DNA of 64,000 nucleotides, from NCBI RefSeq assembly GCF_030684315.1, contig NC_081358.1:87694458-87758457 (forward strand). Reading direction: 5' to 3'. This stretch comes from Stegostoma tigrinum (lineage: Eukaryota). A model generated the notes under the pieces. That model made no database searches, was not told the origin of the DNA, and saw only the letters and a program-made list of their open reading frames with translations. Made by a program: the position numbers and the translations under genes. Shown one piece after another: positions 1-64,000 of the stretch; the first letter of the stretch is position 1, and the number at the start of each line of letters is the position of its first letter.

Positions 1-411
1 GCTAATATCATCAGGAATATGAGGAACAGGATTTTCTATGAGGATATTGCCACCTTCAGTAGTTTTACTTCCACCATTGGACACAGGCTTAAAACTCATC
101 AACCCCGATAATGGCCAGCACTATTTCCCCCATAGGGTTTAGGATATGTAAATACATGTGTATATATCTACTAGCTTCCACTGTCTTCAATCATGAATCA
201 TTTTATCTTGCAGAGAAGGGGGATGCATTTCTTGGCATCGTGCAAACTGTTTGGGTGATGTTTGTGATGATTGACCTTGTGACAGTATTTCCAGACTGTA
301 AGATGCGAGTGTGAAACACTGCAGTAGTGCTAAGCGTGTCAGGACATGGTGGAGCTAGAAAAATTGTTTCTAACCTCCAATTTACAGAGATGGTTGGCAG
401 CGTAACGAGTC

Positions 412-515
412 AGCAATAAGAAAAACAGAATACCGGAAAATCTCAGCAGATCTTTCAGCACCTATGGAGAGAAAAACAACACTGCTGTTTTGAATTCAAT
501 TACCCTTCTTTGGAG
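412..515 (-). mobile_element. Decayed PLE pLTR remnant (family B)
   Basis: Resembles the other family-B tails (aacagaa..ctggaaaa.ctcagcag.tct..cagca.ctgtggagaga) and ends at a degenerate hammerhead-like cccttct. Confidence 0.5.
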
Positions 516-834
516 TGTCCGTTATGGTACTCTGGGCAATGTCTGACCTCACTAGGGCACTTGGTTAGAAAGGGAATTTCAACCTGAAGTCACTGAACCT
601 GACCACTCTTATGGACATTTCTTCTGACTGCCCATCTCTTTTACCATATTTCTAGAGAAGTGTTTTGTGCTTTTGCATGTTTTACCATTCTTCGTTATTT
701 TCCAGGTCAGATTCACCTGTCAACACTTACAGCTGTGGCAAGTGAGTAAACAACATGATTAATGCTGGCTACAAGCAGAGATCATTCTATTGAGTGGGAA
801 ACAGGAATTTGGTCAAACCTGCATAATTACCCCT

Positions 835-1294
835 CTACCAGCCCAGTTCATCCCCTCCCCCCACTGCACCACACAACCAGCCCAGCTCTTCCCCCCCACC
901 CACTGCATCCCAAAACCAGTCCAACCTGTCTCTGCCTCCCTAACCGGTTCTTCCTCTCACCCATCCCTTCCTCCCACCCCAAGCCGCACCCCCAGCTACC
1001 TACTAACCTCATCCCACCTCCTTGACCTGTCCGTCTTCCCTGGACTGACCTATCCCCTCCCTACCTCCCCACCTACACCCTCTCCACCTATCTTCTTTAC
1101 TCTCCATCTTCGGTCCGCCTCCCCCTCTCTCCCTATTTATTCCAGTTCCCTCCCCCCATCCCCCTCTCTGATGAAGGGTCTAGGCCCGAAACGTCAGCTT
1201 TTGTGCTCCTGAGATGCTGCTTGGCCTGCTGTGTTCATCCAGCCTCACATTTTATTATCTTGGAATCTCCAGCATCTGCAGTTCCCATTATCTC
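835..1294 (+). mobile_element. 5'-truncated young Neptune-type Penelope-like element (ORF tail + pLTR)
   Basis: Near-identical to the 3' parts of the copies at 34711-35932 and 61762-62444. TSD TAATTACCCCT at 824-834 and 1295-1305. Confidence 0.93.
1168..1195 (+). ncRNA. Minimal type I hammerhead ribozyme motif in PLE pLTR
   Basis: CTGATGA-A-GGGTC-TA-GGCCC-GAAAC-GTC: core boxes, stem II, palindromic ACGT stem III and a GUC cleavage triplet. Confidence 0.85.
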
Positions 1295-1616
1295 TAATTA
1301 CCCCTGTGCCTGTTTTCAATTTTGTCCAGCTTATTGCTTGTTCTGAATGCATTACTTTTGTTGAAAAATGCTATCAAATACCATAGCTAGGCAGAATACA
1401 TTAAAATGTAAGCAATTATATGTTGTCAGCTTTGTTCAGTAGATTAAAGGTTGCTTTGTCAGCTGATGTTTCTGTTTTTTTTAAGCCTACCATCTTTTCA
1501 ATGTATGGATGGGAAGAAAAGTATATGACATCTGTCCAGCTATCATTTCTTTTTCCTTGCACTATTTTCCTCCATGTTTATGACAGCTATCCATGAAAAT
1601 ACATATCAATTTTTTT

Positions 1617-1703
1617 TCCTCCTCTGATGCTGCCTGGCCTGCTGTGTTCCTGCAGCTCCACACTGTTATCTCTGACTCCAGCATCTGTAGTCCTTACTAC
1701 CCC
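1617..1703 (+). mobile_element. PLE pLTR tail fragment
   Basis: ctcctctgatgctgcctggcctgctgtgttc...ttatctctgactccagcatctg matches the tail 3' of the hammerhead. Confidence 0.75.
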
Positions 1704-2689
1704 TATTAAGGAACAAGCCATTTTGGCTTTAATGCCTTGAGCCTTTCAAAGGTTCACAATAACTAGAGGTTGGAGCTGGATAGTCATGGGGTCTAGTATC
1801 TTAGTGTCATCCAAGAATCCTGATCCAGAAGAATTAGTAGCTATTGGCAACTTCAGGAACACAGTTAGCAAATGAGTGTCATTTCACATTTATCTGTTTT
1901 GAAAAATGTTAGGAGGCATTTGCTTTAATAGTAAAGCAGGAAATGCTTTCCTTTTCCCAATACTTTAATATTGAATATTATATCAAATACTCATTGTTTT
2001 AAGAATAACCAATAAAAGATTAGACAGGCCAGGCCAACATTCACTGGAATTTAGAAGAATGAGAGGGAACTGAAATTGAAACAAAATCCTGAGGGGTCTT
2101 AACAGGGTAGACACTGAAAGGAAAGACCCTTCTAGAGCTGGCTGGGCAGGTGTTAGGACAGATAAATAATCAAGTTAACACAACAAGATACCTAAGCTTT
2201 TGCTACCACATTTGCAATCAAAGTTCTGGGCAAGATTGTCCTTGGGGGAATTTTCATCATAATTATGGCCACTTCAGTTCATTGCTCACCATGATCACCT
2301 CTTTGATATTTTCCCATTAGTTGATAAAAGTGGATGTGCCCTGCCTACCAGGTTAGGCAATTCCATTTGCTCCAATTTAGGGATAATTGGAAACACAGAT
2401 AGGAGCACTTGGAGGTTGGCTGCTGACAGCCACTACCCAGATACATTTCCTCAAAGAAAATTACTTACTTTCTTGCTAGTTCAGCTGTCATGTCTTACCT
2501 CCAGCAATCCTCACTAGTCTCATTAGCTGCATGGAATCATAGTGGCTAAGATCCTGATATACTGCAACACCTGCCAATCAGAATGAAGTGTGTCATTGGA
2601 GCTCTATGTGATTGGTTTCCTTGCTGATGGTAGAGGGGCTTAATTGGTAAGTTATCTCTGAAGATGCCTAGCCCCATAATTAAGGTTAT

Positions 2690-3897
2690 ATCATAAGATG
2701 TTGGAGGTAGTATCAAAGACTGAATTTGCTGGAAAAGCTCAGCATGTCTGGCAGCATCTGTGAAGTGAAGTCAGAGTTAATGTTTTGGATCTGGTGACCC
2801 TTCCTCAAAACTCTGGCATGTATAGAGGATTGGTTCATGGGCAGCAAACAGCAAGTGGGAATAAGAGGTTCTTCAGTTTGTCAACCTTAACCAATGGGGC
2901 TCCACAAGGATCAGTACTAGGCTGCACTGCTTACAATAGATGTGAATGACTTGGAGGAAGAAAGCAAATGTACTGTAGCCAAATTTGCTGATGACACAAA
3001 AATAAGTTGAAAGGCATATTGCAAGAGTGATACAAACAGTTTACAGAGAGATGGTGATAGGTCAAGAAAGTGGACAAATGTTGGTGAATGGAGTATAATG
3101 TGGGAAATTGCACGGTTTGTTCATTTTGGAAAGGAGAACAAAGAACAGTATTTTTTTTTTACAAGGAGGAAAAACTGCAGAATACTGCAACATAAAGACA
3201 CTTGAGAATACCTGTGCACAAATCTAGCATATGGAGCAACGAGTAATCAGAAAGATTAATGGAACATTGACCCTTATTTTGAGGGAGGTGGAGCATTAAA
3301 GTAGGAAAGTTTTAGCGTGACTGTACCACATGCTGGTGAGTTTACATCTGGAATGCCGTGAGCAGTTTTGATCCTCTCCTCTTTAAAGGTAAGAGATTAA
3401 TTCATTGGAGACAATTCAGAGAAGGTTCACCAAGACGGATCTCAGTATGCAGGGATTGTCTTATGAGCAAAGATTGAACAGGGTTTGAACTTACTCATTG
3501 GAATATAGAAGAATGAGAAGTGATCTCATTAAAATATATAGGATTCCTAAAGGCCTTGACATAGGAAATTTCCTCCCAGAATTTACTTTCATTGAAATGT
3601 CTAGGACCAGAGGGCATAATCTCAGGACAAAGGTACACCAATTTAAGACTGAGATGAGAAGAAATTACATATCTTAGAGGGTTATGAGTCTTCAAAAACC
3701 CTTGCCACAGAGTTATATGGGGGCAGAATTCATGTCTATTTTTAAGGCTGAGATAGATACTTGATCAGGAGGGGAATCAGACATATGGGAAAATGTCAGG
3801 AAAGTTGAACTGAGGAACAATAATCAGTCATGATTCTATTGAGTGGTGTAGTAAGCACAAAGGGTTGAATAGCCAACCCCTGCTCCTATTTCTTATG
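2690..3897 (+). mobile_element. Decayed CR1 LINE (RT region to 3' end), interrupted by a minus-strand family-B pLTR at ~2716-2812
   Basis: Reads GAPQGSVLG (~2897) and FADDTK (~2984). CR1-type 3' end cctgctcctatttcttatg; many stops and frameshifts. Confidence 0.85.
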
Positions 3898-4244
3898 CTG
3901 AAAACACTAAATCTCAGCTGATGTTTTACCTTGCAAGGATGACAAGAACAGGTTTAAAAATAAAACACTTACCATTTAAGAGGGAGATGAGAATTGTTTT
4001 TTCTGAGGGAAATGATTCCGTGGAATTTTCTTCCAAAAATAGTGCTAGATGCAAGATTATTGGACATTTTTAAGTCAGTGGTGAATAGACATTTTAAAAT
4101 TATTTATTTATAGGATATTGGTGTCACTGGCTAGGCCAGTATTTATTGCCCATTCATAATTTTTCTGGAGAAGCTGATGGTTAGCTGTTTTCTTGAACTA
4201 TTGCACAATGCAGTTCAGAAAGGAATTGATCCAGTTGTCTGCTT

Positions 4245-4695
4245 GCAACCCTTGCAGCCCAGTGGTATCAATTTGGGCTTCACAATCTTCAAAATCTGCC
4301 CCCACCTCCCCCCAACGACCGCATCCCAAAACCAGCCCAGCTCGTACCTGCCTCCCTAACCTGTGCTCCCACCCATCCCATCTCCTACCTACTAGCCTCA
4401 TCCTGCATGCTTGACCTGTCTGTCCCCCTTGGATCGATCTATCCCCTCCCTAACTCCTCATCTACACTCACCTTCACTGGTTCCAACCCCGCCTCCTTGA
4501 TCTGTCTGTCTCCTCTCCACCTATCTTCTCCTTTATCCATCTTCTATCCACCTCCCCCTCTCTCCCTTTTTATTTCAAAATCCCCTTCTCCTCCCCAAAT
4601 TCTGAACGTGGGTCTAGGCCTGCAAAATCAGCTTTCCTGCTCCTCTGATGCTGCTTAGCCTGCTGTGATCATCCAGGTCTACACCTGGTTATCTT
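4245..4695 (+). mobile_element. Older PLE 3' fragment (EN C-terminus + pLTR with decayed hammerhead)
   Basis: Encodes LQPLQPSGINLGFTIFKICPHLPPTTASQNQPSS. pLTR has ctgaacgtgggtctaggcctgcaaaatc. Confidence 0.85.
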
Positions 4696-6019
4696 TGTTA
4701 AGAAAGGTGTTCTGTTTCTTTAGACTTTGTAGCAGTTTGACACAACTGAATAGCATGGTTGACTCTGAACTGCTCTCTAGAAATGGCCTAACAAGCTATG
4801 TACTAGATCAGGTAAAAATGGTATATTTCCTTCAATTAAAAAAACAATTGTGGATTTTTTAATTATAACAATTGACAGTGATTACATGGCCACCATTAGA
4901 TTTTTTTCCTCATTGAATTTAAATTTCATTATCTACCATTATGGGATTCAAACCCATGTTCCCATAATATTAGCCCAGGGTTCCAGGTTACTAAGATCAG
5001 TGACACTACCACTGACCTAAAAGCAGCAAATAAATCAGGGAAGCAGCAGCCCTAAGAGTCTACAACAGCACCTTACAGGTCTTAACATGAATGAAAAACA
5101 ACAGCACATTACAATAACACGTGAAATGTTTCCAAAAATATGGCAGTAGCAAATTAAAGATCATTGCTTTTAAGGTGCAACCTCACAAGACAGTGCCAAA
5201 AAAGTCTTCCAAACTGGCAATTATTACAATGCGATTGCAGTCTTGTTTGCGGGGAATGGCTGCTTACCAACATGCATCACCAATGAGTTCCAATGCCAGA
5301 TCACATTGGATCTCTAGCCCGGACAGCTGGTTTTGACTTACAACTCAAGCCAAGCTTCCACCAATTACATCTGTTTAGTACCAGCCCCATTTCCAAACAA
5401 AAAGTGGATGATAACAATGTGACATACGTCTCCATTGTCTCTAATTCTGTAATTCTTTCAGGAAGTAACTTTGTTATTTGTTCTGACAACATATAGAGTA
5501 ACAACATTAGTCCCTGTCAACTTTGAAAATACTGGAACCCCACTGAGCCTTTGAATTTTTTTTGCTGAAAACAAATATTGGCAGAGTTCCCTGACATCCA
5601 TTTAGCTATTTTTTTAAATGAATGTTGCAATATTTATTTTTACCCCAGTAAGATATAACAACTTCTAAATGTCACGATGTTACAGTGTCCATGCAAAACA
5701 TTTAACGTGTTGTTTATGAGTACAACTCTAAGTGATAGCCCCTTGATCGTTTTCACATCTTCAGACTAGATACTCGATGCACCACCAACAGAGCATCACA
5801 TTGATTTTGATAGCACATCTGCCCCAACATCATTTGCCAAGAAACAGAAATGCATTTATTTCCATAAACTGGGCCTAGTCTTCGATGGCAGGATTGAATG
5901 CATCATGCTTCACAAGTAACAACATGATGTCAGAAATGCTTACTCCAACTCAAAGATGACAGTTGCCAGGAAATTTCTTCAGGAGTGTACTTTTCTCTTG
6001 TCACCACTGAAATAAATCC

Positions 6020-6220
6020 AGATGCCAGTATCCTATCACCAAGTCACCCTTTATTTACACATGGTAAGGCCTTGATATTGATCTAGCTCCTTAGAACCAG
6101 CTCCCAGAGAGAACAGGATGCCTGACTCTTCTTATCTGTTGGTCAGGGTTTCCTGATTGGACTAGATTAACTGTCCCAGTCTATGAAGTCCTCCTGGACA
6201 GATCTCATTATAATCACCTC
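6020..6220 (-). mobile_element. Probable solo LTR remnant
   Basis: The minus strand has a CCAAT-like box and ends ...gtgtaaataaagggtgacttggtgataggatactggcatc (AATAAA near the 3' end). It resembles short LTRs recalled from shark genomes; this was not checked by a search. Confidence 0.55.
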
Positions 6221-7533
6221 AGGTAAACCCTCTTGAAACTTGCTTTGCCAAGAAGCAATCCAACATTAATTCATTTCCCTTTTTCAGAGAAGCATTTTGT
6301 CACTTAATAAATTATTGCAATTTAGTTCCTCCATAGCTATCAGCCTCACTCCCCTTCTATTATTTATGCACAATACTTCATGTCAGTTTCCACATTTTGT
6401 GCATTGTAATTTGATTCCTAAAGATTGGTTTCCTTCCCTATTCCTAACCTTGACCTCACAGGAATCAAATAAGTAGATATTTTTGGTAACTTTCAGATTC
6501 TTGTTTGTGTAACTACATCCCCAATATGGCCCTCTAAATATTTTAACCATTTCCATATAAATTACATGCTTCTTTTATGATCCTTGGAAAGTCACTGCTA
6601 TGTTGATTATAGACATTCTAATACACATATAATATTAGGTGCTGGTTTTCTAAGCCCCTTTTATAAATTACTAACACAAATTCTTGGGAACACTGACATC
6701 TTGGGTCTCTAGAAGTAAAAAGAAAAAAAACACCATTCAGAAGAGAAAACGATATACAAAGCAAGATACAAAAAGACCAAATTATTAAATGCTAGTTCAC
6801 TACTGCACACTCTCTATTTATAATATGATCTAATATACAAATAGTTTTGATTTGTACATTTGACTGTGGTGCATAAGATTTGTTTAGGTGCAATTAATGT
6901 TTTGCATGCAAATGTATTCTGTGTTAAATTTCCTATCAAGAAAATGAATGTTTCACTTCTAGCTACCAAGCTTCATTTAAACAGGTTAAAAACAAAGAGA
7001 AGTGAACAGATACGCTCAGTGATATTGTGAGTGTGATAACAGCATCTTGGATAACCCAGCAGATATTTAGAAAGCTAGTGCACAAAATTGGGCAAAGCCG
7101 ACGCTTCTAGACATCTGTAATTCCAGCACTTTCTGCCATCTTAGAAAATGAATAGTGGCCTAAAAAAAACTTTCTCCAAAGCTTCAACTAAAGTTTTTAG
7201 GTATGTATTTTATATTTGTAATTCTTTTTATTGTACTTAAATATAGAGGCCACATTAAAAGACAGAAATTGAGCCGTAGCTACATTTATATTCCATTCTC
7301 CTGTAGAATTGCTGTTTAGATGCACTCAGCAGTATGGTGCAATTTATTCCGATAATTGTCATGCTTCATTATCCTAATTACAAAATGTAAAATGACAATC
7401 CTTATTATAAGCTAGATAGTTGTTTTGTTGCTGAAAATATTAAATTCACTACAGGGATGTGGCTGGGCCAGCATTTATTGGTCATCCATATTTGCACTGA
7501 GAAGCTGCCATCTTGTACGACTGCAATACATGT

Positions 7534-7633
7534 GAAACAAAAACAGAAATTGCCGGAAAAGCTCAGCAGTTCTGGCTGCACTTGTGGAGAGAATTCAGAG
7601 TTAACATTCCAGTTCCAGTGACCCTTCTTCAGA
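7534..7633 (-). mobile_element. Family-B PLE pLTR starting at a hammerhead-like motif
   Basis: Minus strand reads ttCTGAAGAagggtcactggaactGGAAtgttaactctg followed by the family-B tail. Confidence 0.7.
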
Positions 7634-7759
7634 AACAATTCATTTGATGTAGCAATACTCACCATGATATTAGGAAGGAAGTTCCAGGATTTTGACTCAG
7701 CAGAATTTTAGTTATCAGTATGCTTCCAAATAACTCAGTTCTGAAAAATTACAGGTGTC

Positions 7760-7885
7760 CTGAAGAAGAGTCAAACTGTACTTGAAATGTTATCTCTCTG
7801 TCTACAGATACTGTTAGACCTGCTGAGTTTCTCCAGCATTTTCTACATTTTAGATTTTCAGTATCCACAGTATTTTGCTTTTATT
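7760..7885 (+). mobile_element. Family-B PLE pLTR starting at a hammerhead-like motif
   Basis: CTGAAGAagagtcaaactgtacttGAAAtgtt followed by ...gacctgctgagtttctccagcatttt... Confidence 0.7.
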
Positions 7886-8679
7886 CTTTGAAGTATCACC
7901 TTTTCCAATTAAATTTTTTTCAATTGTGGGCTTTTCCCCCCTTTTCCTTTGCTGTTCCTCTATCCTTAGTCAGATTGCCTGTAACCATTTTAATTTGACA
8001 AGAATGAAAATCAGATTTCAGCACCGTGATTCCACAGAAGAATTGTGGATCAAGCACAATCGTACACATTCAAGTCATCTGAGGATTGTGTTATTTACTT
8101 CATATTTGATGATGCGATTTAAATGCCCATTAAGATAACATAATTGAAACACTTGACGCAGTCACTGAAAGATTTCACTTTGCCTCCAAGCTCAGACAGT
8201 AAATCATGTGATAGCAACAGCCAGTAAAACAATTGAAAAGGCTGAAGTGAATATCACTATATCCCAAATGCTTATCAACAGACATCCTCCACTTCAAAAA
8301 TCAAACATTAGTCAAATTATGTAGAACATTGAGTTTGTTTGTCTTCTTTAGGGATTTTACTTTATTGTACAAATTGTTCAAAACCCTGATGTACATCTGA
8401 AATTTTCCAGCTTGTTTGTTTCCCAGATATTGCTCTGGGAAAGCAATTCAAATTCATGTAGCTATAAAGGCCGTAAGCAGTTAATTTGACAAATCTTAAT
8501 GAGATAATTAAGAAAAGATCATGCTTAATAATTTGATCTTTATTTCCAAATCATTATTGTTATTTGATTTTCAAAGAAATAGATTTCACTTGATGCAGAT
8601 GTGTTTTTCTAAAAATAAAATTTCATCAAAGCTGCTGCAATACCATTCCTTATTGAGATTTGTAATGCTTCAAAATAGC

Positions 8680-8940
8680 AGTGAGGTAATAGCCTAGTGG
8701 TATTATCACTGGACTGATAATCCAGCAAGCCAGGTAATATTCTATGACTTGGGTTCAAATGCTGCTGCAGCATTTGAATTCAATAAAAATACGGACTTAA
8801 AAATCTACTAATGATCATTTGTTGATTGCTATAGGCTTTTCTTGACAATGTGATTGACTCTTAAATGCTGTCTGGGCAACTAGGAATAAGCAATAAATTT
8901 GTGGCCTAGCTAGTGATGCCCTCATCCAGTGAATGAATAA
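8680..8940 (+). mobile_element. Decayed tRNA-derived shark SINE
   Basis: Head tagcctagtggtattatcactggact...gggttcaaat (A/B-box-like) and tail ggcctagc.agtgatgccctcatcc..tgaatgaat. Reverse-orientation relatives lie at ~4110-5015, 7455-7700, 52720-52870, 57690-57900 and 60860-61130. Confidence 0.6.
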
Positions 8941-10262
8941 AAGAAGCTCAAATCAACAGTCAAATCATTTCTTAGCTTACGATAGTTAACATTTCAAATA
9001 ATAGAACATAATTTTGTCCCACAAAGTTGAAATCATAAAAATTTTAAGACCTGAAGTTCTGTATTTATTAATCATGCTAGAGAAGCAGGCATGAGTAAAC
9101 AGCAGCAGAAGATAAGGAAAGAGCTTGAGTGGATGATTCATTGAAGTTTACTGCTGCTCTGAGCATTTTGTAGTTTATTACAATGGAACTGAATATACCA
9201 AACTAGAAAGAGTGCAAGAAATACCGCAGTTTTATATGACTGCGTGACTTTACTCAACTTAAAGTGCATTGAAAAATGGATAGGGGGCAGAATTGAGCAA
9301 CATTGATAATGTTGAGAAATGTGGAGAAATACGTAGTAAACGCAAGAGAAATCAGAATTTCAATTCCACGAAAATGTTTCTAATTTTCACTTTGAGGTTT
9401 AAGTTTCATAATCACGCACGTGACTGCCCAATTTTCATGAAATTGCATGTCATGAATAGCCAAAACCACCTCATCTTTGCACAGCTCCCAATTCTCTCCT
9501 TTTCCAAGAAACTAGATTTCACCAATTCCCAATATAAAGGCAGCATGGTTACTTAGCAACGGAGGGTTGCCATTTGCTTCTCCCAGCCTTTATCCAATGT
9601 ACTTCATCACAGTATCTGTGTATTTATCGTGGACACCATCCTCTTCTACTCTTCTTCCAATCAGTAAACCACTTGCCTCACCGTATCATTAGAACCTGCA
9701 TCAGCAGGAGGCTGCTGGTCTCTGTGGTTTGATGGTCAGTCATGGTTTAATGTTACAATGAGTCATGAGATCCTTCTGATTTGAGTTGGTTCATTTGTTT
9801 CTGGTCCGGGAGTGGGCTGTGGACAGTCAGATGTTGGTCTGACCAGAGTCTTTGCAGACCAGCGATAGGGCTGCAGTCAGAAACTCAGGTTGAGCGCAAG
9901 CAGTCCAGGGATTACAGCTACCCCAGTCAGGGTGCTGTGGAGACGTAAGTCTGATAGCTCGGTCAATTTTATCCACAATGAGACAAAGGGAGAGACTGAT
10001 TAAGGTGGCAGTGGATGGAAGAGCAGTTAGTACCGATACAGATGCAGGAGAGGTAATGGGGTGTCCTGACTGAGAGAGTAGGAAGTGCTGAGGGCAGCAA
10101 GTATTAGTAGTTTGGGTGGACAAGGTTGGTAAAAGCCATTGCTGTATGCAATAGAGAGAATTGTAGTTCCTGAGCCTTAGTGAAAGCATGTGTAATGGCA
10201 CAGTTAGAGTGACTGGTGGCGCTCTGAAAGTCAGGAAGCAGAGAGAAAGTGGTGACACTTAC

Positions 10263-10438
10263 TTTGCAGACGTCAGAAGACGGTTGCTCAAGATCACTGA
10301 CCGAGGCCACTTTCCGCGGCCAGATTAGCTGTGTCTAGCGGCCTGGCCTCCTATGCCAGTTTATGGGATGTTGCACTGCCCTTCTTAGCACCATCTTTCC
10401 ATCAACATTTCCAAATCGTAGTCAGTGAAACAAGGATT
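10263..10438 (-). pseudogene. Decayed Myb/SANT-like (Harbinger-transposon-type) exon
   Basis: With frameshifts it reads PCFTDYDLEMLME/KMVLRRAVQHPINWHRRPGR*TQLIWP...LSNRLLTSAK and is followed by a GTAAGT donor at 10262. The pattern resembles Myb_DNA-bind_5 (MSANTD/NAIF1-like). Confidence 0.5.
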
Positions 10439-11859
10439 CACCTTTCTTCACTGTGTCCTTCAGGATGATGGTACAAAACCAGTGTGAGGGACAATTCCTG
10501 GTTTACAGTGCCTGATGGACTGTGGAATTGCTGAGGATTAAATATGTTACACTTGGTGTGAATTTTGTGAAGTCTTGGCACTGATGAGCGCATCTTTTCC
10601 TGCCACGCGATGCAATAAAAAGGGCATCGATGAGCCCAGGTGCTGACAATTGAAATGAGAAAAGACACCATGGCAGATTGGATGTAATGAATCTCGTTCA
10701 AATATTGGGAAAGCTTCCACAGAGAGAGCACTGTTCATAACCGCAAGACATTTCAGTGTACTTTACAAAGAATGAAGTATCTTCAAGCACATTTACTTTT
10801 GTGGGGAAACACTGCAGCCAATTTGTGCATGCCACTCCAGCCCGACACCGGCACTGCCATGTCATCAAAGCTCTAGAAAGAGCAGCAAAAGTGCAAGTGC
10901 TACCACTGAGTCATGTCTGACACATGGCTTAGGTTGCCAAACGTTAATCAACTGGTGGAGTAAGCAGAGGATGAAAAAAAACATTGTAGGAGTTCACACA
11001 AGCTTATAGAAACAATTTCCCCACTCACCAACAAACATGTTTCACTTACGTAATGTACCCAAAATAGAAATGGGACAAGCTTTGCAGTGTGTTGCCCCTG
11101 TTACCCCCTAGATCACTAAAATTGTTTTTAATTTCACACAGGGAAAATTAATTTGAAAATATCATTGGCAAAAAGTACAAGAAAATGTGTGGCGTGATAA
11201 AAAATCCACTGTGGGACTGTGATGATTTGATCTGAAATACTTTCTTTTGTTATGAAGCTCATACTTTTTTTTAAAGGGGTTGAATGTGCAACCTTTTTGT
11301 TTCCTTTTCTATACCGAGAAGTGTTCGTACACACAACTGAATGTCTGTCTCTTTTTCCCATCACCAAATCACCCATGGTATTTTTGTTTCATCTATTAAC
11401 CATGGCAAGTAAATTACCCATGTCTCCAACTGATTAATTTATGTTCAATGGAGGCACACTCTGTTGAAAATGGAGGAAATGTAATCAGATGTAGCACTCT
11501 TAATGTCAGATGTTTTTACTTCATGTCAATCTGATATTGAAGAATTTATGGTGATCTTCTGCTGTACTAGTGCCTCTACCTCTAAGATCAGGAGGTCCAT
11601 GTGCAAGTCATGCCTACCGCTGTCTGAACAGGTGTTGATTGGAATAACTACTTTCAGGGCTCCCGTGGCACAGTTTTCGTGTTCCTGTCTCTGGCTCCAA
11701 GTCCGATCTGAGCCAGAACTGTTTCATAACAAGTCTGAGCTGGGTGATTAAAAATATCTTCACTTGGCCGGGCACTGAGATATACCATGCCCTTATCACA
11801 GAGGTAGATAACCTTGACTGATCACTATATTTTTACAACAAAACACAGTGGTTGAATGG

Positions 11860-13403
11860 CAGAGATAATGGGAACTGCAGATGTTGGAGAATCTGAGATA
11901 ATGAAGTGTGGAGCTGGATGAACACAACAGGCCAAACAGCATCTTAGGAGCACAAAAGCTGGCGTTTCAGGCCTAGACCCTTCATCAGAAAAGGGGGATG
12001 AGGAGAGGGTTCTGAAATAAATACGGAGAGAGGGAGAGGCAGACTGAAGATGGATAGAGGAGAAGATAGGTGTAGAGGAGAGTATGGGTGGGGAGGTGGG
12101 GAGGGGATAGGTTAGACCAGGGAGGAAGGACAGTCAAGGGGGTGAGATGAGGTTAGTAGGTAGGAAATGGAGGTGCAGCTTGAGGTGGGAGGTGGGGATA
12201 GGTGAGAGGAAGAACAGGATAGGCATGCGGGGATGAGCTGGGCTGGTTTTGGGATGCCGTGGGGCATTTCACTCCCCCACATCCCAGATGTCCTCGTTCT
12301 TCAAGGGACGCAACATCCTCCCCACAGGGGTTGAGTATGCCCTCGACTGTGTCTCCTGCATTTCCCGCACCTCATCCCTCACACCCTGCCCTCACAATAA
12401 CCGCCTAAAAAGAATCCCCCTCGTCCTCACATACCACCCCACCAACGTCCGGATACAATGCATCATCCTACGACACTTCTGCCATCTACAATCCCACCCC
12501 ACCAACAAAGACATTTTTCCCACCCCACCCTTGTCTACCTTCCGGAGAGATCACTCTCTCCATGACTCCCTTGTCCTCTCCACACTCCCCTCCAACCTCA
12601 CCACACCTGACACTTTTCCCTGCAACTACAGGAAGTTCTACACCTACCCCCACACCTCCTCCCTCACTCCCATCCCAGGCCCCAAAAAGACTTTCCACAT
12701 CAAGCAGATGTTTATCTGCACATCCGCCAATGTGGTATACTGCGTCCGCTGTACCTGGTGTTGCTTCCTCTACATTGGGGTAACCAAGCGGAGGCTTGGG
12801 GGCCGCTTTGCAGAACACCTCCACTTGGTTCGCAATAAACAACTGCACCTCCCAGCCACGAACCATTTTAACTCTCCCTCCCACTCCTCAGACGACATGT
12901 CCATCCTGGGCCTCCTGCAGTGCCATAATGATGCCGTCCATAGATTGCAGGAATTGCAACTCATATTCCGCTTGCGAACCCTGCAGCCCAATGGTATCAA
13001 TGTGGATTTCACCAGCTTCAAAATCTTCCCTCCCCCCACTGCATCCCAAAACCAGCCCAGCTCATCCCCACCTGCCTAACCTGTTCTTCGTCTCAACTAT
13101 ACCCTCCTCCCACCCCAAGCCGCACCTCCATTTCCTACCTACTAACCTCATCCTACCCCCTTGACCTGTCCCTCCTTCCCGGACTGACCTATCCCCTCCC
13201 TACCTCCCCACCTATACTCTCCTCTGCACCTATCTTCTCCTCTATCCATCTTCAGTCCGCCTTGCCCTCTCTCCCTATTTATTTCAGAATCCTCTCCCCA
13301 TCCCCCGTTTCTGATGAAGGATCTAGGCCTGAAACATCAGCTTTTGTGCTCCTGAGATGCTGCTTGGCCTGCTGTGTTCATCCAGCCCCACACTTTGTTA
13401 TTA
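11860..13403 (+). mobile_element. Neptune-type PLE with inverted 5' pLTR (minus arm ~11860-12260, plus body ~12261-13403)
   Basis: The body encodes the thumb/linker and GIY-YIG (VVYCVRC...LYIGVTKRRLGGRFAEH). Hammerhead variants at 11961-11988 (-) and 13311-13338 (+). TSD TGGTTGAATGG at 11849-11859 and 13404-13414. Confidence 0.93.
12261..13079 (+). pseudogene. 5'-truncated PLE ORF: RT thumb/linker + GIY-YIG endonuclease
   Basis: ORF 12249..13079. The Cys knuckle is degenerate (CNYRKFYTY versus CNRRKCYTC in younger copies). Confidence 0.88.
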
Positions 13404-13557
13404 TGGTTGAATGGTAGGATGCTTTGAGCCATCAGGAATAAATTAGTGAATGACAAGGACTAGACAAAATAAAAAGCAATTAGGCTCAGCAATTCTGCTT
13501 CTCTCTCAAACCAGGTATAATAAAATATTGCAGTGGCACATTTTTGAGCCTTATTTT

Positions 13558-14615
13558 GTAGTGGTAGCCTCCATAGCATCTGGGCCAAAAAATCCTATTT
13601 CACAGAAACTCAGATCAGGAGTAGGCCATTTACTTCCAGTCCCAAATGCACTGAATATGTGTCGTAATATGACACACAAAGTTGATCAAAAATAATTTTC
13701 AAGGGGCTTATAGCATGGTAGTAGTGTTCCTACCTCTGAATGAGAAGGTCAGTGTTCAACTTCACTTGCACTCGAAATATGTCATAGCTGTTTGAACAAG
13801 ATGGGGTCATAGAGTCATGGAGCTGTACTGCATGGAAACAGACCCTTCAGTTCGACTCGTCCATACTGAGCAGATACCCGAAATAAATCTCATCCCATTT
13901 CCCAAAATGGCCACATCCTTCTAAACCCTTCCTATTCATATACCCATCCAGATGGTTTTTAAATGTTGCAATTGTACCAGCCTCCGCCACTTCCTCTGGC
14001 AGCTCATTCCATACACCCACTATCTGCTACATGAAAATTCGCCCATTAGGTCCCTTTCAAATCTTTCCCCTCTCACTTTAAATCTATGCCCTCTATTTTG
14101 GACTCCCCCATCCTGAGAAAAAGACCTTTTCCATTTAGCTATCCATGCCCTTCATGATGTTATAAACCTCTGTAAAGTCATCCCTCAGCCTCCAACACCC
14201 CAGGGAAAATAAGCCCAGCCTATTCAACCTCCCCCTATAGCTCCAACTCTGGCAACATCTTCGTAAATCTTTTCTGAACCCTTTCAAGTTTCAAACTGAT
14301 ACTTCCGATAACAGGGAGATCTGAATTGCATGGAGTATTCCAAAAGTGGCCTAACAACAATTTAAAATACTTTATGGCACTGCAGTAGCAGCCCTACCTC
14401 TGGGCAGAATGTCCTGGTTAAACTCCCACCTGTCTTGGAGATATAACATTTGAACATGTTGATTAAAAATAAGTATAACTGCCCTGGCAAATACTTGAGG
14501 GTCTCACAGTGAAATTGTAGTGTTCCTACCTCTGGTGCAGAAGGCCTGGATTTTACATTCTCCTATCCCAGAGATCTATTATAACATGTCCAAACAAGTT
14601 CATTGTTGTATTTTT
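13558..14615 (+). repeat. Cluster of four tRNA-like SINE heads (~13558-13695, 13712-13800, 14375-14470, 14507-14615)
   Basis: Recurring unit gtagtgttcctacctctg..cagaaggt..gttcaa..cccacc..gagat..taacatg..tgaaca.gttgattaaaaata. Further copies at ~11550-11640 and ~26915-27012. Confidence 0.65.
13807..14357 (-). mobile_element. CR1 LINE 3' fragment
   Basis: The plus strand begins catagagtcatggagctgtac..ggaaacagaccctt (reversed CR1 3' end) and continues into C-terminal ORF2 homology. Confidence 0.85.
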
Positions 14616-16002
14616 AAAACAATAAACCACCTGCTTTTCAATGAGATAACATTTTGCCGTCACTCTAAAAGCATGGAAACATTGTTTTATGTCATATTTG
14701 ATCACTTTGGTTTTTATCCACCATGTGGTGCCTTTTGAAAAAGATGCATTGTGCTAATACACTCATTTGCTGTCTCAGTTAGGAGAATGGTTAGATGTGG
14801 GTGTGGATTAATACACAATGTGTAATGTGATTTTGTTATAACATGCAGTAAACATAGACCAAGGCCTTTCAGCACCAATAGTTCTAATGTTTTGTCATCT
14901 GTGATCTTGAATTAACAACAAAGAGTGGAATGAGGTTGTATCTGATAAGGGACCATTCTGGCCTATTTATACTCAATAATAACCTTTAGTTGGATTCAAT
15001 TCTCATTCGAGTTGTTTTGACTTTCACCAGTATTGTTCTCCGTGGAGCTGAATCATGGTTTGTTAGTTGCCAGTTTGTACACCTGCTGAGCACATTATCA
15101 TACTGTAGGTAATATCCCTGTCAAGGCAAATTCACATGTACTGGATTAACAAGTGCAGATAATTTGTACACTAATATAATTTTCAATATCTCTTTCATCA
15201 ATGGAAATGCTAAGGATTGGTGTGGTTGTTATTTGGCAGCTGTGCAAAATGCTAATAAGGAAGAGAGTTTGTAATTAAAATAGTTAAATTGAATGAGTAA
15301 TGCAGTACATTTCATACACAAACAAATTATTTGAGTAAGTAGGCAATATTGATTTTTACATCCATATCAGATGAAATAGATTAAATCCTCCAAGCCAGAA
15401 CTAGCAGTGAGAAGCAGGATGTTTTCGAAATCATGCGCCGTATTTGATAGGTGTAGACAAGATACCTCATCACCAATACCAATTCAGAAAAAGTAAATAC
15501 CCACACATCCTTCATTATGAAGTAGCTAAAAAATTTAAAGCAGAAAACAGAAAATAAGTTTCCATTGTTAGGTATAAGCTAGCTCCCTTGTTTTGGTGTA
15601 TACATGCAAATGTTCACACTTATGTTGTTTCTCTCACATCATTAAGTATTTGTCTCATTTGTTCCATGAATGTTTTGTTTCAATTTTTGTTTTATCACAT
15701 TAATGTGATTAATGTATTGGCAGTCATTGCACTCCTGGATAATTTCAAGAGCTATTTCAAAACTAGATACTTAAAGGTACTTGAAATCGAGATAGACTTA
15801 ATCCTTTCTGGATTCTTTTTCTCTGTAGTAATAGCTGGAATGTTCTCCCTGTTCCTGATAATTTGAGCTAAATCTAAAAACTCAACAGGAACCGAATCAT
15901 GAGAGCGGACCATACTTACTTACTTACCACTCTACTTCTATAATGTAATACTCAATGATGAAAGCAAAATTGCACTTAGTTTAATTTTTAATGTTAGTTT
16001 AA

Positions 16003-16290
16003 CGTGACATGGTGGCTCAGTGGTTAGCATTGCTGCCTTACAGTGCCAGGGACCCGGGTTTGATTCCACCCTTGGGCGACTGTCTGTGTGGAGTTTGCAC
16101 ATCCTCCCTGTGTCTGCTTGGCTTTGCTTTGGTTTCCTCCCACAGTCCAAACATGTGTAGGTTAGGTGGATTGGCCAGGGATGTGTAGATTAGGTGGGTT
16201 ATAGTGGGATGGGTCTGGTTGGGCACTCTGAGGGTCTGTGTGGACTTGTTGGGGCTGATGGGCCTGTTTCCACACCGTAGGGTTTTCTAT
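16003..16290 (+). mobile_element. HE1-type V-SINE
   Basis: tRNA head ggtggctcagtggttagc..gggtttgattcc, V-domain tctgtgtggagtttgcac..ggtttcctcccacagtccaaa, and CR1-like tail ggcctgtttccacac.gtaggg.ttctat. Confidence 0.9.
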
Positions 16291-16650
16291 TGAAAAGAAT
16301 TTTGCTTATTTGGAGCACTTGTAAAAAAGCTCATTGACTGTAATATCTCTGTTATGTGAGTCTCAAAACAATATTGTGAAAACAGTTTTTGTGCACTTGG
16401 AGATTAATAAATGAAAGGATGACAAGGCAATGATATTTAGTTATAGTTCATTGTCGTTTTTGAAGAAAATAGCATCATATTATACTAAATGAGTCTTCTC
16501 AGAGGTTACGTGGAAATTATTTGTCCTCCCTGAGGCATATTTGGAGATGGAGGATTCATTTAACTAGGCAGCAAGTTTGCAGACAGGAACAATACCACCT
16601 CCCCTTCCAACTTCTGCTCTAGGGCATGAAAACAATTGGGCAATAGACAG

Positions 16651-16872
16651 GGATATGAGGAACTGCAGATGCTGCAGAATCTGAGATAACAAGTTTAGAG
16701 CTGGATGAACACAGCAGGCCAAGCAGCATCAGAGGAGCAGGTTTTGGCTCTAGGCTCTTCTTCAGGATCTTCTTCAGACCCTTCTCTCTGAAGAAGGGTC
16801 TAGACCCGAAACATCAGGTTTCCTGCTCCTCTGCTGCTTGACCTGCTGTGTTCATCCAGCTCTACACCTGGA
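16651..16872. mobile_element. Palindromic (fold-back) PLE pLTR mini-element
   Basis: Two inverted pLTR tails joined at the hammerhead (plus core CTGAAGA..GGGTCTAGACCC GAAACATC at 16788-16815). TSD CAATAGACAG at 16641-16650 and 16873-16882. Confidence 0.88.
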
Positions 16873-18957
16873 CAATAGACAGTTAATGCCCTGTCAAGGA
16901 GTCACCTGCTACTGTTGATATTCAAACACCAGCAAGAGTGGGATTTTGCGTGCCAAGACCCCAAAAACCTGTTGCATTTGTTTGTGAACCCCTGAGTGGT
17001 AGGAGATGACCCTTATGCAAATTGACTCAAAAGCCTGTAAGGGAGACCCAAAATTGGGAGTATGGGCCCTGCACAGGGCCATCCCCTAGCCCTGTTGCAG
17101 AACCCCTTGTCCTGGGAATCCCATTCTGCCAATGCTCACCTTCATTCCTTGACTATCCTAATCTTCTGGTTACTGTGTAATTACCACATATTGGAGAAAT
17201 TCAGTATGTCTGGCACCACTCCTGACCTGGCACAGCCTGTGGTCTCTGGTAGGTCGACAGTTCTTAGTGGGTTGGGTTTGTTTTCTTTGTGACCTTGCAC
17301 CCAGTGAAGGCCCATCACAGACACGTAAATTACCCGAGAGGCAGTGAACTTGGCAAGCCTTCTCCAAAAGGAAACAGCAGGGGCACTTACTGACTCTGCA
17401 GCAGATGGGCAAAGCCTTGCCATCTCCATTAAAGAACATTTCAAATGTCAGATATTCCATAGAGAATAATACAATATTGAGGCAGCCCAGTACAAGGGAG
17501 AGAGAGAGGAATGTGTGATATGACTTCCCAGATCTTCAAATCATTCTTCTCGCGAACAAGAAGGTAAATATTACAGCTGGAAACATCTATTGACATTTAA
17601 TTAATCAGTAAGATGAATCTTTCCAAATGAAGTTAAACAGTGATGATTAATGTTTATCATTCAAAAATTTAATCTGACATAAACCAAATCACACAGGGAA
17701 CCGACAACATCAATTTAAACACTGTCAAATGTTTTGATAATCTTACATTTTATAGCACATCTTTTTTCTGCAGATACATTTGTCCATGTTGTGCCTGAAA
17801 TATGAGACCTGTATTAGCCTGGAGTTGGGAATTGGACAGGGCAGAGCCATGGCCATGTTCGAGACTTTAAATCCTGGGATTCATAAACAGTACATGGTCT
17901 GATAAGTGCCAAGAATCGACAGGAAGTGGTGGCATGTGAGTGCAGAATGTTGGCAGCAGGAAGTCATGAAAGGGAAGTCAAGGAAGTTTTGAGATAAAAA
18001 AAAATAGGAATACTCAAGATTGGAAATTAAGACAAAGTTCTGGTGCAGCTCAGCAGGTCTGGCAGCATTTTGTTGAGAGTAAAAGAGGGTTCATATCTGA
18101 GTTTAATATGATTTCTTCAGAGCGTTTCAAATCTTACTTCATTCAGCCTCTTCTAGTCCCAGCTGTTTTTCTCACTCATGAATTCACTGCAAAGTCCTCA
18201 ACTTTAAAAAAAAGTTTGACTCTGAGCCCAGTTTCCATTTTTAGTGAAGAGAGATCCATTTGTTTCATATGGCCCTCTTGCCATCTTTGCAGAACAGCAG
18301 AGCCTCCTGTTCAATTTGAACTCTAAACAGTGCATCACTCCACAGTTAGAAACCCATTCAGGCGACAACAGGCAATATTTCATATTAAAGTTTTTAATGT
18401 AACAGAGCATTTAATTTCAGAATGAAATAATGGCTTAATTAATCATAAGGTTATCTCTATGAATGAAGTTGGCAATAAAACATTGGAATTTTCAACCAGT
18501 TAGCTCTTTTCAATAAGTGGCTGTGATGTTTAGTTGCTTTTAATATTTATATTTAAAGCATGTGCCCACTCATGAATTGAAATCATGAAGGATATTGAAT
18601 TAGGCCTGGTGGGGTAATCTTCTCATTATTTTGCTGACAGCACCATAGAATGCACTTTTGATGTCATTTGCATGTATTGTATTGGAACATAGGTGCTAAT
18701 GAGTCATAGGTGCTAATGTTTACTGGCAAAACTTAAAAGAAGCACGAAAATTTGAACGCTGATCCCTGTAGAAGTGAGTTGAGCTTGTGTGCTCGCTCAG
18801 ATTGAGTGATTCAGTAGAATGCATAGATTTTAGCCCCTTCAAACTGAAACTCCTCAGTGAACCTAATTTCATCTAGGCATCTCAATGTCAATGCTGTACC
18901 TTCCTGAAATTTTGATTATTATTCAAAGACCTTGACACACCACCATTTATGTAATTC

Positions 18958-19060
18958 TAGTTCTGAAGAAAAGTCACTGGACCTGAAACATTAACTTGGC
19001 TTTGTCTCCACAAATGCTGCCTGGACCTGCTGAATTTCTCTAGCAATTTCTGTGTTTTTT
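18958..19060 (+). mobile_element. Family-B PLE pLTR beginning at a hammerhead motif
   Basis: agtt-CTGAAGA-aaagtcactggacct-GAAAC-ATT-aact; stem I can pair AGTT/AACT. Confidence 0.7.
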
Positions 19061-19270
19061 TTTCTGGTTATAATGGCTGTTCTGGACCCTGGTCTTGCAT
19101 TAGTTGCTAGAATTATTTGACATTTCATGAAATGAGCTTCATATGATGCTAGTAATCTCGTTTACATTTCAAACAGATTTAATGGATGGCCGATTGGGTG
19201 CAGTAAACTGGTAGATGCACAGGAGCAGGAAGCACAAGACTTCTGGCATAAAACCAGGAAGGACTGTGGA

Positions 19271-19363
19271 AGAGATAATGGGAACTGCTGATGTTGGAGA
19301 ATCCGAGATAACAAAGAGTGGAGCTGGATGAACACCGCAGGCCAAGCAGCATCTTAGGAGCAC
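19271..19363 (-). mobile_element. PLE pLTR tail fragment (no hammerhead)
   Basis: agagataatgggaactgc..ggagctggatgaacac.gcaggccaagcagcatcttaggagcac. Confidence 0.85.
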
Positions 19364-19455
19364 ATACGGCTGCCCTGAAACGATGATCAATTATTTGCAC
19401 ATTTCAAAATGGCATGGTGGCCAGAGCAATACAAACTAGTTTATTATTGGATGCC

Positions 19456-19675
19456 GAGATAGTAGTAACTGCAGATGCTAGAGAATCTGAGATAACAAGG
19501 TATAGAACTGGATGAACACAGCAGGCCAAGCAGCATAAGAGGAGCAGGAAGGCTGAAGTTTCGATTCTACATCCTTCATTTCTGAAGGAGGATCTAGGCC
19601 CGAAATGTCAGCATTCCAGCTTCTCTGATGCTGCTTGGCGTGCTGTGTTCATGCAGCTCTACACTTTGTTATCTC
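19456..19675. mobile_element. Palindromic PLE pLTR mini-element
   Basis: Inverted tails meet at decayed hammerheads (~19555-19610). TSD TTATTA(T/A)TGGATGCC at 19441-19455 and 19676-19690. Confidence 0.88.
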
Positions 19676-19779
19676 TTATTAATGGATGCCTTTCCTGTCA
19701 CCGTTTGTGTAAAGACTACACCTCCATTTGCCAGGCAGCCCACAGCTATGCTCCAATATACATTCAAAGACCTTGACAA

Positions 19780-20000
19780 ACCACTACGCATATAATTCAG
19801 GATAGACAACATACCAACTTCTTCAATGTACAAAGGCTTAAGCCTTGAATAGTTAATGAGCAAATACTGAGTGAACTGATCTTCATATACGAACGCATTA
19901 TCCTAGCTCAGGCCCCAGCGGACATACAACTGCTTGTTGATCACATTGCCCGAGTGTCAGAACACTTTGGCCTGACAGTAAGTCTGAAGAAGTCATAGAT
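19780..20000 (+). mobile_element. Ancient RTE-clade LINE RT fragment
   Basis: Reads ..FFNVQRLK..ILSELIFIYERIILAQAPADIQLLVDHIARVSEHFGLTVSLKKS*, similar to the RTE ELLFADD..LQ.LVD.F......FGLTVSLKKT motif. Confidence 0.65.
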
Positions 20001-20560
20001 CTACTGTCTGGCGAGCATTCTCTCCAATTGCAGTATCCTGGGTGACAAATTCAAACATCACAAGCAAAAGCACGCTCAGTGTTTTGCCGGCTCACTTTCA
20101 CATTTTAGAAAATAATTGAGGAGAAGAGAATCAAGTATCTTCAGGACCAGCTAGTGTGACGTAAAACCAACACTGACAGTAAATATTATACATGCAATCA
20201 ATTATGCAAATCAAGACTTGACCTAACGTCATATGAGACAGCATCAACTTAGAATGTAAACCCAGTTTGCTGAACACTCATCCACTGAAATGATGGGAGT
20301 GGTTGTATGACATTTGTCATGAGCTTTGTAAAAGAAAGTATTTTTAGGGGTGACACGAAAAAGAGAGAGAAGAAATTGAACATTGCCTGGGACTCATTAT
20401 TATCCATGTGTGCATTGAAATCCCTGCCAAATTTGTCACTTTTTATTTGAAGTTTGCAGTGGCTACAGGAAGCACCTTGCAAGTATAGATTGGGACATAA
20501 TACTTGTTTACTGATATTCCCCAGGCATGCATTCCCAATGTGGGAAACAGAAACCAGAAC

Positions 20561-20846
20561 CTCATCCCACCTCCTTGACCTGTCCGCCTTCCCTGGACTG
20601 ACCTATCCCCTCCCTACCTCCCCACCTATACTCTCTCCACCTATCTTCTTTTCTCTCCATCTTCGGTCTGCCTCCCCCTCTCTCCCTATTTATTCCAGAA
20701 CCCTCACCCCATCCCCCTCTCTGATGAAGGGTCTAGGCCCAAAACGTCAGCTTTTGTGCTCCTGAGATGCTGCTTGGCCTGCTGTGTTCATCCAGCCTCA
20801 CATTTTGTTGTCTTGGATTCTCCAGCATCTGCAGTTCCCATTATCT
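20561..20846 (+). mobile_element. Solo 5'-truncated young PLE pLTR
   Basis: Hammerhead variant at 20721-20748 (GAAA changed to AAAA). TSD CAGAAACCAGAAC at 20548-20560 and 20847-20859. Confidence 0.92.
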
Positions 20847-21399
20847 CAGAAACCAGAACTGCTTTAGTTTCACGATTTTGCAGTGAAGCAATAAGTTGGA
20901 TCAAAACATTAGATATGGAAAGAAATTGGAAGAAGCACTCTTACATACCAGTGCTTCCACAGTCCTTCTGATCATCCTCCCTGCTACCCTGAATCCCTCG
21001 CCCCTATGTCACTTGCTCCATTCCTCCTTCCAGCACTGAACATTTGCCTTCTTCAAATGGCCAAGCTTCCTGTAGAGGCTTTGCAGGCAGGGGCAGCTTC
21101 TGCACCATATATTGATGATATCCAGGGGTCAACTTTCAGCCAAGTGTCAGGTCTACCAATTGCGTGTGCACTGCTGACACACCACGGTTATATATCAATA
21201 TATTTGCTCCATATTTTGTTGCTGAATTAATCCCTTTGATACAAAGATTGGGAATAATTACAATGCAATAATATTATTCAGGGGGTTCTGGAAATGTCAT
21301 TACCTATTCATCGTTTATAAGATGGAGATCATTCAAATTTCAGTGAAAGGAAAGATTATGAACACGATGGGGAGTTACAGGGAGAGTGACCATGCCAGG

Positions 21400-21510
21400 T
21401 TACAGTGATGGGATGAGGCGTGGGTCTGGGTGGGATTGTTTTCAGAGGGTTGGTGCAGACTCAGTGGGCTGAATTGCCTCTTTTTGCATTGTAAGTATTC
21501 TATGATTCCA
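21400..21510 (+). mobile_element. HE1 SINE 3' fragment
   Basis: gggtctgggtgggattgttttcagagggttggtgcagactc..tgggctgaat.gcct..attctatgattc. Confidence 0.7.
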
Positions 21511-22543
21511 CGAGAGTTGCTGAATGGGCTGCCCACTTGCAATCAACTGTCACAGTCCCACAAAATCAAGACTACCTTCAGCGTTGTTAATGTAGCATAA
21601 ATGTTCGAAAACTTAGGAGAAAACACACATCAAGATCCTACTGCTATAACTGTATTAATGTTCAAATCCATTCAAAAAGATGAAAGACTTTAAAAGGATT
21701 TTCATTAACTAGATTCTAAAGTGAATTTGAGGCATTAAATTGAGATGTGAACACATGCAATTAACAGAATCTAAAAGTATAAACTGAGTCACCCACCATT
21801 AGAATAATTCTTGTATGCGTTATACTTTGAATTTTTAACCTGTACAAATAAATTGCAACATTGCACATTCTGACAAGTATTGAGTCCTATATTAAAATGA
21901 TAATACTCAAATTTTGAACATGTCCTTTTAATTTTATTGTCAAATGTCCACATATGCCAATACTCCTACTCTGAATGAGAGTCTCCCACTTTAGACCTAC
22001 ACTTCCACCTCCCACACAGGTAATATTTCTCTTACTTTCTAAACACAGACTAAAATTCACAATATGATTATGTTGTTGCAATGATTCATGCTGGTAGCAT
22101 GACTCATAGAACCTGTTATCATTATAGTATTTATTGTGTTTTGGCTGTTGAACCCACAAAAGTGGCTTCATCATTATGTAACCATGAAAATGTGTTGAAT
22201 TATGATATAGGTCATTTTATAAACTTGCATCTTTAAAATTGATGCTTTTGCCACCAGATTAATGCCATTAATGGTGATTTAACGCACAGCAGAGTGGGCT
22301 ACATGCAGCCTGCTATCTTCCATTTTAACAATGTGGCTTTGGCCCTGTTGAATCTTGAAAAGTCAAATGGAATCCATACAATGTCACTAACAAACATCTT
22401 GCGATGCAGAAGATGTCTGGTTTTGATCCTCTGCAAAACTCATCAGCAATGCTATGAGCCATAGCAGATGTATACATGGAAAATTAAGCCTCTCTAATAG
22501 AAGAATGTGGGTCAGAACAGTGCATGGAATACAATAATTATAA

Positions 22544-22745
22544 TAGAAAATGCTGGCGAAAATCTTCCGGTCTGGCAGCATCTGTGGAGAGAGAAACAGA
22601 GTAAATGTTTCAAGTCTGATATGAATTTAATCAGTCTTGATATGTTAACTCTATTTCTCTCCCCACAGATGCTTTCAGACCTGCTGAGTTTCTCCAGAAT
22701 TTTCTGTTTTTATTTCAGATTTCCAGCATCTTCAATATTTTGCTT
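22544..22745. mobile_element. Palindromic family-B PLE pLTR mini-element (old)
   Basis: The arms ggtctggcagcatctgtggagagagaaacagagt and actctatttctctccccacagatgctttcagacc are reverse complements. The centre is a deleted hammerhead region and the right arm has an extra tail. Confidence 0.75.
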
Positions 22746-23249
22746 AAATTCCAAGGAAATCAATGCCTGATTCTTGCATGTGAAGGAGGTAAATACAGCG
22801 ATACAATTTGCTATTTTGGATGTATTTGTAATAATTAAATACCTGAATCTATAATGATAGTTGTCCTTTTGTTTATAGGCACAGGTCAGCAGCGCTACAA
22901 CTGGGATGATGTTATACCTCAACTCGGACACCCATTTTTAGTATCACATGGAGTGAGTTGAATTGATTAAAGACTTGTGATTCTGATGATATGGATCTCT
23001 GGCAAGAGCTAAGATGGATCAAACATTTGGCACTTTTGACTGAGGATGATTGATAAGGTTAGGCAATTCATCGTACCATTCCTTCCAATCATTCTTGAAA
23101 TGTCGATTGATATTCGTGATTAGCTGAAAAAGGAATTGAGAGCTTTGATCTGATTGATTGTGGAATCACTCTGTTTTGCCTATAACAAGCTGTTTCTGTT
23201 GTTTAGCACATATGTAGCTTCATCAGAGTAGCATTTTTAGTTATGCTTG

Positions 23250-23645
23250 ATGTGTTCCTGCCATGCTTTCTTACTCTCCTCATCGTACCAGGACTATTCC
23301 TCTGCTCATATAAAAGTAGTAGAGGAACCGATATTCAGAGCTGTGTGGATATAGATTGTAGTAGAATGCAATGCTATTATTGTTCAGTGTACATAGTGCT
23401 GTGTGGATGGTCAGTGTTAAGTTTCCTGATCTTTTCTAAATTATCCCATTGAGCATGGAGGGACAGCCCACACAACACAGTGGAGTGTGACCTCTGGGAA
23501 TATGGGAGTTGTTTTCACAAAAACTATATAGCAGTCACCCCTACCAACCCAGCCATTGAAGGATATATCTGCATAAAGTAGACTGATGACAGTAAAGTCA
23601 AGTAGCTTTTTGCTTTGTATTGGCCCTCTCACCATCTGCTGATGG
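23250..23645 (-). mobile_element. Decayed CR1/L2-group LINE fragment
   Basis: Same repeat family as 39240-39800 (shared ..gtcaagta.gttttt.cct..t.ttgg..cc.tcaccacctgc). Confidence 0.5.
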
Positions 23646-24559
23646 TCTAAAAATAAAGGGACATTTTCAAGCATCAATTTTCATAAGAACCCCATTAGCT
23701 GTCACAAAATTGCAGTTTTTATTTGCTTCCATAAAGGATTGCATGAAAGACATAATTGAATTGGAGTGGATTGGCATTAGGGTCAACAAGACCATCTTGC
23801 AATTTCAGATTTGGAACCAATGATCAAAAGTTTCATTTTATAAAATTAAATGACTGTTTTTATCGAAAATTTGACAATGTCTCTATGAGGATAATGTATT
23901 CAACACAAGCGGAAGAATATGCCTCAGTCTACCCTGCTAAACATATTTATTACAAACTGCCAGGCCACAGGAAGATCCCCAGTGCCTTATTTGATTCCTG
24001 TGTGCTAATGACAGCTGCCACTGTCCACCAGTAATAGTAAATGTGGTTTTTCCTGCAACACCCTCATTACTAGATGATTTTCTTATTATTCGTTCCATTT
24101 CTTGTAAATCAGGAGTGCTGTCTTCAAGCACTGATACATAATAAAACACAATGAGAGGCAACATTTAATTTCCACTTTCTTCTCAGTTCACAATCTGAAT
24201 TGTAGCGAACAGAGAAATATGAAGCTAAAACCACATTGTTGTCAAGGACACTGATTTAAGGCTATAAAGAAACTTGAGGACTAGAGGGTCAAAATAAAAT
24301 GTATTGTAAGTTTGGATAATAACTTACAATCCATCTTCCTGCCTGAAACCTACCATAACAATGTTACAAATTCTATAATAACCTAATCGCATTCACAGAT
24401 TTCAAAGCACTTCACACAATTAATTCCTTTTCAAGTACACACACTCAACAGTAAAAGCATAAACCCAGTTTATTTTTTAAAAGTCCAGCGGATAGTGTAG
24501 GCACAATTATAATTGACTAGAATACGCTGTAAAGAACATCTAACATTGTGAATAAATAG

Positions 24560-24690
24560 TAATGATGTGGAGGTGCCAGTGTTGGATTGGGGTGGACTAA
24601 GTCAGAAATTGCATAACACCAGACGTGACACCTGATAAAGGGGCTTGTGATTTCAAATAAACCTGTTAGACTATGACCTGGTGTCAAATG
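24560..24690. mobile_element. Decayed inverted pLTR remnant of a further PLE family (family C)
   Basis: tgtggaggtgccagtgttgga.tggggtggac...aacaccag and cacctgataaagg...aataaacctgttagactatgacctggtgt, with a partial CTGAT(A)A core. The inverted caccag/ctggtg pair is visible. Confidence 0.45.
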
Positions 24691-25902
24691 AATAATTAGG
24701 CCTTTCCTTACCACACAAATTGGTGAAAGTGTGAGCTGAAAGTGCTGAAGGAAGAAGAAGAACATTATGACCTAAGTGGATAAGGCACCATAAAAGTAGT
24801 TCTTTAACCAATCAAATTTGTGGATTGGTAAATAAATACGATTAGGACCAAAAATATGGACGAATTGAAGGGGCTGAATTCAATGTCAAATCAAGTACAG
24901 AAAGATAGATGAAGAGAATGGAAATAAGGATTCGATAAGGAAAGCGACATAGAAAGGGAGAAAGGAATGAAATTTAGAAGTTTCTCAGAAAAATGAAGAC
25001 GTGAAAGTATGAGTTTCAATATTTGTTTTGGTTATTGTTTTGTAGAAGAGAATCTGACAGTTAGTCAATAACACTTACCATGTCATTAAATGGCATCCAT
25101 GCTTTGTAAATGATAAGGCTTAACTTTGTGTGTCACATTTAATGGGCAAAGACAGCAAGTTCATTATAAAGACGGACAGTAAGGACAGGGTGCAATTTTT
25201 GCAGAGTTAATAACAAAGCAGTACAATTTAGTAGCAACATCTATCTATTCACATTTAATTATGTATATATGTCTAGCTTGAAGTTGATGCAGTGTCCCGA
25301 TGAGTAATGGCAGTTTAACTTGTCATGTTCATAACGTCTGACTACTTTTTATCAATTTCAGCTTATTAAAGTGCACTTTCAATCAGCTTCAAATTATAGG
25401 ACAGATGACAAATGAAGCAATGAAATTTCCAGTTAAAACGAGGAAGATTACTTTGTGAAAAACAATGTCAATAAAATTTCAACAATCTTATTTACATTAA
25501 TTGAGTTCTATCAGTTGTTAGCAAAGCTAACCTCAAAGTTCTCAGTTTGCCGATGGTTAGAGTATGTATCGTCTTTTTTGGATGTCTGAATTCTAGGAAA
25601 TGTCAAATAGCCTTATTTATAGCTTAGATAACAGGTGTAGATGGATGACGAGTTAGCCATTCATAGAATCTGACAATATTGATGTAATGAAATGGAGCTA
25701 AGAATTTGGATAAAATTAGATCTTTGTATTATGCCATGAATTAAAGCAACAAAACACAGATTGGCATATATAATGTTTGAGAATGTTATTTATGTTAATG
25801 CTGAAGTGCACAAGAACTGAAATTTGGGGGAGACTTCTTGTATTGTTAAAGGTAACAAAATGATAAGATCATTGTTTATATCTAGGCTTGTTACATACTA
25901 TG

Positions 25903-26122
25903 AGACAACAAGGCGTAGAGCTGGATGAACACAGCAGGTCAAGCAGCATGAGAGAAGCAGGAAAGCTGATGTTTCGGGCCTTAAACCTTCATTCTGAAGA
26001 AGGGTCTAGGCCCAAAATGTCAGCTTTCCTGCTCCTCTGGTGTTGCATTGCCTGCTATGTTCATTCAGCTCTTTTACACCTTGTTATCTCAGATTACCCT
26101 GCGTACGCAGTTCCTACTATCT
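25903..26122. mobile_element. Palindromic PLE pLTR mini-element
   Basis: Inverted tails are fused at ...ccttcatt-ctgaagaagggtctaggccc. TSD CTTGTTACATA(C/T)T(A/G)TG at 25887-25902 and 26123-26138. Confidence 0.88.
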
Positions 26123-27557
26123 CTTGTTACATATTGTGTCCAGAGAAAGGCTTCCACAGTGTTGCAATCCCTCCAATACTGGAACCATCTGAACAAAGTT
26201 GCTAATTATTCCAATAAAGTATTCAAAAGAATAAAGAAATTTCAACAGTTGATATTTCATTGTCCAGAATTGACTCCTTATCACCGTTCACTTTAAGAAT
26301 TTGAATTAAAGAAACATTCAAAGATTGCTGTACTGACTATGAAATTAACTCTAGGCAGGATACATAAGAGCTGATCCAGTGACCTTTCAATTTAGAGCTG
26401 TGTTTGCTCCAGTTCATATTTTTGCCTTCATTATTGTTTAAAGTCTACCCATTCTTTTCCTTCTTATTAACAATTGACTTTATTCATGCCATTTACAAAT
26501 GTTTTTTCAGCTGTGGCTGTTCAGCTGAAATTAATGATAAAATCTTGAGCATACACATTACTGTATTGATATGTTACATCACTGATCTTTCCACTTCCAG
26601 TGCTTTTGAGCTATTCCTTTGTTCTTTCCTCCAAAACAAAAGGTCAATGCCAGCGGTAAAGAAAGTGGATGGCTCTCTACCTAGGACTTTGATCAGTTTT
26701 GTTCTTTCCAAGTGAAGTAATGACTTTTCTCTCCAAAAGGGTCAAGCACAAATATTGGTAGGTTTTAAAACATATGCTACCTCTGTATGCGTCGTTTCCT
26801 GGCATAGTGCACAGGTCAGAGCTGATGAACTGACCTCATAGAAGAATATTCATTTAGTCTGATTGGAATTTTCCAGTGGCCATGTAGCCAGGCAATATTT
26901 GGAAACTCTTGTTGTTCAGTGAAAGTGCTCCAGCCTTTGAGCCAGGAGGTCTGAGTTCAGATGCCACCAACTCTAGAGGTAAGTCAGAACTTGTCTGAAC
27001 AGGTTGATTAGGAAACTACAATTGCATGGAGAATCCTGTCCCCTCTTGGCAGCAGATCAAGGTCTATTGGACTAAGGAGGTTTTGAGACCTTACTTGCTT
27101 GCCTGCGGTGAAGGCTGCTCTGTGAAGAGGTACTCCCTTCATGATATTGCCCCGTCATTTCCGAGGGCAATTTTAGTTTTAAGATTTAAGTATTTGGATA
27201 GAAGGCGTTTCAATCCTGAGGAGCCTTTCAATCAATTAACTGATAGAGCACTCAATTGCTTACTCAGTGGTTGAGTAGCTCCTACTGGTCCTCAAGCTGC
27301 AAGAGTATGTCAGCTTTCCCCAGCTAGATGGTGGGCCTCGCATATGACCATTAATTGCCCAATTTGGAGACTATCATTTATCAAGCAACTGTTTCTCATA
27401 CAGAGCAGACTTCTGACTGCTATCTGACCCTGACGCAGGATCTGCACTTTCATGGGGAATATCCTACCATGAGGCTGTATTCTGGTGAGTAAAACTCAGA
27501 CCACAATGCTTTGTGGGCATTGTAGAAAGTATGAGTGTAAGAAGTATATTGCAAATT

Positions 27558-28790
27558 GATAACGAAGTGTGGAGCTGGATGAACACAGCAGGTCGAGCAG
27601 CATCTTAGGAGCACAAAAGCTGATGTTTTGGGCCTAGACTATTCATCAGAAAAGGGGGATGGGGAGAGGATTCTGAAATAAATAAGGAGAGAGGGGGAAG
27701 CGAACCGAAGATGGATAGAGGAGAAGATAGGTGGAGAGGAGAGTAAATGTAGGGAGGGGATAGGTCAGTCCAGGGAGGACGGACAGGTCAAGGGAGCGGG
27801 ATGAGGTTAATAGGTCGGAAATGGGGGCACAGCTTGAGGTCGGAGGAGTGGATAGGTGAGAGGAAGAACAGGTTAGGGAGGCGGGGACATCCTGGGCTGG
27901 TTTTGGGATGCAGTGGGGGGAGGGGAGATTTTGAAGCTTGTGAAATCCATATTGATACCATTGGGCTGCAGGGTACCCAAGTGGAATATGAGTTGCTGTT
28001 TCTGCAGCCTACGGGTGGCATCATTATGGCACTGCAGGAGGCCCAGGATGGACATGTCATCTAAAGAATGGGAGGGGGAGTGGAAATGCTTTGCGACTGG
28101 GAGGTGCAGTTGTTTATTGCGAACCGAGCATAGGTGTTCTGCAAAGTGGTCCCCAAGCCTCCGCTTGGTTTCCCCAGTGTAGAGGAAGCCACACCGGATT
28201 CAGCCAATGCAGTATACCACATTGACGGATGTGCAGGTGAACATCTGCTAGATGTGGGAAGTCATCTTGGGGCCTGGGATGGGGGTCAGGGAGGAGGTGT
28301 GGGTCAGCTGTAGCACTTCCTATTGTTGCAGGGGAAAGTGCTGGATGTGGTGGAGTTGGGAGGGGAGTGTGGAGCGGACAACGGAGTCACGGAGAGAGTG
28401 GTCTCTCCGGAAGGTAGACAAGGGTGGGGATGGAAAAATGTCTTTGTTGGTGGGGTGGGATTGTAGATGGCGGAAGAGTCGGAGGATGATGTGTTGTATC
28501 CGGAGGTTGGTGGGGTGGTATGTGAGGACAAGGGGGATTCTCTTAGGGTGGTTATTGTGGGGGTGGGGTTGAAGGATGAGTTGCGGGAAATGCTGGAGAC
28601 CCGCCCTTGATCGTGTCTCCATCTATCTTCTCCTCTATCCGTCTTTGGTCTGCCTCTCCCTCTCTCCCTATTTATTTCAGAACCCTCTCCCCATTCCCCT
28701 TTTCTGATGAAGGGTCTAGGCCTGGAACATCAGCTTTTGTGCTCCTAAGATGCTACTTGGCCTGCTGTGTTCATCCAGCACCACACTTTG
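27558..28790 (-). mobile_element. Neptune-type PLE (minus body ~27558-28597) with inverted plus-strand pLTR (~28598-28790)
   Basis: Frameshifted linker/GIY-YIG homology (ORFs 28320..28622 and 27873..28055). Decayed hammerheads at both ends; no clear TSD. Confidence 0.9.
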
Positions 28791-30779
28791 AAATGTATGG
28801 AGAGAACTGAATTGGCTGACTGCTGGATTATGCAATGCTCAGGTCTGTCTTGCCAGGGCTGGTGATAGTGGTGTTTATTTTCAAGGTATGATTCTATGAA
28901 TATGACTGTATTGTTTGACTAGTCCATAAAAGAGCTCTCCAAATTTTGGCACAAGTCCCTGATGTTGGTAAAGAGGATTGACAGGGTTGTCAATTAAGCT
29001 TAGACATTCTCAGCTTTGAATAACCCCCTCAGGATTCTAAACAAATAATTCTGGCTGGAACTTACAAATTAAAACCCTTACACTTAGGTAATCCTTTTCC
29101 ATACCTTTTTGAACGAGCCCCGTTTTTTCAGGCAGAACTGTTTCAGGCACCCAATGTCAACAAGGAGTTCTACGAGTAGAAACTAAAGGTGTTTCTCCTG
29201 AGCTGAAAAGGAAAACATACATAATCCATCTAACTGAAAGCAAGCCAATGCTTCTCAGTATTTGTTCTGTTCAGTCATAAAACTTTCACAATGTAAAAAG
29301 TTCTCATTAGGGCTCACGGAACTAACTGTCTCATACTGGTTTCAAAGGATTATTTCTGCAGAAATACTGACAAGTTAACCTTCGAACCCCCCTCAAACAT
29401 GCAAACTGAAACACACATGCCATTAGGCATTAGTTATGCTCACAATTATATGAAGCAAGGGAAATAAAGCAATTGAATCATCCATATTTATAACAATCTT
29501 TGTGTTTGGAAGAATCTTATGTATTAGCTTACCTTGAATATAATTCTTGGAACATTTGAGATCCTTTCATTCAACCCTTCTATTCACTAATAATTTACAG
29601 TGCAGCCCGATGTCATGCTCAATATCTGGTCTCATCTGCTGCAGATTAAAAGCTTAATTTAAATCACAACATTGTACATTTTCCAAATACCTAAAAAATA
29701 CACTGACTGGAATAATCCCCTACAATGGTTTACTCTGGCAGAGATGATATAAAGGGGATTAATGCCCTATCTAAAATCCCAATAGATCAGTTATGATTAT
29801 GATGGCTAGGATTTTTCATGGCAATGTGACTGACGCATATAAATATATGATTGGCTCTGGATCTGTATAATTAATATAATTAAGAAAGATAAGTTAATAG
29901 ACAGTTTTCAGCCAACTTCACAATGTAAGGGTGCTTAGTTCAAATTTGTTTTTAATCATTCAACTATTAGTGCAGCACCAGCACAGTCTCTTGCAATAGA
30001 TTTGCCATCGCTGAGAAGGAAGGAAAGTTTGTGCCGCAGCATTTAAAGTAATCAATTAATGATATTCGGATCCTTTTAGACATCAATATTCAAGGAACAA
30101 CACAGTATCACTGCAGGGGTGTGATCTGCCAGATAAGCCCAGAAACTCTCTGGTGAATCCTAAGAACCCTGTTGCCTCCTAACAGGGGGCAGAACTGTAA
30201 GATTGGGACTGTTGGCACTGAGGGTTGCAAACTGCATAAGTGATAGTTCAATCAGAATGCAGAGAAGACAAAGTCGGTGAGGATGATCTCCAGTACCTTA
30301 ACAACCAAAAAAAGTTACTAAGAGAGATATCGTTACTTCATTGGATCAGTATAATTCTAAAACGCTAGTTTCATAAACTGAGTAAACGCACATTCTTAGT
30401 ACACACATTTTTAGGTATGGAAAGCCTTTGGAAGTTTTGTGTACATTACTTTTAATTGGGTGCATGGCATGTCAAGGTACAGTTGGAATCCAGTTGCTGT
30501 ACCAATCACAGAGTCTTCACTCTTCTCTTTAAATATTACAATCGTAACAACCAGATATCAAAGAAACGCAATCATGCAAAGGGCAACCCCAACAAATGTT
30601 CAAGCATCACCATTATTTAAAGCTCAACGTCCTCAAAGAATATGTTTTAAAGAGGCAATGTACAAATGTTTTACATGCGGGGAGTCTTCAAACTATTCTC
30701 AAGCCTTTAACATGCTTGCTTGATCCAAAAGAGAAGCTTGACTGTAATTATTATCAGAGTTCAATTTAAGGTTTTAGAG

Positions 30780-31345
30780 TAGATTTGTAGCTTGGGTTGT
30801 GGATGTTATGACTGGTTGGCTCACTGAGCTGGTTTGTTGATCTGTAGACGTTTCATTATCCTGCTTGGTAACATCATCAGAGCAGCTTCCAATGAAGTGC
30901 CTTTGCGTTTTCCTGCCTGTTATTTAAACTCTGGTGTCTGTTGAGCTGGATAACCTCATTTCCAGTTTTCCTTCATAATGGAGTGTATATGGGGTGGAAC
31001 TCTATGTCTTTGTTGATGATTTTCTTTGTGAAGTATCAGTCTTCTAGGAATTCTCTTGCTTGTCTCTGCTTTGTTTGTCCTGGGATCTTGGCGTGTCCCA
31101 AATGAACTGGTAGTTCTCCTTTTCCACGTGGATAGAGATGAATGAGTATTAATCATGTCAGTTTGTAGCCAATTGATGTTTGTGTACCCTTGTTGTTAAT
31201 CTCCTTTCTGTTTGTCCGATGTAATGTTGCTCACAGTCTCTGCTGGGAATTTTGTATATAACATTGGTCCTGTCTATAGTGGGTAGTGGGTCTTAATTTC
31301 GGGTGAGCAGTTGTCGTAGGGTTGATGTGGGTTTGTGTGCAATGT
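30780..31345 (-). mobile_element. Poseidon-type PLE 3' fragment (GIY-YIG + pLTR)
   Basis: The minus strand reads IAHKPTSTLRQLLTRN*DPLPTIDRTNVIYKIPSRDCEQHYIGQTERRLTTRVHKHQLAT and has no Cys knuckle. Confidence 0.85.
30847..30880 (-). ncRNA. Hammerhead motif of the Poseidon-type PLE
   Basis: The minus strand reads CTGATGA-tgttaccaagcaggataat-GAAAC-GTC. Confidence 0.7.
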
Positions 31346-32585
31346 GGTCAATTGTCGAAGAAACACCAACCAGTCCACATGAGAAGACATTTGAAACAAT
31401 AAACAGACAAGCAGAGATTCTGAGAGAGCGCCAACTGCTGTGTGTTTTCTCAAATGGGCAATACATTTAAATTTAGCCCTGATTTCTCTATTGGAGAATG
31501 AGGCAAATAGTTTTCTTGATTTTTTTTACCTTGCATTGGATTAGGGAAAACGGATTGAGTTGAGTGGGACTTGCAAGAAATGTATGGTTATGCTGATGAC
31601 AACCAAAGTATTTCCAAATCTGAATATGACTCTATCTAAACCAGAAATCTAAACCATTAATTCTAAGCCATGAATCTGAGACATAGCTCACTAATTTCAT
31701 CAAATAATTGCAGGATCAATCCACAAACACCAAGTATCAATGCTTAAGGAGTCCATAGAAAGGTGGCAGGGTTTTGCGAGACTGCTAGTGAGCATTAGAA
31801 TCCAAGAGACAGAGAGAGACATTCAATAAGAGCACACAAATGATCATCTTTGCCTGCGGGATCAGCCTCAAAACAGGGGTTGACTTAAAAAAACTAAACT
31901 GACACATAGGTAATTAGAATGGATATAGTTGAAACATTGGATAAGGGTGGGAGTCCACTACCTACATCCACGAGGTTAATGAAATACTAAGATGCCTACA
32001 AGAGCTCTTAATGATATGCGTAACATCCAAAGAGACACCTGACAGTGCTGCATTTCAGATTTGGAACAATACACATTCACAGGATTTCTAAGGCCTGATT
32101 GAGACAATACAGTTATTATGTTTCTTCATTGTCAAATAGAAATGAATGCCGAGAAGTGCTCTCAAAGAGTGTCAATGTGCTAATATTTTCTAATCCTCTG
32201 ACCAATAAGGAAGCCTCAGGCATGAGTATGGTTCTCATTTCCAATGCAAAAGAAAAACTTGAGAAAATGATCCTTTCAGGACTGCTAATTAATTGAAATG
32301 AATCTTACTTTTAATCTCTAATACTTGAGCAGAATCTTTCCACAAGCCAGATTTCTCGATCTTATATCATTTATGCAGCTTCCAATAATAACTTAGAACA
32401 TAAGAGCTCGGAGCAGGAGTGGACAATTCAGTCCTTAGGCCTTACTCAAGAATAAGTGTGAGACCAAGTTGATTATTTGATGTAAAGAGGGGCTATGATG
32501 TCAATAAATGGATATGGACAGTAGATTTTTGTATAGCCACTTGTTGATTAATGTTTTTGTTGAAAAAGAAATGTATTTGAACTGC

Positions 32586-32822
32586 GACAACCAAGTGTAA
32601 AGCTAGATGAACACAGCAGACCAAGCAGCATCCCAAGAGCACAAAAGCTGACGTTTCGGGCCTAGACCCTTCATCAGATTAGATGAAGGGTCTCTCTGAT
32701 GAAGGGTCTAGGCCTGAAACATCAGTTTTTGTGCTCCTGGGATGCTGCTTGGCCTGCTGTGTTCATCCACCTTCACACTTTGTTATCTTGGATTCTCCAG
32801 CATCTGCAGTTCCCATTATCTC
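32586..32822. mobile_element. Palindromic PLE pLTR mini-element with two divergent hammerheads
   Basis: Intact core at 32650-32677 (-) and a variant at 32696-32723 (+), 18 nt apart. Perfect TSD TGTATTTGAACTGC at 32572-32585 and 32823-32836. Confidence 0.92.
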
Positions 32823-33283
32823 TGTATTTGAACTGCATTGTGTAAGCCTAACTTATATTTTGGATGTGGGACAGATTATACAATGTTGACAGAATGACTG
32901 CAGAGGTAATGGATCTGTTGGTGGTCATCCTCCAAAATTCTTCAGATTCTAAAATGATTTCTACAGATTGGAAAGTAGGAAATATAATCCCTTCTTGTTA
33001 AGAAAAGAAGGAGAGAGTAAACGAGGAATTACGGTCCTGATAACCTGATGTCAATCATGGGGAAAATGCTAAAAACAATTCCAAAAATATGATAACTGGA
33101 CTCTTCAAAATTTGTGATGGGATTGGGAAGAGTCAACATAGACATGACAAGGAAATCAACCTTTTGAAAAACCTGTTAGAGTTTTATGTTAAAGGACATA
33201 ACTAGCAGAATAGATCAAGAGATCATCTGATCTCGGATCACATCACTAATCTTGTGTCATGATCCAAGATGTGATCACCAAAA

Positions 33284-34506
33284 TTGTGTTATGATTTGCT
33301 AAGGGACATTATTTTTAATATAGCCAATATATGAGACCCAAGGGACCTACTCAGAGAACGAAGCACAGGTTCTTTGGTTTCAAACAAGCAATAATACTTT
33401 ACTAAGCAAGTTATAACAATGCTACAACCTACAATACATGTATGTTTTAGTTCCCTCTTCAACAATTAACGTGGAGTAAAATTGGATAATAGATTGTGAA
33501 TGAGTATCCTGCAGCACATAGTAAATTACAGTTGCAATCAAGACCAGTTTTGTGGATTTCTTGGAAATTCCCCGAAATTTAACAACACGAAAGTCATCAA
33601 ATCTCACTAAAATTCATAAGGAATTGCAATTCTTCACTTTTGTTAATCTGGTCTTGAAACTCCTTTCCAAGCCATTCTGTCACAGACAACCTGAATGGCT
33701 ACTCCTGCCCTGCACAGTCACCCCCCCTATTCTGGGTGCATGCTCCCTAGAGACTGCAATTACACTACAGAATTCATTCACCAACAGATAGCTTCACAAA
33801 GCCAGTTCTGTGCTTGGCTTTTTCCCTAAATTCCAACCTTGCTCAGTGACATCAGGCAAGCATTCCTTGTGAACTTTGTACCCACTCTCTTAGTTGCACT
33901 GAGCTTAATGCTCACAAACTTAATCCAAGGCCCTTGTATTATCATTCAGAACCTGCCTAATTTCTCAGTTCCCCAGGATTTCCTCTGTGTTCCGACTCCA
34001 ACTCTTAGTTGCCTCTAATTCCCAGAAATTGTGTTCATCCTAACAGCAACTGTTTTTGACTCAATGAGTCCCCTTTTCTTTGTAATTTGACTGCCTTTTC
34101 CAGCAGTACAGCTAACTACTGCACTTCTAAGATGGAGTCTGCCCTATCTCTGACGGATTTCCTCTGTGTTCCGACTCCAACTCTTAGTTGCCTCTAATTC
34201 CCAGAAATTGTGTTCATCCTAACAGCAACTGTTTTTGACTCAATGAGTCCCCTTTTCTTTGTAATTTGACTGCCTTTTCCAGCAGTACAGCTAACTACTG
34301 CACTTCTAAGATGGAGTCTGCCCTATCTCTGACTCCTTCTGATTCACACACTTCATTACCCTATCAATAATATTTTGAACTAGATTTTCATGATTCCTAA
34401 ACTGTCCTATATATCCTACTGAGCCTGACCCCCTTTGCCCAGCAGAGTTGAATCTTGCCACTTAACAACTCTGGAATTGAATGTGCTCTGCATGTTTTCA
34501 TTTCAC
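33284..34506. mobile_element. Possible LTR-like insert within the CR1
   Basis: A ~1.2 kb non-CR1 block that interrupts the CR1 and has TG...CA-type ends (tgtgttatga...tttcaca). Boundaries are uncertain. Confidence 0.35.
33976..34333. repeat. Exact 179-bp direct tandem duplication
   Basis: 33976-34154 equals 34155-34333 (ggatttcctctgtg...ccctatctctgac). Confidence 0.95.
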
Positions 34507-34710
34507 AGAGAACAATAGCTTGCTTAGCTCAAATTAAACATGTGTAAACGGAGGGTACAAGAAGGTGTGTTAGAATTTCACAAGCGTTTCAGAAGGTTTC
34601 CAAATGGAGTCCCACACAGGTAAGCAAAACTAAAGCAAATGGGATTGGAGATAACTTCCTGGCACGCACTGAGAATTAGTTCATGGAAAAGAAACAGAGT
34701 AGGAACAAGT

Positions 34711-35932
34711 TAATAAAATGTGAGGCTGGATGAACACAGCAGGCCAAGCAGCATCTCAGGAGCACAAAAGCTGACGTTTCGGGCCTAGACCCTTCATCAG
34801 AGAGGGGGATGGGGTGAGGGAACTGGAATAAATAGGGAGAGAGGGGGAGGCGGACCGAAGATGGAGAGTAAAGAAGATAGGTGGAGAGAGTATAGGTGGG
34901 GAGGTAGGGAGGGGATAGGTCAGTCCAGGGAAGACAGACAGGTCAAGGAGGTGGGATGAGGTTAGTAGGTAGCTGGGGGTGCGGCTTGGGGTGGGAGGAA
35001 GGGATGGGTGAGAGGAAGAACCGGTTAGGGAGGCAGAGACAGGTTGGACTGGTTTTGGGATGCAGTGGGTGGGGGGGAAGAGCTGGGCTGGTTGTGTGGT
35101 GCAGTGGGGGGAGGGGACGAACTGGGCTGGTTGAGGGATGCAGTAGGGGAAGGGGAGATTTTGAAACTGGTGAAGTCCACATTGATACCATTGGGCTGCA
35201 GGGTTCCCAGGCGGAATATGAGTTGCTGTTCCTGCAACCTTCGGGTGGCATCATTGTGGCACTGCAGGAGGCCCATGATGGACATGTCATCTAGAGAATG
35301 GGAGGGGGAGTGGAAATGGTTTGCGACTGGGAGGTGCAGTTGTTTGTTGCGAACTGAGCGGAGGTGTTCTGCAAAGCGGTCCCCAAGCCTCTGCTTGGTT
35401 TCCCCAATGTAGAGGAAGCCACACCGGGTACAGTGGATGCAGTATACCACATTGGCAGATGTGCAGGTGAACCTCTGCTTAATGTGGAATGTCATCTTGG
35501 GGCCTGGGATAGGGGTGAGGGAGGAGGTGTGGGGACAAGTGTAGCATTTCCTGCGGTTGCAGGGGAAGGTGCCGGGTGTGGTGGGGTTGGAGGGCAGAGT
35601 GGAGCGAACAAGGGAGCCACGGAGAGAGTGGTCTCTCCGGAAAGCAGACAGGGGAGGGGCTGGAAAAATGTCTTGGGTGGTGGGGTCGGATTGTAAATGG
35701 CGGAAGTGTCGGAGGATGATGCGTTGTATCCGGAGGTTGGTGGGGTGGTGTGTGAGAACGAGGGGGATCATCTTAGGGCGGTTGTGGCGGGGGCGGGGTG
35801 TGAGGGATGTGTTGCGGGAAATACGGGAGACGCGGTCAAGGGCGTTCTCGAACACTGTGGGGGGAAAGTTGCGGTCCTTAAAGAACTTGGACATCTGCGA
35901 TGTGCGTGAGTGGAATGTCTTATCGTGGGAGC
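34711..35932 (-). mobile_element. Young 5'-truncated Neptune-type PLE nested in CR1
   Basis: Intact hammerhead at 34773-34800 (-). TSD AGGAACAAGT at 34701-34710 and 35933-35942. Confidence 0.95.
35025..35932 (-). pseudogene. Uninterrupted C-terminal ~300 aa of PLE ORF: thumb, CxxxxCxxC knuckle, GIY-YIG endonuclease, Pro/Ser tail
   Basis: PGTFPCNRRKCYTCPH...NVVYCIHCTRCGFLYIGETKQRLGDRFAEH...RRLQEQQLIFRLGTLQPNGIN. The RT catalytic core is absent (5' truncation), and the ORF-track start lies in flanking DNA. Confidence 0.92.
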
Positions 35933-38900
35933 AGGAACAAGTAGTCATTCTCAAGCTGTGACTAGTTTCCTTAAAATATTTCATTTAACTTGGGTGTCAC
36001 TGATAAGGCTAGCATTTGTTGCCCAGTCACAAATGCTCTTGAACTGAGATCGCTAGCTGCCAAAAGTGCCATGAGCATCAGGGCTTGGATCCAGCTGTTC
36101 ACAATCTGTATCACTACTTTGAATGTGTGGATCAACTGTAATACTTCCAGTTTTGCTAATGACACAAAACTAGTTGGAAGTGTGAGTTGTGAGGAGGTTG
36201 CAAAGATGGTTCAGTGGATCATGTTAGCTCTTATTGCAAGAGTATTTGAGTACAGAAATAGTGATGTCTTGTTGAAATTGCACCTAGAGTATTGCGTGCA
36301 GATGCTTTATCTAAGGACGGATACATTAGCTATCGAAGAATATTGACCAGACTGATTCCTGGAATGGTAGGATTGACACAGGGGAAGACAATGAGGGGTT
36401 TGAATCTATATTCTCCGGAAGGATGAGAGCTGATCTTATTGAAACGTGCAAAATTCTTATAGAAATCAACAGGGTAGATGCAGGTATAAGTTTACCATGG
36501 AAACCAGGATGCCTGGAACAAAGAGAAGCGTTGTCAGAATGAGAAGTAGTTAGTTTACGACTGAAATAAAGAGGTATTTCTTCACTCAGTGGGTAGTGAA
36601 TCTTTAGAATTCTCTAGGGGGTTGTGGACGCTCCATCCTTGAGTGTTTTCAGGACGCAGTTTGTTAGATACTAGATTTTAAAAATTCTAAGGATATTAAA
36701 AATATTATTGTGTAGTGCTAAAATGGCAATGTGGTAGAAGATCATCTATGATCTAATTTAGTGGCAGTACAGAGTCAAGATCCAAAACAATAACTCTGAT
36801 TTCTCTCTACAGAAGCGACCAGACCTGCTGAGTTTTAGCAGCAATTTCTGTGTTTGTTTATGGTTTGTTTTACTTGCCCTATGTCCAATGTAATTTTTAG
36901 ATGGAATCAGAAAATACTGTGCAAATTTGAGGGCCTACTTCTCAAATTTGACTGGGAATTTATATATATTTCTATTATGTCTCAAGTACAGCTAATAATC
37001 AAACATACAAACAAAACCTACACTTTAGTATTTTTGAAATAAATGATTTGGTTTCTTTCTTAGCTACCTCCTGCAGCTATCAGCAAAGCAATTTGTCGAT
37101 AGTAATCCCACCCGCTAGTATCATATCAAAGAAAATCAGGCAAACTGTAGCAGGAACTATTGTATATTAAAATAACCTGACTGCTTTCTGCTTTTAATGG
37201 TGTACGCAGCTTCTCAGAAATATATAAACCATAAGAGAATGAAGCATACACAATAAAGTCTTCAGTTTTTTTATCACAGCACACAACATGTACTCATCAT
37301 TATTTTACCCAGCTATTTCACCTTCTGTGCTGCTGCCTTATTCCAAAATCTTCTGAATGAAGGGTTTTTTTTGACAAAAGGTCAAATAAAGTTGAAATAA
37401 TTTATTTTCCAACTGGGTATTAGGCATTTTTTTTATCATCCCATTGATGCTGCGTGTAGAAAATGTATGCTGTAGGTCTTTTTTTCTCTTCTAACATGCA
37501 AATGACTCACCAGTGGAAGGATTAAGTGTGGTATCTTGCTGATGTGTAAACTGCTTGGGAATGAGATGCCTCCATAATCCTTTAAGCAGTTCCTCAGATG
37601 CCCTTCAACTACTTCCTTTAGTTGGGGACATATTTCTGATTATCTACATCCATTTCTGTGCACAGGGAATAAAACCTGAAAGTGCAGTAGAAACTCAACA
37701 GGTGCGGCAGCACCTGTACAGAGAGAATCACAGGCTGAATATTGCATTAATGTCAACCATGTCATGATTAAGGGGGAGTTTCTATCTATAAGGCCTAGCA
37801 AGTTTTCTCATCACATCTTACTAATCATTAACTAAATATCCTGCGTCTGCCCCTTGTCCGATTTCGGCTCAGTTCTGCCACTTGCCACACCTGCAATGGA
37901 CTGGTCTCCAGCTGAAGCACTATTATTATCATTATTGTCTGCAATATCTCCTCTCACTTATTCACCATCCCAATTTCTCCACTCTGCATGTCATCTGTGC
38001 TGCCACTCACTTGCTCAGATCGCCAGCCTACCTTCACCAAAAGTGATAGCTATGCTACCCAGCCTGGTCAGCTGATCACTGTGGCCATCTAACATCCGTG
38101 ATTTTTGCTTTTAAAAACCATATTAGGCCATGAATAGTCATAGGTATTAAAAATCAGATGATGAAATTGGAAAATTGATGGCTCATTTTTTAGTATTATT
38201 GTAACAATGGTCATTGCCTGATATATGTGTGAATACAATTACACATTCATCAGCCCAAGGCGGGGAGGAGGTGTCATCCATGCCTTGCTATATCTGGATA
38301 CAGTTTGCTTCAGTGACTGAAGAATCCGAAATGGTGCTGAACATTGTGCTATTATCAGCAAAAATCCTCCCTCCTGACCTTATGATAGTAGTTCCCTGCG
38401 TTGAAGTGTCTATAATTCTGCGAGGCGTTCTGCTGTTGGTCAGACCTTTGAGAAGGCACAGTGTGTGTTAATTTCATTTTAATTGTGTTTAATTATGGTG
38501 GACTTTAACTGGGTGTTCATTTGAGTTTTTAAAAAAAATTTAACCTATTTTTCTAATTATTCAGAGAGGTTATCACACACCTTGTGGAGCAGCTGGGATT
38601 GAACCGAGAACTCGTGCTGTAGGGTGAGGACGCAACCAATGCATCACAAGAGGGCCTTTGAGCTTCTTACAAATAAATATAAACTGAAACTGTGGATGTT
38701 GGATTTGGAGGGGTTTTTTTATTTCTTAATATATAGAGCTACATAAAGATTGGCTCCTGTTTTATCCTTTGACAACTGGTTTTCAGGGGTAGAGCAGCAC
38801 GTTCCAAGCCATCAGAGTGACAGAGGCAGCATTTCAAAATAGCTACCTTATCATAGTCACATACAGTTGGAAGAAACTTTTAATTCCATTTTATTGTCCT

Positions 38901-39239
38901 TTTGTGTACCTATCTAGCTTTCCCTGAAGGTCATCCATACTATATGTCTCCTTGTAGTATGTGATAGCAAATTCCACATTCTAATCATTGTCAACATAAA
39001 GAACTTACTCCTGAATTCCTCAGCAGGTCTTTTTTTAGAGATTTTCTTAGTATTATAGCCACTAATTCCCAACTTACCCACATCTTGAAGGTCTACTTCA
39101 TCAAACGTCTCATTAGTTTTATAGATCTCTTATAGCTTATTTAGCTTATAACCCTCAACTATTTTTTCAAAATAGAATTAGGCCTTGTACACTGCCTTGA
39201 GGAACACTTACAGAGAAATCTTGGGAATTAAATAAATGA

Positions 39240-39800
39240 CTTCCAACAACCGCTCCTTTGTCCTTTGCAGGATGTATGCCTCCAACAGAGGAGTGTATTG
39301 TCCCCAGTTCCCATTGACTCCAGTTTTGTATCCCTGCAAGGAATGTGTGATGGTCACTCTAACCAATATTGCCATTGATGGATGGAGCTATAGGAAGTAG
39401 ATTGATAGGAACAAGTCAAATATGTTTTCCCTCTCATGGATTTTGTCATCACCACCTGCCACAGGCACAGTCAAGTAGCTACATCCTTTAGGATTCAGCC
39501 AACTTGTCAGTAATGAGCCATTCTTGGCCAATGCTACTGAAATCCTCAACCCAGAATACATAGTGTGCTCTTGTCACCCTCAGTGCTCCTTCAAATTTTG
39601 TTCGTCATGGAGGAAGATTGATTCTTTAGCTAGTTTGAATCAGCATGAAACTTTATGGGCTCTAGCATCGATGTTGAGGATTCCCAGGATAAATCCATCA
39701 ACATTTACACAACTGTGCTGCCACCACTCTTGGGTCTGTCTTGTTGGTGGGACAGCACCAATCCAGGCAGCGCAATGGTAGTATCTGGGACATTATCTAT
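39240..39800 (-). mobile_element. Decayed CR1/L2-group LINE (APE endonuclease region)
   Basis: The minus strand reads ..YVFWVEDFS..QEWL, a degenerate GDFN motif. A related piece lies at ~38260-38385. Confidence 0.55.
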
Positions 39801-41214
39801 AAGGTATGGTTGAGTAAGAAGGGGGCATAGTCTAAAAATTAGGGCTAGACCATTTAGGAGAGATGTTAGGAAGCTCTTCTACATGCAAACAGCACTTGCT
39901 GATTGATCCTTTAAGTTTGAATCTGAGGTAGATAAACATTTCTTAAGCAAGGGTATTAAATGGATTATGGGCCAAAGGAAGTTTCATGGATCACAGTTGA
40001 TGTTGAGTAACCCTTGCTCAGAACCATTTTAACCACAATGAGCTTAAATCTCTGAATCAGTGGTCAATGATTCACCAGAAGGCTCTAATTTAAATGTTTT
40101 CAGACCCCTGGCACTATATCACTTGAAGTAGTGACTGTCATTGCTCAGTGGGTGACCGTTTCTTTAGACACACAAATGCATGGTGCTCTCCAGTGAGGAT
40201 TGTGTTATCACTTAGTTTGCATGTAAGACCTATGAGCTACTTTGCCTCTTTATGTTAAAATAAATCCAGTTGAATAATGGTGCTATTTAATTATCGTTGT
40301 TCACTGTAAAGATCCCAGTTTTACAGTTCCAAAGTGAAGCACAGCTGAGAATCAGTTTTCTGTTGGAACCTTTTGGAATGCCTTTAGTACATTCACTATC
40401 TCCAATGCTTCTTGCTGTTCTCAGTCTAAGTCTACTTACACCATGATGGGAAGGATGCTTTTGTGAACTCTTTAGCAGAAGAAAGGCTTGAGATTGATGG
40501 ATGGTAAATAGTTTTAAGACATACCACATTGTAGCAAGTTGCAGTACATCTGAGATGCATGCTTTTCTGTTGTGAGACTTTTCGGCTTAAACCAGGATGA
40601 ACTACTTTAACTATATTCTGTTAAGACTAAGTACAATCACTGCAGAGCTGTACACCCTCAGTGGAGCACATGCAGGATTCTGGGTAGCTCCTCCCAGGAA
40701 CAGTCTTTTATATCCTGCTGCTTGGAACTTATCTTGCGATGTCATTTACACCTTTCAGGTGCTAACTGCCTTATGCAACATCTCTCCCAAGCTTTCTTTC
40801 CAGTTCTTAATGAATTGTTTCAAACAATTAAAGTAGGTTTATCATACCCTGAATTGTTCAAGTCTCTGACTTTGTAAACGACCACTGACCTGGTTTGATT
40901 GCAAGTTTGCTGCTTGAGGACAAACCTTACAGGTACAGCTTGTTGCCATCCTGGAACTTTGGTGAATCTCTGATTTCTTGGATGTTCTTTACAGAGGATG
41001 GCCCTTGCTGCCAATGTCACTACTTAATATTTGTCTCCCTTGGAGGATCTTAAGTTCCCTTCAGTTGTGTCAGAGAAGATTATTGCCTTTCTGAAAGAAG
41101 TTATCTTTCACTCTTGGAGATTGTAACAAGGTATAGTCACACGTGATATTTCCGTTACTGCTCCTACACATTTGCAAAACATCGTAACTTCATCAGACTC
41201 AATTATAGACAGAA

Positions 41215-41882
41215 TGGCCAAGCAGCATCTCAGGAGCACAAAAGCTGACGTTTCGGGCCTAGACCCTTCATCAGAGAGGGGGATGGGGAGAGGGTTCTGG
41301 AATAAATAGGGAGAGACGGGGAGGAGGATGGAAGACGGAGAGAAAATAAGATAGTTGGAGAGGAGAGATAGCAATTTCTCGCCATCCCCCTCTCTGATGA
41401 AGGGTCTAGGACCGAAACGTCAGCTTTTGTGCTCCTGAGATGCTGCTTGGCCTGCTGTGTTCGTCCAGCTCCACACTTTGTTATCTTGGATTCTCCAGCA
41501 TCTGCAGTTCCCATTATCACTGATACAATTTTAACCTCACTGTGAAGCCTCTTCCAGGGATGCCTAACCTGAAGAAGTTACCCTCTTCCCTCCGAACCAA
41601 CCTCAGGGAATCTGTCTCCCACTGCAACTCTCTTGTAATCTCTTCAGCCTTGAAACTGCTATCTCTCGTCTCCACCTATCTTCTTTTCTCTCCATCTTTG
41701 GTTCGCCTCCCCGTCTCTCCCTATTTATTCCAGAACCCTCTCCCCATCCCCCTCTCTGATGAAGGGTCTAGGCCCGAAACGTCAGCTTTTGTGCTCCTGA
41801 GATGCTGCTTGGCCTGCTGTGTTCATCCAGCTCCACACTTTGTTATCTTGGATTCTCCAGCATCTGCAGTTCCCATTATCGC
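41215..41882. mobile_element. Composite PLE insertion: inverted pLTR + pLTR + putative ORF 5' end + second pLTR
   Basis: Hammerheads at 41247-41274 (-), 41394-41421 (+) and 41756-41783 (+). TSD TATAGACAGAA at 41204-41214 and 41883-41893. Confidence 0.92.
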
Positions 41883-42220
41883 TATAGACAGAAAGCTGAT
41901 TTAGCTGTTTTGGTACTGCTTCTTAACAGCTGAATCAACCAGAACAAGAACCTGCCTCTAACTTCTGGTGTTTGCAGTGTCAAGGAGATCAGATAATCAG
42001 ATTTTGATGATTTTACTTGTTATCTGGTGGACACTGAAGCGACCTTGCAGTGTAATATTTTGTATTATTTCTAGCTCTTTCAAGCTTTTAGGAGCAAGCT
42101 TAGTTTTGCTGTTGGTTTTGCTATCTTTTTATCTGTTGGTTGCCTCATTCTCAGAGACTAGTTCGCGCTGAGTGTTCTTAAACTGCCGAATATTTAAAAA
42201 TACATTTAATTTTCTGACTG

Positions 42221-44209
42221 TAAAATGTGAGGCTGGATGAACACAGCAGGCCCAGCAGCATCTCAGGAGCACAAAAGCTGACGTTTCGGGCCTAGACCCT
42301 TCATCAGAGAGGGGGATGGGGAGAGGGTTCTGGAATAAATAGGGAGAGAGGGGGAGGCGGACCGAAGATGGAGAGAAAAGAAGATAGGTGGAGAGAGTAT
42401 AGGTGGGGAGGTAGGGAGGGGATAGGTCAGTCCAGGGAAGACGGACAGGTCAAGGGGTGGGATGAGGTTAGTAGGTAGGAGATGGAGGTGCGGCTTGGGG
42501 TGGGAGGAAGGGATGGGTGAGAGGAAGAACAGGTTAGGGAGGCAGAGACAGGTTGGACTGGTTTTGGGATGCAGTGGGTGGAGGGGAAGAGCTGGGCTGA
42601 CTGTGCGGTGCAGTGGGGGGAGGGGACGAACTGGACTGGTTTTGGGATGCGGTGGGAGAAGGGGAGATTTTGAAGCTGGTGAAGTCCACATTGATACCAT
42701 TGGGCTGTAGGGTCCCCAGCGGTATATGAGTTGCTGTTCCTGCAACCTTCGGGTGGCATCATTGTGGCACTGCAGGAGGCCCATGATGGACATGTCATCT
42801 AGAGAATGGGAGGGGGAGTGGAAATGGTTTGCGGCTGGGAGGTGCAGTTGTTTATTGTGAACCGAGCGGAGGTGTTCTGCAAAGCGGTCCCCAAGCCTCC
42901 GCTTGGTTTCCCCAATGTAGAGGAAGCCACACCGGGTACAGTGGATGCAGTATACTGCATTGGCAGATGTGCAGGTGAACCTCTGCTTAATGTGGAATAT
43001 CATCTTGGGGCCTAGGATAGGGGCGAGGGAGGAGGTGTGGGGGCAATGTAGCATTTCCTGCGGTTGCAGGGGAAGGTGCCTGGTGTGGTGGGGTTGGAGG
43101 GCAGTGTGGAGCGAACAAGGGAGTCATGGAGAGAGTGGTCTCTCCGGAAAGCAGACAGGGGTGGGGATGGAAAAATGTCTTGGGTGGTGGGGTCGGATTG
43201 TAGATGGCGGAAGTGTCGGAAGATGATGAGTTGTATCTGGAGGTTGGTGGGGTGGTGTGTGAGAACGAGGGGGATCCTCTTTGGGCGGTTGTGGCGGGGG
43301 CGGGATGTGAGGGATGTGTTGCAGGAAATGCGGGAGACGTGGTCAAGGGTGTTCTCGATCACTGTGGGGGGAAAGTTGCGTTCCTTGAAGAACTTGGACA
43401 TCTGGGATGTTCGGGAGTGGAATGCCTCATCGTGGGAGCAGATGCGGCGGAGGCGGAGGAATTGGGAATGGGGGATGGAATTTTTGCAGGAGGGTGGGGA
43501 CCACTTTGCAGAACACCTCAGCTCGGTTCACAATAAACAACTGCACCTCCCAGTCGCAAACCATTTCCACTCCCCCTCCCATTCTTTAGATGACATGTCC
43601 ATCATGGGCCTCCTGCAGTGCCGCAATGATGCCACCCGTAGGTTGCAGGAACAGCAACTCATATTCCGCCTGGGAACCCTACAGCCTAATTGTATCAATG
43701 TGGACTTCACCAGCTTCAAAATCTCCCCTTCCCCCACCGCATCCCAAAACCAGCCCAGTTCGTCCCCTCCCCCCACTGCACCACACAGCCAGCCCAGCTC
43801 TTCCCCTCCACCCACTGTATCCCAAAACCAGTCCAACCTGTCTCTGCCTCCCTAACCTGTTCTTCCTCTCACACATCCCTTCCTCCCACCCCAAGCCACA
43901 CCTCCATCTCCTACCTACTAAACTCATCCCACCTCCTTGACCTGTCCGTCTTCCCTGGACTGACCTATCCCCTCCCTACCTCCCCACCTATACTCTCTCC
44001 ACCTATCTTCTTTTCTCTCCATCTTTGGTCCGCCTCCCCCTCTCTCCCTATTTATTCCAGAACCCTCACCCCATCCCCCTCTCTGATGAAGGGTTGAGGC
44101 CCGAAACGTCAGCTTTTGTGCTCCTGTGATTCTGCTGGGCCTGCTGTGTTCATCCAGCCTCACATTTTATTATCTTGGATTCTCCAGCATCTGCAGTTCC
44201 CATTATCAC
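42221..44209. mobile_element. Large inverted PLE insertion (minus arm ~42221-43494, plus arm ~43495-44209)
   Basis: Both arms encode the GIY-YIG C-terminus. Hammerheads at 42280-42307 (-) and 44083-44110 (+). TSD TAATTTTCTGACTG at 42207-42220 and 44210-44223. Confidence 0.95.
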
Positions 44210-44699
44210 TAATTTTCTGACTGGATTTCTTTCTTTCTTCACTTTGGTTGACTGTGGCCCTTGTAGAATTGATGACATTTTTGGGATAGCATAGCTATCA
44301 TAGAATGTTAGAATTGTTTACAAAACAATGTGGTGTCTATCATCTTGTATAGCACAGTAAAATGAAATCTTTGGATACCCACTGCTGTTACCATCTTGCA
44401 CTGAATTTGGCTAAGTGTCATTTTTGGGGAATTTCATGGAGAATTTCACTCTATGACCTTTACCCAGTTTTCTCACATTACCCTCTGTGTCTTGCCTCAT
44501 TACCTCAGCATTGTGCTGTAATTGTGCACCACTCATGATATTATGTGCTCACCAGTGTTAGAAATACTTGCCACTGCCAGGATCTCCCTGTGCTGGCACT
44601 ACAACTAAAATAGTAGATTGCTATAGGTCAAATGCTATTTGTCAGGGATGCCCTCACATGTATGTGTGGAGAAATACCCCAGAGATGTCTGAGAAAGGG

Positions 44700-45220
44700 A
44701 ACTTATCTCCCTCTTTCACCACTATATCCACTGTCCTAAGGAATGTCCAGCAAATCTGCAAACGGGTTACTGACCTTCTCTGCTTTGTGTGGGTAAATGC
44801 CAATATCTTCTCTCTGCTGCCTTGACTCTAACTCTGCTACTGCACCCATCCCCACCAAGTTTTACAGTCTACCACTCTCATTATTGCTTGCAATGTCTTC
44901 TCTCATTTCCCCTAACAACCTGTCAATCAAAACTGCTAACCATTTCTGTGGTCTGCACTGTCTATTTGTTCAATTGGGCCAGCTCACTAACTTTCCCCCA
45001 CTTGCACCAGCATTAATAACTATGCCAATACTTAGCATGTTACCCAATATGTCTCTTTCATTGCTGGAGAAACGACCCATAATAAGGTGGAAAGAGCCCT
45101 GATGAGTGGTGGGGCGCCTAATATCTGCCTTCTCACACTCCTATGAAGGGAAGAAACTTGCTTTGGCAGGAGGGGCTAGACACTACTCACATTGAGATCT
45201 CCATGCTAGGCAACAAGTAA
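44700..45220 (+). pseudogene. Second decayed Harbinger-type Myb/SANT-like gene remnant (two exons)
   Basis: ISTVLRNVQQICKRVTDLLCFVW is followed by a GT donor at 44793. At ~45070-45175 it reads HNKVERALMSGGAPNICLLT/SYEGKKLALAG, resembling the HN..ER..TGGG...LTP.EE motif. Confidence 0.55.
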
Positions 45221-46159
45221 GAAGGAATGTTAAACATTGTGCTGCTCTCCCGTTACCATCACTGTAAATACATTCTTAAAGTGTTCAAACATCTGTTCCC
45301 TATTACACAACTTTTTTTTCTCTTTTGGCTCCCACATGCACTAATGGCAAGTGCAAAGTTTTCTTCCCGAAGAGAGCAGCCCCACATTGCCACCTTTACA
45401 TCTGAGGAAGAAGTCAAGGATCACTTAAAGAAAATGCTGACACGGATACCTCCTTCAGTAATACCTCAAAGCACACTGTCACGAGCTTTTGACCTTAGTC
45501 TTTAATTTTAATGTCAAACATCTTTTGTAGAACTTTGTATCTTTCAAAAATCATTTAACAATGGGAATAATCTGTGGAGCTTACAGGGTTTATCGGAGAA
45601 ACAATGAGAACCCTTCATTTTCGCTTTCTAGGAAGACCTATCATATGAAGTTCTACTATGAACTTTACAGGCCCATGGGGTTTATCCCAGGGACTAGTTG
45701 CTGGTACAATATCTCTCAATTTCTAGGATTCTCTCTGACCATACGCCTCAGATGAGTGATGATGGGAGGGCTATAACAATGAGGGTGGATCATAGTAGAT
45801 CCCCCTTACTGATGCTGGGCATCATGACCAGGCACTGAGTGCCTTTGATTGAGAACCCCACACATCCCAAACAACTCTGACAGGCCTTGCTGGTCAGGTT
45901 CCCTGCATGATGTGTTCCAACTTCCTACTAGCTTCGTACTGGCAGTGGTGGGCTGAAGCTGTGGGTATGAACTGGCAGGTGATGAGTTTCAATTAGTATT
46001 GGGGTGGACCCACAATGCATTTAATTGGGCTCCTGCCTGATTAAATGATGCTTGACATGAAACTTGCCACAGCATAAGATGTAGCAGAGGTCAGCTGAGT
46101 CCATTTGCTATATCCAATAATTTCCTTTAATTCTTTTTTTGGTTAAGTCCATTGTGCAT

Positions 46160-48490
46160 ACTGTAATATCATACAGTAAGGAAGAGGACCTTTGGACCAC
46201 TAAGTCTGCACCAGCAGACAAATCTCTAAATCTACACTGGTTCCACTTTCCACACTTGGCCCATAGGCTTGAATATTATGACATTTCAAGTGTTCCTCTA
46301 AAGGTTGTGAGTATTCCCACTTCAACTCCCCTTCAAGGCAGTACATTCCAGACTCCCACTGCTATCTGAGTGAAATAATTTTCCTCAAATCCCCTTTAAA
46401 CTTCCTGACTTTCACCTTAAAATTATACTCCGTTATTATTGGCCCTTCAGCTAAGGGGAACAGCTGCTTTCTACCTACACCAGCTATATCCCTCATAATC
46501 CTACGCACTTCTATCAGGTGCCTTCATATCTGTCTATGCTCGAAAGAAAATAACTCAAGCTTATCCAACCTCTTTTCATAGCTAAAGTGTTCCATCAGGC
46601 AACATCCTGCTGAACTTCCTCTGCACCCCATCCAGTGCAAAAATGTGGTGACCAGAACTGCACTCCAGCTATAGCCTAATCAAAGTCCTGTACAGCTACA
46701 ACATAACCACCCTGCTCTTTTAATCTGTACAACTACTGCAAGAGTCGCGTCCCATAAGCCTTCTTCACTATCCTATTAACATGTTCTTCCACCCTCAGGG
46801 ATTGGTGAACAAGTACTCCAAAATCCCTTTGTTGCTCTGAGCTTCCTAGTGTCCTGCTCTTCATTGAGTACGCCTTTCTTTTGTTACTTCTTCTGAAGTG
46901 CATCACCTCACACTTATCAGGCTTAAATTCCATTTGCCACTGGTCTGCTCATCTGACCAATCCATCAATATCCTCCTGTAACCTAAAATTTTTATCCCCA
47001 ACATCAACCACCTGGCCAATCTTCATGTCATCCATAAACTGACTTAATATTTCCCCCATATTCACATCTATATCGTACATATGATATATAATCCCTATAT
47101 GAACAATAAAGGATCCAACACTGATCCCTGTGGTATGCCACTGAATAGTGGCCTCCAGTCACACAAACAGCCTTCAAACACCAGCCTCTGTTTCCTACCA
47201 CTAAGCCAAGTTTGGATCCAATTTGCCAAATTACCCTAGGTCACATGTGCTTTGACATTCTTTTCGGTCTCCCATGAGAGAACTTGTCAAAGGCTTTGCT
47301 GAAATCCTTACAAACCATATCAACTGAACTATCCTCATTTACACACCTGGTCGTTGCCTTGAAAAATTAAAATCAAATTTATTAGGAATGACCTGCCTCT
47401 GATAAAGCCATGCCAACTATCCCTTGCCTCTCTAAGTGGGCATTAATTCTCTCCTTCAGAATTTTCTCAAATTAATTCCCGACCAATAACATGAGATTCA
47501 CTGGTCTGTAATTCCCTGGTTTACCTCTATTATCCTTCTTGAAAAGTGGACCCACATTATCAGTCCTCCAGAAGTCTCAAACTTACCTGATGGTGAGAGG
47601 AATTAACAAATTTGGGGCAGAGCTCTTGTAATTTCCTCCCTCAACTCCGACAGCAGCTTGGGATACAATTCATCTGGACATGGGCGTTTGTTCATTTTTA
47701 AGCACGTCAAAAGCTCAAATACTTCCTTAATCCCAATGTTGAACTGTTCAAGAAGCTCACAATCCCACTTCCCAAACTCTGTACCTACATCCTCCTCCAA
47801 AGTGGAGACACATGTGGACTATCCATCTGAAATCCTTCCAATGTCCTCCAGTTCAATACACAGATTGCCCCTTTGGTCCCTATTGGGCCATACTCTTTCT
47901 CTGGTTATCGTCATGCCCTTGATATACATATAGAATATTGGAATTCACACTGATCTTATCTGCTATGTTTTGGCATGCTTCCTCTTCTCTCCTAATTGCT
48001 TTCTTAAGATCTCCCTGCACTTTCTATACTCCATTAGGGCCTCTGCTGACTTGCTCGCTTTGTAGCTATTAGGTGCAAATATTTTCTTTCTTATCCAATT
48101 CTGAATATTCTTAGACATTTAGGATTCTCTGGGCTTTTGATCCTACATTTCACACTAAAAGGGAACATGATGGGGCTGTACTCTTACCAATGCCATTTAG
48201 AACACTCCTCCCCTGTTCTGCTGTAGATTTACCCAGAACTAATTGTTGCCAGTCTACTTTGGCCAGTTTCTGCCTTATTTTAGTAGAATCTGTCATCCCC
48301 CAAACCAAAACCCTTTTCTGCAGATCACCTTGTTCCTTTCCCATAACAAAATGTAAATGTACAGTGCTGTGACACTATCACTAATATGCCCTCCCGCTGA
48401 CACTCCGATCACCTGTCTGGCTTTGTTACCCAGAAATTGGATCAGCACTGTACCATCCTTTGTTGGACCTTTTAAATATTGATACAAAAA
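46160..48490 (-). mobile_element. Long decayed CR1 LINE (APE C-terminus, RT, 3' end)
   Basis: The minus strand has GIPQGSVLDP (~47110-47140), FMDDMK (~47025-47040), MEFKPDKCEVMHF and CPDELYPKLL. Confidence 0.9.
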
Positions 48491-49204
48491 GCTGATTTAA
48501 AGTCAATTGTTTGTAATCCTTTATACATGTCTAAGTATTCTTTAATGATACATCTGAATATAGTTATTCTCAATTTACCCATGAGTGATGTAAAATATAT
48601 TGATCTACAGTTACCTGGCTTTTTACTTTTTGAACACATATGATTCCCTTTTGTCCTGTTTCAAATAAAATTTCAGAAAATATAGTTGGTATAGTTACTT
48701 GGCATAGTTTTGTTGGAGAATGGCATAAAACTATAATGTTCATTTAGAAAGCTGCATTCAGACATGATATGCTGATTAGCCGCATTCTTCAGTGATTATG
48801 ATTTTTCTGTATCTCTATAAATTCATCGCTAACATTCTTTAGCATACTGCTACATAGACCATATAGTGTCTTATCAGCTTGAGTTCTTAGAAACACCATT
48901 GCTTTCTTGATGAACTACCAAATCCTCAGGAGATCAGAAATTCAGCTTTGAGCCACTTCTTAAATATAAAGGACTGATACTCTGTGGTTCACTAAGAATA
49001 AAGAAGTGGAAAATCTGAATTTACAACTAGATTCCTCCTATTCTTCCCTTCAGATTGTCCCTCAAACACATTTTCTTTATTTGGAGAGGAATCTGACTCT
49101 TACTAACCACTTTCAGTTATTGCGCATTCAAACTATCCAGTGTCCATTGATCTGAGCACCATCAACACGGTTCTCCAAGATCTCTGGTACATCCTTTCTT
49201 CTGA

Positions 49205-49558
49205 TTACAAGATGATCAAAAGATTAGATAGGGTGGACAGTGAGAGTCTTTTTCCGAGGATGATGACTTCAGCTTGTACAAGGGGGCAAAGCTGCAAATT
49301 GAGGGGTGATAGATTTAAGACAGATGTTAGACGCAGGTTCTTTACTCAGAGAGTGGTAAGGGCGTGGAATGTCCTGCCTGCTAATGTAGTTAACTCAGCC
49401 ACATTAGGGGCATTTAAACAGTCCTTGGATAAGCATATGGATAATGATGGGATAGTGTAGGGGGATGGACTTAGATTAGTTCACAGGTCGGCGCAACATC
49501 GAGGGCCGAAGGGCCTGTTCTGCGCTGTATTGTTCTATGTTCTACGTTCTATGTTCTG
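49205..49558 (+). mobile_element. CR1 3' end with heptamer tail
   Basis: YKMIKRLDRVDSESLFP..RRRFFTQRVVRAWNVLP, followed by a (GTTCTAT)n-like tail at ~49533-49558. Confidence 0.9.
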
Positions 49559-50327
49559 TATGGGAAAACTTATCAAATTTCAGCTTCAACCTCACCCACA
49601 TTTCCTCATCTTCTGCTCATTAGGATTTACTTACATTACCCATTTTTAACATTGCTGCATAAATGGATGCTTGCCATTGCCTATTGAAGAAAGGAAAAAC
49701 TTGTAGATATTCAGCACCTTTGGCTTCTAAGGATGTCCCAAAGCACTTACGCTTAGTTAACTAGTTGTGATGTGTAATTATGATCAAATAGACAAATGGG
49801 GAGCCATTAATAATCTATAAATGTCCAATTCAGAATGACAGGATAAATAAAACATAACTGTGCAGGCATCCATTATTTTCTCTGGAAGCCCATTTCACAC
49901 ACAAACCACTCTGTGTAAAAACAGTTGCCCAGGAAGGACACGAGGGGCTCCTCCCAGATCCAAAGATTTCAACAAGTATAAACAACCATTTGATAAGATG
50001 CCCATCTTGAAGAAGCTCTGCTCCACTTTTTGACAAACGGTCGCTGGACCCAAGGCACTGGTTCTGGTTTTTCTTCGCAGATGCTGAGCTTTTCCAGCAA
50101 TTTCTGCTTTTGCATTGGATAAGAATTGCTTTGCTTCTGTGATGGAATAATTATTGGGGGAGGTTGCAGAATTGGCAGCTGTGCAGCCAAATTGAAAGAT
50201 GTACCACTTAGACTTTTAGCTATATGACCATTGAGCACCAAAAGTTTGTTTTCTGAAGTTCAGGTCTGAATGTTCCAAAGCCTCACTGTTACATAGCTGT
50301 ATTAAATGGTAAAGTTCATGTGTGAAG

Positions 50328-50458
50328 AGAGATATTGGGAACTACAGATGCTAGAGAATCCAAGAATACAAAGTGTGGAGCTGGATGAACACAGCAGGTC
50401 AAGCAGCATCTTAGGAGCACAAGAGCTGGATGTTTGGGCCTAAACCCTTCATCAGAAA
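50328..50458 (-). mobile_element. Solo PLE pLTR truncated just upstream of the hammerhead
   Basis: TSD TTCATGTG(T/C)GAAG at 50315-50327 and 50461-50473. Confidence 0.85.
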
Positions 50459-51044
50459 ACTTCATGTGCGAAGTTGCCTTTTAAAAACATCTAAAATCAT
50501 TTTTCTTATCTTTGATCCATTTGTAGCTCGAGAATTTTTATGTGGGTGTCTAACTCAATATTCTATCCCACTGGATGAGGTTTTGATGTTACCTCTATAA
50601 AATGTTTCATATTCTAAGGCAGTTGTTTTTCAGCCAAACCTGAAAATTGTATGGGTGACACAATTACAAGGCCTCAGTGAATGTTCCATGTCTACCAAAA
50701 GCCCCGTTAGGCCTTTGAATGAACCAAAATACTACCAACTAAAATTAAATTATCTTCTGAAGATTGATGATTCCAATTAAATCTAGATATTAAACACAAC
50801 TCTGCCTTGATGGTCCCTGCCTGTTCTCTCCTCTGCCGTCACAATCGTGTGGAATGATTTCAAGTTTTAAACTATTAGTCACCTGCTGTGACTATGCACA
50901 AGATTCCACAGGGATTTGGTATTGGGATGCACCTGTGATTCTGGTAAGATTGGAGTAGTTCCCTACTGATACAATGACAATTGTATGGAATACCAACAAT
51001 TTTGGTGCCAACAATCCAGTGGCTCCAAACTATAAGAACAACCA

Positions 51045-51372
51045 AGGTCTTTTCCTTGAGGTCAGGGAGTCCAAAACTAGAGCGCATAAGGTTTAAGGGA
51101 AGAGGGGAAAGATTTAAAAAGGGATATAAGAGGCAACTTTTCACACATGGCGCATGTCTATAATGAGCTACCAGAGGAAGTGGTGGAGGCTAGTATAATT
51201 ACTACATTTAAAAGGCACCTGGATGGTTATGTGAATAGGAAGGGTTTAGAGGGATATGGGCCTAGATTATTTTACTATGGGGCTAGATTATTTTAGGATA
51301 TTTGGTCAGCATGGATAAGTTGGACTGAAGGGTCTGTTTCAATGCTATGAAGCGCTATGATTCTATGACTCT
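51045..51372 (+). mobile_element. CR1 3' fragment
   Basis: ggcaactttttcacaca..gagct.ccagaggaagtggtggaggct..ctatgattctatgactct. Confidence 0.85.
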
Positions 51373-53047
51373 CAGTAAACATTACAAATAGAGATTGTCA
51401 ATGTGATGCAATTTGTCTCTCATTTCATTAATGGCTATTTAAAAAAAACAAATCCCTTAACCTTAATTACTTGTCTCAAAGGATCATGGTTTTCATGACC
51501 TCAGACTGTGGTGGTCACCAAGACTCTGAATAAATTGTGAGGAGGAAATAGATAAATTTTTAATTAGTAACAGAATGAAAGGTTATGGGGAGCAGGCAGT
51601 AAAGTTGAGTTGAGGCTGAGATGGATCAGCCATGATTGTATAGAATGGTGGAGCAGATCAAGGCCCTGAATTGCCTACTCCTACACCTAGTTCTTATGTT
51701 CTCATGTTACTACATTTACATTATTTCAATGTTAGTTTTATTTGAAATAATACTTGGCTCATAAGAGCTGCAGAAAAAAAACCATGAACATGTAATATAA
51801 GATTCTCTGTACATTTTATCAACATTCCAACCTGGAGTTCTATATTGAAATCTGTCTGTCACTATGCGAAAGTAACACAGGTTTTACTCATTGATATCTG
51901 CACAATTGATTATAATTGTGACTCATTAGAGTACTAGCCTATGACAGATTTACGGCAGTAGGGCTTGTGGCAGCCTAATATACAAAGTTAAATAACAAAT
52001 GTGTCTTTCCTTCACCAACTGTGACTGCCATCGAGTTTGGTTTTAACAGATGCATTATTGTATGGAGATTAAACTATGTTATTTAAGTCCAAGAGAATAC
52101 ATTTAAACCTGGACTGTCAGAGCATAAGAATGCATGGAGCATGTCAAGACAAAGTAAACTCCCAGTAATTTATACAATATTTGATTGTATTGAAATGTCT
52201 CAAAGTGGTCTTCATAATAAATTATTTGTAGAGAGCCACAGAGGTTCCTGTGTGATTAACTTCTGCTACGTGATTGAAGAGCTGACAGGAACGTCAGGAA
52301 ACCTGTAGACAACAGATTACTCTGGACTCCTGCTATTTCCAAACGTGTTACTGGTTGCCTTTGCAAGGGAGGAACTGCATGAGAAACAGTGACTGGCAGA
52401 ACTGTTCCCAAATCTCAACAATCCAAAAATCAGATTCGCTCGAAGGAGGAGATTATGCAGTGTAAAGGCACTCTGGTGGCTGGTTGTAGCCACCTGCCAC
52501 CAGTTTCACATCCCCAGCCACAGTGTAAGTAGTCAATATGGCTGGACTATAGGCAGAAGCAGTGGCACCTTCATTTCTCGGGTAGTCCTGGACCCGTTGA
52601 CTCTCTTATTCTTTGGATCTCCCTGTAAATATCAAGGCTCCAAACTTGTGCACAGAGTAATATTTGCATATAGCCAGCTGCAGTCTTTTGTAATGATTTC
52701 TTTCTAAATTATGCACGGGTCTCACTGGTCACCCATTTTTATCCATCCTTGAGAGATCCTGGTGAATTGCCTTATTGATTGCTGACAGCGGTGGGAGCTG
52801 ACGGTTGCAGACACACTAACAATGCTTAGCTAAGGAGTTCCAGGATTTTCACTCAGCAACAATGAAGGAATGGCAGCATAGCATAGGCATGGGGAGAATG
52901 TACAGTCACCCAATGCCAGAATTGAACCCAGTGTCCTAGTACTGTGAGGCAGTAGTGCTAACGATTGAGTCATTGAGGCATCTAATCTAGTGGCTAAGAG
53001 AATTTGACTTTGGGTCTTCTGAAAACAAGGCATTCTTGAATATTCAG

Positions 53048-53395
53048 AATCCTAGAATCCCGACAGTGTGGAAGCAGACTATTTGATCTATTCAGTCCAC
53101 ACCGACACTCTGAAGAGCATCCCACCCAGACCCATCCCTGCAGCACTGCATTTCTCCTGGCTAATCCACCCAGCCTGCACAGTCTTGGACACAATGAGCA
53201 ATTTAACATGGACAATCCACCCTAACATGCATACCTTTGGATTGTGGGAGGAAACTGTAGCACCCAGAGGAAAGCCCAGCAGACACAGGGAGAATGTGCA
53301 AATTCCACACAGATGGTCACCAAAGGTTGGAATGGAACCCAGGTCCCTGGTGCAGTGAGGCAGCAGGAACAACTATTGAGCCACTGAGCTGGCCA
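53048..53395 (-). mobile_element. HE1-type V-SINE
   Basis: Reverse-complement relative of 16003-16290. A partial copy also lies at ~52880-52980. Confidence 0.9.
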
Positions 53396-53879
53396 TTTAT
53401 CAATTAACAAATATCACAATATAATATCTTAGGCTCCAATTAGACAGTACCTTAATTAACTATATCAGATTATGCCTGCTTAGCCTAATTAATTTTGCCT
53501 TCTAAAGTAGCAGACTTGAATCGAAGCAAAGCATTCTTCATGCTGTATTCCTACAGCTCTCAATCTCAACAATTACTTTCTATTCTGAATTGTGGTATGA
53601 TTTCAATACCACACATATTACATACATTTAAAGAAACTAGTGGTCAGGCCATGGTAAATCGGTCTACCAGCCGTATTATTTATTACAGTGTGTTGTGCAC
53701 GCATGAAATAGCAAAGATGGGGACCAAACATAGACATGTGGTTTTGTCAGTGTAAATCAGACATAGACAATACAGTTGGGAGGATGATGGAAGAGGAAAT
53801 GTGAACGTAATATGCCAGCAAACCATGGATTATATCTATTGATAAGAAGCTGCTGGAATTCTTCTTCCTCCTCCTTTTC

Positions 53880-54375
53880 TGAAGAAGGATGTTCTTGCTC
53901 TCAAGGGAGTGCAGCGAAGGTTTACCAGGCAGATTCCAGGCAGGACTGACGTATGAGGAAAGATTGACTAGGTTGGGATTGTTTTCATTGGAGTTCAGAT
54001 GAATGACTGGGATCTCATTCAGGCTTATAAAATTCTAACAGGGCTAGACAGGGTAGGTGCAGGGGGCCATGTTCCCATTGGTGGGTGCGTACAGAACCAG
54101 GGGTCACAGTCTGAGGATTTGGGGTAGACCATTTAGGACGGAGATGAGAAGACATTTCTTCATGCAAACAGTAGTGAACCTTGGAATTCACTGCCACGGG
54201 AAGTAGTTGATGCCAAGTAGAGATCACACTTGGGGCAAATGGGATCAAATGTTTTGGGGAGAAAGTAGGATTAGGCTATTGATTTGGATGATCAGCCATT
54301 ATCATGAATAATGGCATAGAAGGCTCAAAGGCTGAACGGCCTTCTGTTGCTCCTATCTTCTATATTTTTATGATT
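53880..54375 (+). mobile_element. CR1 3' fragment
   Basis: gtgcagcgaaggtttaccagg..acgtatgaggaaagattga..gctcctatcttctat. Confidence 0.85.
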
Positions 54376-55404
54376 TCTGCAAATATTGCTCTGACCATTC
54401 CAAAGAAGCCAGAATAGTTTGTTTGTGTATTGTTCCTAGCAAAATTAACATTCATTCAACCACAGGCAGAAATTGTTGAATTAACCTTACTTATACCATC
54501 TCAGCAGAGAGGACAACAAAAAATGGAAAATAACAAAATGCTCAGATATTATAGTATGATACATCTCCTCTCCAGTTAAGAAAACAATTTATACATTAAC
54601 ATATAAACATGTGTATAACTTCCCAGAATATAATTTATGACTAAACCAACATAAGTAATGTCATAAAATTTTACAGGTTGGATTCCATACTTGCTTTTAT
54701 TTCATCACAACCCAAACACATATGACCGACATTACCAGAGTGATTTCTGTTATTGAAAATGTGTTCCCTTCACACTAGTATGCTTTTTCAAAAATATCAT
54801 AATTTGATAAGAAGTAATTTAAATAACAATGATTTTCGTATTCTTGCCTATATGCCTAAGATTAACCAATATGACTTGTTTCTTTTTTTGCTGGCCCAAG
54901 TCTTTCCACTGTCAGCAGCTAGATTCTGTTCTCTCAACAGCTTTATGTCAAATCTGAACTTTGACCAGTGATTCCACTGGTTGCTTAGGACTTTAACATT
55001 GATTGATTTGGTTAAATCAAAGATCCTACTCACTTTGCTCTGCTGATGGAGCCTATAATACTGGAAAATGCTCACTTTCTTTGCAACTAGCACTTTACTC
55101 TGACTTTTACCTTGGCCTATACAAGGTTCCCCTTGCCCTCAAGTCTCAAACAAAATTATCAAGGTGACACTGATGAAGTCCCTTTCTAAATCTTCACTTG
55201 TTATGTGGATGCTCCTAATCAGACACTACTCATTGATTTTCCACCATGATCTCCTGGCCGAACCAGCATTGACCTCACTAAGTCTCACAATTGATGTGTC
55301 ATTACTAATTTACACCTTGTTTTGCTTTGCTTTGATGTCAGCCTTCAGCAAACTAAACTTTGTCCTAGGAGTATGTTTGGGAACTAATTTGTAAGGGAAA
55401 CAAC

Positions 55405-55868
55405 CTCTTGTTCACCTATGAGAATAGATTGAAGACGTTGAGACAGTTCTCCTTGGAGACAAGGTGGACAGAAGATTTGATAAAGATTTGCAAAATCATG
55501 AGCACACTGGGTAGAGTATTAAGATGTTCTTTCCCATGAAAAGAAAGAACAAAGGGGCATAGGCTTAATGAGATGTGCAAGTGAAAGTAAAGTTGTGAGA
55601 ATAATGTGTGAAGTGCGAAAAATGTGAAAAAGAGAAAAATATGAAAAAAAATTCTCAGTGAGTGGTTAGGGTACGGAATGTGCTACCCAGAAATATGGTG
55701 GAGGTAGGTTCAATTCAGGCACTGAGGAGGGTATTGGATGATTACTTGGAGAGCAATGCTATAGGGATGTGGGAAATGGTAGGAGATTGGCATGAGGTAA
55801 TTAGGCTGGTGAGGGTACAGTGGGCTGAATGGCCTCCTACTGTACCATAACAGTTCTGTGATTCTGTT
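55405..55868 (+). mobile_element. Decayed CR1 3' fragment
   Basis: cacctatgaga.tagattgaaga..tgggctgaatggcctcct.ctgt.cc..ttctgtgattct. Confidence 0.75.
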
Positions 55869-57251
55869 GTAAACTGTAGGGCTATTCCATAAGAAGTCAG
55901 AAAGGTGACTGGCCTTTATTTTCAAGCCTAGCAAACACCTCTGGAAAAAAAAATCAGTTTACAATTTGTGCTTTTCATTTTGTAACAATATTTGATACAG
56001 GGTGAATCCATGCAATTATAACAAGCTTGGCTCAACAGAGAAGTGCACCACCTCTGGCAATCTAATGATGACAAACAAACTGTTCAAAACTTTGATATGC
56101 AGGCTCAATATTTAGCCATTTGACCAAATCAAGGTTTCTTTCCCATCTCCGCCTAGGGAATCCAAATGTACTCATTCCCATAGTTTCCTTGTGTTTGACA
56201 ATGGAGTGAAAAGAACTTTCTTTGAATTATTTCTTATTCTGAGATAGTTCCCAACTTCTCATCATCTTTTTGTGTCTCAATTGGTTTGGATACTAAAAAT
56301 AGAAATAGAAATAAAAATCTTGCCAATGCTTTCATACAGGCTGTGTGCTCTTGATAAAGTTCCCACAACCATTTATTTCTAAATCTTGTCAAAGTAATGA
56401 CCCTTAGCCCCTTAGGAGACATCCCTGATACATGCTCAGTTCATCTCTTTGTGTGAAATACGACTGCAATTTCTCATCATCTCACTCTTTAAGCCAGCCA
56501 TTCAAGACACAATTGAATGCTTTGTTCATGACACAAATGAGCCTTCGAAATTCTCCACCCCAGAAGGCTGTAGAAGCTAAGCCATTGAGTATGTTCCAAG
56601 TAGACATCAACAGATTTTTAAATAACAATAACTTAGAGGGATTTGAGGATTGTGTGGAGCAAAAGTCATTGAAGTGACTTTGCTCAGTCATGATCATATT
56701 GAACGTTGAGGTAACCACATCAGGCTTCTTGTGTTCTTATGGAGCATGACATCCGTCTGAGTTCCTTCATTGATTTACCTGACAAGCATTGACTTACACT
56801 GTTTTATTGTAAAGTAATTCACACGTAACTTAGTGATTAGAAATGAAGTAGGCCATGTGGGAAACCTCGACAGAACACCTTCACCGACATGATCTGACGT
56901 TTTATTATATTTACTATCACATTTGTGAGCCATTAAAATCCACATCAATCGCTGAAACTATTCTGGCACTTGGGAATGTACTCTCATCTTTGAATGAAAT
57001 ATGATTGTTAGGGTTTAGTGGTCAGTTAAACAAAATGAACTTCATACTCTAAAGCTTTTTTGGAGCTTAATAACACCAGCCTGTGAGCAAGTTTACTGAT
57101 TTTATTAAAGTGCATGAAGCATATGGACTGGCTTCTCCTATTATCCTCCATTATGTTTTATTACACATACCTAACATGTACAGTGGAGGTATTGATAAAA
57201 CCAATTGTTTCTTGAGATCATTGTGGGTCAAAACAACATCACTAGTTCATA

Positions 57252-57477
57252 GATAACAAGGTGTAGAGCTGGATGAACACAGCAGGCCAAGCAGCATCAG
57301 AGGAGCAGGAAGGCTGATGTTTCGGGCTAGATCATTCTTCAGAAAATTTTCAAAAAGGGATCTAGGCCCAAAACGTCAGCTTTCCTGCTCCTCTGATGCT
57401 GCTTGGCCTGCTGTGTTCATTCAGTTCTACACCTTGTTTTCTCAGATTCTCCAGCATCAGCAGTTCTTACTATCTCT
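57252..57477. mobile_element. Palindromic PLE pLTR mini-element
   Basis: Inverted tails meet at decayed hammerheads (~57317-57378). TSD ATCAC(T/C)AGTTCATA at 57238-57251 and 57478-57491. Confidence 0.88.
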
Positions 57478-59529
57478 ATCACCAGTTCATACTTCGTTCA
57501 CTTTTTCAAATGCTTTCTGAAACCCTGTAAACCACTACTAAGCTCACCCACCTTTGAACAATTGATACGTTGGAGGCAACCTATTAGATAAGTGAAGGAA
57601 AAAATATTGTAACAACAATCCCTACAAATGTGTTAAATTGAGTCTTTTTGCTTTCAGCCTGGTTGGATGTTTTTACTGACTATCGGGTAGTTTGTCAGGA
57701 TGGCAGATTTCTTTCGTTAAAGACCATTAGTGAACGAGATGGGTTTTTACAGCAAATAATTTTGATTAATTGTTCATGTTAGTCCAGATGTTTATCAAAC
57801 TCAAATTTCACCATTTCGCATAGTGGGATCTGAACCATACCCCGTGCTTAGCCTGGGCTTCTGTATTACAATCCAGTGACATTAACATTCCACCATCGCC
57901 TCTCTCCTTCTAGGGACATTGCCTACCATGGTCTGAATCTTTAGGATTATTTTCACCCCTGAACACTGATCACACAATTGATGTTAGTTTGCTGTGTAAC
58001 AATGGTTGTGTTAATCCATCAAATTTAACTGGACTCCTTATTGTAACAATAAACAGCTGTCATAAAGTCATCTTAACCTTGCAGTTTTAATCCTGAACTG
58101 CTTAAATTACTGAACTTCTGTTACCGCATCATCATTAAAAATGAATGTGTATTGTCTCAAAGCAAAAAGATCATTTTGCCAATTCCTTGATTTATTTGCA
58201 TTTGAAATTGCACTAAAATCGTATTGCAGATTGATTACTAATGTCTAACAAGTTAAAAAATGCTTCTGGCATTGATACTAGTTTATTAACATAATTAGCA
58301 AATTTTCATAATAAGGTTTCAAACTCTTGTGCAAACAGAGTGCTACTTCAGAGCTACTTTCTTTCTTTTATTAATAAACAATGTCCTCTCCATTGTAGAA
58401 GGGAGAAATCAGTCGTTACTGCTGTTCAGAGTGCTAAAGCTACCACTGCTAATTAAAATGCAAGAATTTTTCATTTATTACATTGAAAATATTTTCTTGC
58501 TCAAAGATGAAAACAGCATTTTATGATTTATGGGATCATGCTATCTTTTGGGACTATAAAGATATAGGCGCAAATAGTTTTCTATGGTTTCTTTTTCAGA
58601 GGAAGAGAGAAAAAGTGATAAAAAGTGAGAGAGTGCAAGGCCATATGAAATGTCATCAGCGTTTGATAATGGCAAGTAAGACTGAGATATTGAAATGACC
58701 AGGGTAGAAAGTCTTGGTAATGGAAGGCAGACAGAAGGGAGAACATTAGATCAATATTTATAACCAGTCTTTATCATTCAATGTTTTCATCTTTGCCAAT
58801 AAAATACACCGAGGAATGAAGCGTGACAGCCTCATGATGTGTCATTTCATTATAAGGGATAATTGTTTTGACCAGGTGAAGACGGTTAAATCAGTCCCAT
58901 ACATTTTAAGCGTCTTGGTGGCTGCAAAGATAATTTTTACTTGTATTTAATGCGTAGTTACATCACACTTAAAATAACATGTAGTTCACTTGTTGAAAAT
59001 TAAGAAATCAATTTCTCGAGTGGAAAAAAAGAATTTTATTACTATACCGGAGTAAATAATAAAACATGACATCAAACACTTGCATAATGTTCACAAGGGG
59101 AAAGTGCCCAGCCCAGATGGGAGGATTAAAGGGCATACAAGTTAAAAGCATTTACAGTGCTTACAGTGCCAGGTTTTAAATGTGGGCATTTAATTGATGA
59201 TTTGGCAGTTGTGAAGTTTCAATGAGTTCTCAGTGAATAGACATTATTTTGATTTTCTTTTCACAAATGATGATTTTTGAGATGCCGAGAGAAAACAGAA
59301 AGAGATAGAGAGAGAGAGAAAAGTTATCCAACTCTATTGTTACATTACGTTACTCTTATTGCTACAATTCAGAAGGGCAGATGCCTGAAATACAGTCCAC
59401 TTGTATACTCCCGTGTATGGCTGCATTGTTATTCCAAGCTGGATAATCAGTATGTGATTTTCATCTCCTGCTATGGGACCTATTCAGAAGCTCAACCAGG
59501 AAATACAGATGAAGACATGTGCTTGAATC

Positions 59530-60340
59530 TGCTTGTTCCACAAAGTGATCACCCAGTATGAATTTCGTCTCCCCAGTGTAGATAAGATCACATTGTGATC
59601 TATGAATACAGTAGGCTAGTCTAGGTGAAGTGCAGATGAAGTGCTGCTTCAACTGAAAGGTGTGCCCTGAGGCTGTAATGTCCTCACAAGGAAATAATCA
59701 GTCTGTTAAAATGACCGTGAGCTTGCCAATTTCATACACCACCTTGATGCCATTTCTGTGTCAGCCCTGCTACAGTGTTCCAGCGAGGAGGAATAACACA
59801 TCCTCCACTTAGGGACCTTCCACCCTTCAGGACTTGACATTGAGTTTAACAATTTCAGAGCATGATACCTCTTTCCATGTTTTACCTACCACCTCATCCC
59901 AGGTCCTTTCATGAAATGGTAGGACCCCTGAAGGAGGGTAATATCTGAAACATTGACTTCTCCTTTCCTCCAGATGCTGCCTGGCTTGCTGTGTTCTTCC
60001 AGCTTCCCGTCTGTCTACCTTGGATTCCAGCATCCAACATCATGAAATGGGTTACTTTTGATACAGCCAACCTATTTTCTAATACTTATAGCCCTCATTA
60101 TCAAATATTTAGCTTCTCCTCTTCTCCAGTTCACAATCAACAATCCCCTTGTCTGCCCACCTTTTCTCTCTCTCTTTCTGGGCTCCTACTCCACCTATCC
60201 ACTCATCCCTTTTTCACCCATAATTCCCCATCATCAATATATATATATATCACCATTTACAACTGTTATCATGTTTGAAGAAGGGTCACTGGACTCAAAA
60301 TGTTAATTCTTTTCACTCCACAGATGCTGCCAGACCTGTG
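59530..60340. mobile_element. Old PLE fragments: minus GIY-YIG piece (~59530-59660), plus EN C-terminus/pLTR (~59785-60040), family-B pLTR (~60120-60340)
   Basis: KQHFICTSPRLAYCIHRSQCDLIYTGETKFILGDHF and HLGTFHPSGLDIEFNNFR. Decayed hammerheads at ~59928 and ~60275. Confidence 0.75.
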
Positions 60341-61042
60341 CACTGTCACACTGCAATCCTACCTTTGCTGAAGGCGCATCTATGTTTTGACGTATATCTA
60401 CCTTGCAATTCATTCTCCATCTTGTATATGGTCAGAAAGAAGCTTTGTTGAGACATACCTGAAAGCTCCAAAACGCGATAAAGAATAGTTTGACAGTGGG
60501 AATCAAAATAATCTTTATCCATTTCCAGCGTAACCGCATACAATTGAGTTCAGGCTAAATCTGGTATCCACTTAGACCTGCAGGTAGCGATGCTCAAACT
60601 ATTTCTGTTTCACACCACATTTAATAGAACTAATCACCACATCCCTCTGAAGTCCCACCCCTTCTTAACATGACAGATGAATTATGCTAAAGGACGGAAT
60701 CTGCTGATTGTGTGTTGCTAGCATGGAGTATCACCTGCCAGTGGCATGTACCAGAAACTTGTGTGCAGTGCTCATAAAATGTCAGTTCCATGGAAAGTAA
60801 TGCTTAAACGAGTTGCCAGTTACGCGACTGTATTTTTCTAAAATTCATCCCCATGATTTGATGTTTTTTGCCAGACCAACATTTATTGCCCATTTATAAA
60901 TGCCTGAAGGCCATAAGGTGTCACTCACTTTGCTGTGGGTCTAGAGTCACATGCAGGATGGACCAAGCAAAAACGGCAGTTTTCTTCTCTAACCAGTGAT
61001 TTCATAGTCACTACTAGACTCTTAGTTCCAGGCTATTATGGG

Positions 61043-61072
61043 ATTCAAATTCAAATTCAAATTCAAATTCAA
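61043..61072. repeat. (ATTCAA)5 microsatellite within a SINE
   Basis: Read directly from the sequence. Confidence 0.9.
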
Positions 61073-61331
61073 ATGCATGTCCACAGAACATTACTTAGAA
61101 CCCTGGATTAATAGTCTAGCAGTGCAACTAGTCCCTCACCCCCCCGATCAAGATCATTGACATAATTTCAAATTACCCGTAAGAAACACTAGTCAGTTAT
61201 GATACAATGTAATACATCTCCGTCACAGAGAAAAAGCACCACTCGAGTTCCTATCTCCCTTAACGCTGAAGAACACATCCTGGAAATAAATATAAGATTT
61301 TGCAATGTGCTCCTGTAAATTCTCGTTCTAC

Positions 61332-61606
61332 CTGAAGACCAGATGAAACATGAGCACAAAAATTTTACAACTCAAAGATGCCAAAGTATATACAAATGCC
61401 TTAAAGAATTGCTTCACCCCATCTTCCCTAGGAAAGTTTTCAGGAATTTCCATAGTATCAACATGATGAATGTGCTTTGTGTCTACACAGTCTAATTGAT
61501 CTGGTTTATAACGGCCTTCAACATGCACTTCATCAATTCTTCCCACTTTCATGTGGACATAAGTCCTTGGTATATTCCACTTAGTTAGACCGTAACTCTG
61601 CGGCAT
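61332..61606 (-). CDS. Candidate unidentified coding exon (92-codon open frame with hydrophobic C-terminal segment)
   Basis: Non-repeat sequence. Acceptor gttctcttcaacag lies directly before the ATG, and a possible donor AG|gtagaa at 61331. No homologue recognised. Confidence 0.25.
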
Positions 61607-61761
61607 CTGTTGAAGAGAACATCAGCTGTAGAGAAGAAATATTTTCTCCACAATCAACAGCGTAGACAAGTCGAAGAATAATTTGCCATTATATTTTATA
61701 TGCTCCTGTAGATAAAAGCAATTTATTGATTCTACTCCAGGCCCCAAGTAAACATTCTGAA

Positions 61762-62444
61762 GCGGAGGCTTGGGGACCGCTTTGCAGAACACCTCCGCTC
61801 AGTTCGCAACAAACAACTGCACCTCCCAGTCGCAAACCATTTCCACTCCCCCTCCCATTCTCTTGATGACATGTCCATCATGGGCCTCCTGCACTGCCAC
61901 AATGATGCCACCCGAAGGTTGCAGGAACAGCAACTCATATTCCGCCTGGGAACCCTGCAGCCATATGGTATCAATGTGGACTTCACCAGTTTCAAAATCT
62001 CCCCTTCCCCCACTGCATCCCTAAACCAGCCCAGTTCATCCCCTCCCCCCACTGCACCACACAACCAGCCCAGCTCTTCCCCCCCACCCACTGCATCCCA
62101 AAACCAGTCCAACCTGTCTCTGCCTCCCTAACCGGTTCTTCCTCTCACCCATCCCTTCCTCCCACCCCAAGCCGCACCCCCAGCTACCTACTAACCTCAT
62201 CCCACCTCCTTGACCTGTCCGTCTTCCCTGGACTGACCTATCCCCTCCCTACCTCCCCACCCACACCTTCTCCACCTATCTTCTTTACTCTCCATCTTCG
62301 GTCCGCCTCCCCCTCTCTCCCTATTTATTCCAGTTCCCTCCCCCCATCCCCCTCTCTGATGAAGGGTCTAGGCCCGAAACGTCAGCTTTTGTGCTCCTGA
62401 GATGCTGCTTGGCCTGCTGTGTTCATCCAGCCTCACATTTTATT
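61762..62444 (+). mobile_element. Young 5'-truncated Neptune-type PLE
   Basis: EN C-terminus (ORF 61871..62131) and an intact hammerhead at 62356-62383. TSD ATTCTGAA at 61754-61761 and 62445-62452. Confidence 0.93.
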
Positions 62445-63003
62445 ATTCTGAACTGTTTATGTGTTGTATCATAAATCATCTTTGCTGGAGCTCTTGTTTT
62501 CTCCCTAAAGTCTTCAAGTATTATTTCGAAGGCCTGCTGTCTCTCCTAAGTCTATGTGGATGATATCCAGATAAATGTCAATAATCCCAGTGGTTCAGTG
62601 AATTGAAACTTCTGTTCAGATACATATTAGCAAAACAGAGGATATGGACCTTGATCAAATCAAAAAGATTTTTCATTTTGTTTTGAAAAAATATTTACGT
62701 AAAGCAAGAAGGTTTATGTTTGATGCTTTTAAAATAATAATTTCTTCAATTATTCTTCTGTTAGGAGAGTGAGATTGTAAAAAAAACTTTCTTCCTTTAT
62801 CTCTGGAAAATGTAGTTCCTCCATAGTGAAGACTTTGACAATTATACCCACCAATATTGGAAAAAATACATTATAAATGTGTTTGAAAGGAAAGGTATGT
62901 GCAAAAAGAGGGGACACGTGGGACTAAATTATTTTTCCCTGAAAAATAATAGCACTAGTAAAAACTAAGTTATATGTATATATTGTTCTATATTCTTTTC
63001 TGA

Positions 63004-63632
63004 CAAGATGGCGGCAGAGTCAAACATCCAACCAGAGCTCCTCTGCTCCACCTGCCTTTGCCTTTTTCTCTTTTTTCTCCTTTTGGTGTGTTTTTGTAGA
63101 CTTTCAACTTACCGGGATGGAAAGAGGAGACAACTGTAGACCAGAGTCCGCTACTGGTGAGCTCCAGAGGCAAGTCAACAGAGTGGGGGCCAGCACAGGG
63201 AGATGGCAAATCAAGCCCCGGATTGGACGTTGGTTCAGGGAAGCAGAGGCCAATGCGGGGAAGCCAACCCCAGAGAAAATTTATGCCTTGGAGCAGCTGA
63301 AAGCTAGAGTGGCCTGGAGGCTTGCAGGTGAGGGGGGACAGTTGTTGGACTGGGGTCTGCAGTGGGCAGTCAGACCACATGTGAAAGTCCCTGTGCAGAG
63401 CCACTGCAATGTCGCTGATTGTAACTTTTTCCTTTTAACCATGTCATATTTCTAAACTACAATATGAATCACTGTAAAGTAATGCAACTTTTTTTTTCTT
63501 TTTTATTCCTCTTCTTGTATATAATGTTTATACCTGGGTACTTGGCACCTAAGACGGCACCATCAGAGGTGACATTGTAAACTTTTCACTGTACTCCTCT
63601 ACATGAGCACATGTGACAACGAAGGATATTCT
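63004..63632 (+). mobile_element. Probable non-autonomous LINE-derived element (Rex1/Babar-like ends)
   Basis: Starts CAAGATGGCGGC (YY1-type LINE 5' motif) and ends acttttcactgtac....catgtgacaa, a Rex1-like 3' tail. The middle is GC-richer with no RT homology. Confidence 0.55.
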
Positions 63633-64000
63633 ACAGTTTATTTTGTCTATAATGCAGGTTTATGTGTGTAGAGAGGAAGCTATTAATAAAAGGAGATTAT
63701 TGTCTCTCTGGAGGTGCCATTCAATGAATTTATTCCTGTCTTTCGGACTCAGAAATTGTTGGCATGATGAACCAGACAAGAAAGTAAACTGAAATGGATT
63801 CATAACAGAATGTCTTCTGCAATCTCCTGTATGCCTAAGCTTTGTGAAACCGACTGTAACCAAGAACTAATCTGAACTAAAATTAACAATTAACAAGACT
63901 AAAGACAGTCAACCATATGTGTTTCAGTTACATATTTATGAGAGATTCACACATCACAGGTAATAAACATTGTCTGTGATTATGCAGCATGAAAATAGGG

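Follow-up and report, generated by a model that had tools for sequence, protein, structure and literature searches.

Palindromic mini-elements ending at the hammerhead of a putative Neptune-like PLE in a window of Stegostoma tigrinum DNA

Described PLE insertions and the palindromes of the window

Inverted PLE insertions and pairs of hammerheads on opposite strands have already been published. In excerpts of two reports on EN+ PLEs, insertions appear as inverted 5′-truncated copies with an optional 30–40 bp tail, the rotifer examples having target-site duplications (TSDs) of 8–10 bp (PMC8557442, PMC3846280), and one excerpt describes the formation of PLE tandem and inverted structures as undefined (PMC8557442). 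Schistosoma carries dual minimal hammerheads on opposite strands, 100–700 bp apart, which come from truncated PLEs (PMC4209133). For the anole PLE Poseidon_Ac (PAc), the in vitro study, as excerpted, reports that both strands are cut and extended, that a dimer is predicted, that hammerhead cleavage is not needed, and that RT starts at two internal sites which define the tail (PMC11167929).

We analyzed one 64-kb stretch of S. tigrinum DNA (the window), in which a Neptune-like PLE family (family A) occupies 17 loci, nine of them head-to-head insertions. The five shortest of these nine are palindromic. They, and an analogue in a second family (family B), were found where the initial annotation had reported inverted-repeat elements; the elements are real, but they do not form a separate class, since the same family has four longer insertions of head-to-head layout in the window. 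Positions within the element are counted from the C of the hammerhead CTGANGA box (+1).

The palindromes share the head-to-head layout, the tail at one end, and the palindromic inverted junctions of EN+ PLE insertions (Penelope, Neptune, Naiad), but the examples in the excerpted reports sit beside ORF-bearing or long copies, whereas the shark insertion consists only of two ~100-bp arms ending at a fixed landmark (PMC8557442, PMC3846280). The Schistosoma pairs are probably the same kind of inverted product, although their report gives them one sentence without junction mapping, and in the shark the two boxes lie within 0–25 bp of each other or are disrupted where the arms join (PMC4209133). In PAc, too, RT begins at a pair of internal sites that are separated by about 35 nt and lie downstream of the hammerhead, both target strands are extended, and targets are AT-rich; PAc differs in that it is a member of the Poseidon clade and has its ATG at stem II, whereas the shark element has a Neptune-like linker and an ATG at +167, and the excerpted text describes neither joined head-to-head products nor a 5′ boundary (PMC11167929). 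Non-LTR retrozymes are similarly short, non-coding, and hammerhead-bearing, and derive from PLE pLTRs (bioRxiv 10.64898/2026.07.22.740005). They are, however, head-to-tail tandems with an intact hammerhead per unit, and the head-to-head layout and mostly broken cores of the palindromes rule out this identity. In LINE-1 twin priming, both target strands prime cDNA, and the product has an inverted 5′ segment, a microhomology joint, and a TSD; its two segments derive from different stretches of the RNA, whereas both palindrome arms copy the same ~90 nt.

Structure of the palindromes and their longer relatives

The palindromes had been described as two inverted tails. Their arms are instead two 5′-truncated 3′ ends, and in all five the ~35-bp tail is on one arm only: one arm ends near +90 (+85..+98) and the other, tailed, near +128. 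Single copies use the same two ends (5/8 tailed, 3/8 untailed). Beyond +128 the element continues with its own 5′ UTR and the start of its ORF; both 3′ ends therefore lie within the RNA.

Four palindromes belong to an old subfamily. At 16651..16872, the tailed left arm begins at +1 and has lost about +24..+36 internally, the untailed right arm starts at about -2, and the box/stem II segment is present at the junction in two additional copies of 8–12 nt. At 19456..19675, the tailed left arm is broken within the box (about +5) and the right arm starts at about -5; at 25903..26122, it is the untailed left arm that is broken at about +5, and the tailed right arm starts at about -4. In 57252..57477, both arms begin at -5 and meet in a self-complementary overlap of 2 nt, with the tail on the right arm. 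The palindrome at 32586..32822, of the young subfamily, has an untailed left arm from -1, a tailed right arm from -4, and an 11-nt templated copy of +4..+14 at the junction. In the family-B palindrome (22540..22748), the arms are joined within stem II (about +10..+16) and only the right arm has a tail.

Each of the five family-A palindromes has its own TSD, as previously proposed, the best-scoring repeats being 14, 15, 11, 14, and 14 bp with 0–1 mismatch; the same finder applied to 150 random intervals gave a comparable score in 1/150. In order, they lie at 16637-16650/16869-16882 (14 bp, 1 mismatch; 10 bp exact), 19441-19455/19676-19690 (15 bp, 1 mismatch), 25887-25897/26123-26133 (11 bp exact; by eye 16 bp, 2 mismatches), 32572-32585/32823-32836 (14 bp exact), and 57238-57251/57478-57491 (14 bp, 1 mismatch). 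Other copies of the family have TSDs of the same kind, with no difference in length (P 0.21), and the TSDs are 65% AT as against 59% for the window. The family-B palindrome has no convincing TSD (finder score 4, within the random-interval null).

The initial annotation anticipated that a transcript across a palindrome would form a hairpin of ~100 bp, and the predicted hairpins have 80–101 pairs; the predicted fold of 32586-32822 is -152.7 kcal/mol (z = -19.8), which none of 200 shuffles equaled. The old arms show no A-to-G excess (A>G at 3/86 A sites, T>C at 3/171 T sites).

The family has the CUGANGA box, stem II, GAAA, palindromic stem III, and NUH site of a minimal type I hammerhead. A descriptor scan of the window returned 13 matches and an Rfam scan none at gathering score. 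Today, box, GAAA, and GTC triplet are all intact in only one of the ten palindrome arms. By descriptor scan and integrity table, this sole fully intact predicted core (32650..32677, minus strand) has the box, a 4-bp stem II, GAAA, a palindromic stem III, the GTC cut triplet, and a stem I of just 2 bp. The idea of a ribozyme on each strand does not hold for 19456 and 25903, in which one arm is broken inside the box, or for the family-B element, neither arm of which carries a box. In any transcript, the antisense arm would pair with the ribozyme and block its folding.

For family assignment we used the long single copy at 34706..35934 (minus strand), whose C-terminal ORF is open and, in translation, contains a C-x4-C-xx-C linker motif and GIY-YIG. 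In the excerpted classification, CX2-5CxxC in the linker before GIY-YIG marks the Neptune clade and is missing from Penelope/Poseidon (PMC8557442); the shark motif, which occurs also in Nematis, identifies the element as Neptune-like on translated sequence. The window's copies have the features of EN+ PLEs: a pLTR, an optional 30–40 bp tail, an inverted 5′-truncated copy, a variable TSD, and GIY-YIG, the last as PF01541 matches below the gathering cut-off in 2/10 ORFs (E 6e-4 and 2.5e-3). Homologues of the window's ORFs include proteins named GIY-YIG and RT; in a Stegostoma protein with 93% identity (P0001), the sequence reaches RT motifs (YIDD), and PF00078 occurs in more distant matches. The RT core is missing from the window's copies because of 5′ truncation. 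At -22 and -166, family A also has what we take to be a 3′-splice-site-like signal and a branch-point-like motif, respectively, which hint at a start further upstream for some transcripts.

The long head-to-head insertion at 11862..13401 has a tailed arm from -271, an untailed arm from -1122, and an 11-bp TSD. That at 42221..44209 encodes the PLE C-terminus and has an untailed arm from -1188, a tailed arm from -593, and an exact 14-bp TSD. At 27558..28790, both arms (from -1031 and -87) are untailed, and the finder detected no TSD. The fourth, at 41216..41883 (TSD 11 bp), is inverted and partly tandem: its middle copy starts at -17, continues beyond the tail to the 5′ UTR and ORF start (ATG at 41560, that is, +167), and from there switches to position -102 in a second pLTR, forming a head-to-tail pair with a period of 362 nt. 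The unequal arms of these four insertions indicate that each arm is an independent cDNA.

Position of the arm ends

Arm ends were read by hand from alignments, with an uncertainty of plus or minus 1–3 nt through microhomology. All ten palindrome arms end between -5 and +6, closer to the box than the ~0–25 nt first estimated; the stretch of up to ~20 nt that separates the arms of 16651 and of 32586 consists of short local duplications. Over the whole of family A, 11/26 arms and 6/17 loci end in this interval, among them a single tailed copy (50328..50460, minus strand) with its own TSD and its 5′ end at -5. In a locus-level scan, the clustering gave P 0.004 against a local uniform distribution and P 0.001 against a fitted geometric one; against a steep fall-off (mean 30–50 nt), a free scan was not significant (P 0.40–0.85) and the fixed window gave P 0.006–0.007. 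The distribution has a sharp upstream edge, with no clustered arm beyond -5, and tails off downstream. The arms copied 87–99 nt or 115–133 nt, yet stop at the same place; as arms with starts 35 nt apart have a common stop, the stop is set by position and not by length. In the literature searched, we found no description of a fixed stop position at the hammerhead.

The two arms of a locus also agree: of nine inverted loci, five are short/short, four long/long, and none mixed (P 0.003 pooled). With the old subfamily set aside this weakens to P 0.11, because all four old inverted loci are short.

Among seven family B/C arms with a recognizable box, nothing is shared upstream of about -5: pairwise identity is 0.30 at -6..-25 and, at -1..-4, 0.37, barely over background. 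One family-C copy has a TSD that places its end near -9. As the window contains no long family-B copy, the family-B ends are bounded by loss of homology alone.

Origin and significance of the palindromes

We consider it likely that the palindromes arose by recurrent two-ended insertion. The fuller reading that we prefer, that each is a separate two-sided insertion of a Neptune-like PLE whose short form stops at a fixed template boundary, has in our judgment an even chance of being correct. The PLE protein would nick both target strands 11–15 bp apart, as the TSDs suggest, and each 3′-OH would prime RT at one of two internal pLTR RNA start sites, at about +90 and about +128 to judge from the 3′ ends. 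Both cDNAs would extend toward the RNA 5′ end; templated end joining or microhomology would then connect their 3′ ends, and the product would be a head-to-head repeat in which one arm is tailed. Where priming takes place in the 3′ pLTR, the ORF lies upstream and long arms would be produced, and ~220-bp palindromes would result when both cDNAs meet a fixed boundary 4–5 nt upstream of the box.

If there is a fixed boundary, we lean slightly toward its being the RNA 5′ end, reached by priming in the 5′ pLTR and run-off; the stop just ahead of the ribozyme may then mark where PLE RNA begins. PLE start sites are placed in the pLTR by a published analysis and an excerpted review (PMC2377424, PMC8557442). 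Some observations count against a boundary at -5. In D. virilis Penelope, the start site is 46 nt upstream of a 75-nt intron ending at the hammerhead (PMC2377424), which corresponds to a start about 120 nt upstream, not 5, and the middle copy of the 41216 locus begins at -17. The complete proposal, in which a PLE dimer primes from both strands in the 5′ pLTR and runs off the RNA end 4–5 nt before the hammerhead, the palindrome being a fossil two-sided 5′-RACE product, is in our judgment less likely than not.

The same two-ended insertion could instead involve RT stalling on, or falling off, a long RNA at the 5′ edge of the hammerhead, owing to the ribozyme, a bound protein, or a weak pyrimidine-tract hybrid; we judge this unlikely. 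The landmark is common to families A, B, and C, the 30 nt upstream in family A are 80% pyrimidine, and restarts would account for the short copies repeated at the junctions of 16651 and 32586, although templated insertion of the polymerase-theta type explains them equally well. The breakpoints do cluster at the hammerhead boundary, as the initial annotation had it, but RT, copying 3′ to 5′, stops 23–33 nt upstream of the predicted cut site, having unwound and crossed the whole ribozyme, which makes cleavage or a programmed ribozyme stall a poor explanation. A sharp upstream edge with downstream trailing appears the reverse of what a structural block would give. The predicted fold of the region is not better than that of shuffled sequence (z 0.52), stem I amounts to just 2 bp, the cDNA strand has no G4 motif, and independent stalling on each pass predicts the mixed short/long pairs that are absent. 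In the excerpted PAc study, catalytic hammerhead mutations left the size of insertions in vitro unchanged (PMC11167929). We regard the ribozyme as landmark and passenger, not cause.

Amplification in trans by PLE protein of a transcribed master, either a pre-formed palindrome or a short non-autonomous element, is still less probable. Non-autonomous PLE derivatives are known (PMC8557442, in excerpt; bioRxiv 10.64898/2026.07.22.740005), and palindromes supply 8/9 of the old-subfamily arms in our tree. The claim that every junction differs stands in that five elements have four junction types, and fails for 19456 and 25903, which match to within one T. These two, however, carry the tail on opposite arms and differ at +11, and a near-identical pair among four is expected by chance with P 0.31. 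Palindromes are present in family B and in both of the two subfamilies, which are resolved from each other with 100/99 support; together with the four junction types, this favors recurrent formation, one of the two options first put forward. The old clade is star-like, and there is no grouping across loci either of tailed or of untailed arms (77 alignment columns, low power). Counting against our preferred reading, the partner arm is the nearest neighbor for only 5/10 palindrome arms. The lack of an A-to-G excess also speaks against a master. A short non-palindromic master starting at -5 would be indistinguishable from the preferred two-sided reading.

Fold-back self-priming, in which a cDNA or antisense template folds at the box and is extended back, seems improbable here. 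It would suit the perfect palindromic center of 57252, and palindromes at inverted rotifer PLE junctions were read as self-priming on an antisense template in the excerpted account (PMC3846280). The arms of the long inverted copies, however, differ greatly in extent (-271/-1122, -1188/-593), single copies too use the RT start sites to which both outer ends correspond, and the flanks are direct TSDs, not inverted duplications. We think it equally improbable that there is no special site and that the palindromes are the short end of ordinary 5′ truncation, clustered by chance and detection bias. De novo Chlamys PLE insertions have a median of 128 bp (PMC9977147), in a group said, in excerpt, to be without canonical hammerheads (PMC8557442), and the scan loses significance under a steep fall-off. 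Against this, no family-A arm starts in +7..+30 and one in -6..-86, versus 11 in -5..+6, and arms of unlike start and length end together. MITEs, as DNA transposons that captured PLE sequence, resemble the palindromes in size and inverted symmetry alone and can scarcely be credited: TSD length is not fixed (11–15 bp) and varies as in other family copies, the termini do not match, one tailed arm being about 35 bp longer, and the arms run on into a GIY-YIG/RT element in longer copies, all of which bears out the earlier view that the palindromes were retrotransposed.

As the architecture was already known, the gain is mechanistic and not a new system. If they hold genome-wide, the fixed boundary and the rule of one short and one tailed arm would tie the two-site, two-strand priming seen in vitro to genomic products and provide a simple test of two-ended insertion. 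If the run-off reading is true, palindromes would map the RNA ends of PLEs, extinct families included, and the origin of inverted pLTRs and the one-sided tail would be explained. In shark repeat libraries, such elements may be mistaken for MITEs. The density of 5 per 64 kb is that of one window and no estimate for the genome; on the run-off reading, shark genomes might contain very many scattered ~90-bp hairpins, perfect at birth and able to make dsRNA against the parent 5′ UTR and ribozyme; if transcribed, these hairpins could feed siRNA or ADAR pathways.

Palindromes and their parent family

All of the elements listed in the initial annotation were found in the window: five family-A palindromes (16651-16872, 19456-19675, 25903-26122, 32586-32822, and 57252-57477) and a family-B analogue (22540-22748). 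When folded, the family-A palindromes gave hairpins of 80–101 pairs (-119 to -172 kcal/mol), and the hairpin at 32586 was far beyond chance when compared with shuffled sequences (z = -19.8). Each family-A palindrome has, as had been claimed, its own target site duplication (TSD); these measure 11–15 bp, and an equal score was obtained in only 1 of 150 random intervals; the TSD finder returned none for the family-B palindrome. No A-to-I footprint was found in the arm sequences. Positions are given relative to the hammerhead's CTGANGA box, whose C is +1, so that the predicted cut falls after +28. In all five palindromes one arm ends at +85 to +98, and the other is tailed and reaches the +128 end. 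The annotation's proposal that the palindromes are retrotransposed was judged to be right.

A profile search of the window identified 27 family-A segments at 17 loci; 26 of these are arms, and the remaining one is an internal tandem unit. Long family-A copies encode a GIY-YIG domain and a C-x4-C-xx-C linker. The protein fragment of this Penelope-like element (PLE) shares 93% identity with a protein of Stegostoma and 85% with one of Rhincodon, which marks the DNA as carpet-shark-like, and it has relatives that bear a reverse transcriptase (RT). The linker motif suggests that family A is a Neptune-like PLE, as that group is defined in the available text of PMC8557442. At the 41216-41883 locus, one copy continues past the tail into a peptide matching the N-terminus of a Stegostoma protein, whose own sequence resembles the N-terminal parts of two full-length proteins with an RT (E values of 3e-10 and 2e-8). 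Because of this match, and because the family-A ORF has its ATG at +167, the 5' UTR contains the hammerhead as well as both 3' ends, which are thus internal to the RNA.

The family-A ribozyme is a minimal type I hammerhead motif with 13 descriptor matches in the window; Rfam at gathering score reported no families there and missed the motif. An intact core is present today in 1 of the 10 palindrome arms. The copy at 59964 was considered as a family-A member and was ruled out by its own box and its own TSD; it represents a third family (C) of pLTR, the repeated end of a PLE, as a tailed single copy at 59920-60039 (+) with an exact 11-bp TSD, whose box follows ~9 nt after its start. Within 30790-31200 (-), at 30880, lies a hammerhead of a fourth type, distinguished by a longer stem II; this copy continues past the box, and at least 300 nt upstream of the hammerhead resemble another PLE 3' end.

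Outside the PLEs, ARAGORN found no genes in the window, and a search for host exons gave no Pfam matches in 94 of 188 ORFs (at least 70 aa) picked outside the main PLE copies, a search that is weak for short exons. An exact 179-bp tandem duplication at 33976-34333 is either recent or an assembly artefact. Three two-copy repeats (16012-16177 and 53209-53384; 13806-14128 and 51044-51369; 39820-39892 and 54099-54171) resemble a tRNA-derived SINE and CR1/L2-type LINE 3' ends.

Palindromes among head-to-head insertions

Nine of the 17 family-A loci are head-to-head insertions: the five short palindromes and four long insertions whose arms start at -271/-1122, -1031/-87, -105/-17, and -1188/-593. 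A TSD is present in three of the four long insertions and in six of the eight single copies (weak in two), and the TSD lengths of these long and single copies are similar to those of the palindromes (P = 0.21). Two of the long insertions also pair an arm ending at +85 to +98 with a tailed +128 arm, and single family-A copies have their 3' end at either of these two sites. The arms overlap by 2 nt at the 57252 junction and by 1 nt at the 19456 and 25903 junctions, and short templated duplications occur at 16651 and 32586, all of which fits end joining. Available portions of the in vitro study of Poseidon_Ac, a green anole PLE, report that RT begins at two internal sites, which define the tail, and that both target strands are cut and extended, with a dimer predicted (PMC11167929). 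Family A is alike in its two 3' ends and presumably in two-strand extension, and a palindrome would consist of two target-primed cDNAs linked through their 3' ends. A further arrangement, at 7530-7886, has two family-B arms head-to-head, ~120 bp apart, each with its start close to the box and with a tail on one of them; it may be two insertions, because the arms seem to belong to different subfamilies and there is no joint TSD.

The palindromes could have formed repeatedly or been amplified from a master. The claim that every junction differs does not fully hold: there are four junction types among the five elements, 19456 and 25903 being nearly identical. This pair carries the tail on opposite arms and differs at +11. 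Such a pair would arise by chance with P = 0.31, so the shared junction was dropped as proof of an amplifying master. Four palindromes fall in an old subfamily and one in a young subfamily (tree support, 100/99), and family B has a palindrome of its own. Mean arm distances were 0.127 within loci, 0.149 between tailed arms, 0.117 between untailed arms, and 0.135 across loci. The tree and distances exclude 1611, 19272, 59964, and the left arm of 41216, which are partial or belong to another family. Both tree and distances separate the subfamilies and are powerless within the old one; the tree, with its limited power, shows no grouping of arms by type. Most old-subfamily arms in the window belong to palindromes. 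We favor recurrent formation, and consider amplification from a master to be the less favored reading.

A probable stop at the hammerhead's 5' edge

Breakpoint clustering at the hammerhead, also claimed initially, is borne out. By manual reading, the starts of all 10 palindrome arms lie at -5 to +6, as does that of the single tailed copy at 50328-50460, which makes 11 of 26 arms and 6 of 17 loci. The interval +7 to +30 contains no arm start, and -6 to -86 contains one. In a locus-level scan, the cluster was significant against a local uniform null (P = 0.004) and a fitted geometric (P = 0.001) and not against a steep fall-off of mean 30–50 nt (P = 0.40–0.85), against which the fixed -5 to +6 window was significant (P = 0.006–0.007). 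As arms beginning 35 nt apart end together, the stop is set by position rather than length. On its upstream side the cluster ends sharply at -5. In seven family-B and family-C arms with a recognizable box, mutual homology is also gone by about -5, which may reflect truncation, in a window that has no long family-B copy for comparison. Across the nine inverted loci, short arms are paired only with short arms and no pair is mixed (P = 0.003, rising to 0.11 without the old subfamily). The palindromes are best read as minimal two-ended PLE insertions that probably share a fixed template boundary at the hammerhead's 5' edge.

The hard edge and the short-only pairing point to a template with its end at this position: priming would occur in the 5' pLTR, and the cDNA would run off the template end near -5. 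Against run-off, one copy starts at -17, and a signal resembling a splice acceptor lies at -22 in family A. An initiator scan gave seven matches within the 100 nt upstream, among them a TCT-type match at -5, a result that carries no information either way. Long family-A copies, including 42221-43495 (-), carry a branch-point-like heptamer (a perfect match) at -166, a tract that is 78% pyrimidine, and, at -22, the sole YAG between -250 and the box; no GT(A/G)AG donor was found within 420 nt. This arrangement is reminiscent of the intron of Penelope, the end of which is at the hammerhead. A single copy, 20558-20847 (+), has its 5' end on the base adjoining the branch-point-like A, where an RT halted by a lariat would be expected to end; this is one case, noticed post hoc. 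Also against run-off, the accessible text of two studies places the Penelope start site ~120 nt upstream of the hammerhead, in unspliced RNA (PMC2377424; PMC4209133). Insertions of hammerhead-less PLEs are also commonly short, with a median of 128 bp in the portion available (PMC9977147).

The initial annotation made the ribozyme the cause of fold-back, which is probably wrong. An RT stall at the ribozyme is badly placed because the stop lies beyond the motif, which RT has already passed; moreover, stem I is 2 bp, folding of the region is no stronger than that of shuffled sequence, and Poseidon_Ac products were unchanged in dead-ribozyme mutants (PMC11167929). No G-quadruplex motif was found in the cDNA. 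Ribozyme cleavage is ruled out as the source of the junctions because the stop sits 23–33 nt upstream of the cut.

Two single copies, 1611-1706 (+) and 19272-19364 (-), have their starts immediately downstream of the predicted cut, at +31 and +35, and are possibly copies of cleaved RNA; neither has a TSD, which leaves the exact ends in doubt. The starts of two unrelated copies, at 43489 and 61760, fall at -593 and -597, and those of three others at -1122, -1134, and -1188; there may be extra truncation hotspots besides the -5 boundary.

Relation to known PLE structures

Standard features of PLEs include inverted copies with 5' truncation, tails on one side, and palindromes at junctions (PMC8557442; PMC3846280), and hammerhead pairs on opposite strands, 100–700 bp apart, were noted in 2014 (PMC4209133, seen in part). 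Retrozymes are, like the palindromes, PLE-derived, but they are head-to-tail (bioRxiv 10.64898/2026.07.22.740005; review PMC6765202; excerpts of both), and their mean length in chondrichthyans is given in the former as 363 bp. A retrozyme-like 362-nt head-to-tail unit occurs at 41377-41883 (+), where a pLTR, 5' UTR, and ~33 ORF codons are joined to a second pLTR at its position -102; the similarity to the mean is possibly a coincidence. This fusion point recurs in the inverted arm at 41216, which means that the deletion was already in the template before the insertion took place.

Full-text searches of openly readable articles turned up no description of minimal palindromes, nor of a cluster of 5' ends where the hammerhead begins. 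Within that scope, and with PLE inversion itself already known, what appears to be new here is the minimal two-ended form of PLE insertion and its probable boundary at the hammerhead edge.

Follow-up and report, generated by a model that had tools for sequence, protein, structure and literature searches.

The window analysed here, a 64,000-nt stretch of Stegostoma tigrinum DNA, contains at positions 41215-41882 an insertion with three hammerhead ribozyme cores, two of them in tandem on the plus strand. The question is whether this locus could release a 362-nt RNA in the manner of a retrozyme, as a first-pass annotation had suggested, or whether its layout has another origin. We find that the locus is a shortened, partial-tandem and inverted copy of a Penelope-like element (PLE), ordinary on its own, and one of at least 100 shortened PLE copies in the genome. 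As a retrozyme it is likely inert.

Positions with a plus or minus sign are counted from the predicted hammerhead cut (GUC followed by AG), +1 being 41422 or 41784. The features of the locus are as follows.

41204..41214, plus strand: left TSD, 11 bp
41216..41378, minus strand: inverted arm, with about 9 nt of 5′ body, the joint, the 3′ region -126..-1 including the hammerhead, and the tail to +31
41247..41274, minus strand: minimal hammerhead core of the inverted arm, predicted minus-strand cut after 41247
41377..41421, plus strand: start of the direct arm, 5′-truncated (about -45..-1), with the first core (41394-41421) inside
41422..41521, plus strand: first pass across PLE +1..+100, tail region, haplotype A
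41522..41660, plus strand: PLE 5′ body +101..+239, leader and ORF codons 1-33 (ATG at 41560, MPNLKKL...SALKLL)
41659..41661, plus strand: joint of +239 and -126 with a 2-nt CT microhomology, about 3.2 kb of the parent skipped
41661..41783, plus strand: PLE 3′ region -126..-1, second core inside (41756-41783), family sequence intact
41784..41882, plus strand: terminal tail +1..+99/100, corresponding to the long reverse-transcription start site (PMC11167929, accessible text)
41883..41893, plus strand: right TSD, 11 bp

This anatomy bears out the earlier description of a TSD-bounded insertion with one inverted and two plus-strand pLTRs. The 11-bp TSD TATAGACAGAA flanks 41215-41882 on both sides, the inverted arm has 94% complementarity to 41652-41814, and the tandem pLTRs are recovered as 145-nt direct repeats (41377-41521 and 41739-41883) with 97% identity and a spacing of 362 nt. 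The three annotated cores, CUGAUGA...GAAACGUC, are present at 41394 (+), 41756 (+) and 41274 (-), and the GUC cuts predicted on the plus strand fall after 41421 and 41783, again 362 nt apart. In detail, the direct arm runs from about -45 to +239 and is fused there to -126..+100. The inverted arm also has the joint, with the same private 1-nt loss as the direct arm, and its tail end at +31 is atypically short for the family. All 10 mismatches between the arms lie within the 54 nt nearest the joint (41325-41378 versus 41652-41705) and the other 110 nt are identical; this uneven distribution possibly reflects partial gene conversion. The 137-nt segment between the plus-strand pLTRs had been described as found nowhere else in the window, and this holds apart from a partial 16-nt overlap with one other copy; in the genome the segment is not unique.

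The middle segment is the parent PLE's own 5′ leader and the first 33 codons of its ORF, and in longer genomic copies it continues into that ORF. A 134-nt query from the segment gave 2048 first-look candidates in the genome, with at least 41 matches among the 40 scored, and an 18-nt anchor taken from it has 606 exact genome matches. The parent monomer, present whole at L108, measures 3564 nt from core to core; the locus is this parent with everything between +239 and -126 missing. The ORFs of L110 and L111 carry DKG and YIDD motifs, which we take to mark a reverse transcriptase (RT). The assignment rests on these motifs, because a Pfam search with the two RT-region proteins gave no match. A GIY-YIG domain at the C-terminal end of the ORF in a copy within the window has an E-value of 6e-4, which falls just short of Pfam's cut-off. 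The linker that joins RT to EN, CX4CX2C (CNRRKCYTC), falls within the CX2-5CxxC definition that marks Neptune and Nematis PLEs (PMC8557442, accessible text). The following traits of EN+ PLEs are represented: a single ORF with RT and GIY-YIG, pLTRs with a hammerhead, an inverted 5′ copy, a tail and a TSD. On these sequence features, the parent is a Neptune-like EN+ Penelope-like element, with a linker motif that fits Neptune and Nematis alike.

Several other observations concern the same family. A second two-armed copy of this PLE lies beside the locus (42222-44211; minus arm of 1.3 kb, plus arm of 0.7 kb, the one tail short and the other long), and further truncated copies occur in the window near 12237-13401 and 34706-35984. 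Window 41715-41734 is a pyrimidine tract with CAG at its end; it lies 22 nt upstream of the core and looks like a splice acceptor. The introns of the D. virilis PLE end near the hammerhead. Minisatellites with units of 46 and 50 nt (L122:1118-1710 and L050:25-219) derive from the PLE tail (about +18..+73). Beside one PLE copy, a 490-aa open frame (L109:926-2395, plus strand) encodes another reverse transcriptase, presumably CR1-like from its motifs.

The cores agree with the annotated minimal PLE hammerhead, having no loop 3, a palindromic ACGU helix III and a bulged A before a 4-bp helix II. A search of the locus against Rfam returned no hammerhead family and only chance miRNA matches, as expected for hammerheads of this minimal kind. 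The exact 30-nt motif occurs 90,316 times in the 3.2-Gb genome. Among the features of minimal type I hammerheads, we identified the CUGANGA core, GAAA, GUH, helix II and the palindromic helix III; a helix I of 4-5 bp was not found. Helix I has 2 bp only; in 63 of 85 cores a U-C mismatch occupies its third position. Position N7 is variable (T in 56 and A in 27 of the 85), with U-G/U-A exchange at 10.4-11.4. Core conservation in this set (n=85) is inflated, because the set was gathered by a core-like pattern. The first core of the locus has a private C-to-A change at 41411 in stem II, which creates the sole G-A at that pair (1/85 cores). The minimal PLE hammerheads in the accessible text of Cervera and de la Pena (2014, PMC4209133) likewise lack loop 3, have a palindromic 15.2-16.2 and a bulged base before G10.1-C11.1, and need a dimer, the dimers cleaving weakly in vitro. 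Their helix I has 4-5 bp, whereas that described here has 2 bp, as in D. virilis, and helix II here has 4 bp.

We asked whether the locus itself could act in this way. The catalytic bases are intact in both plus-strand cores, which might share one helix III. In a read-through transcript, the second core is predicted to pair with the inverted arm at probability 1.0, within a 163-bp duplex. A fold constrained to the double hammerhead lies 28 kcal/mol above the minimum, in an energy that excludes core and tertiary terms, and the structure of a 362-nt circular monomer is not unusual (z +0.8). The mutation in the first stem II and the predicted sequestration of the second core by the inverted arm disfavour release of a 362-nt RNA from this locus.

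Loci of this layout are common. The first 30 of the 606 anchor matches listed form an unbiased set of 27 independent places on one contig; tandem cores less than 1 kb apart (333-597 nt) occur at 6 of the 27, and 3 of the 27 have a third, inverted core too. Scaled to 606 matches, this small sample corresponds to roughly at least 120 tandem-core and at least 60 three-core loci, which are lower bounds because exact anchors alone count. In another set of 96 places, selected for holding PLE 5′ body, unit lengths are about 260-1630 at 79 places, with at most about 2.5 units per arm. Near the position of the locus joint we found 43 matches, with many different breakpoints. Certain joints recur at more than one locus: two other loci share the breakpoint of this one but have different subfamily backgrounds and haplotypes. 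A genome search for other copies of the 362-nt unit, which the first-pass annotation had proposed as a check, detected the private joint (1 mismatch allowed) only in the two arms of the locus. The diversity of joints and the absence of the private joint elsewhere lead us to reject a clonal retrozyme family. A distance test for clonal descent (p 0.56) is without power, because the arms of one insertion are as divergent as unrelated loci. In its layout the locus is seed-like, a short non-coding tandem-hammerhead unit (1.4 units, two cores, one damaged stem II), but it lacks the amplification that makes a family: neither an amplified family nor arrays of one unit were found in the genome. On their 3′ side, the joints concentrate around +239, +256 and +265. 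This suggests that RNA 3′ ends are preferred shortly beyond an ORF part to which the protein may bind.

How such copies are made can be read from their arms. In a random sample (48 stretches of 10 kb at arbitrary places plus the window, 544 kb in total), 146 of 166 PLE segments end in the tail. Among these 146 arms, 84 end at +60..69 and 40 at +85..104, and 121 continue over the scissile bond, most templates having been intact there. Of 57 head-to-head pairs, 49 combine a short tail with a long one, in agreement with the pair of internal start sites reported for another PLE (accessible text of PMC11167929). Within the 96 places, both arms have the same joint in 20 of the 22 insertions where both cross one. 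Where it could be scored, the tail haplotype agrees between the two passes of an arm in 27 of 30 cases (13 others unscorable) and between the two arms in 29 of 33 (21 others unscorable), with 0.41 expected by chance in each comparison. Several joints carry a non-templated A or oligo(A), as expected of real RNA 3′ ends, and in 10 of 27 one-joint insertions the partner arm halts within 15 nt of the joint. From the shared joint, the shared haplotype and the two start sites (about +65 and +100), we infer that both target strands were likely primed on one RNA. As the joint is shared by the arms, the ends of the template RNA likely correspond to the joint and not to the ribozyme site. There are counter-cases: the partner arm runs far past the joint without a jump at L009 and L095 (2/27), unit length is unequal in 2 of 22 pairs and two tail haplotypes occur in 3 of 30 arms, which means that two templates served for some insertions. 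The arms could also have become alike through gene conversion. Splicing was considered as the source of the joint and rejected, as inspection revealed no AG acceptor before -126.

We consider it probable that a shortened Neptune-like PLE inserted here in one event, with one short RNA (-126 to +239), read as a loop, as its template. The template would be a short RNA extending from -126 over an intact hammerhead to +239. The PLE protein would nick both target strands, and each nick would prime internally, at +100 for the direct arm and at +31 for the inverted arm, where the usual site is +65. Having reached the RNA 5′ end at -126, each enzyme would continue from the 3′ end at +239, either because it jumped from one end of the template to the other or because the template was a covalent circle closed at that point, and the two cDNAs would finally be joined head to head. 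The template jump on linear RNA and the circle closed at the joint are equally compatible with the data. The 362-nt spacing is then the length of the template RNA, and therefore no ribozyme cut is needed. Copying of the insertion, and not ribozyme processing, probably explains the 362-nt period; the unit shows no clonal spread, and three-hammerhead loci with other unit lengths are common.

The family hammerhead nevertheless appears to leave a trace. Whole-genome counts of copies in which the three bases immediately upstream are mismatched give 3043 at +1, versus 449 at -1, 394 at +2 and 472 at +3. Among the first 100 of the 3043 matches at +1 listed, 63 start with AAA and are mostly head-to-head palindromes, and 10 represent another microhomology join; without the AAA and microhomology joins, the +1 excess is about twofold. 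Perfect head-to-head palindromes on AGCT (+1..+4) number 771, compared with 55, 154 and 25 at three neighbouring 4-nt palindromes, the outcome predicted if both cDNAs run off a 5′ end at +1 and then anneal. Among 12 joints from the 5′ body to the hammerhead region, six are at +1 (five independent, one ambiguous by 2 nt), six at -27..-33 and none between, and two more joints to 41784 were found in DNA contigs. All four sequencing runs compared with 41522-42200 consist of contigs, three of them tentatively RNA from another organism, and their content is family sequence that carries no information on ends, strand or level. The 544-kb random sample shows no pile at +1 (3 of 146 arms at -1..+1); the pile is visible in whole-genome counts only. 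Stalling at the base of a competing CUGAUG/CGUCAG hairpin was rejected as its source, since the counts for +3 (472) and +2 (394) show no increase. Alternatively, the joining step may prefer certain sequences. Going by these copy ends, the +1 pile-up is likely the footprint of family hammerhead cleavage in vivo, and the hammerhead likely cuts a few percent of templates.

Two further observations concern ends near the core. A second preferred 5′ end, at about -27..-33, falls where the hammerhead core begins and is seen in 38 of 146 arms (for example 32586-32826 and 50328-50456); at ≥88% identity, 12 of 61 arms end at -34..-27, and about half of the joints near the core are also at -27..-33. This end could be a transcription start, and a cap-G signature at the -27 ends is not distinguishable from head-to-head microhomology. 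Tandem mini-units starting exactly at +1, one of them 189 nt long, occur at G000:C1:92082840-92083080 and C1:81931884-81931973, and may be loops closed at the predicted cut end.

These results bear on the reading of the locus as a true retrozyme, in which a parent with two hammerheads would be cut as a dimer, ligated into a 362-nt circle and copied by 1.4 rounds of reverse transcription, and the locus could repeat the cycle. The two cores with intact catalytic bases 362 nt apart, the likely cleavage footprint of the family and the loci with three joints over two arms (L038, L053, L104, L116 and L127), which fit circles, are consistent with it, as is the average consensus length of chondrichthyan retrozymes, 363 bp (preprint 10.64898/2026.07.22.740005, accessible text). 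We nevertheless regard it as unlikely. The genome search recovered neither a sister nor a daughter copy, haplotypes differ at the two loci that share its breakpoint, and hundreds of parent loci would be needed to supply the diversity of joints. Moreover, arms often halt at the joint, unlike the prediction for a seamless circle, and the mutated stem II, the pairing of the second core, the energy of the double-hammerhead fold and the unremarkable circle given above all count against it.

An origin at the DNA level is quite unlikely. Here a microhomology deletion would have removed the middle of a full-length insertion, and fold-back or gene conversion would later have made or homogenised the inverted arm. 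The 2-nt microhomology at the joint fits this, and so does the inverted arm, which at this locus is nested in the direct arm and identical to the direct copy over about 110 nt. At many other loci, however, arms that share one joint are non-nested (e.g., L014, L045, L048 and L112), and simple fold-back is therefore excluded; oligo(A) at joints and identical joints repeated in tandem units are also not expected from independent deletions. Very unlikely is a jump between two RNAs, with one truncated RNA finished at -126 and a second RNA ending at +239: discordant haplotypes in 3 of 30 arms and two partners that pass the joint position would suit it, but at this locus the two passes, 98% identical, both belong to haplotype A, and the joint recurs in the inverted arm.

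Copying of one short, looped RNA is thus the account we retain for the locus. More tentatively, the genome may be a fossil record of the PLE cycle, in which a dimeric enzyme primes both target strands at two internal start sites of one RNA and loops from its 5′ end to its 3′ end, germ-line cleavage is performed by a hammerhead that lacks loop 3 and has a helix I of 2 bp, and such loci seed animal retrozymes. If true, pLTRs, inverted arms and retrozyme-sized units would arise afresh with each insertion, and thousands of copies would start exactly at the scissile bond. This PLE family bears on the origin of the tandem and inverted layout and on cutting by minimal hammerheads in vivo. Both signals, arm-shared joints and the +1 pile of ends, can be tested at low cost in any genome rich in PLEs. 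A literature search restricted to papers available without subscription found no report of either arm-shared joints or copy ends piled at the cut site.

Among known systems, the closest are insertions of the EN+ PLEs Neptune and Nematis, as described in the accessible text of Craig et al. (2021, PMC8557442). They share a pLTR derived from a more-than-unit copy, an adjacent inverted 5′-truncated copy, a 30-40-bp tail at one end, a hammerhead in the pLTR and the CX2-5CxxC linker. In contrast to these, the unit here is reduced to 362 nt and the arms share template features; the origin of the inverted and tandem layout was called undefined in that text.

The Poseidon PLE of Anolis carolinensis, PAc, offers a biochemical counterpart (Frangieh et al., 2024, PMC11167929, accessible text). 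Its protein nicks and extends both strands, initiates reverse transcription at two internal sites that delimit the tail, and mainly uses RNA that is uncleaved. The PAc protein depends on the ORF region's first 172 nt, which the short units here retain. The PAc ORF begins within the hammerhead, whereas the open frame here begins 138 nt past the cut. Its authors found no PAc reads that start or end at the cut site; in the family described here, by contrast, genomic copies have their ends piled at that position. The anole ribozyme requires its protein (PMC11167929), and for Xenopus, 1 of 9 dimers cleaved (accessible text of 10.64898/2026.07.22.740005).

Animal non-LTR retrozymes have already been derived from PLE pLTRs (Li et al., 2026, 10.64898/2026.07.22.740005, accessible text), and the supplementary tables of that preprint may list units of the kind described here. 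Like the locus, metazoan non-LTR retrozymes have a non-coding unit of 150-450 nt, one type I hammerhead per unit and a large TSD (accessible texts of Cervera and de la Pena, 2020, PMC7229834, and Li et al., 2026), and their mean length in the sole chondrichthyan sampled by Li et al. is near the 362 nt found here. Unlike these retrozymes, the locus has 1.4 units, a minimal and not a canonical hammerhead, and no clonal family. The shared joints and the +1 pile offer a route from PLE to retrozyme without DNA deletion.
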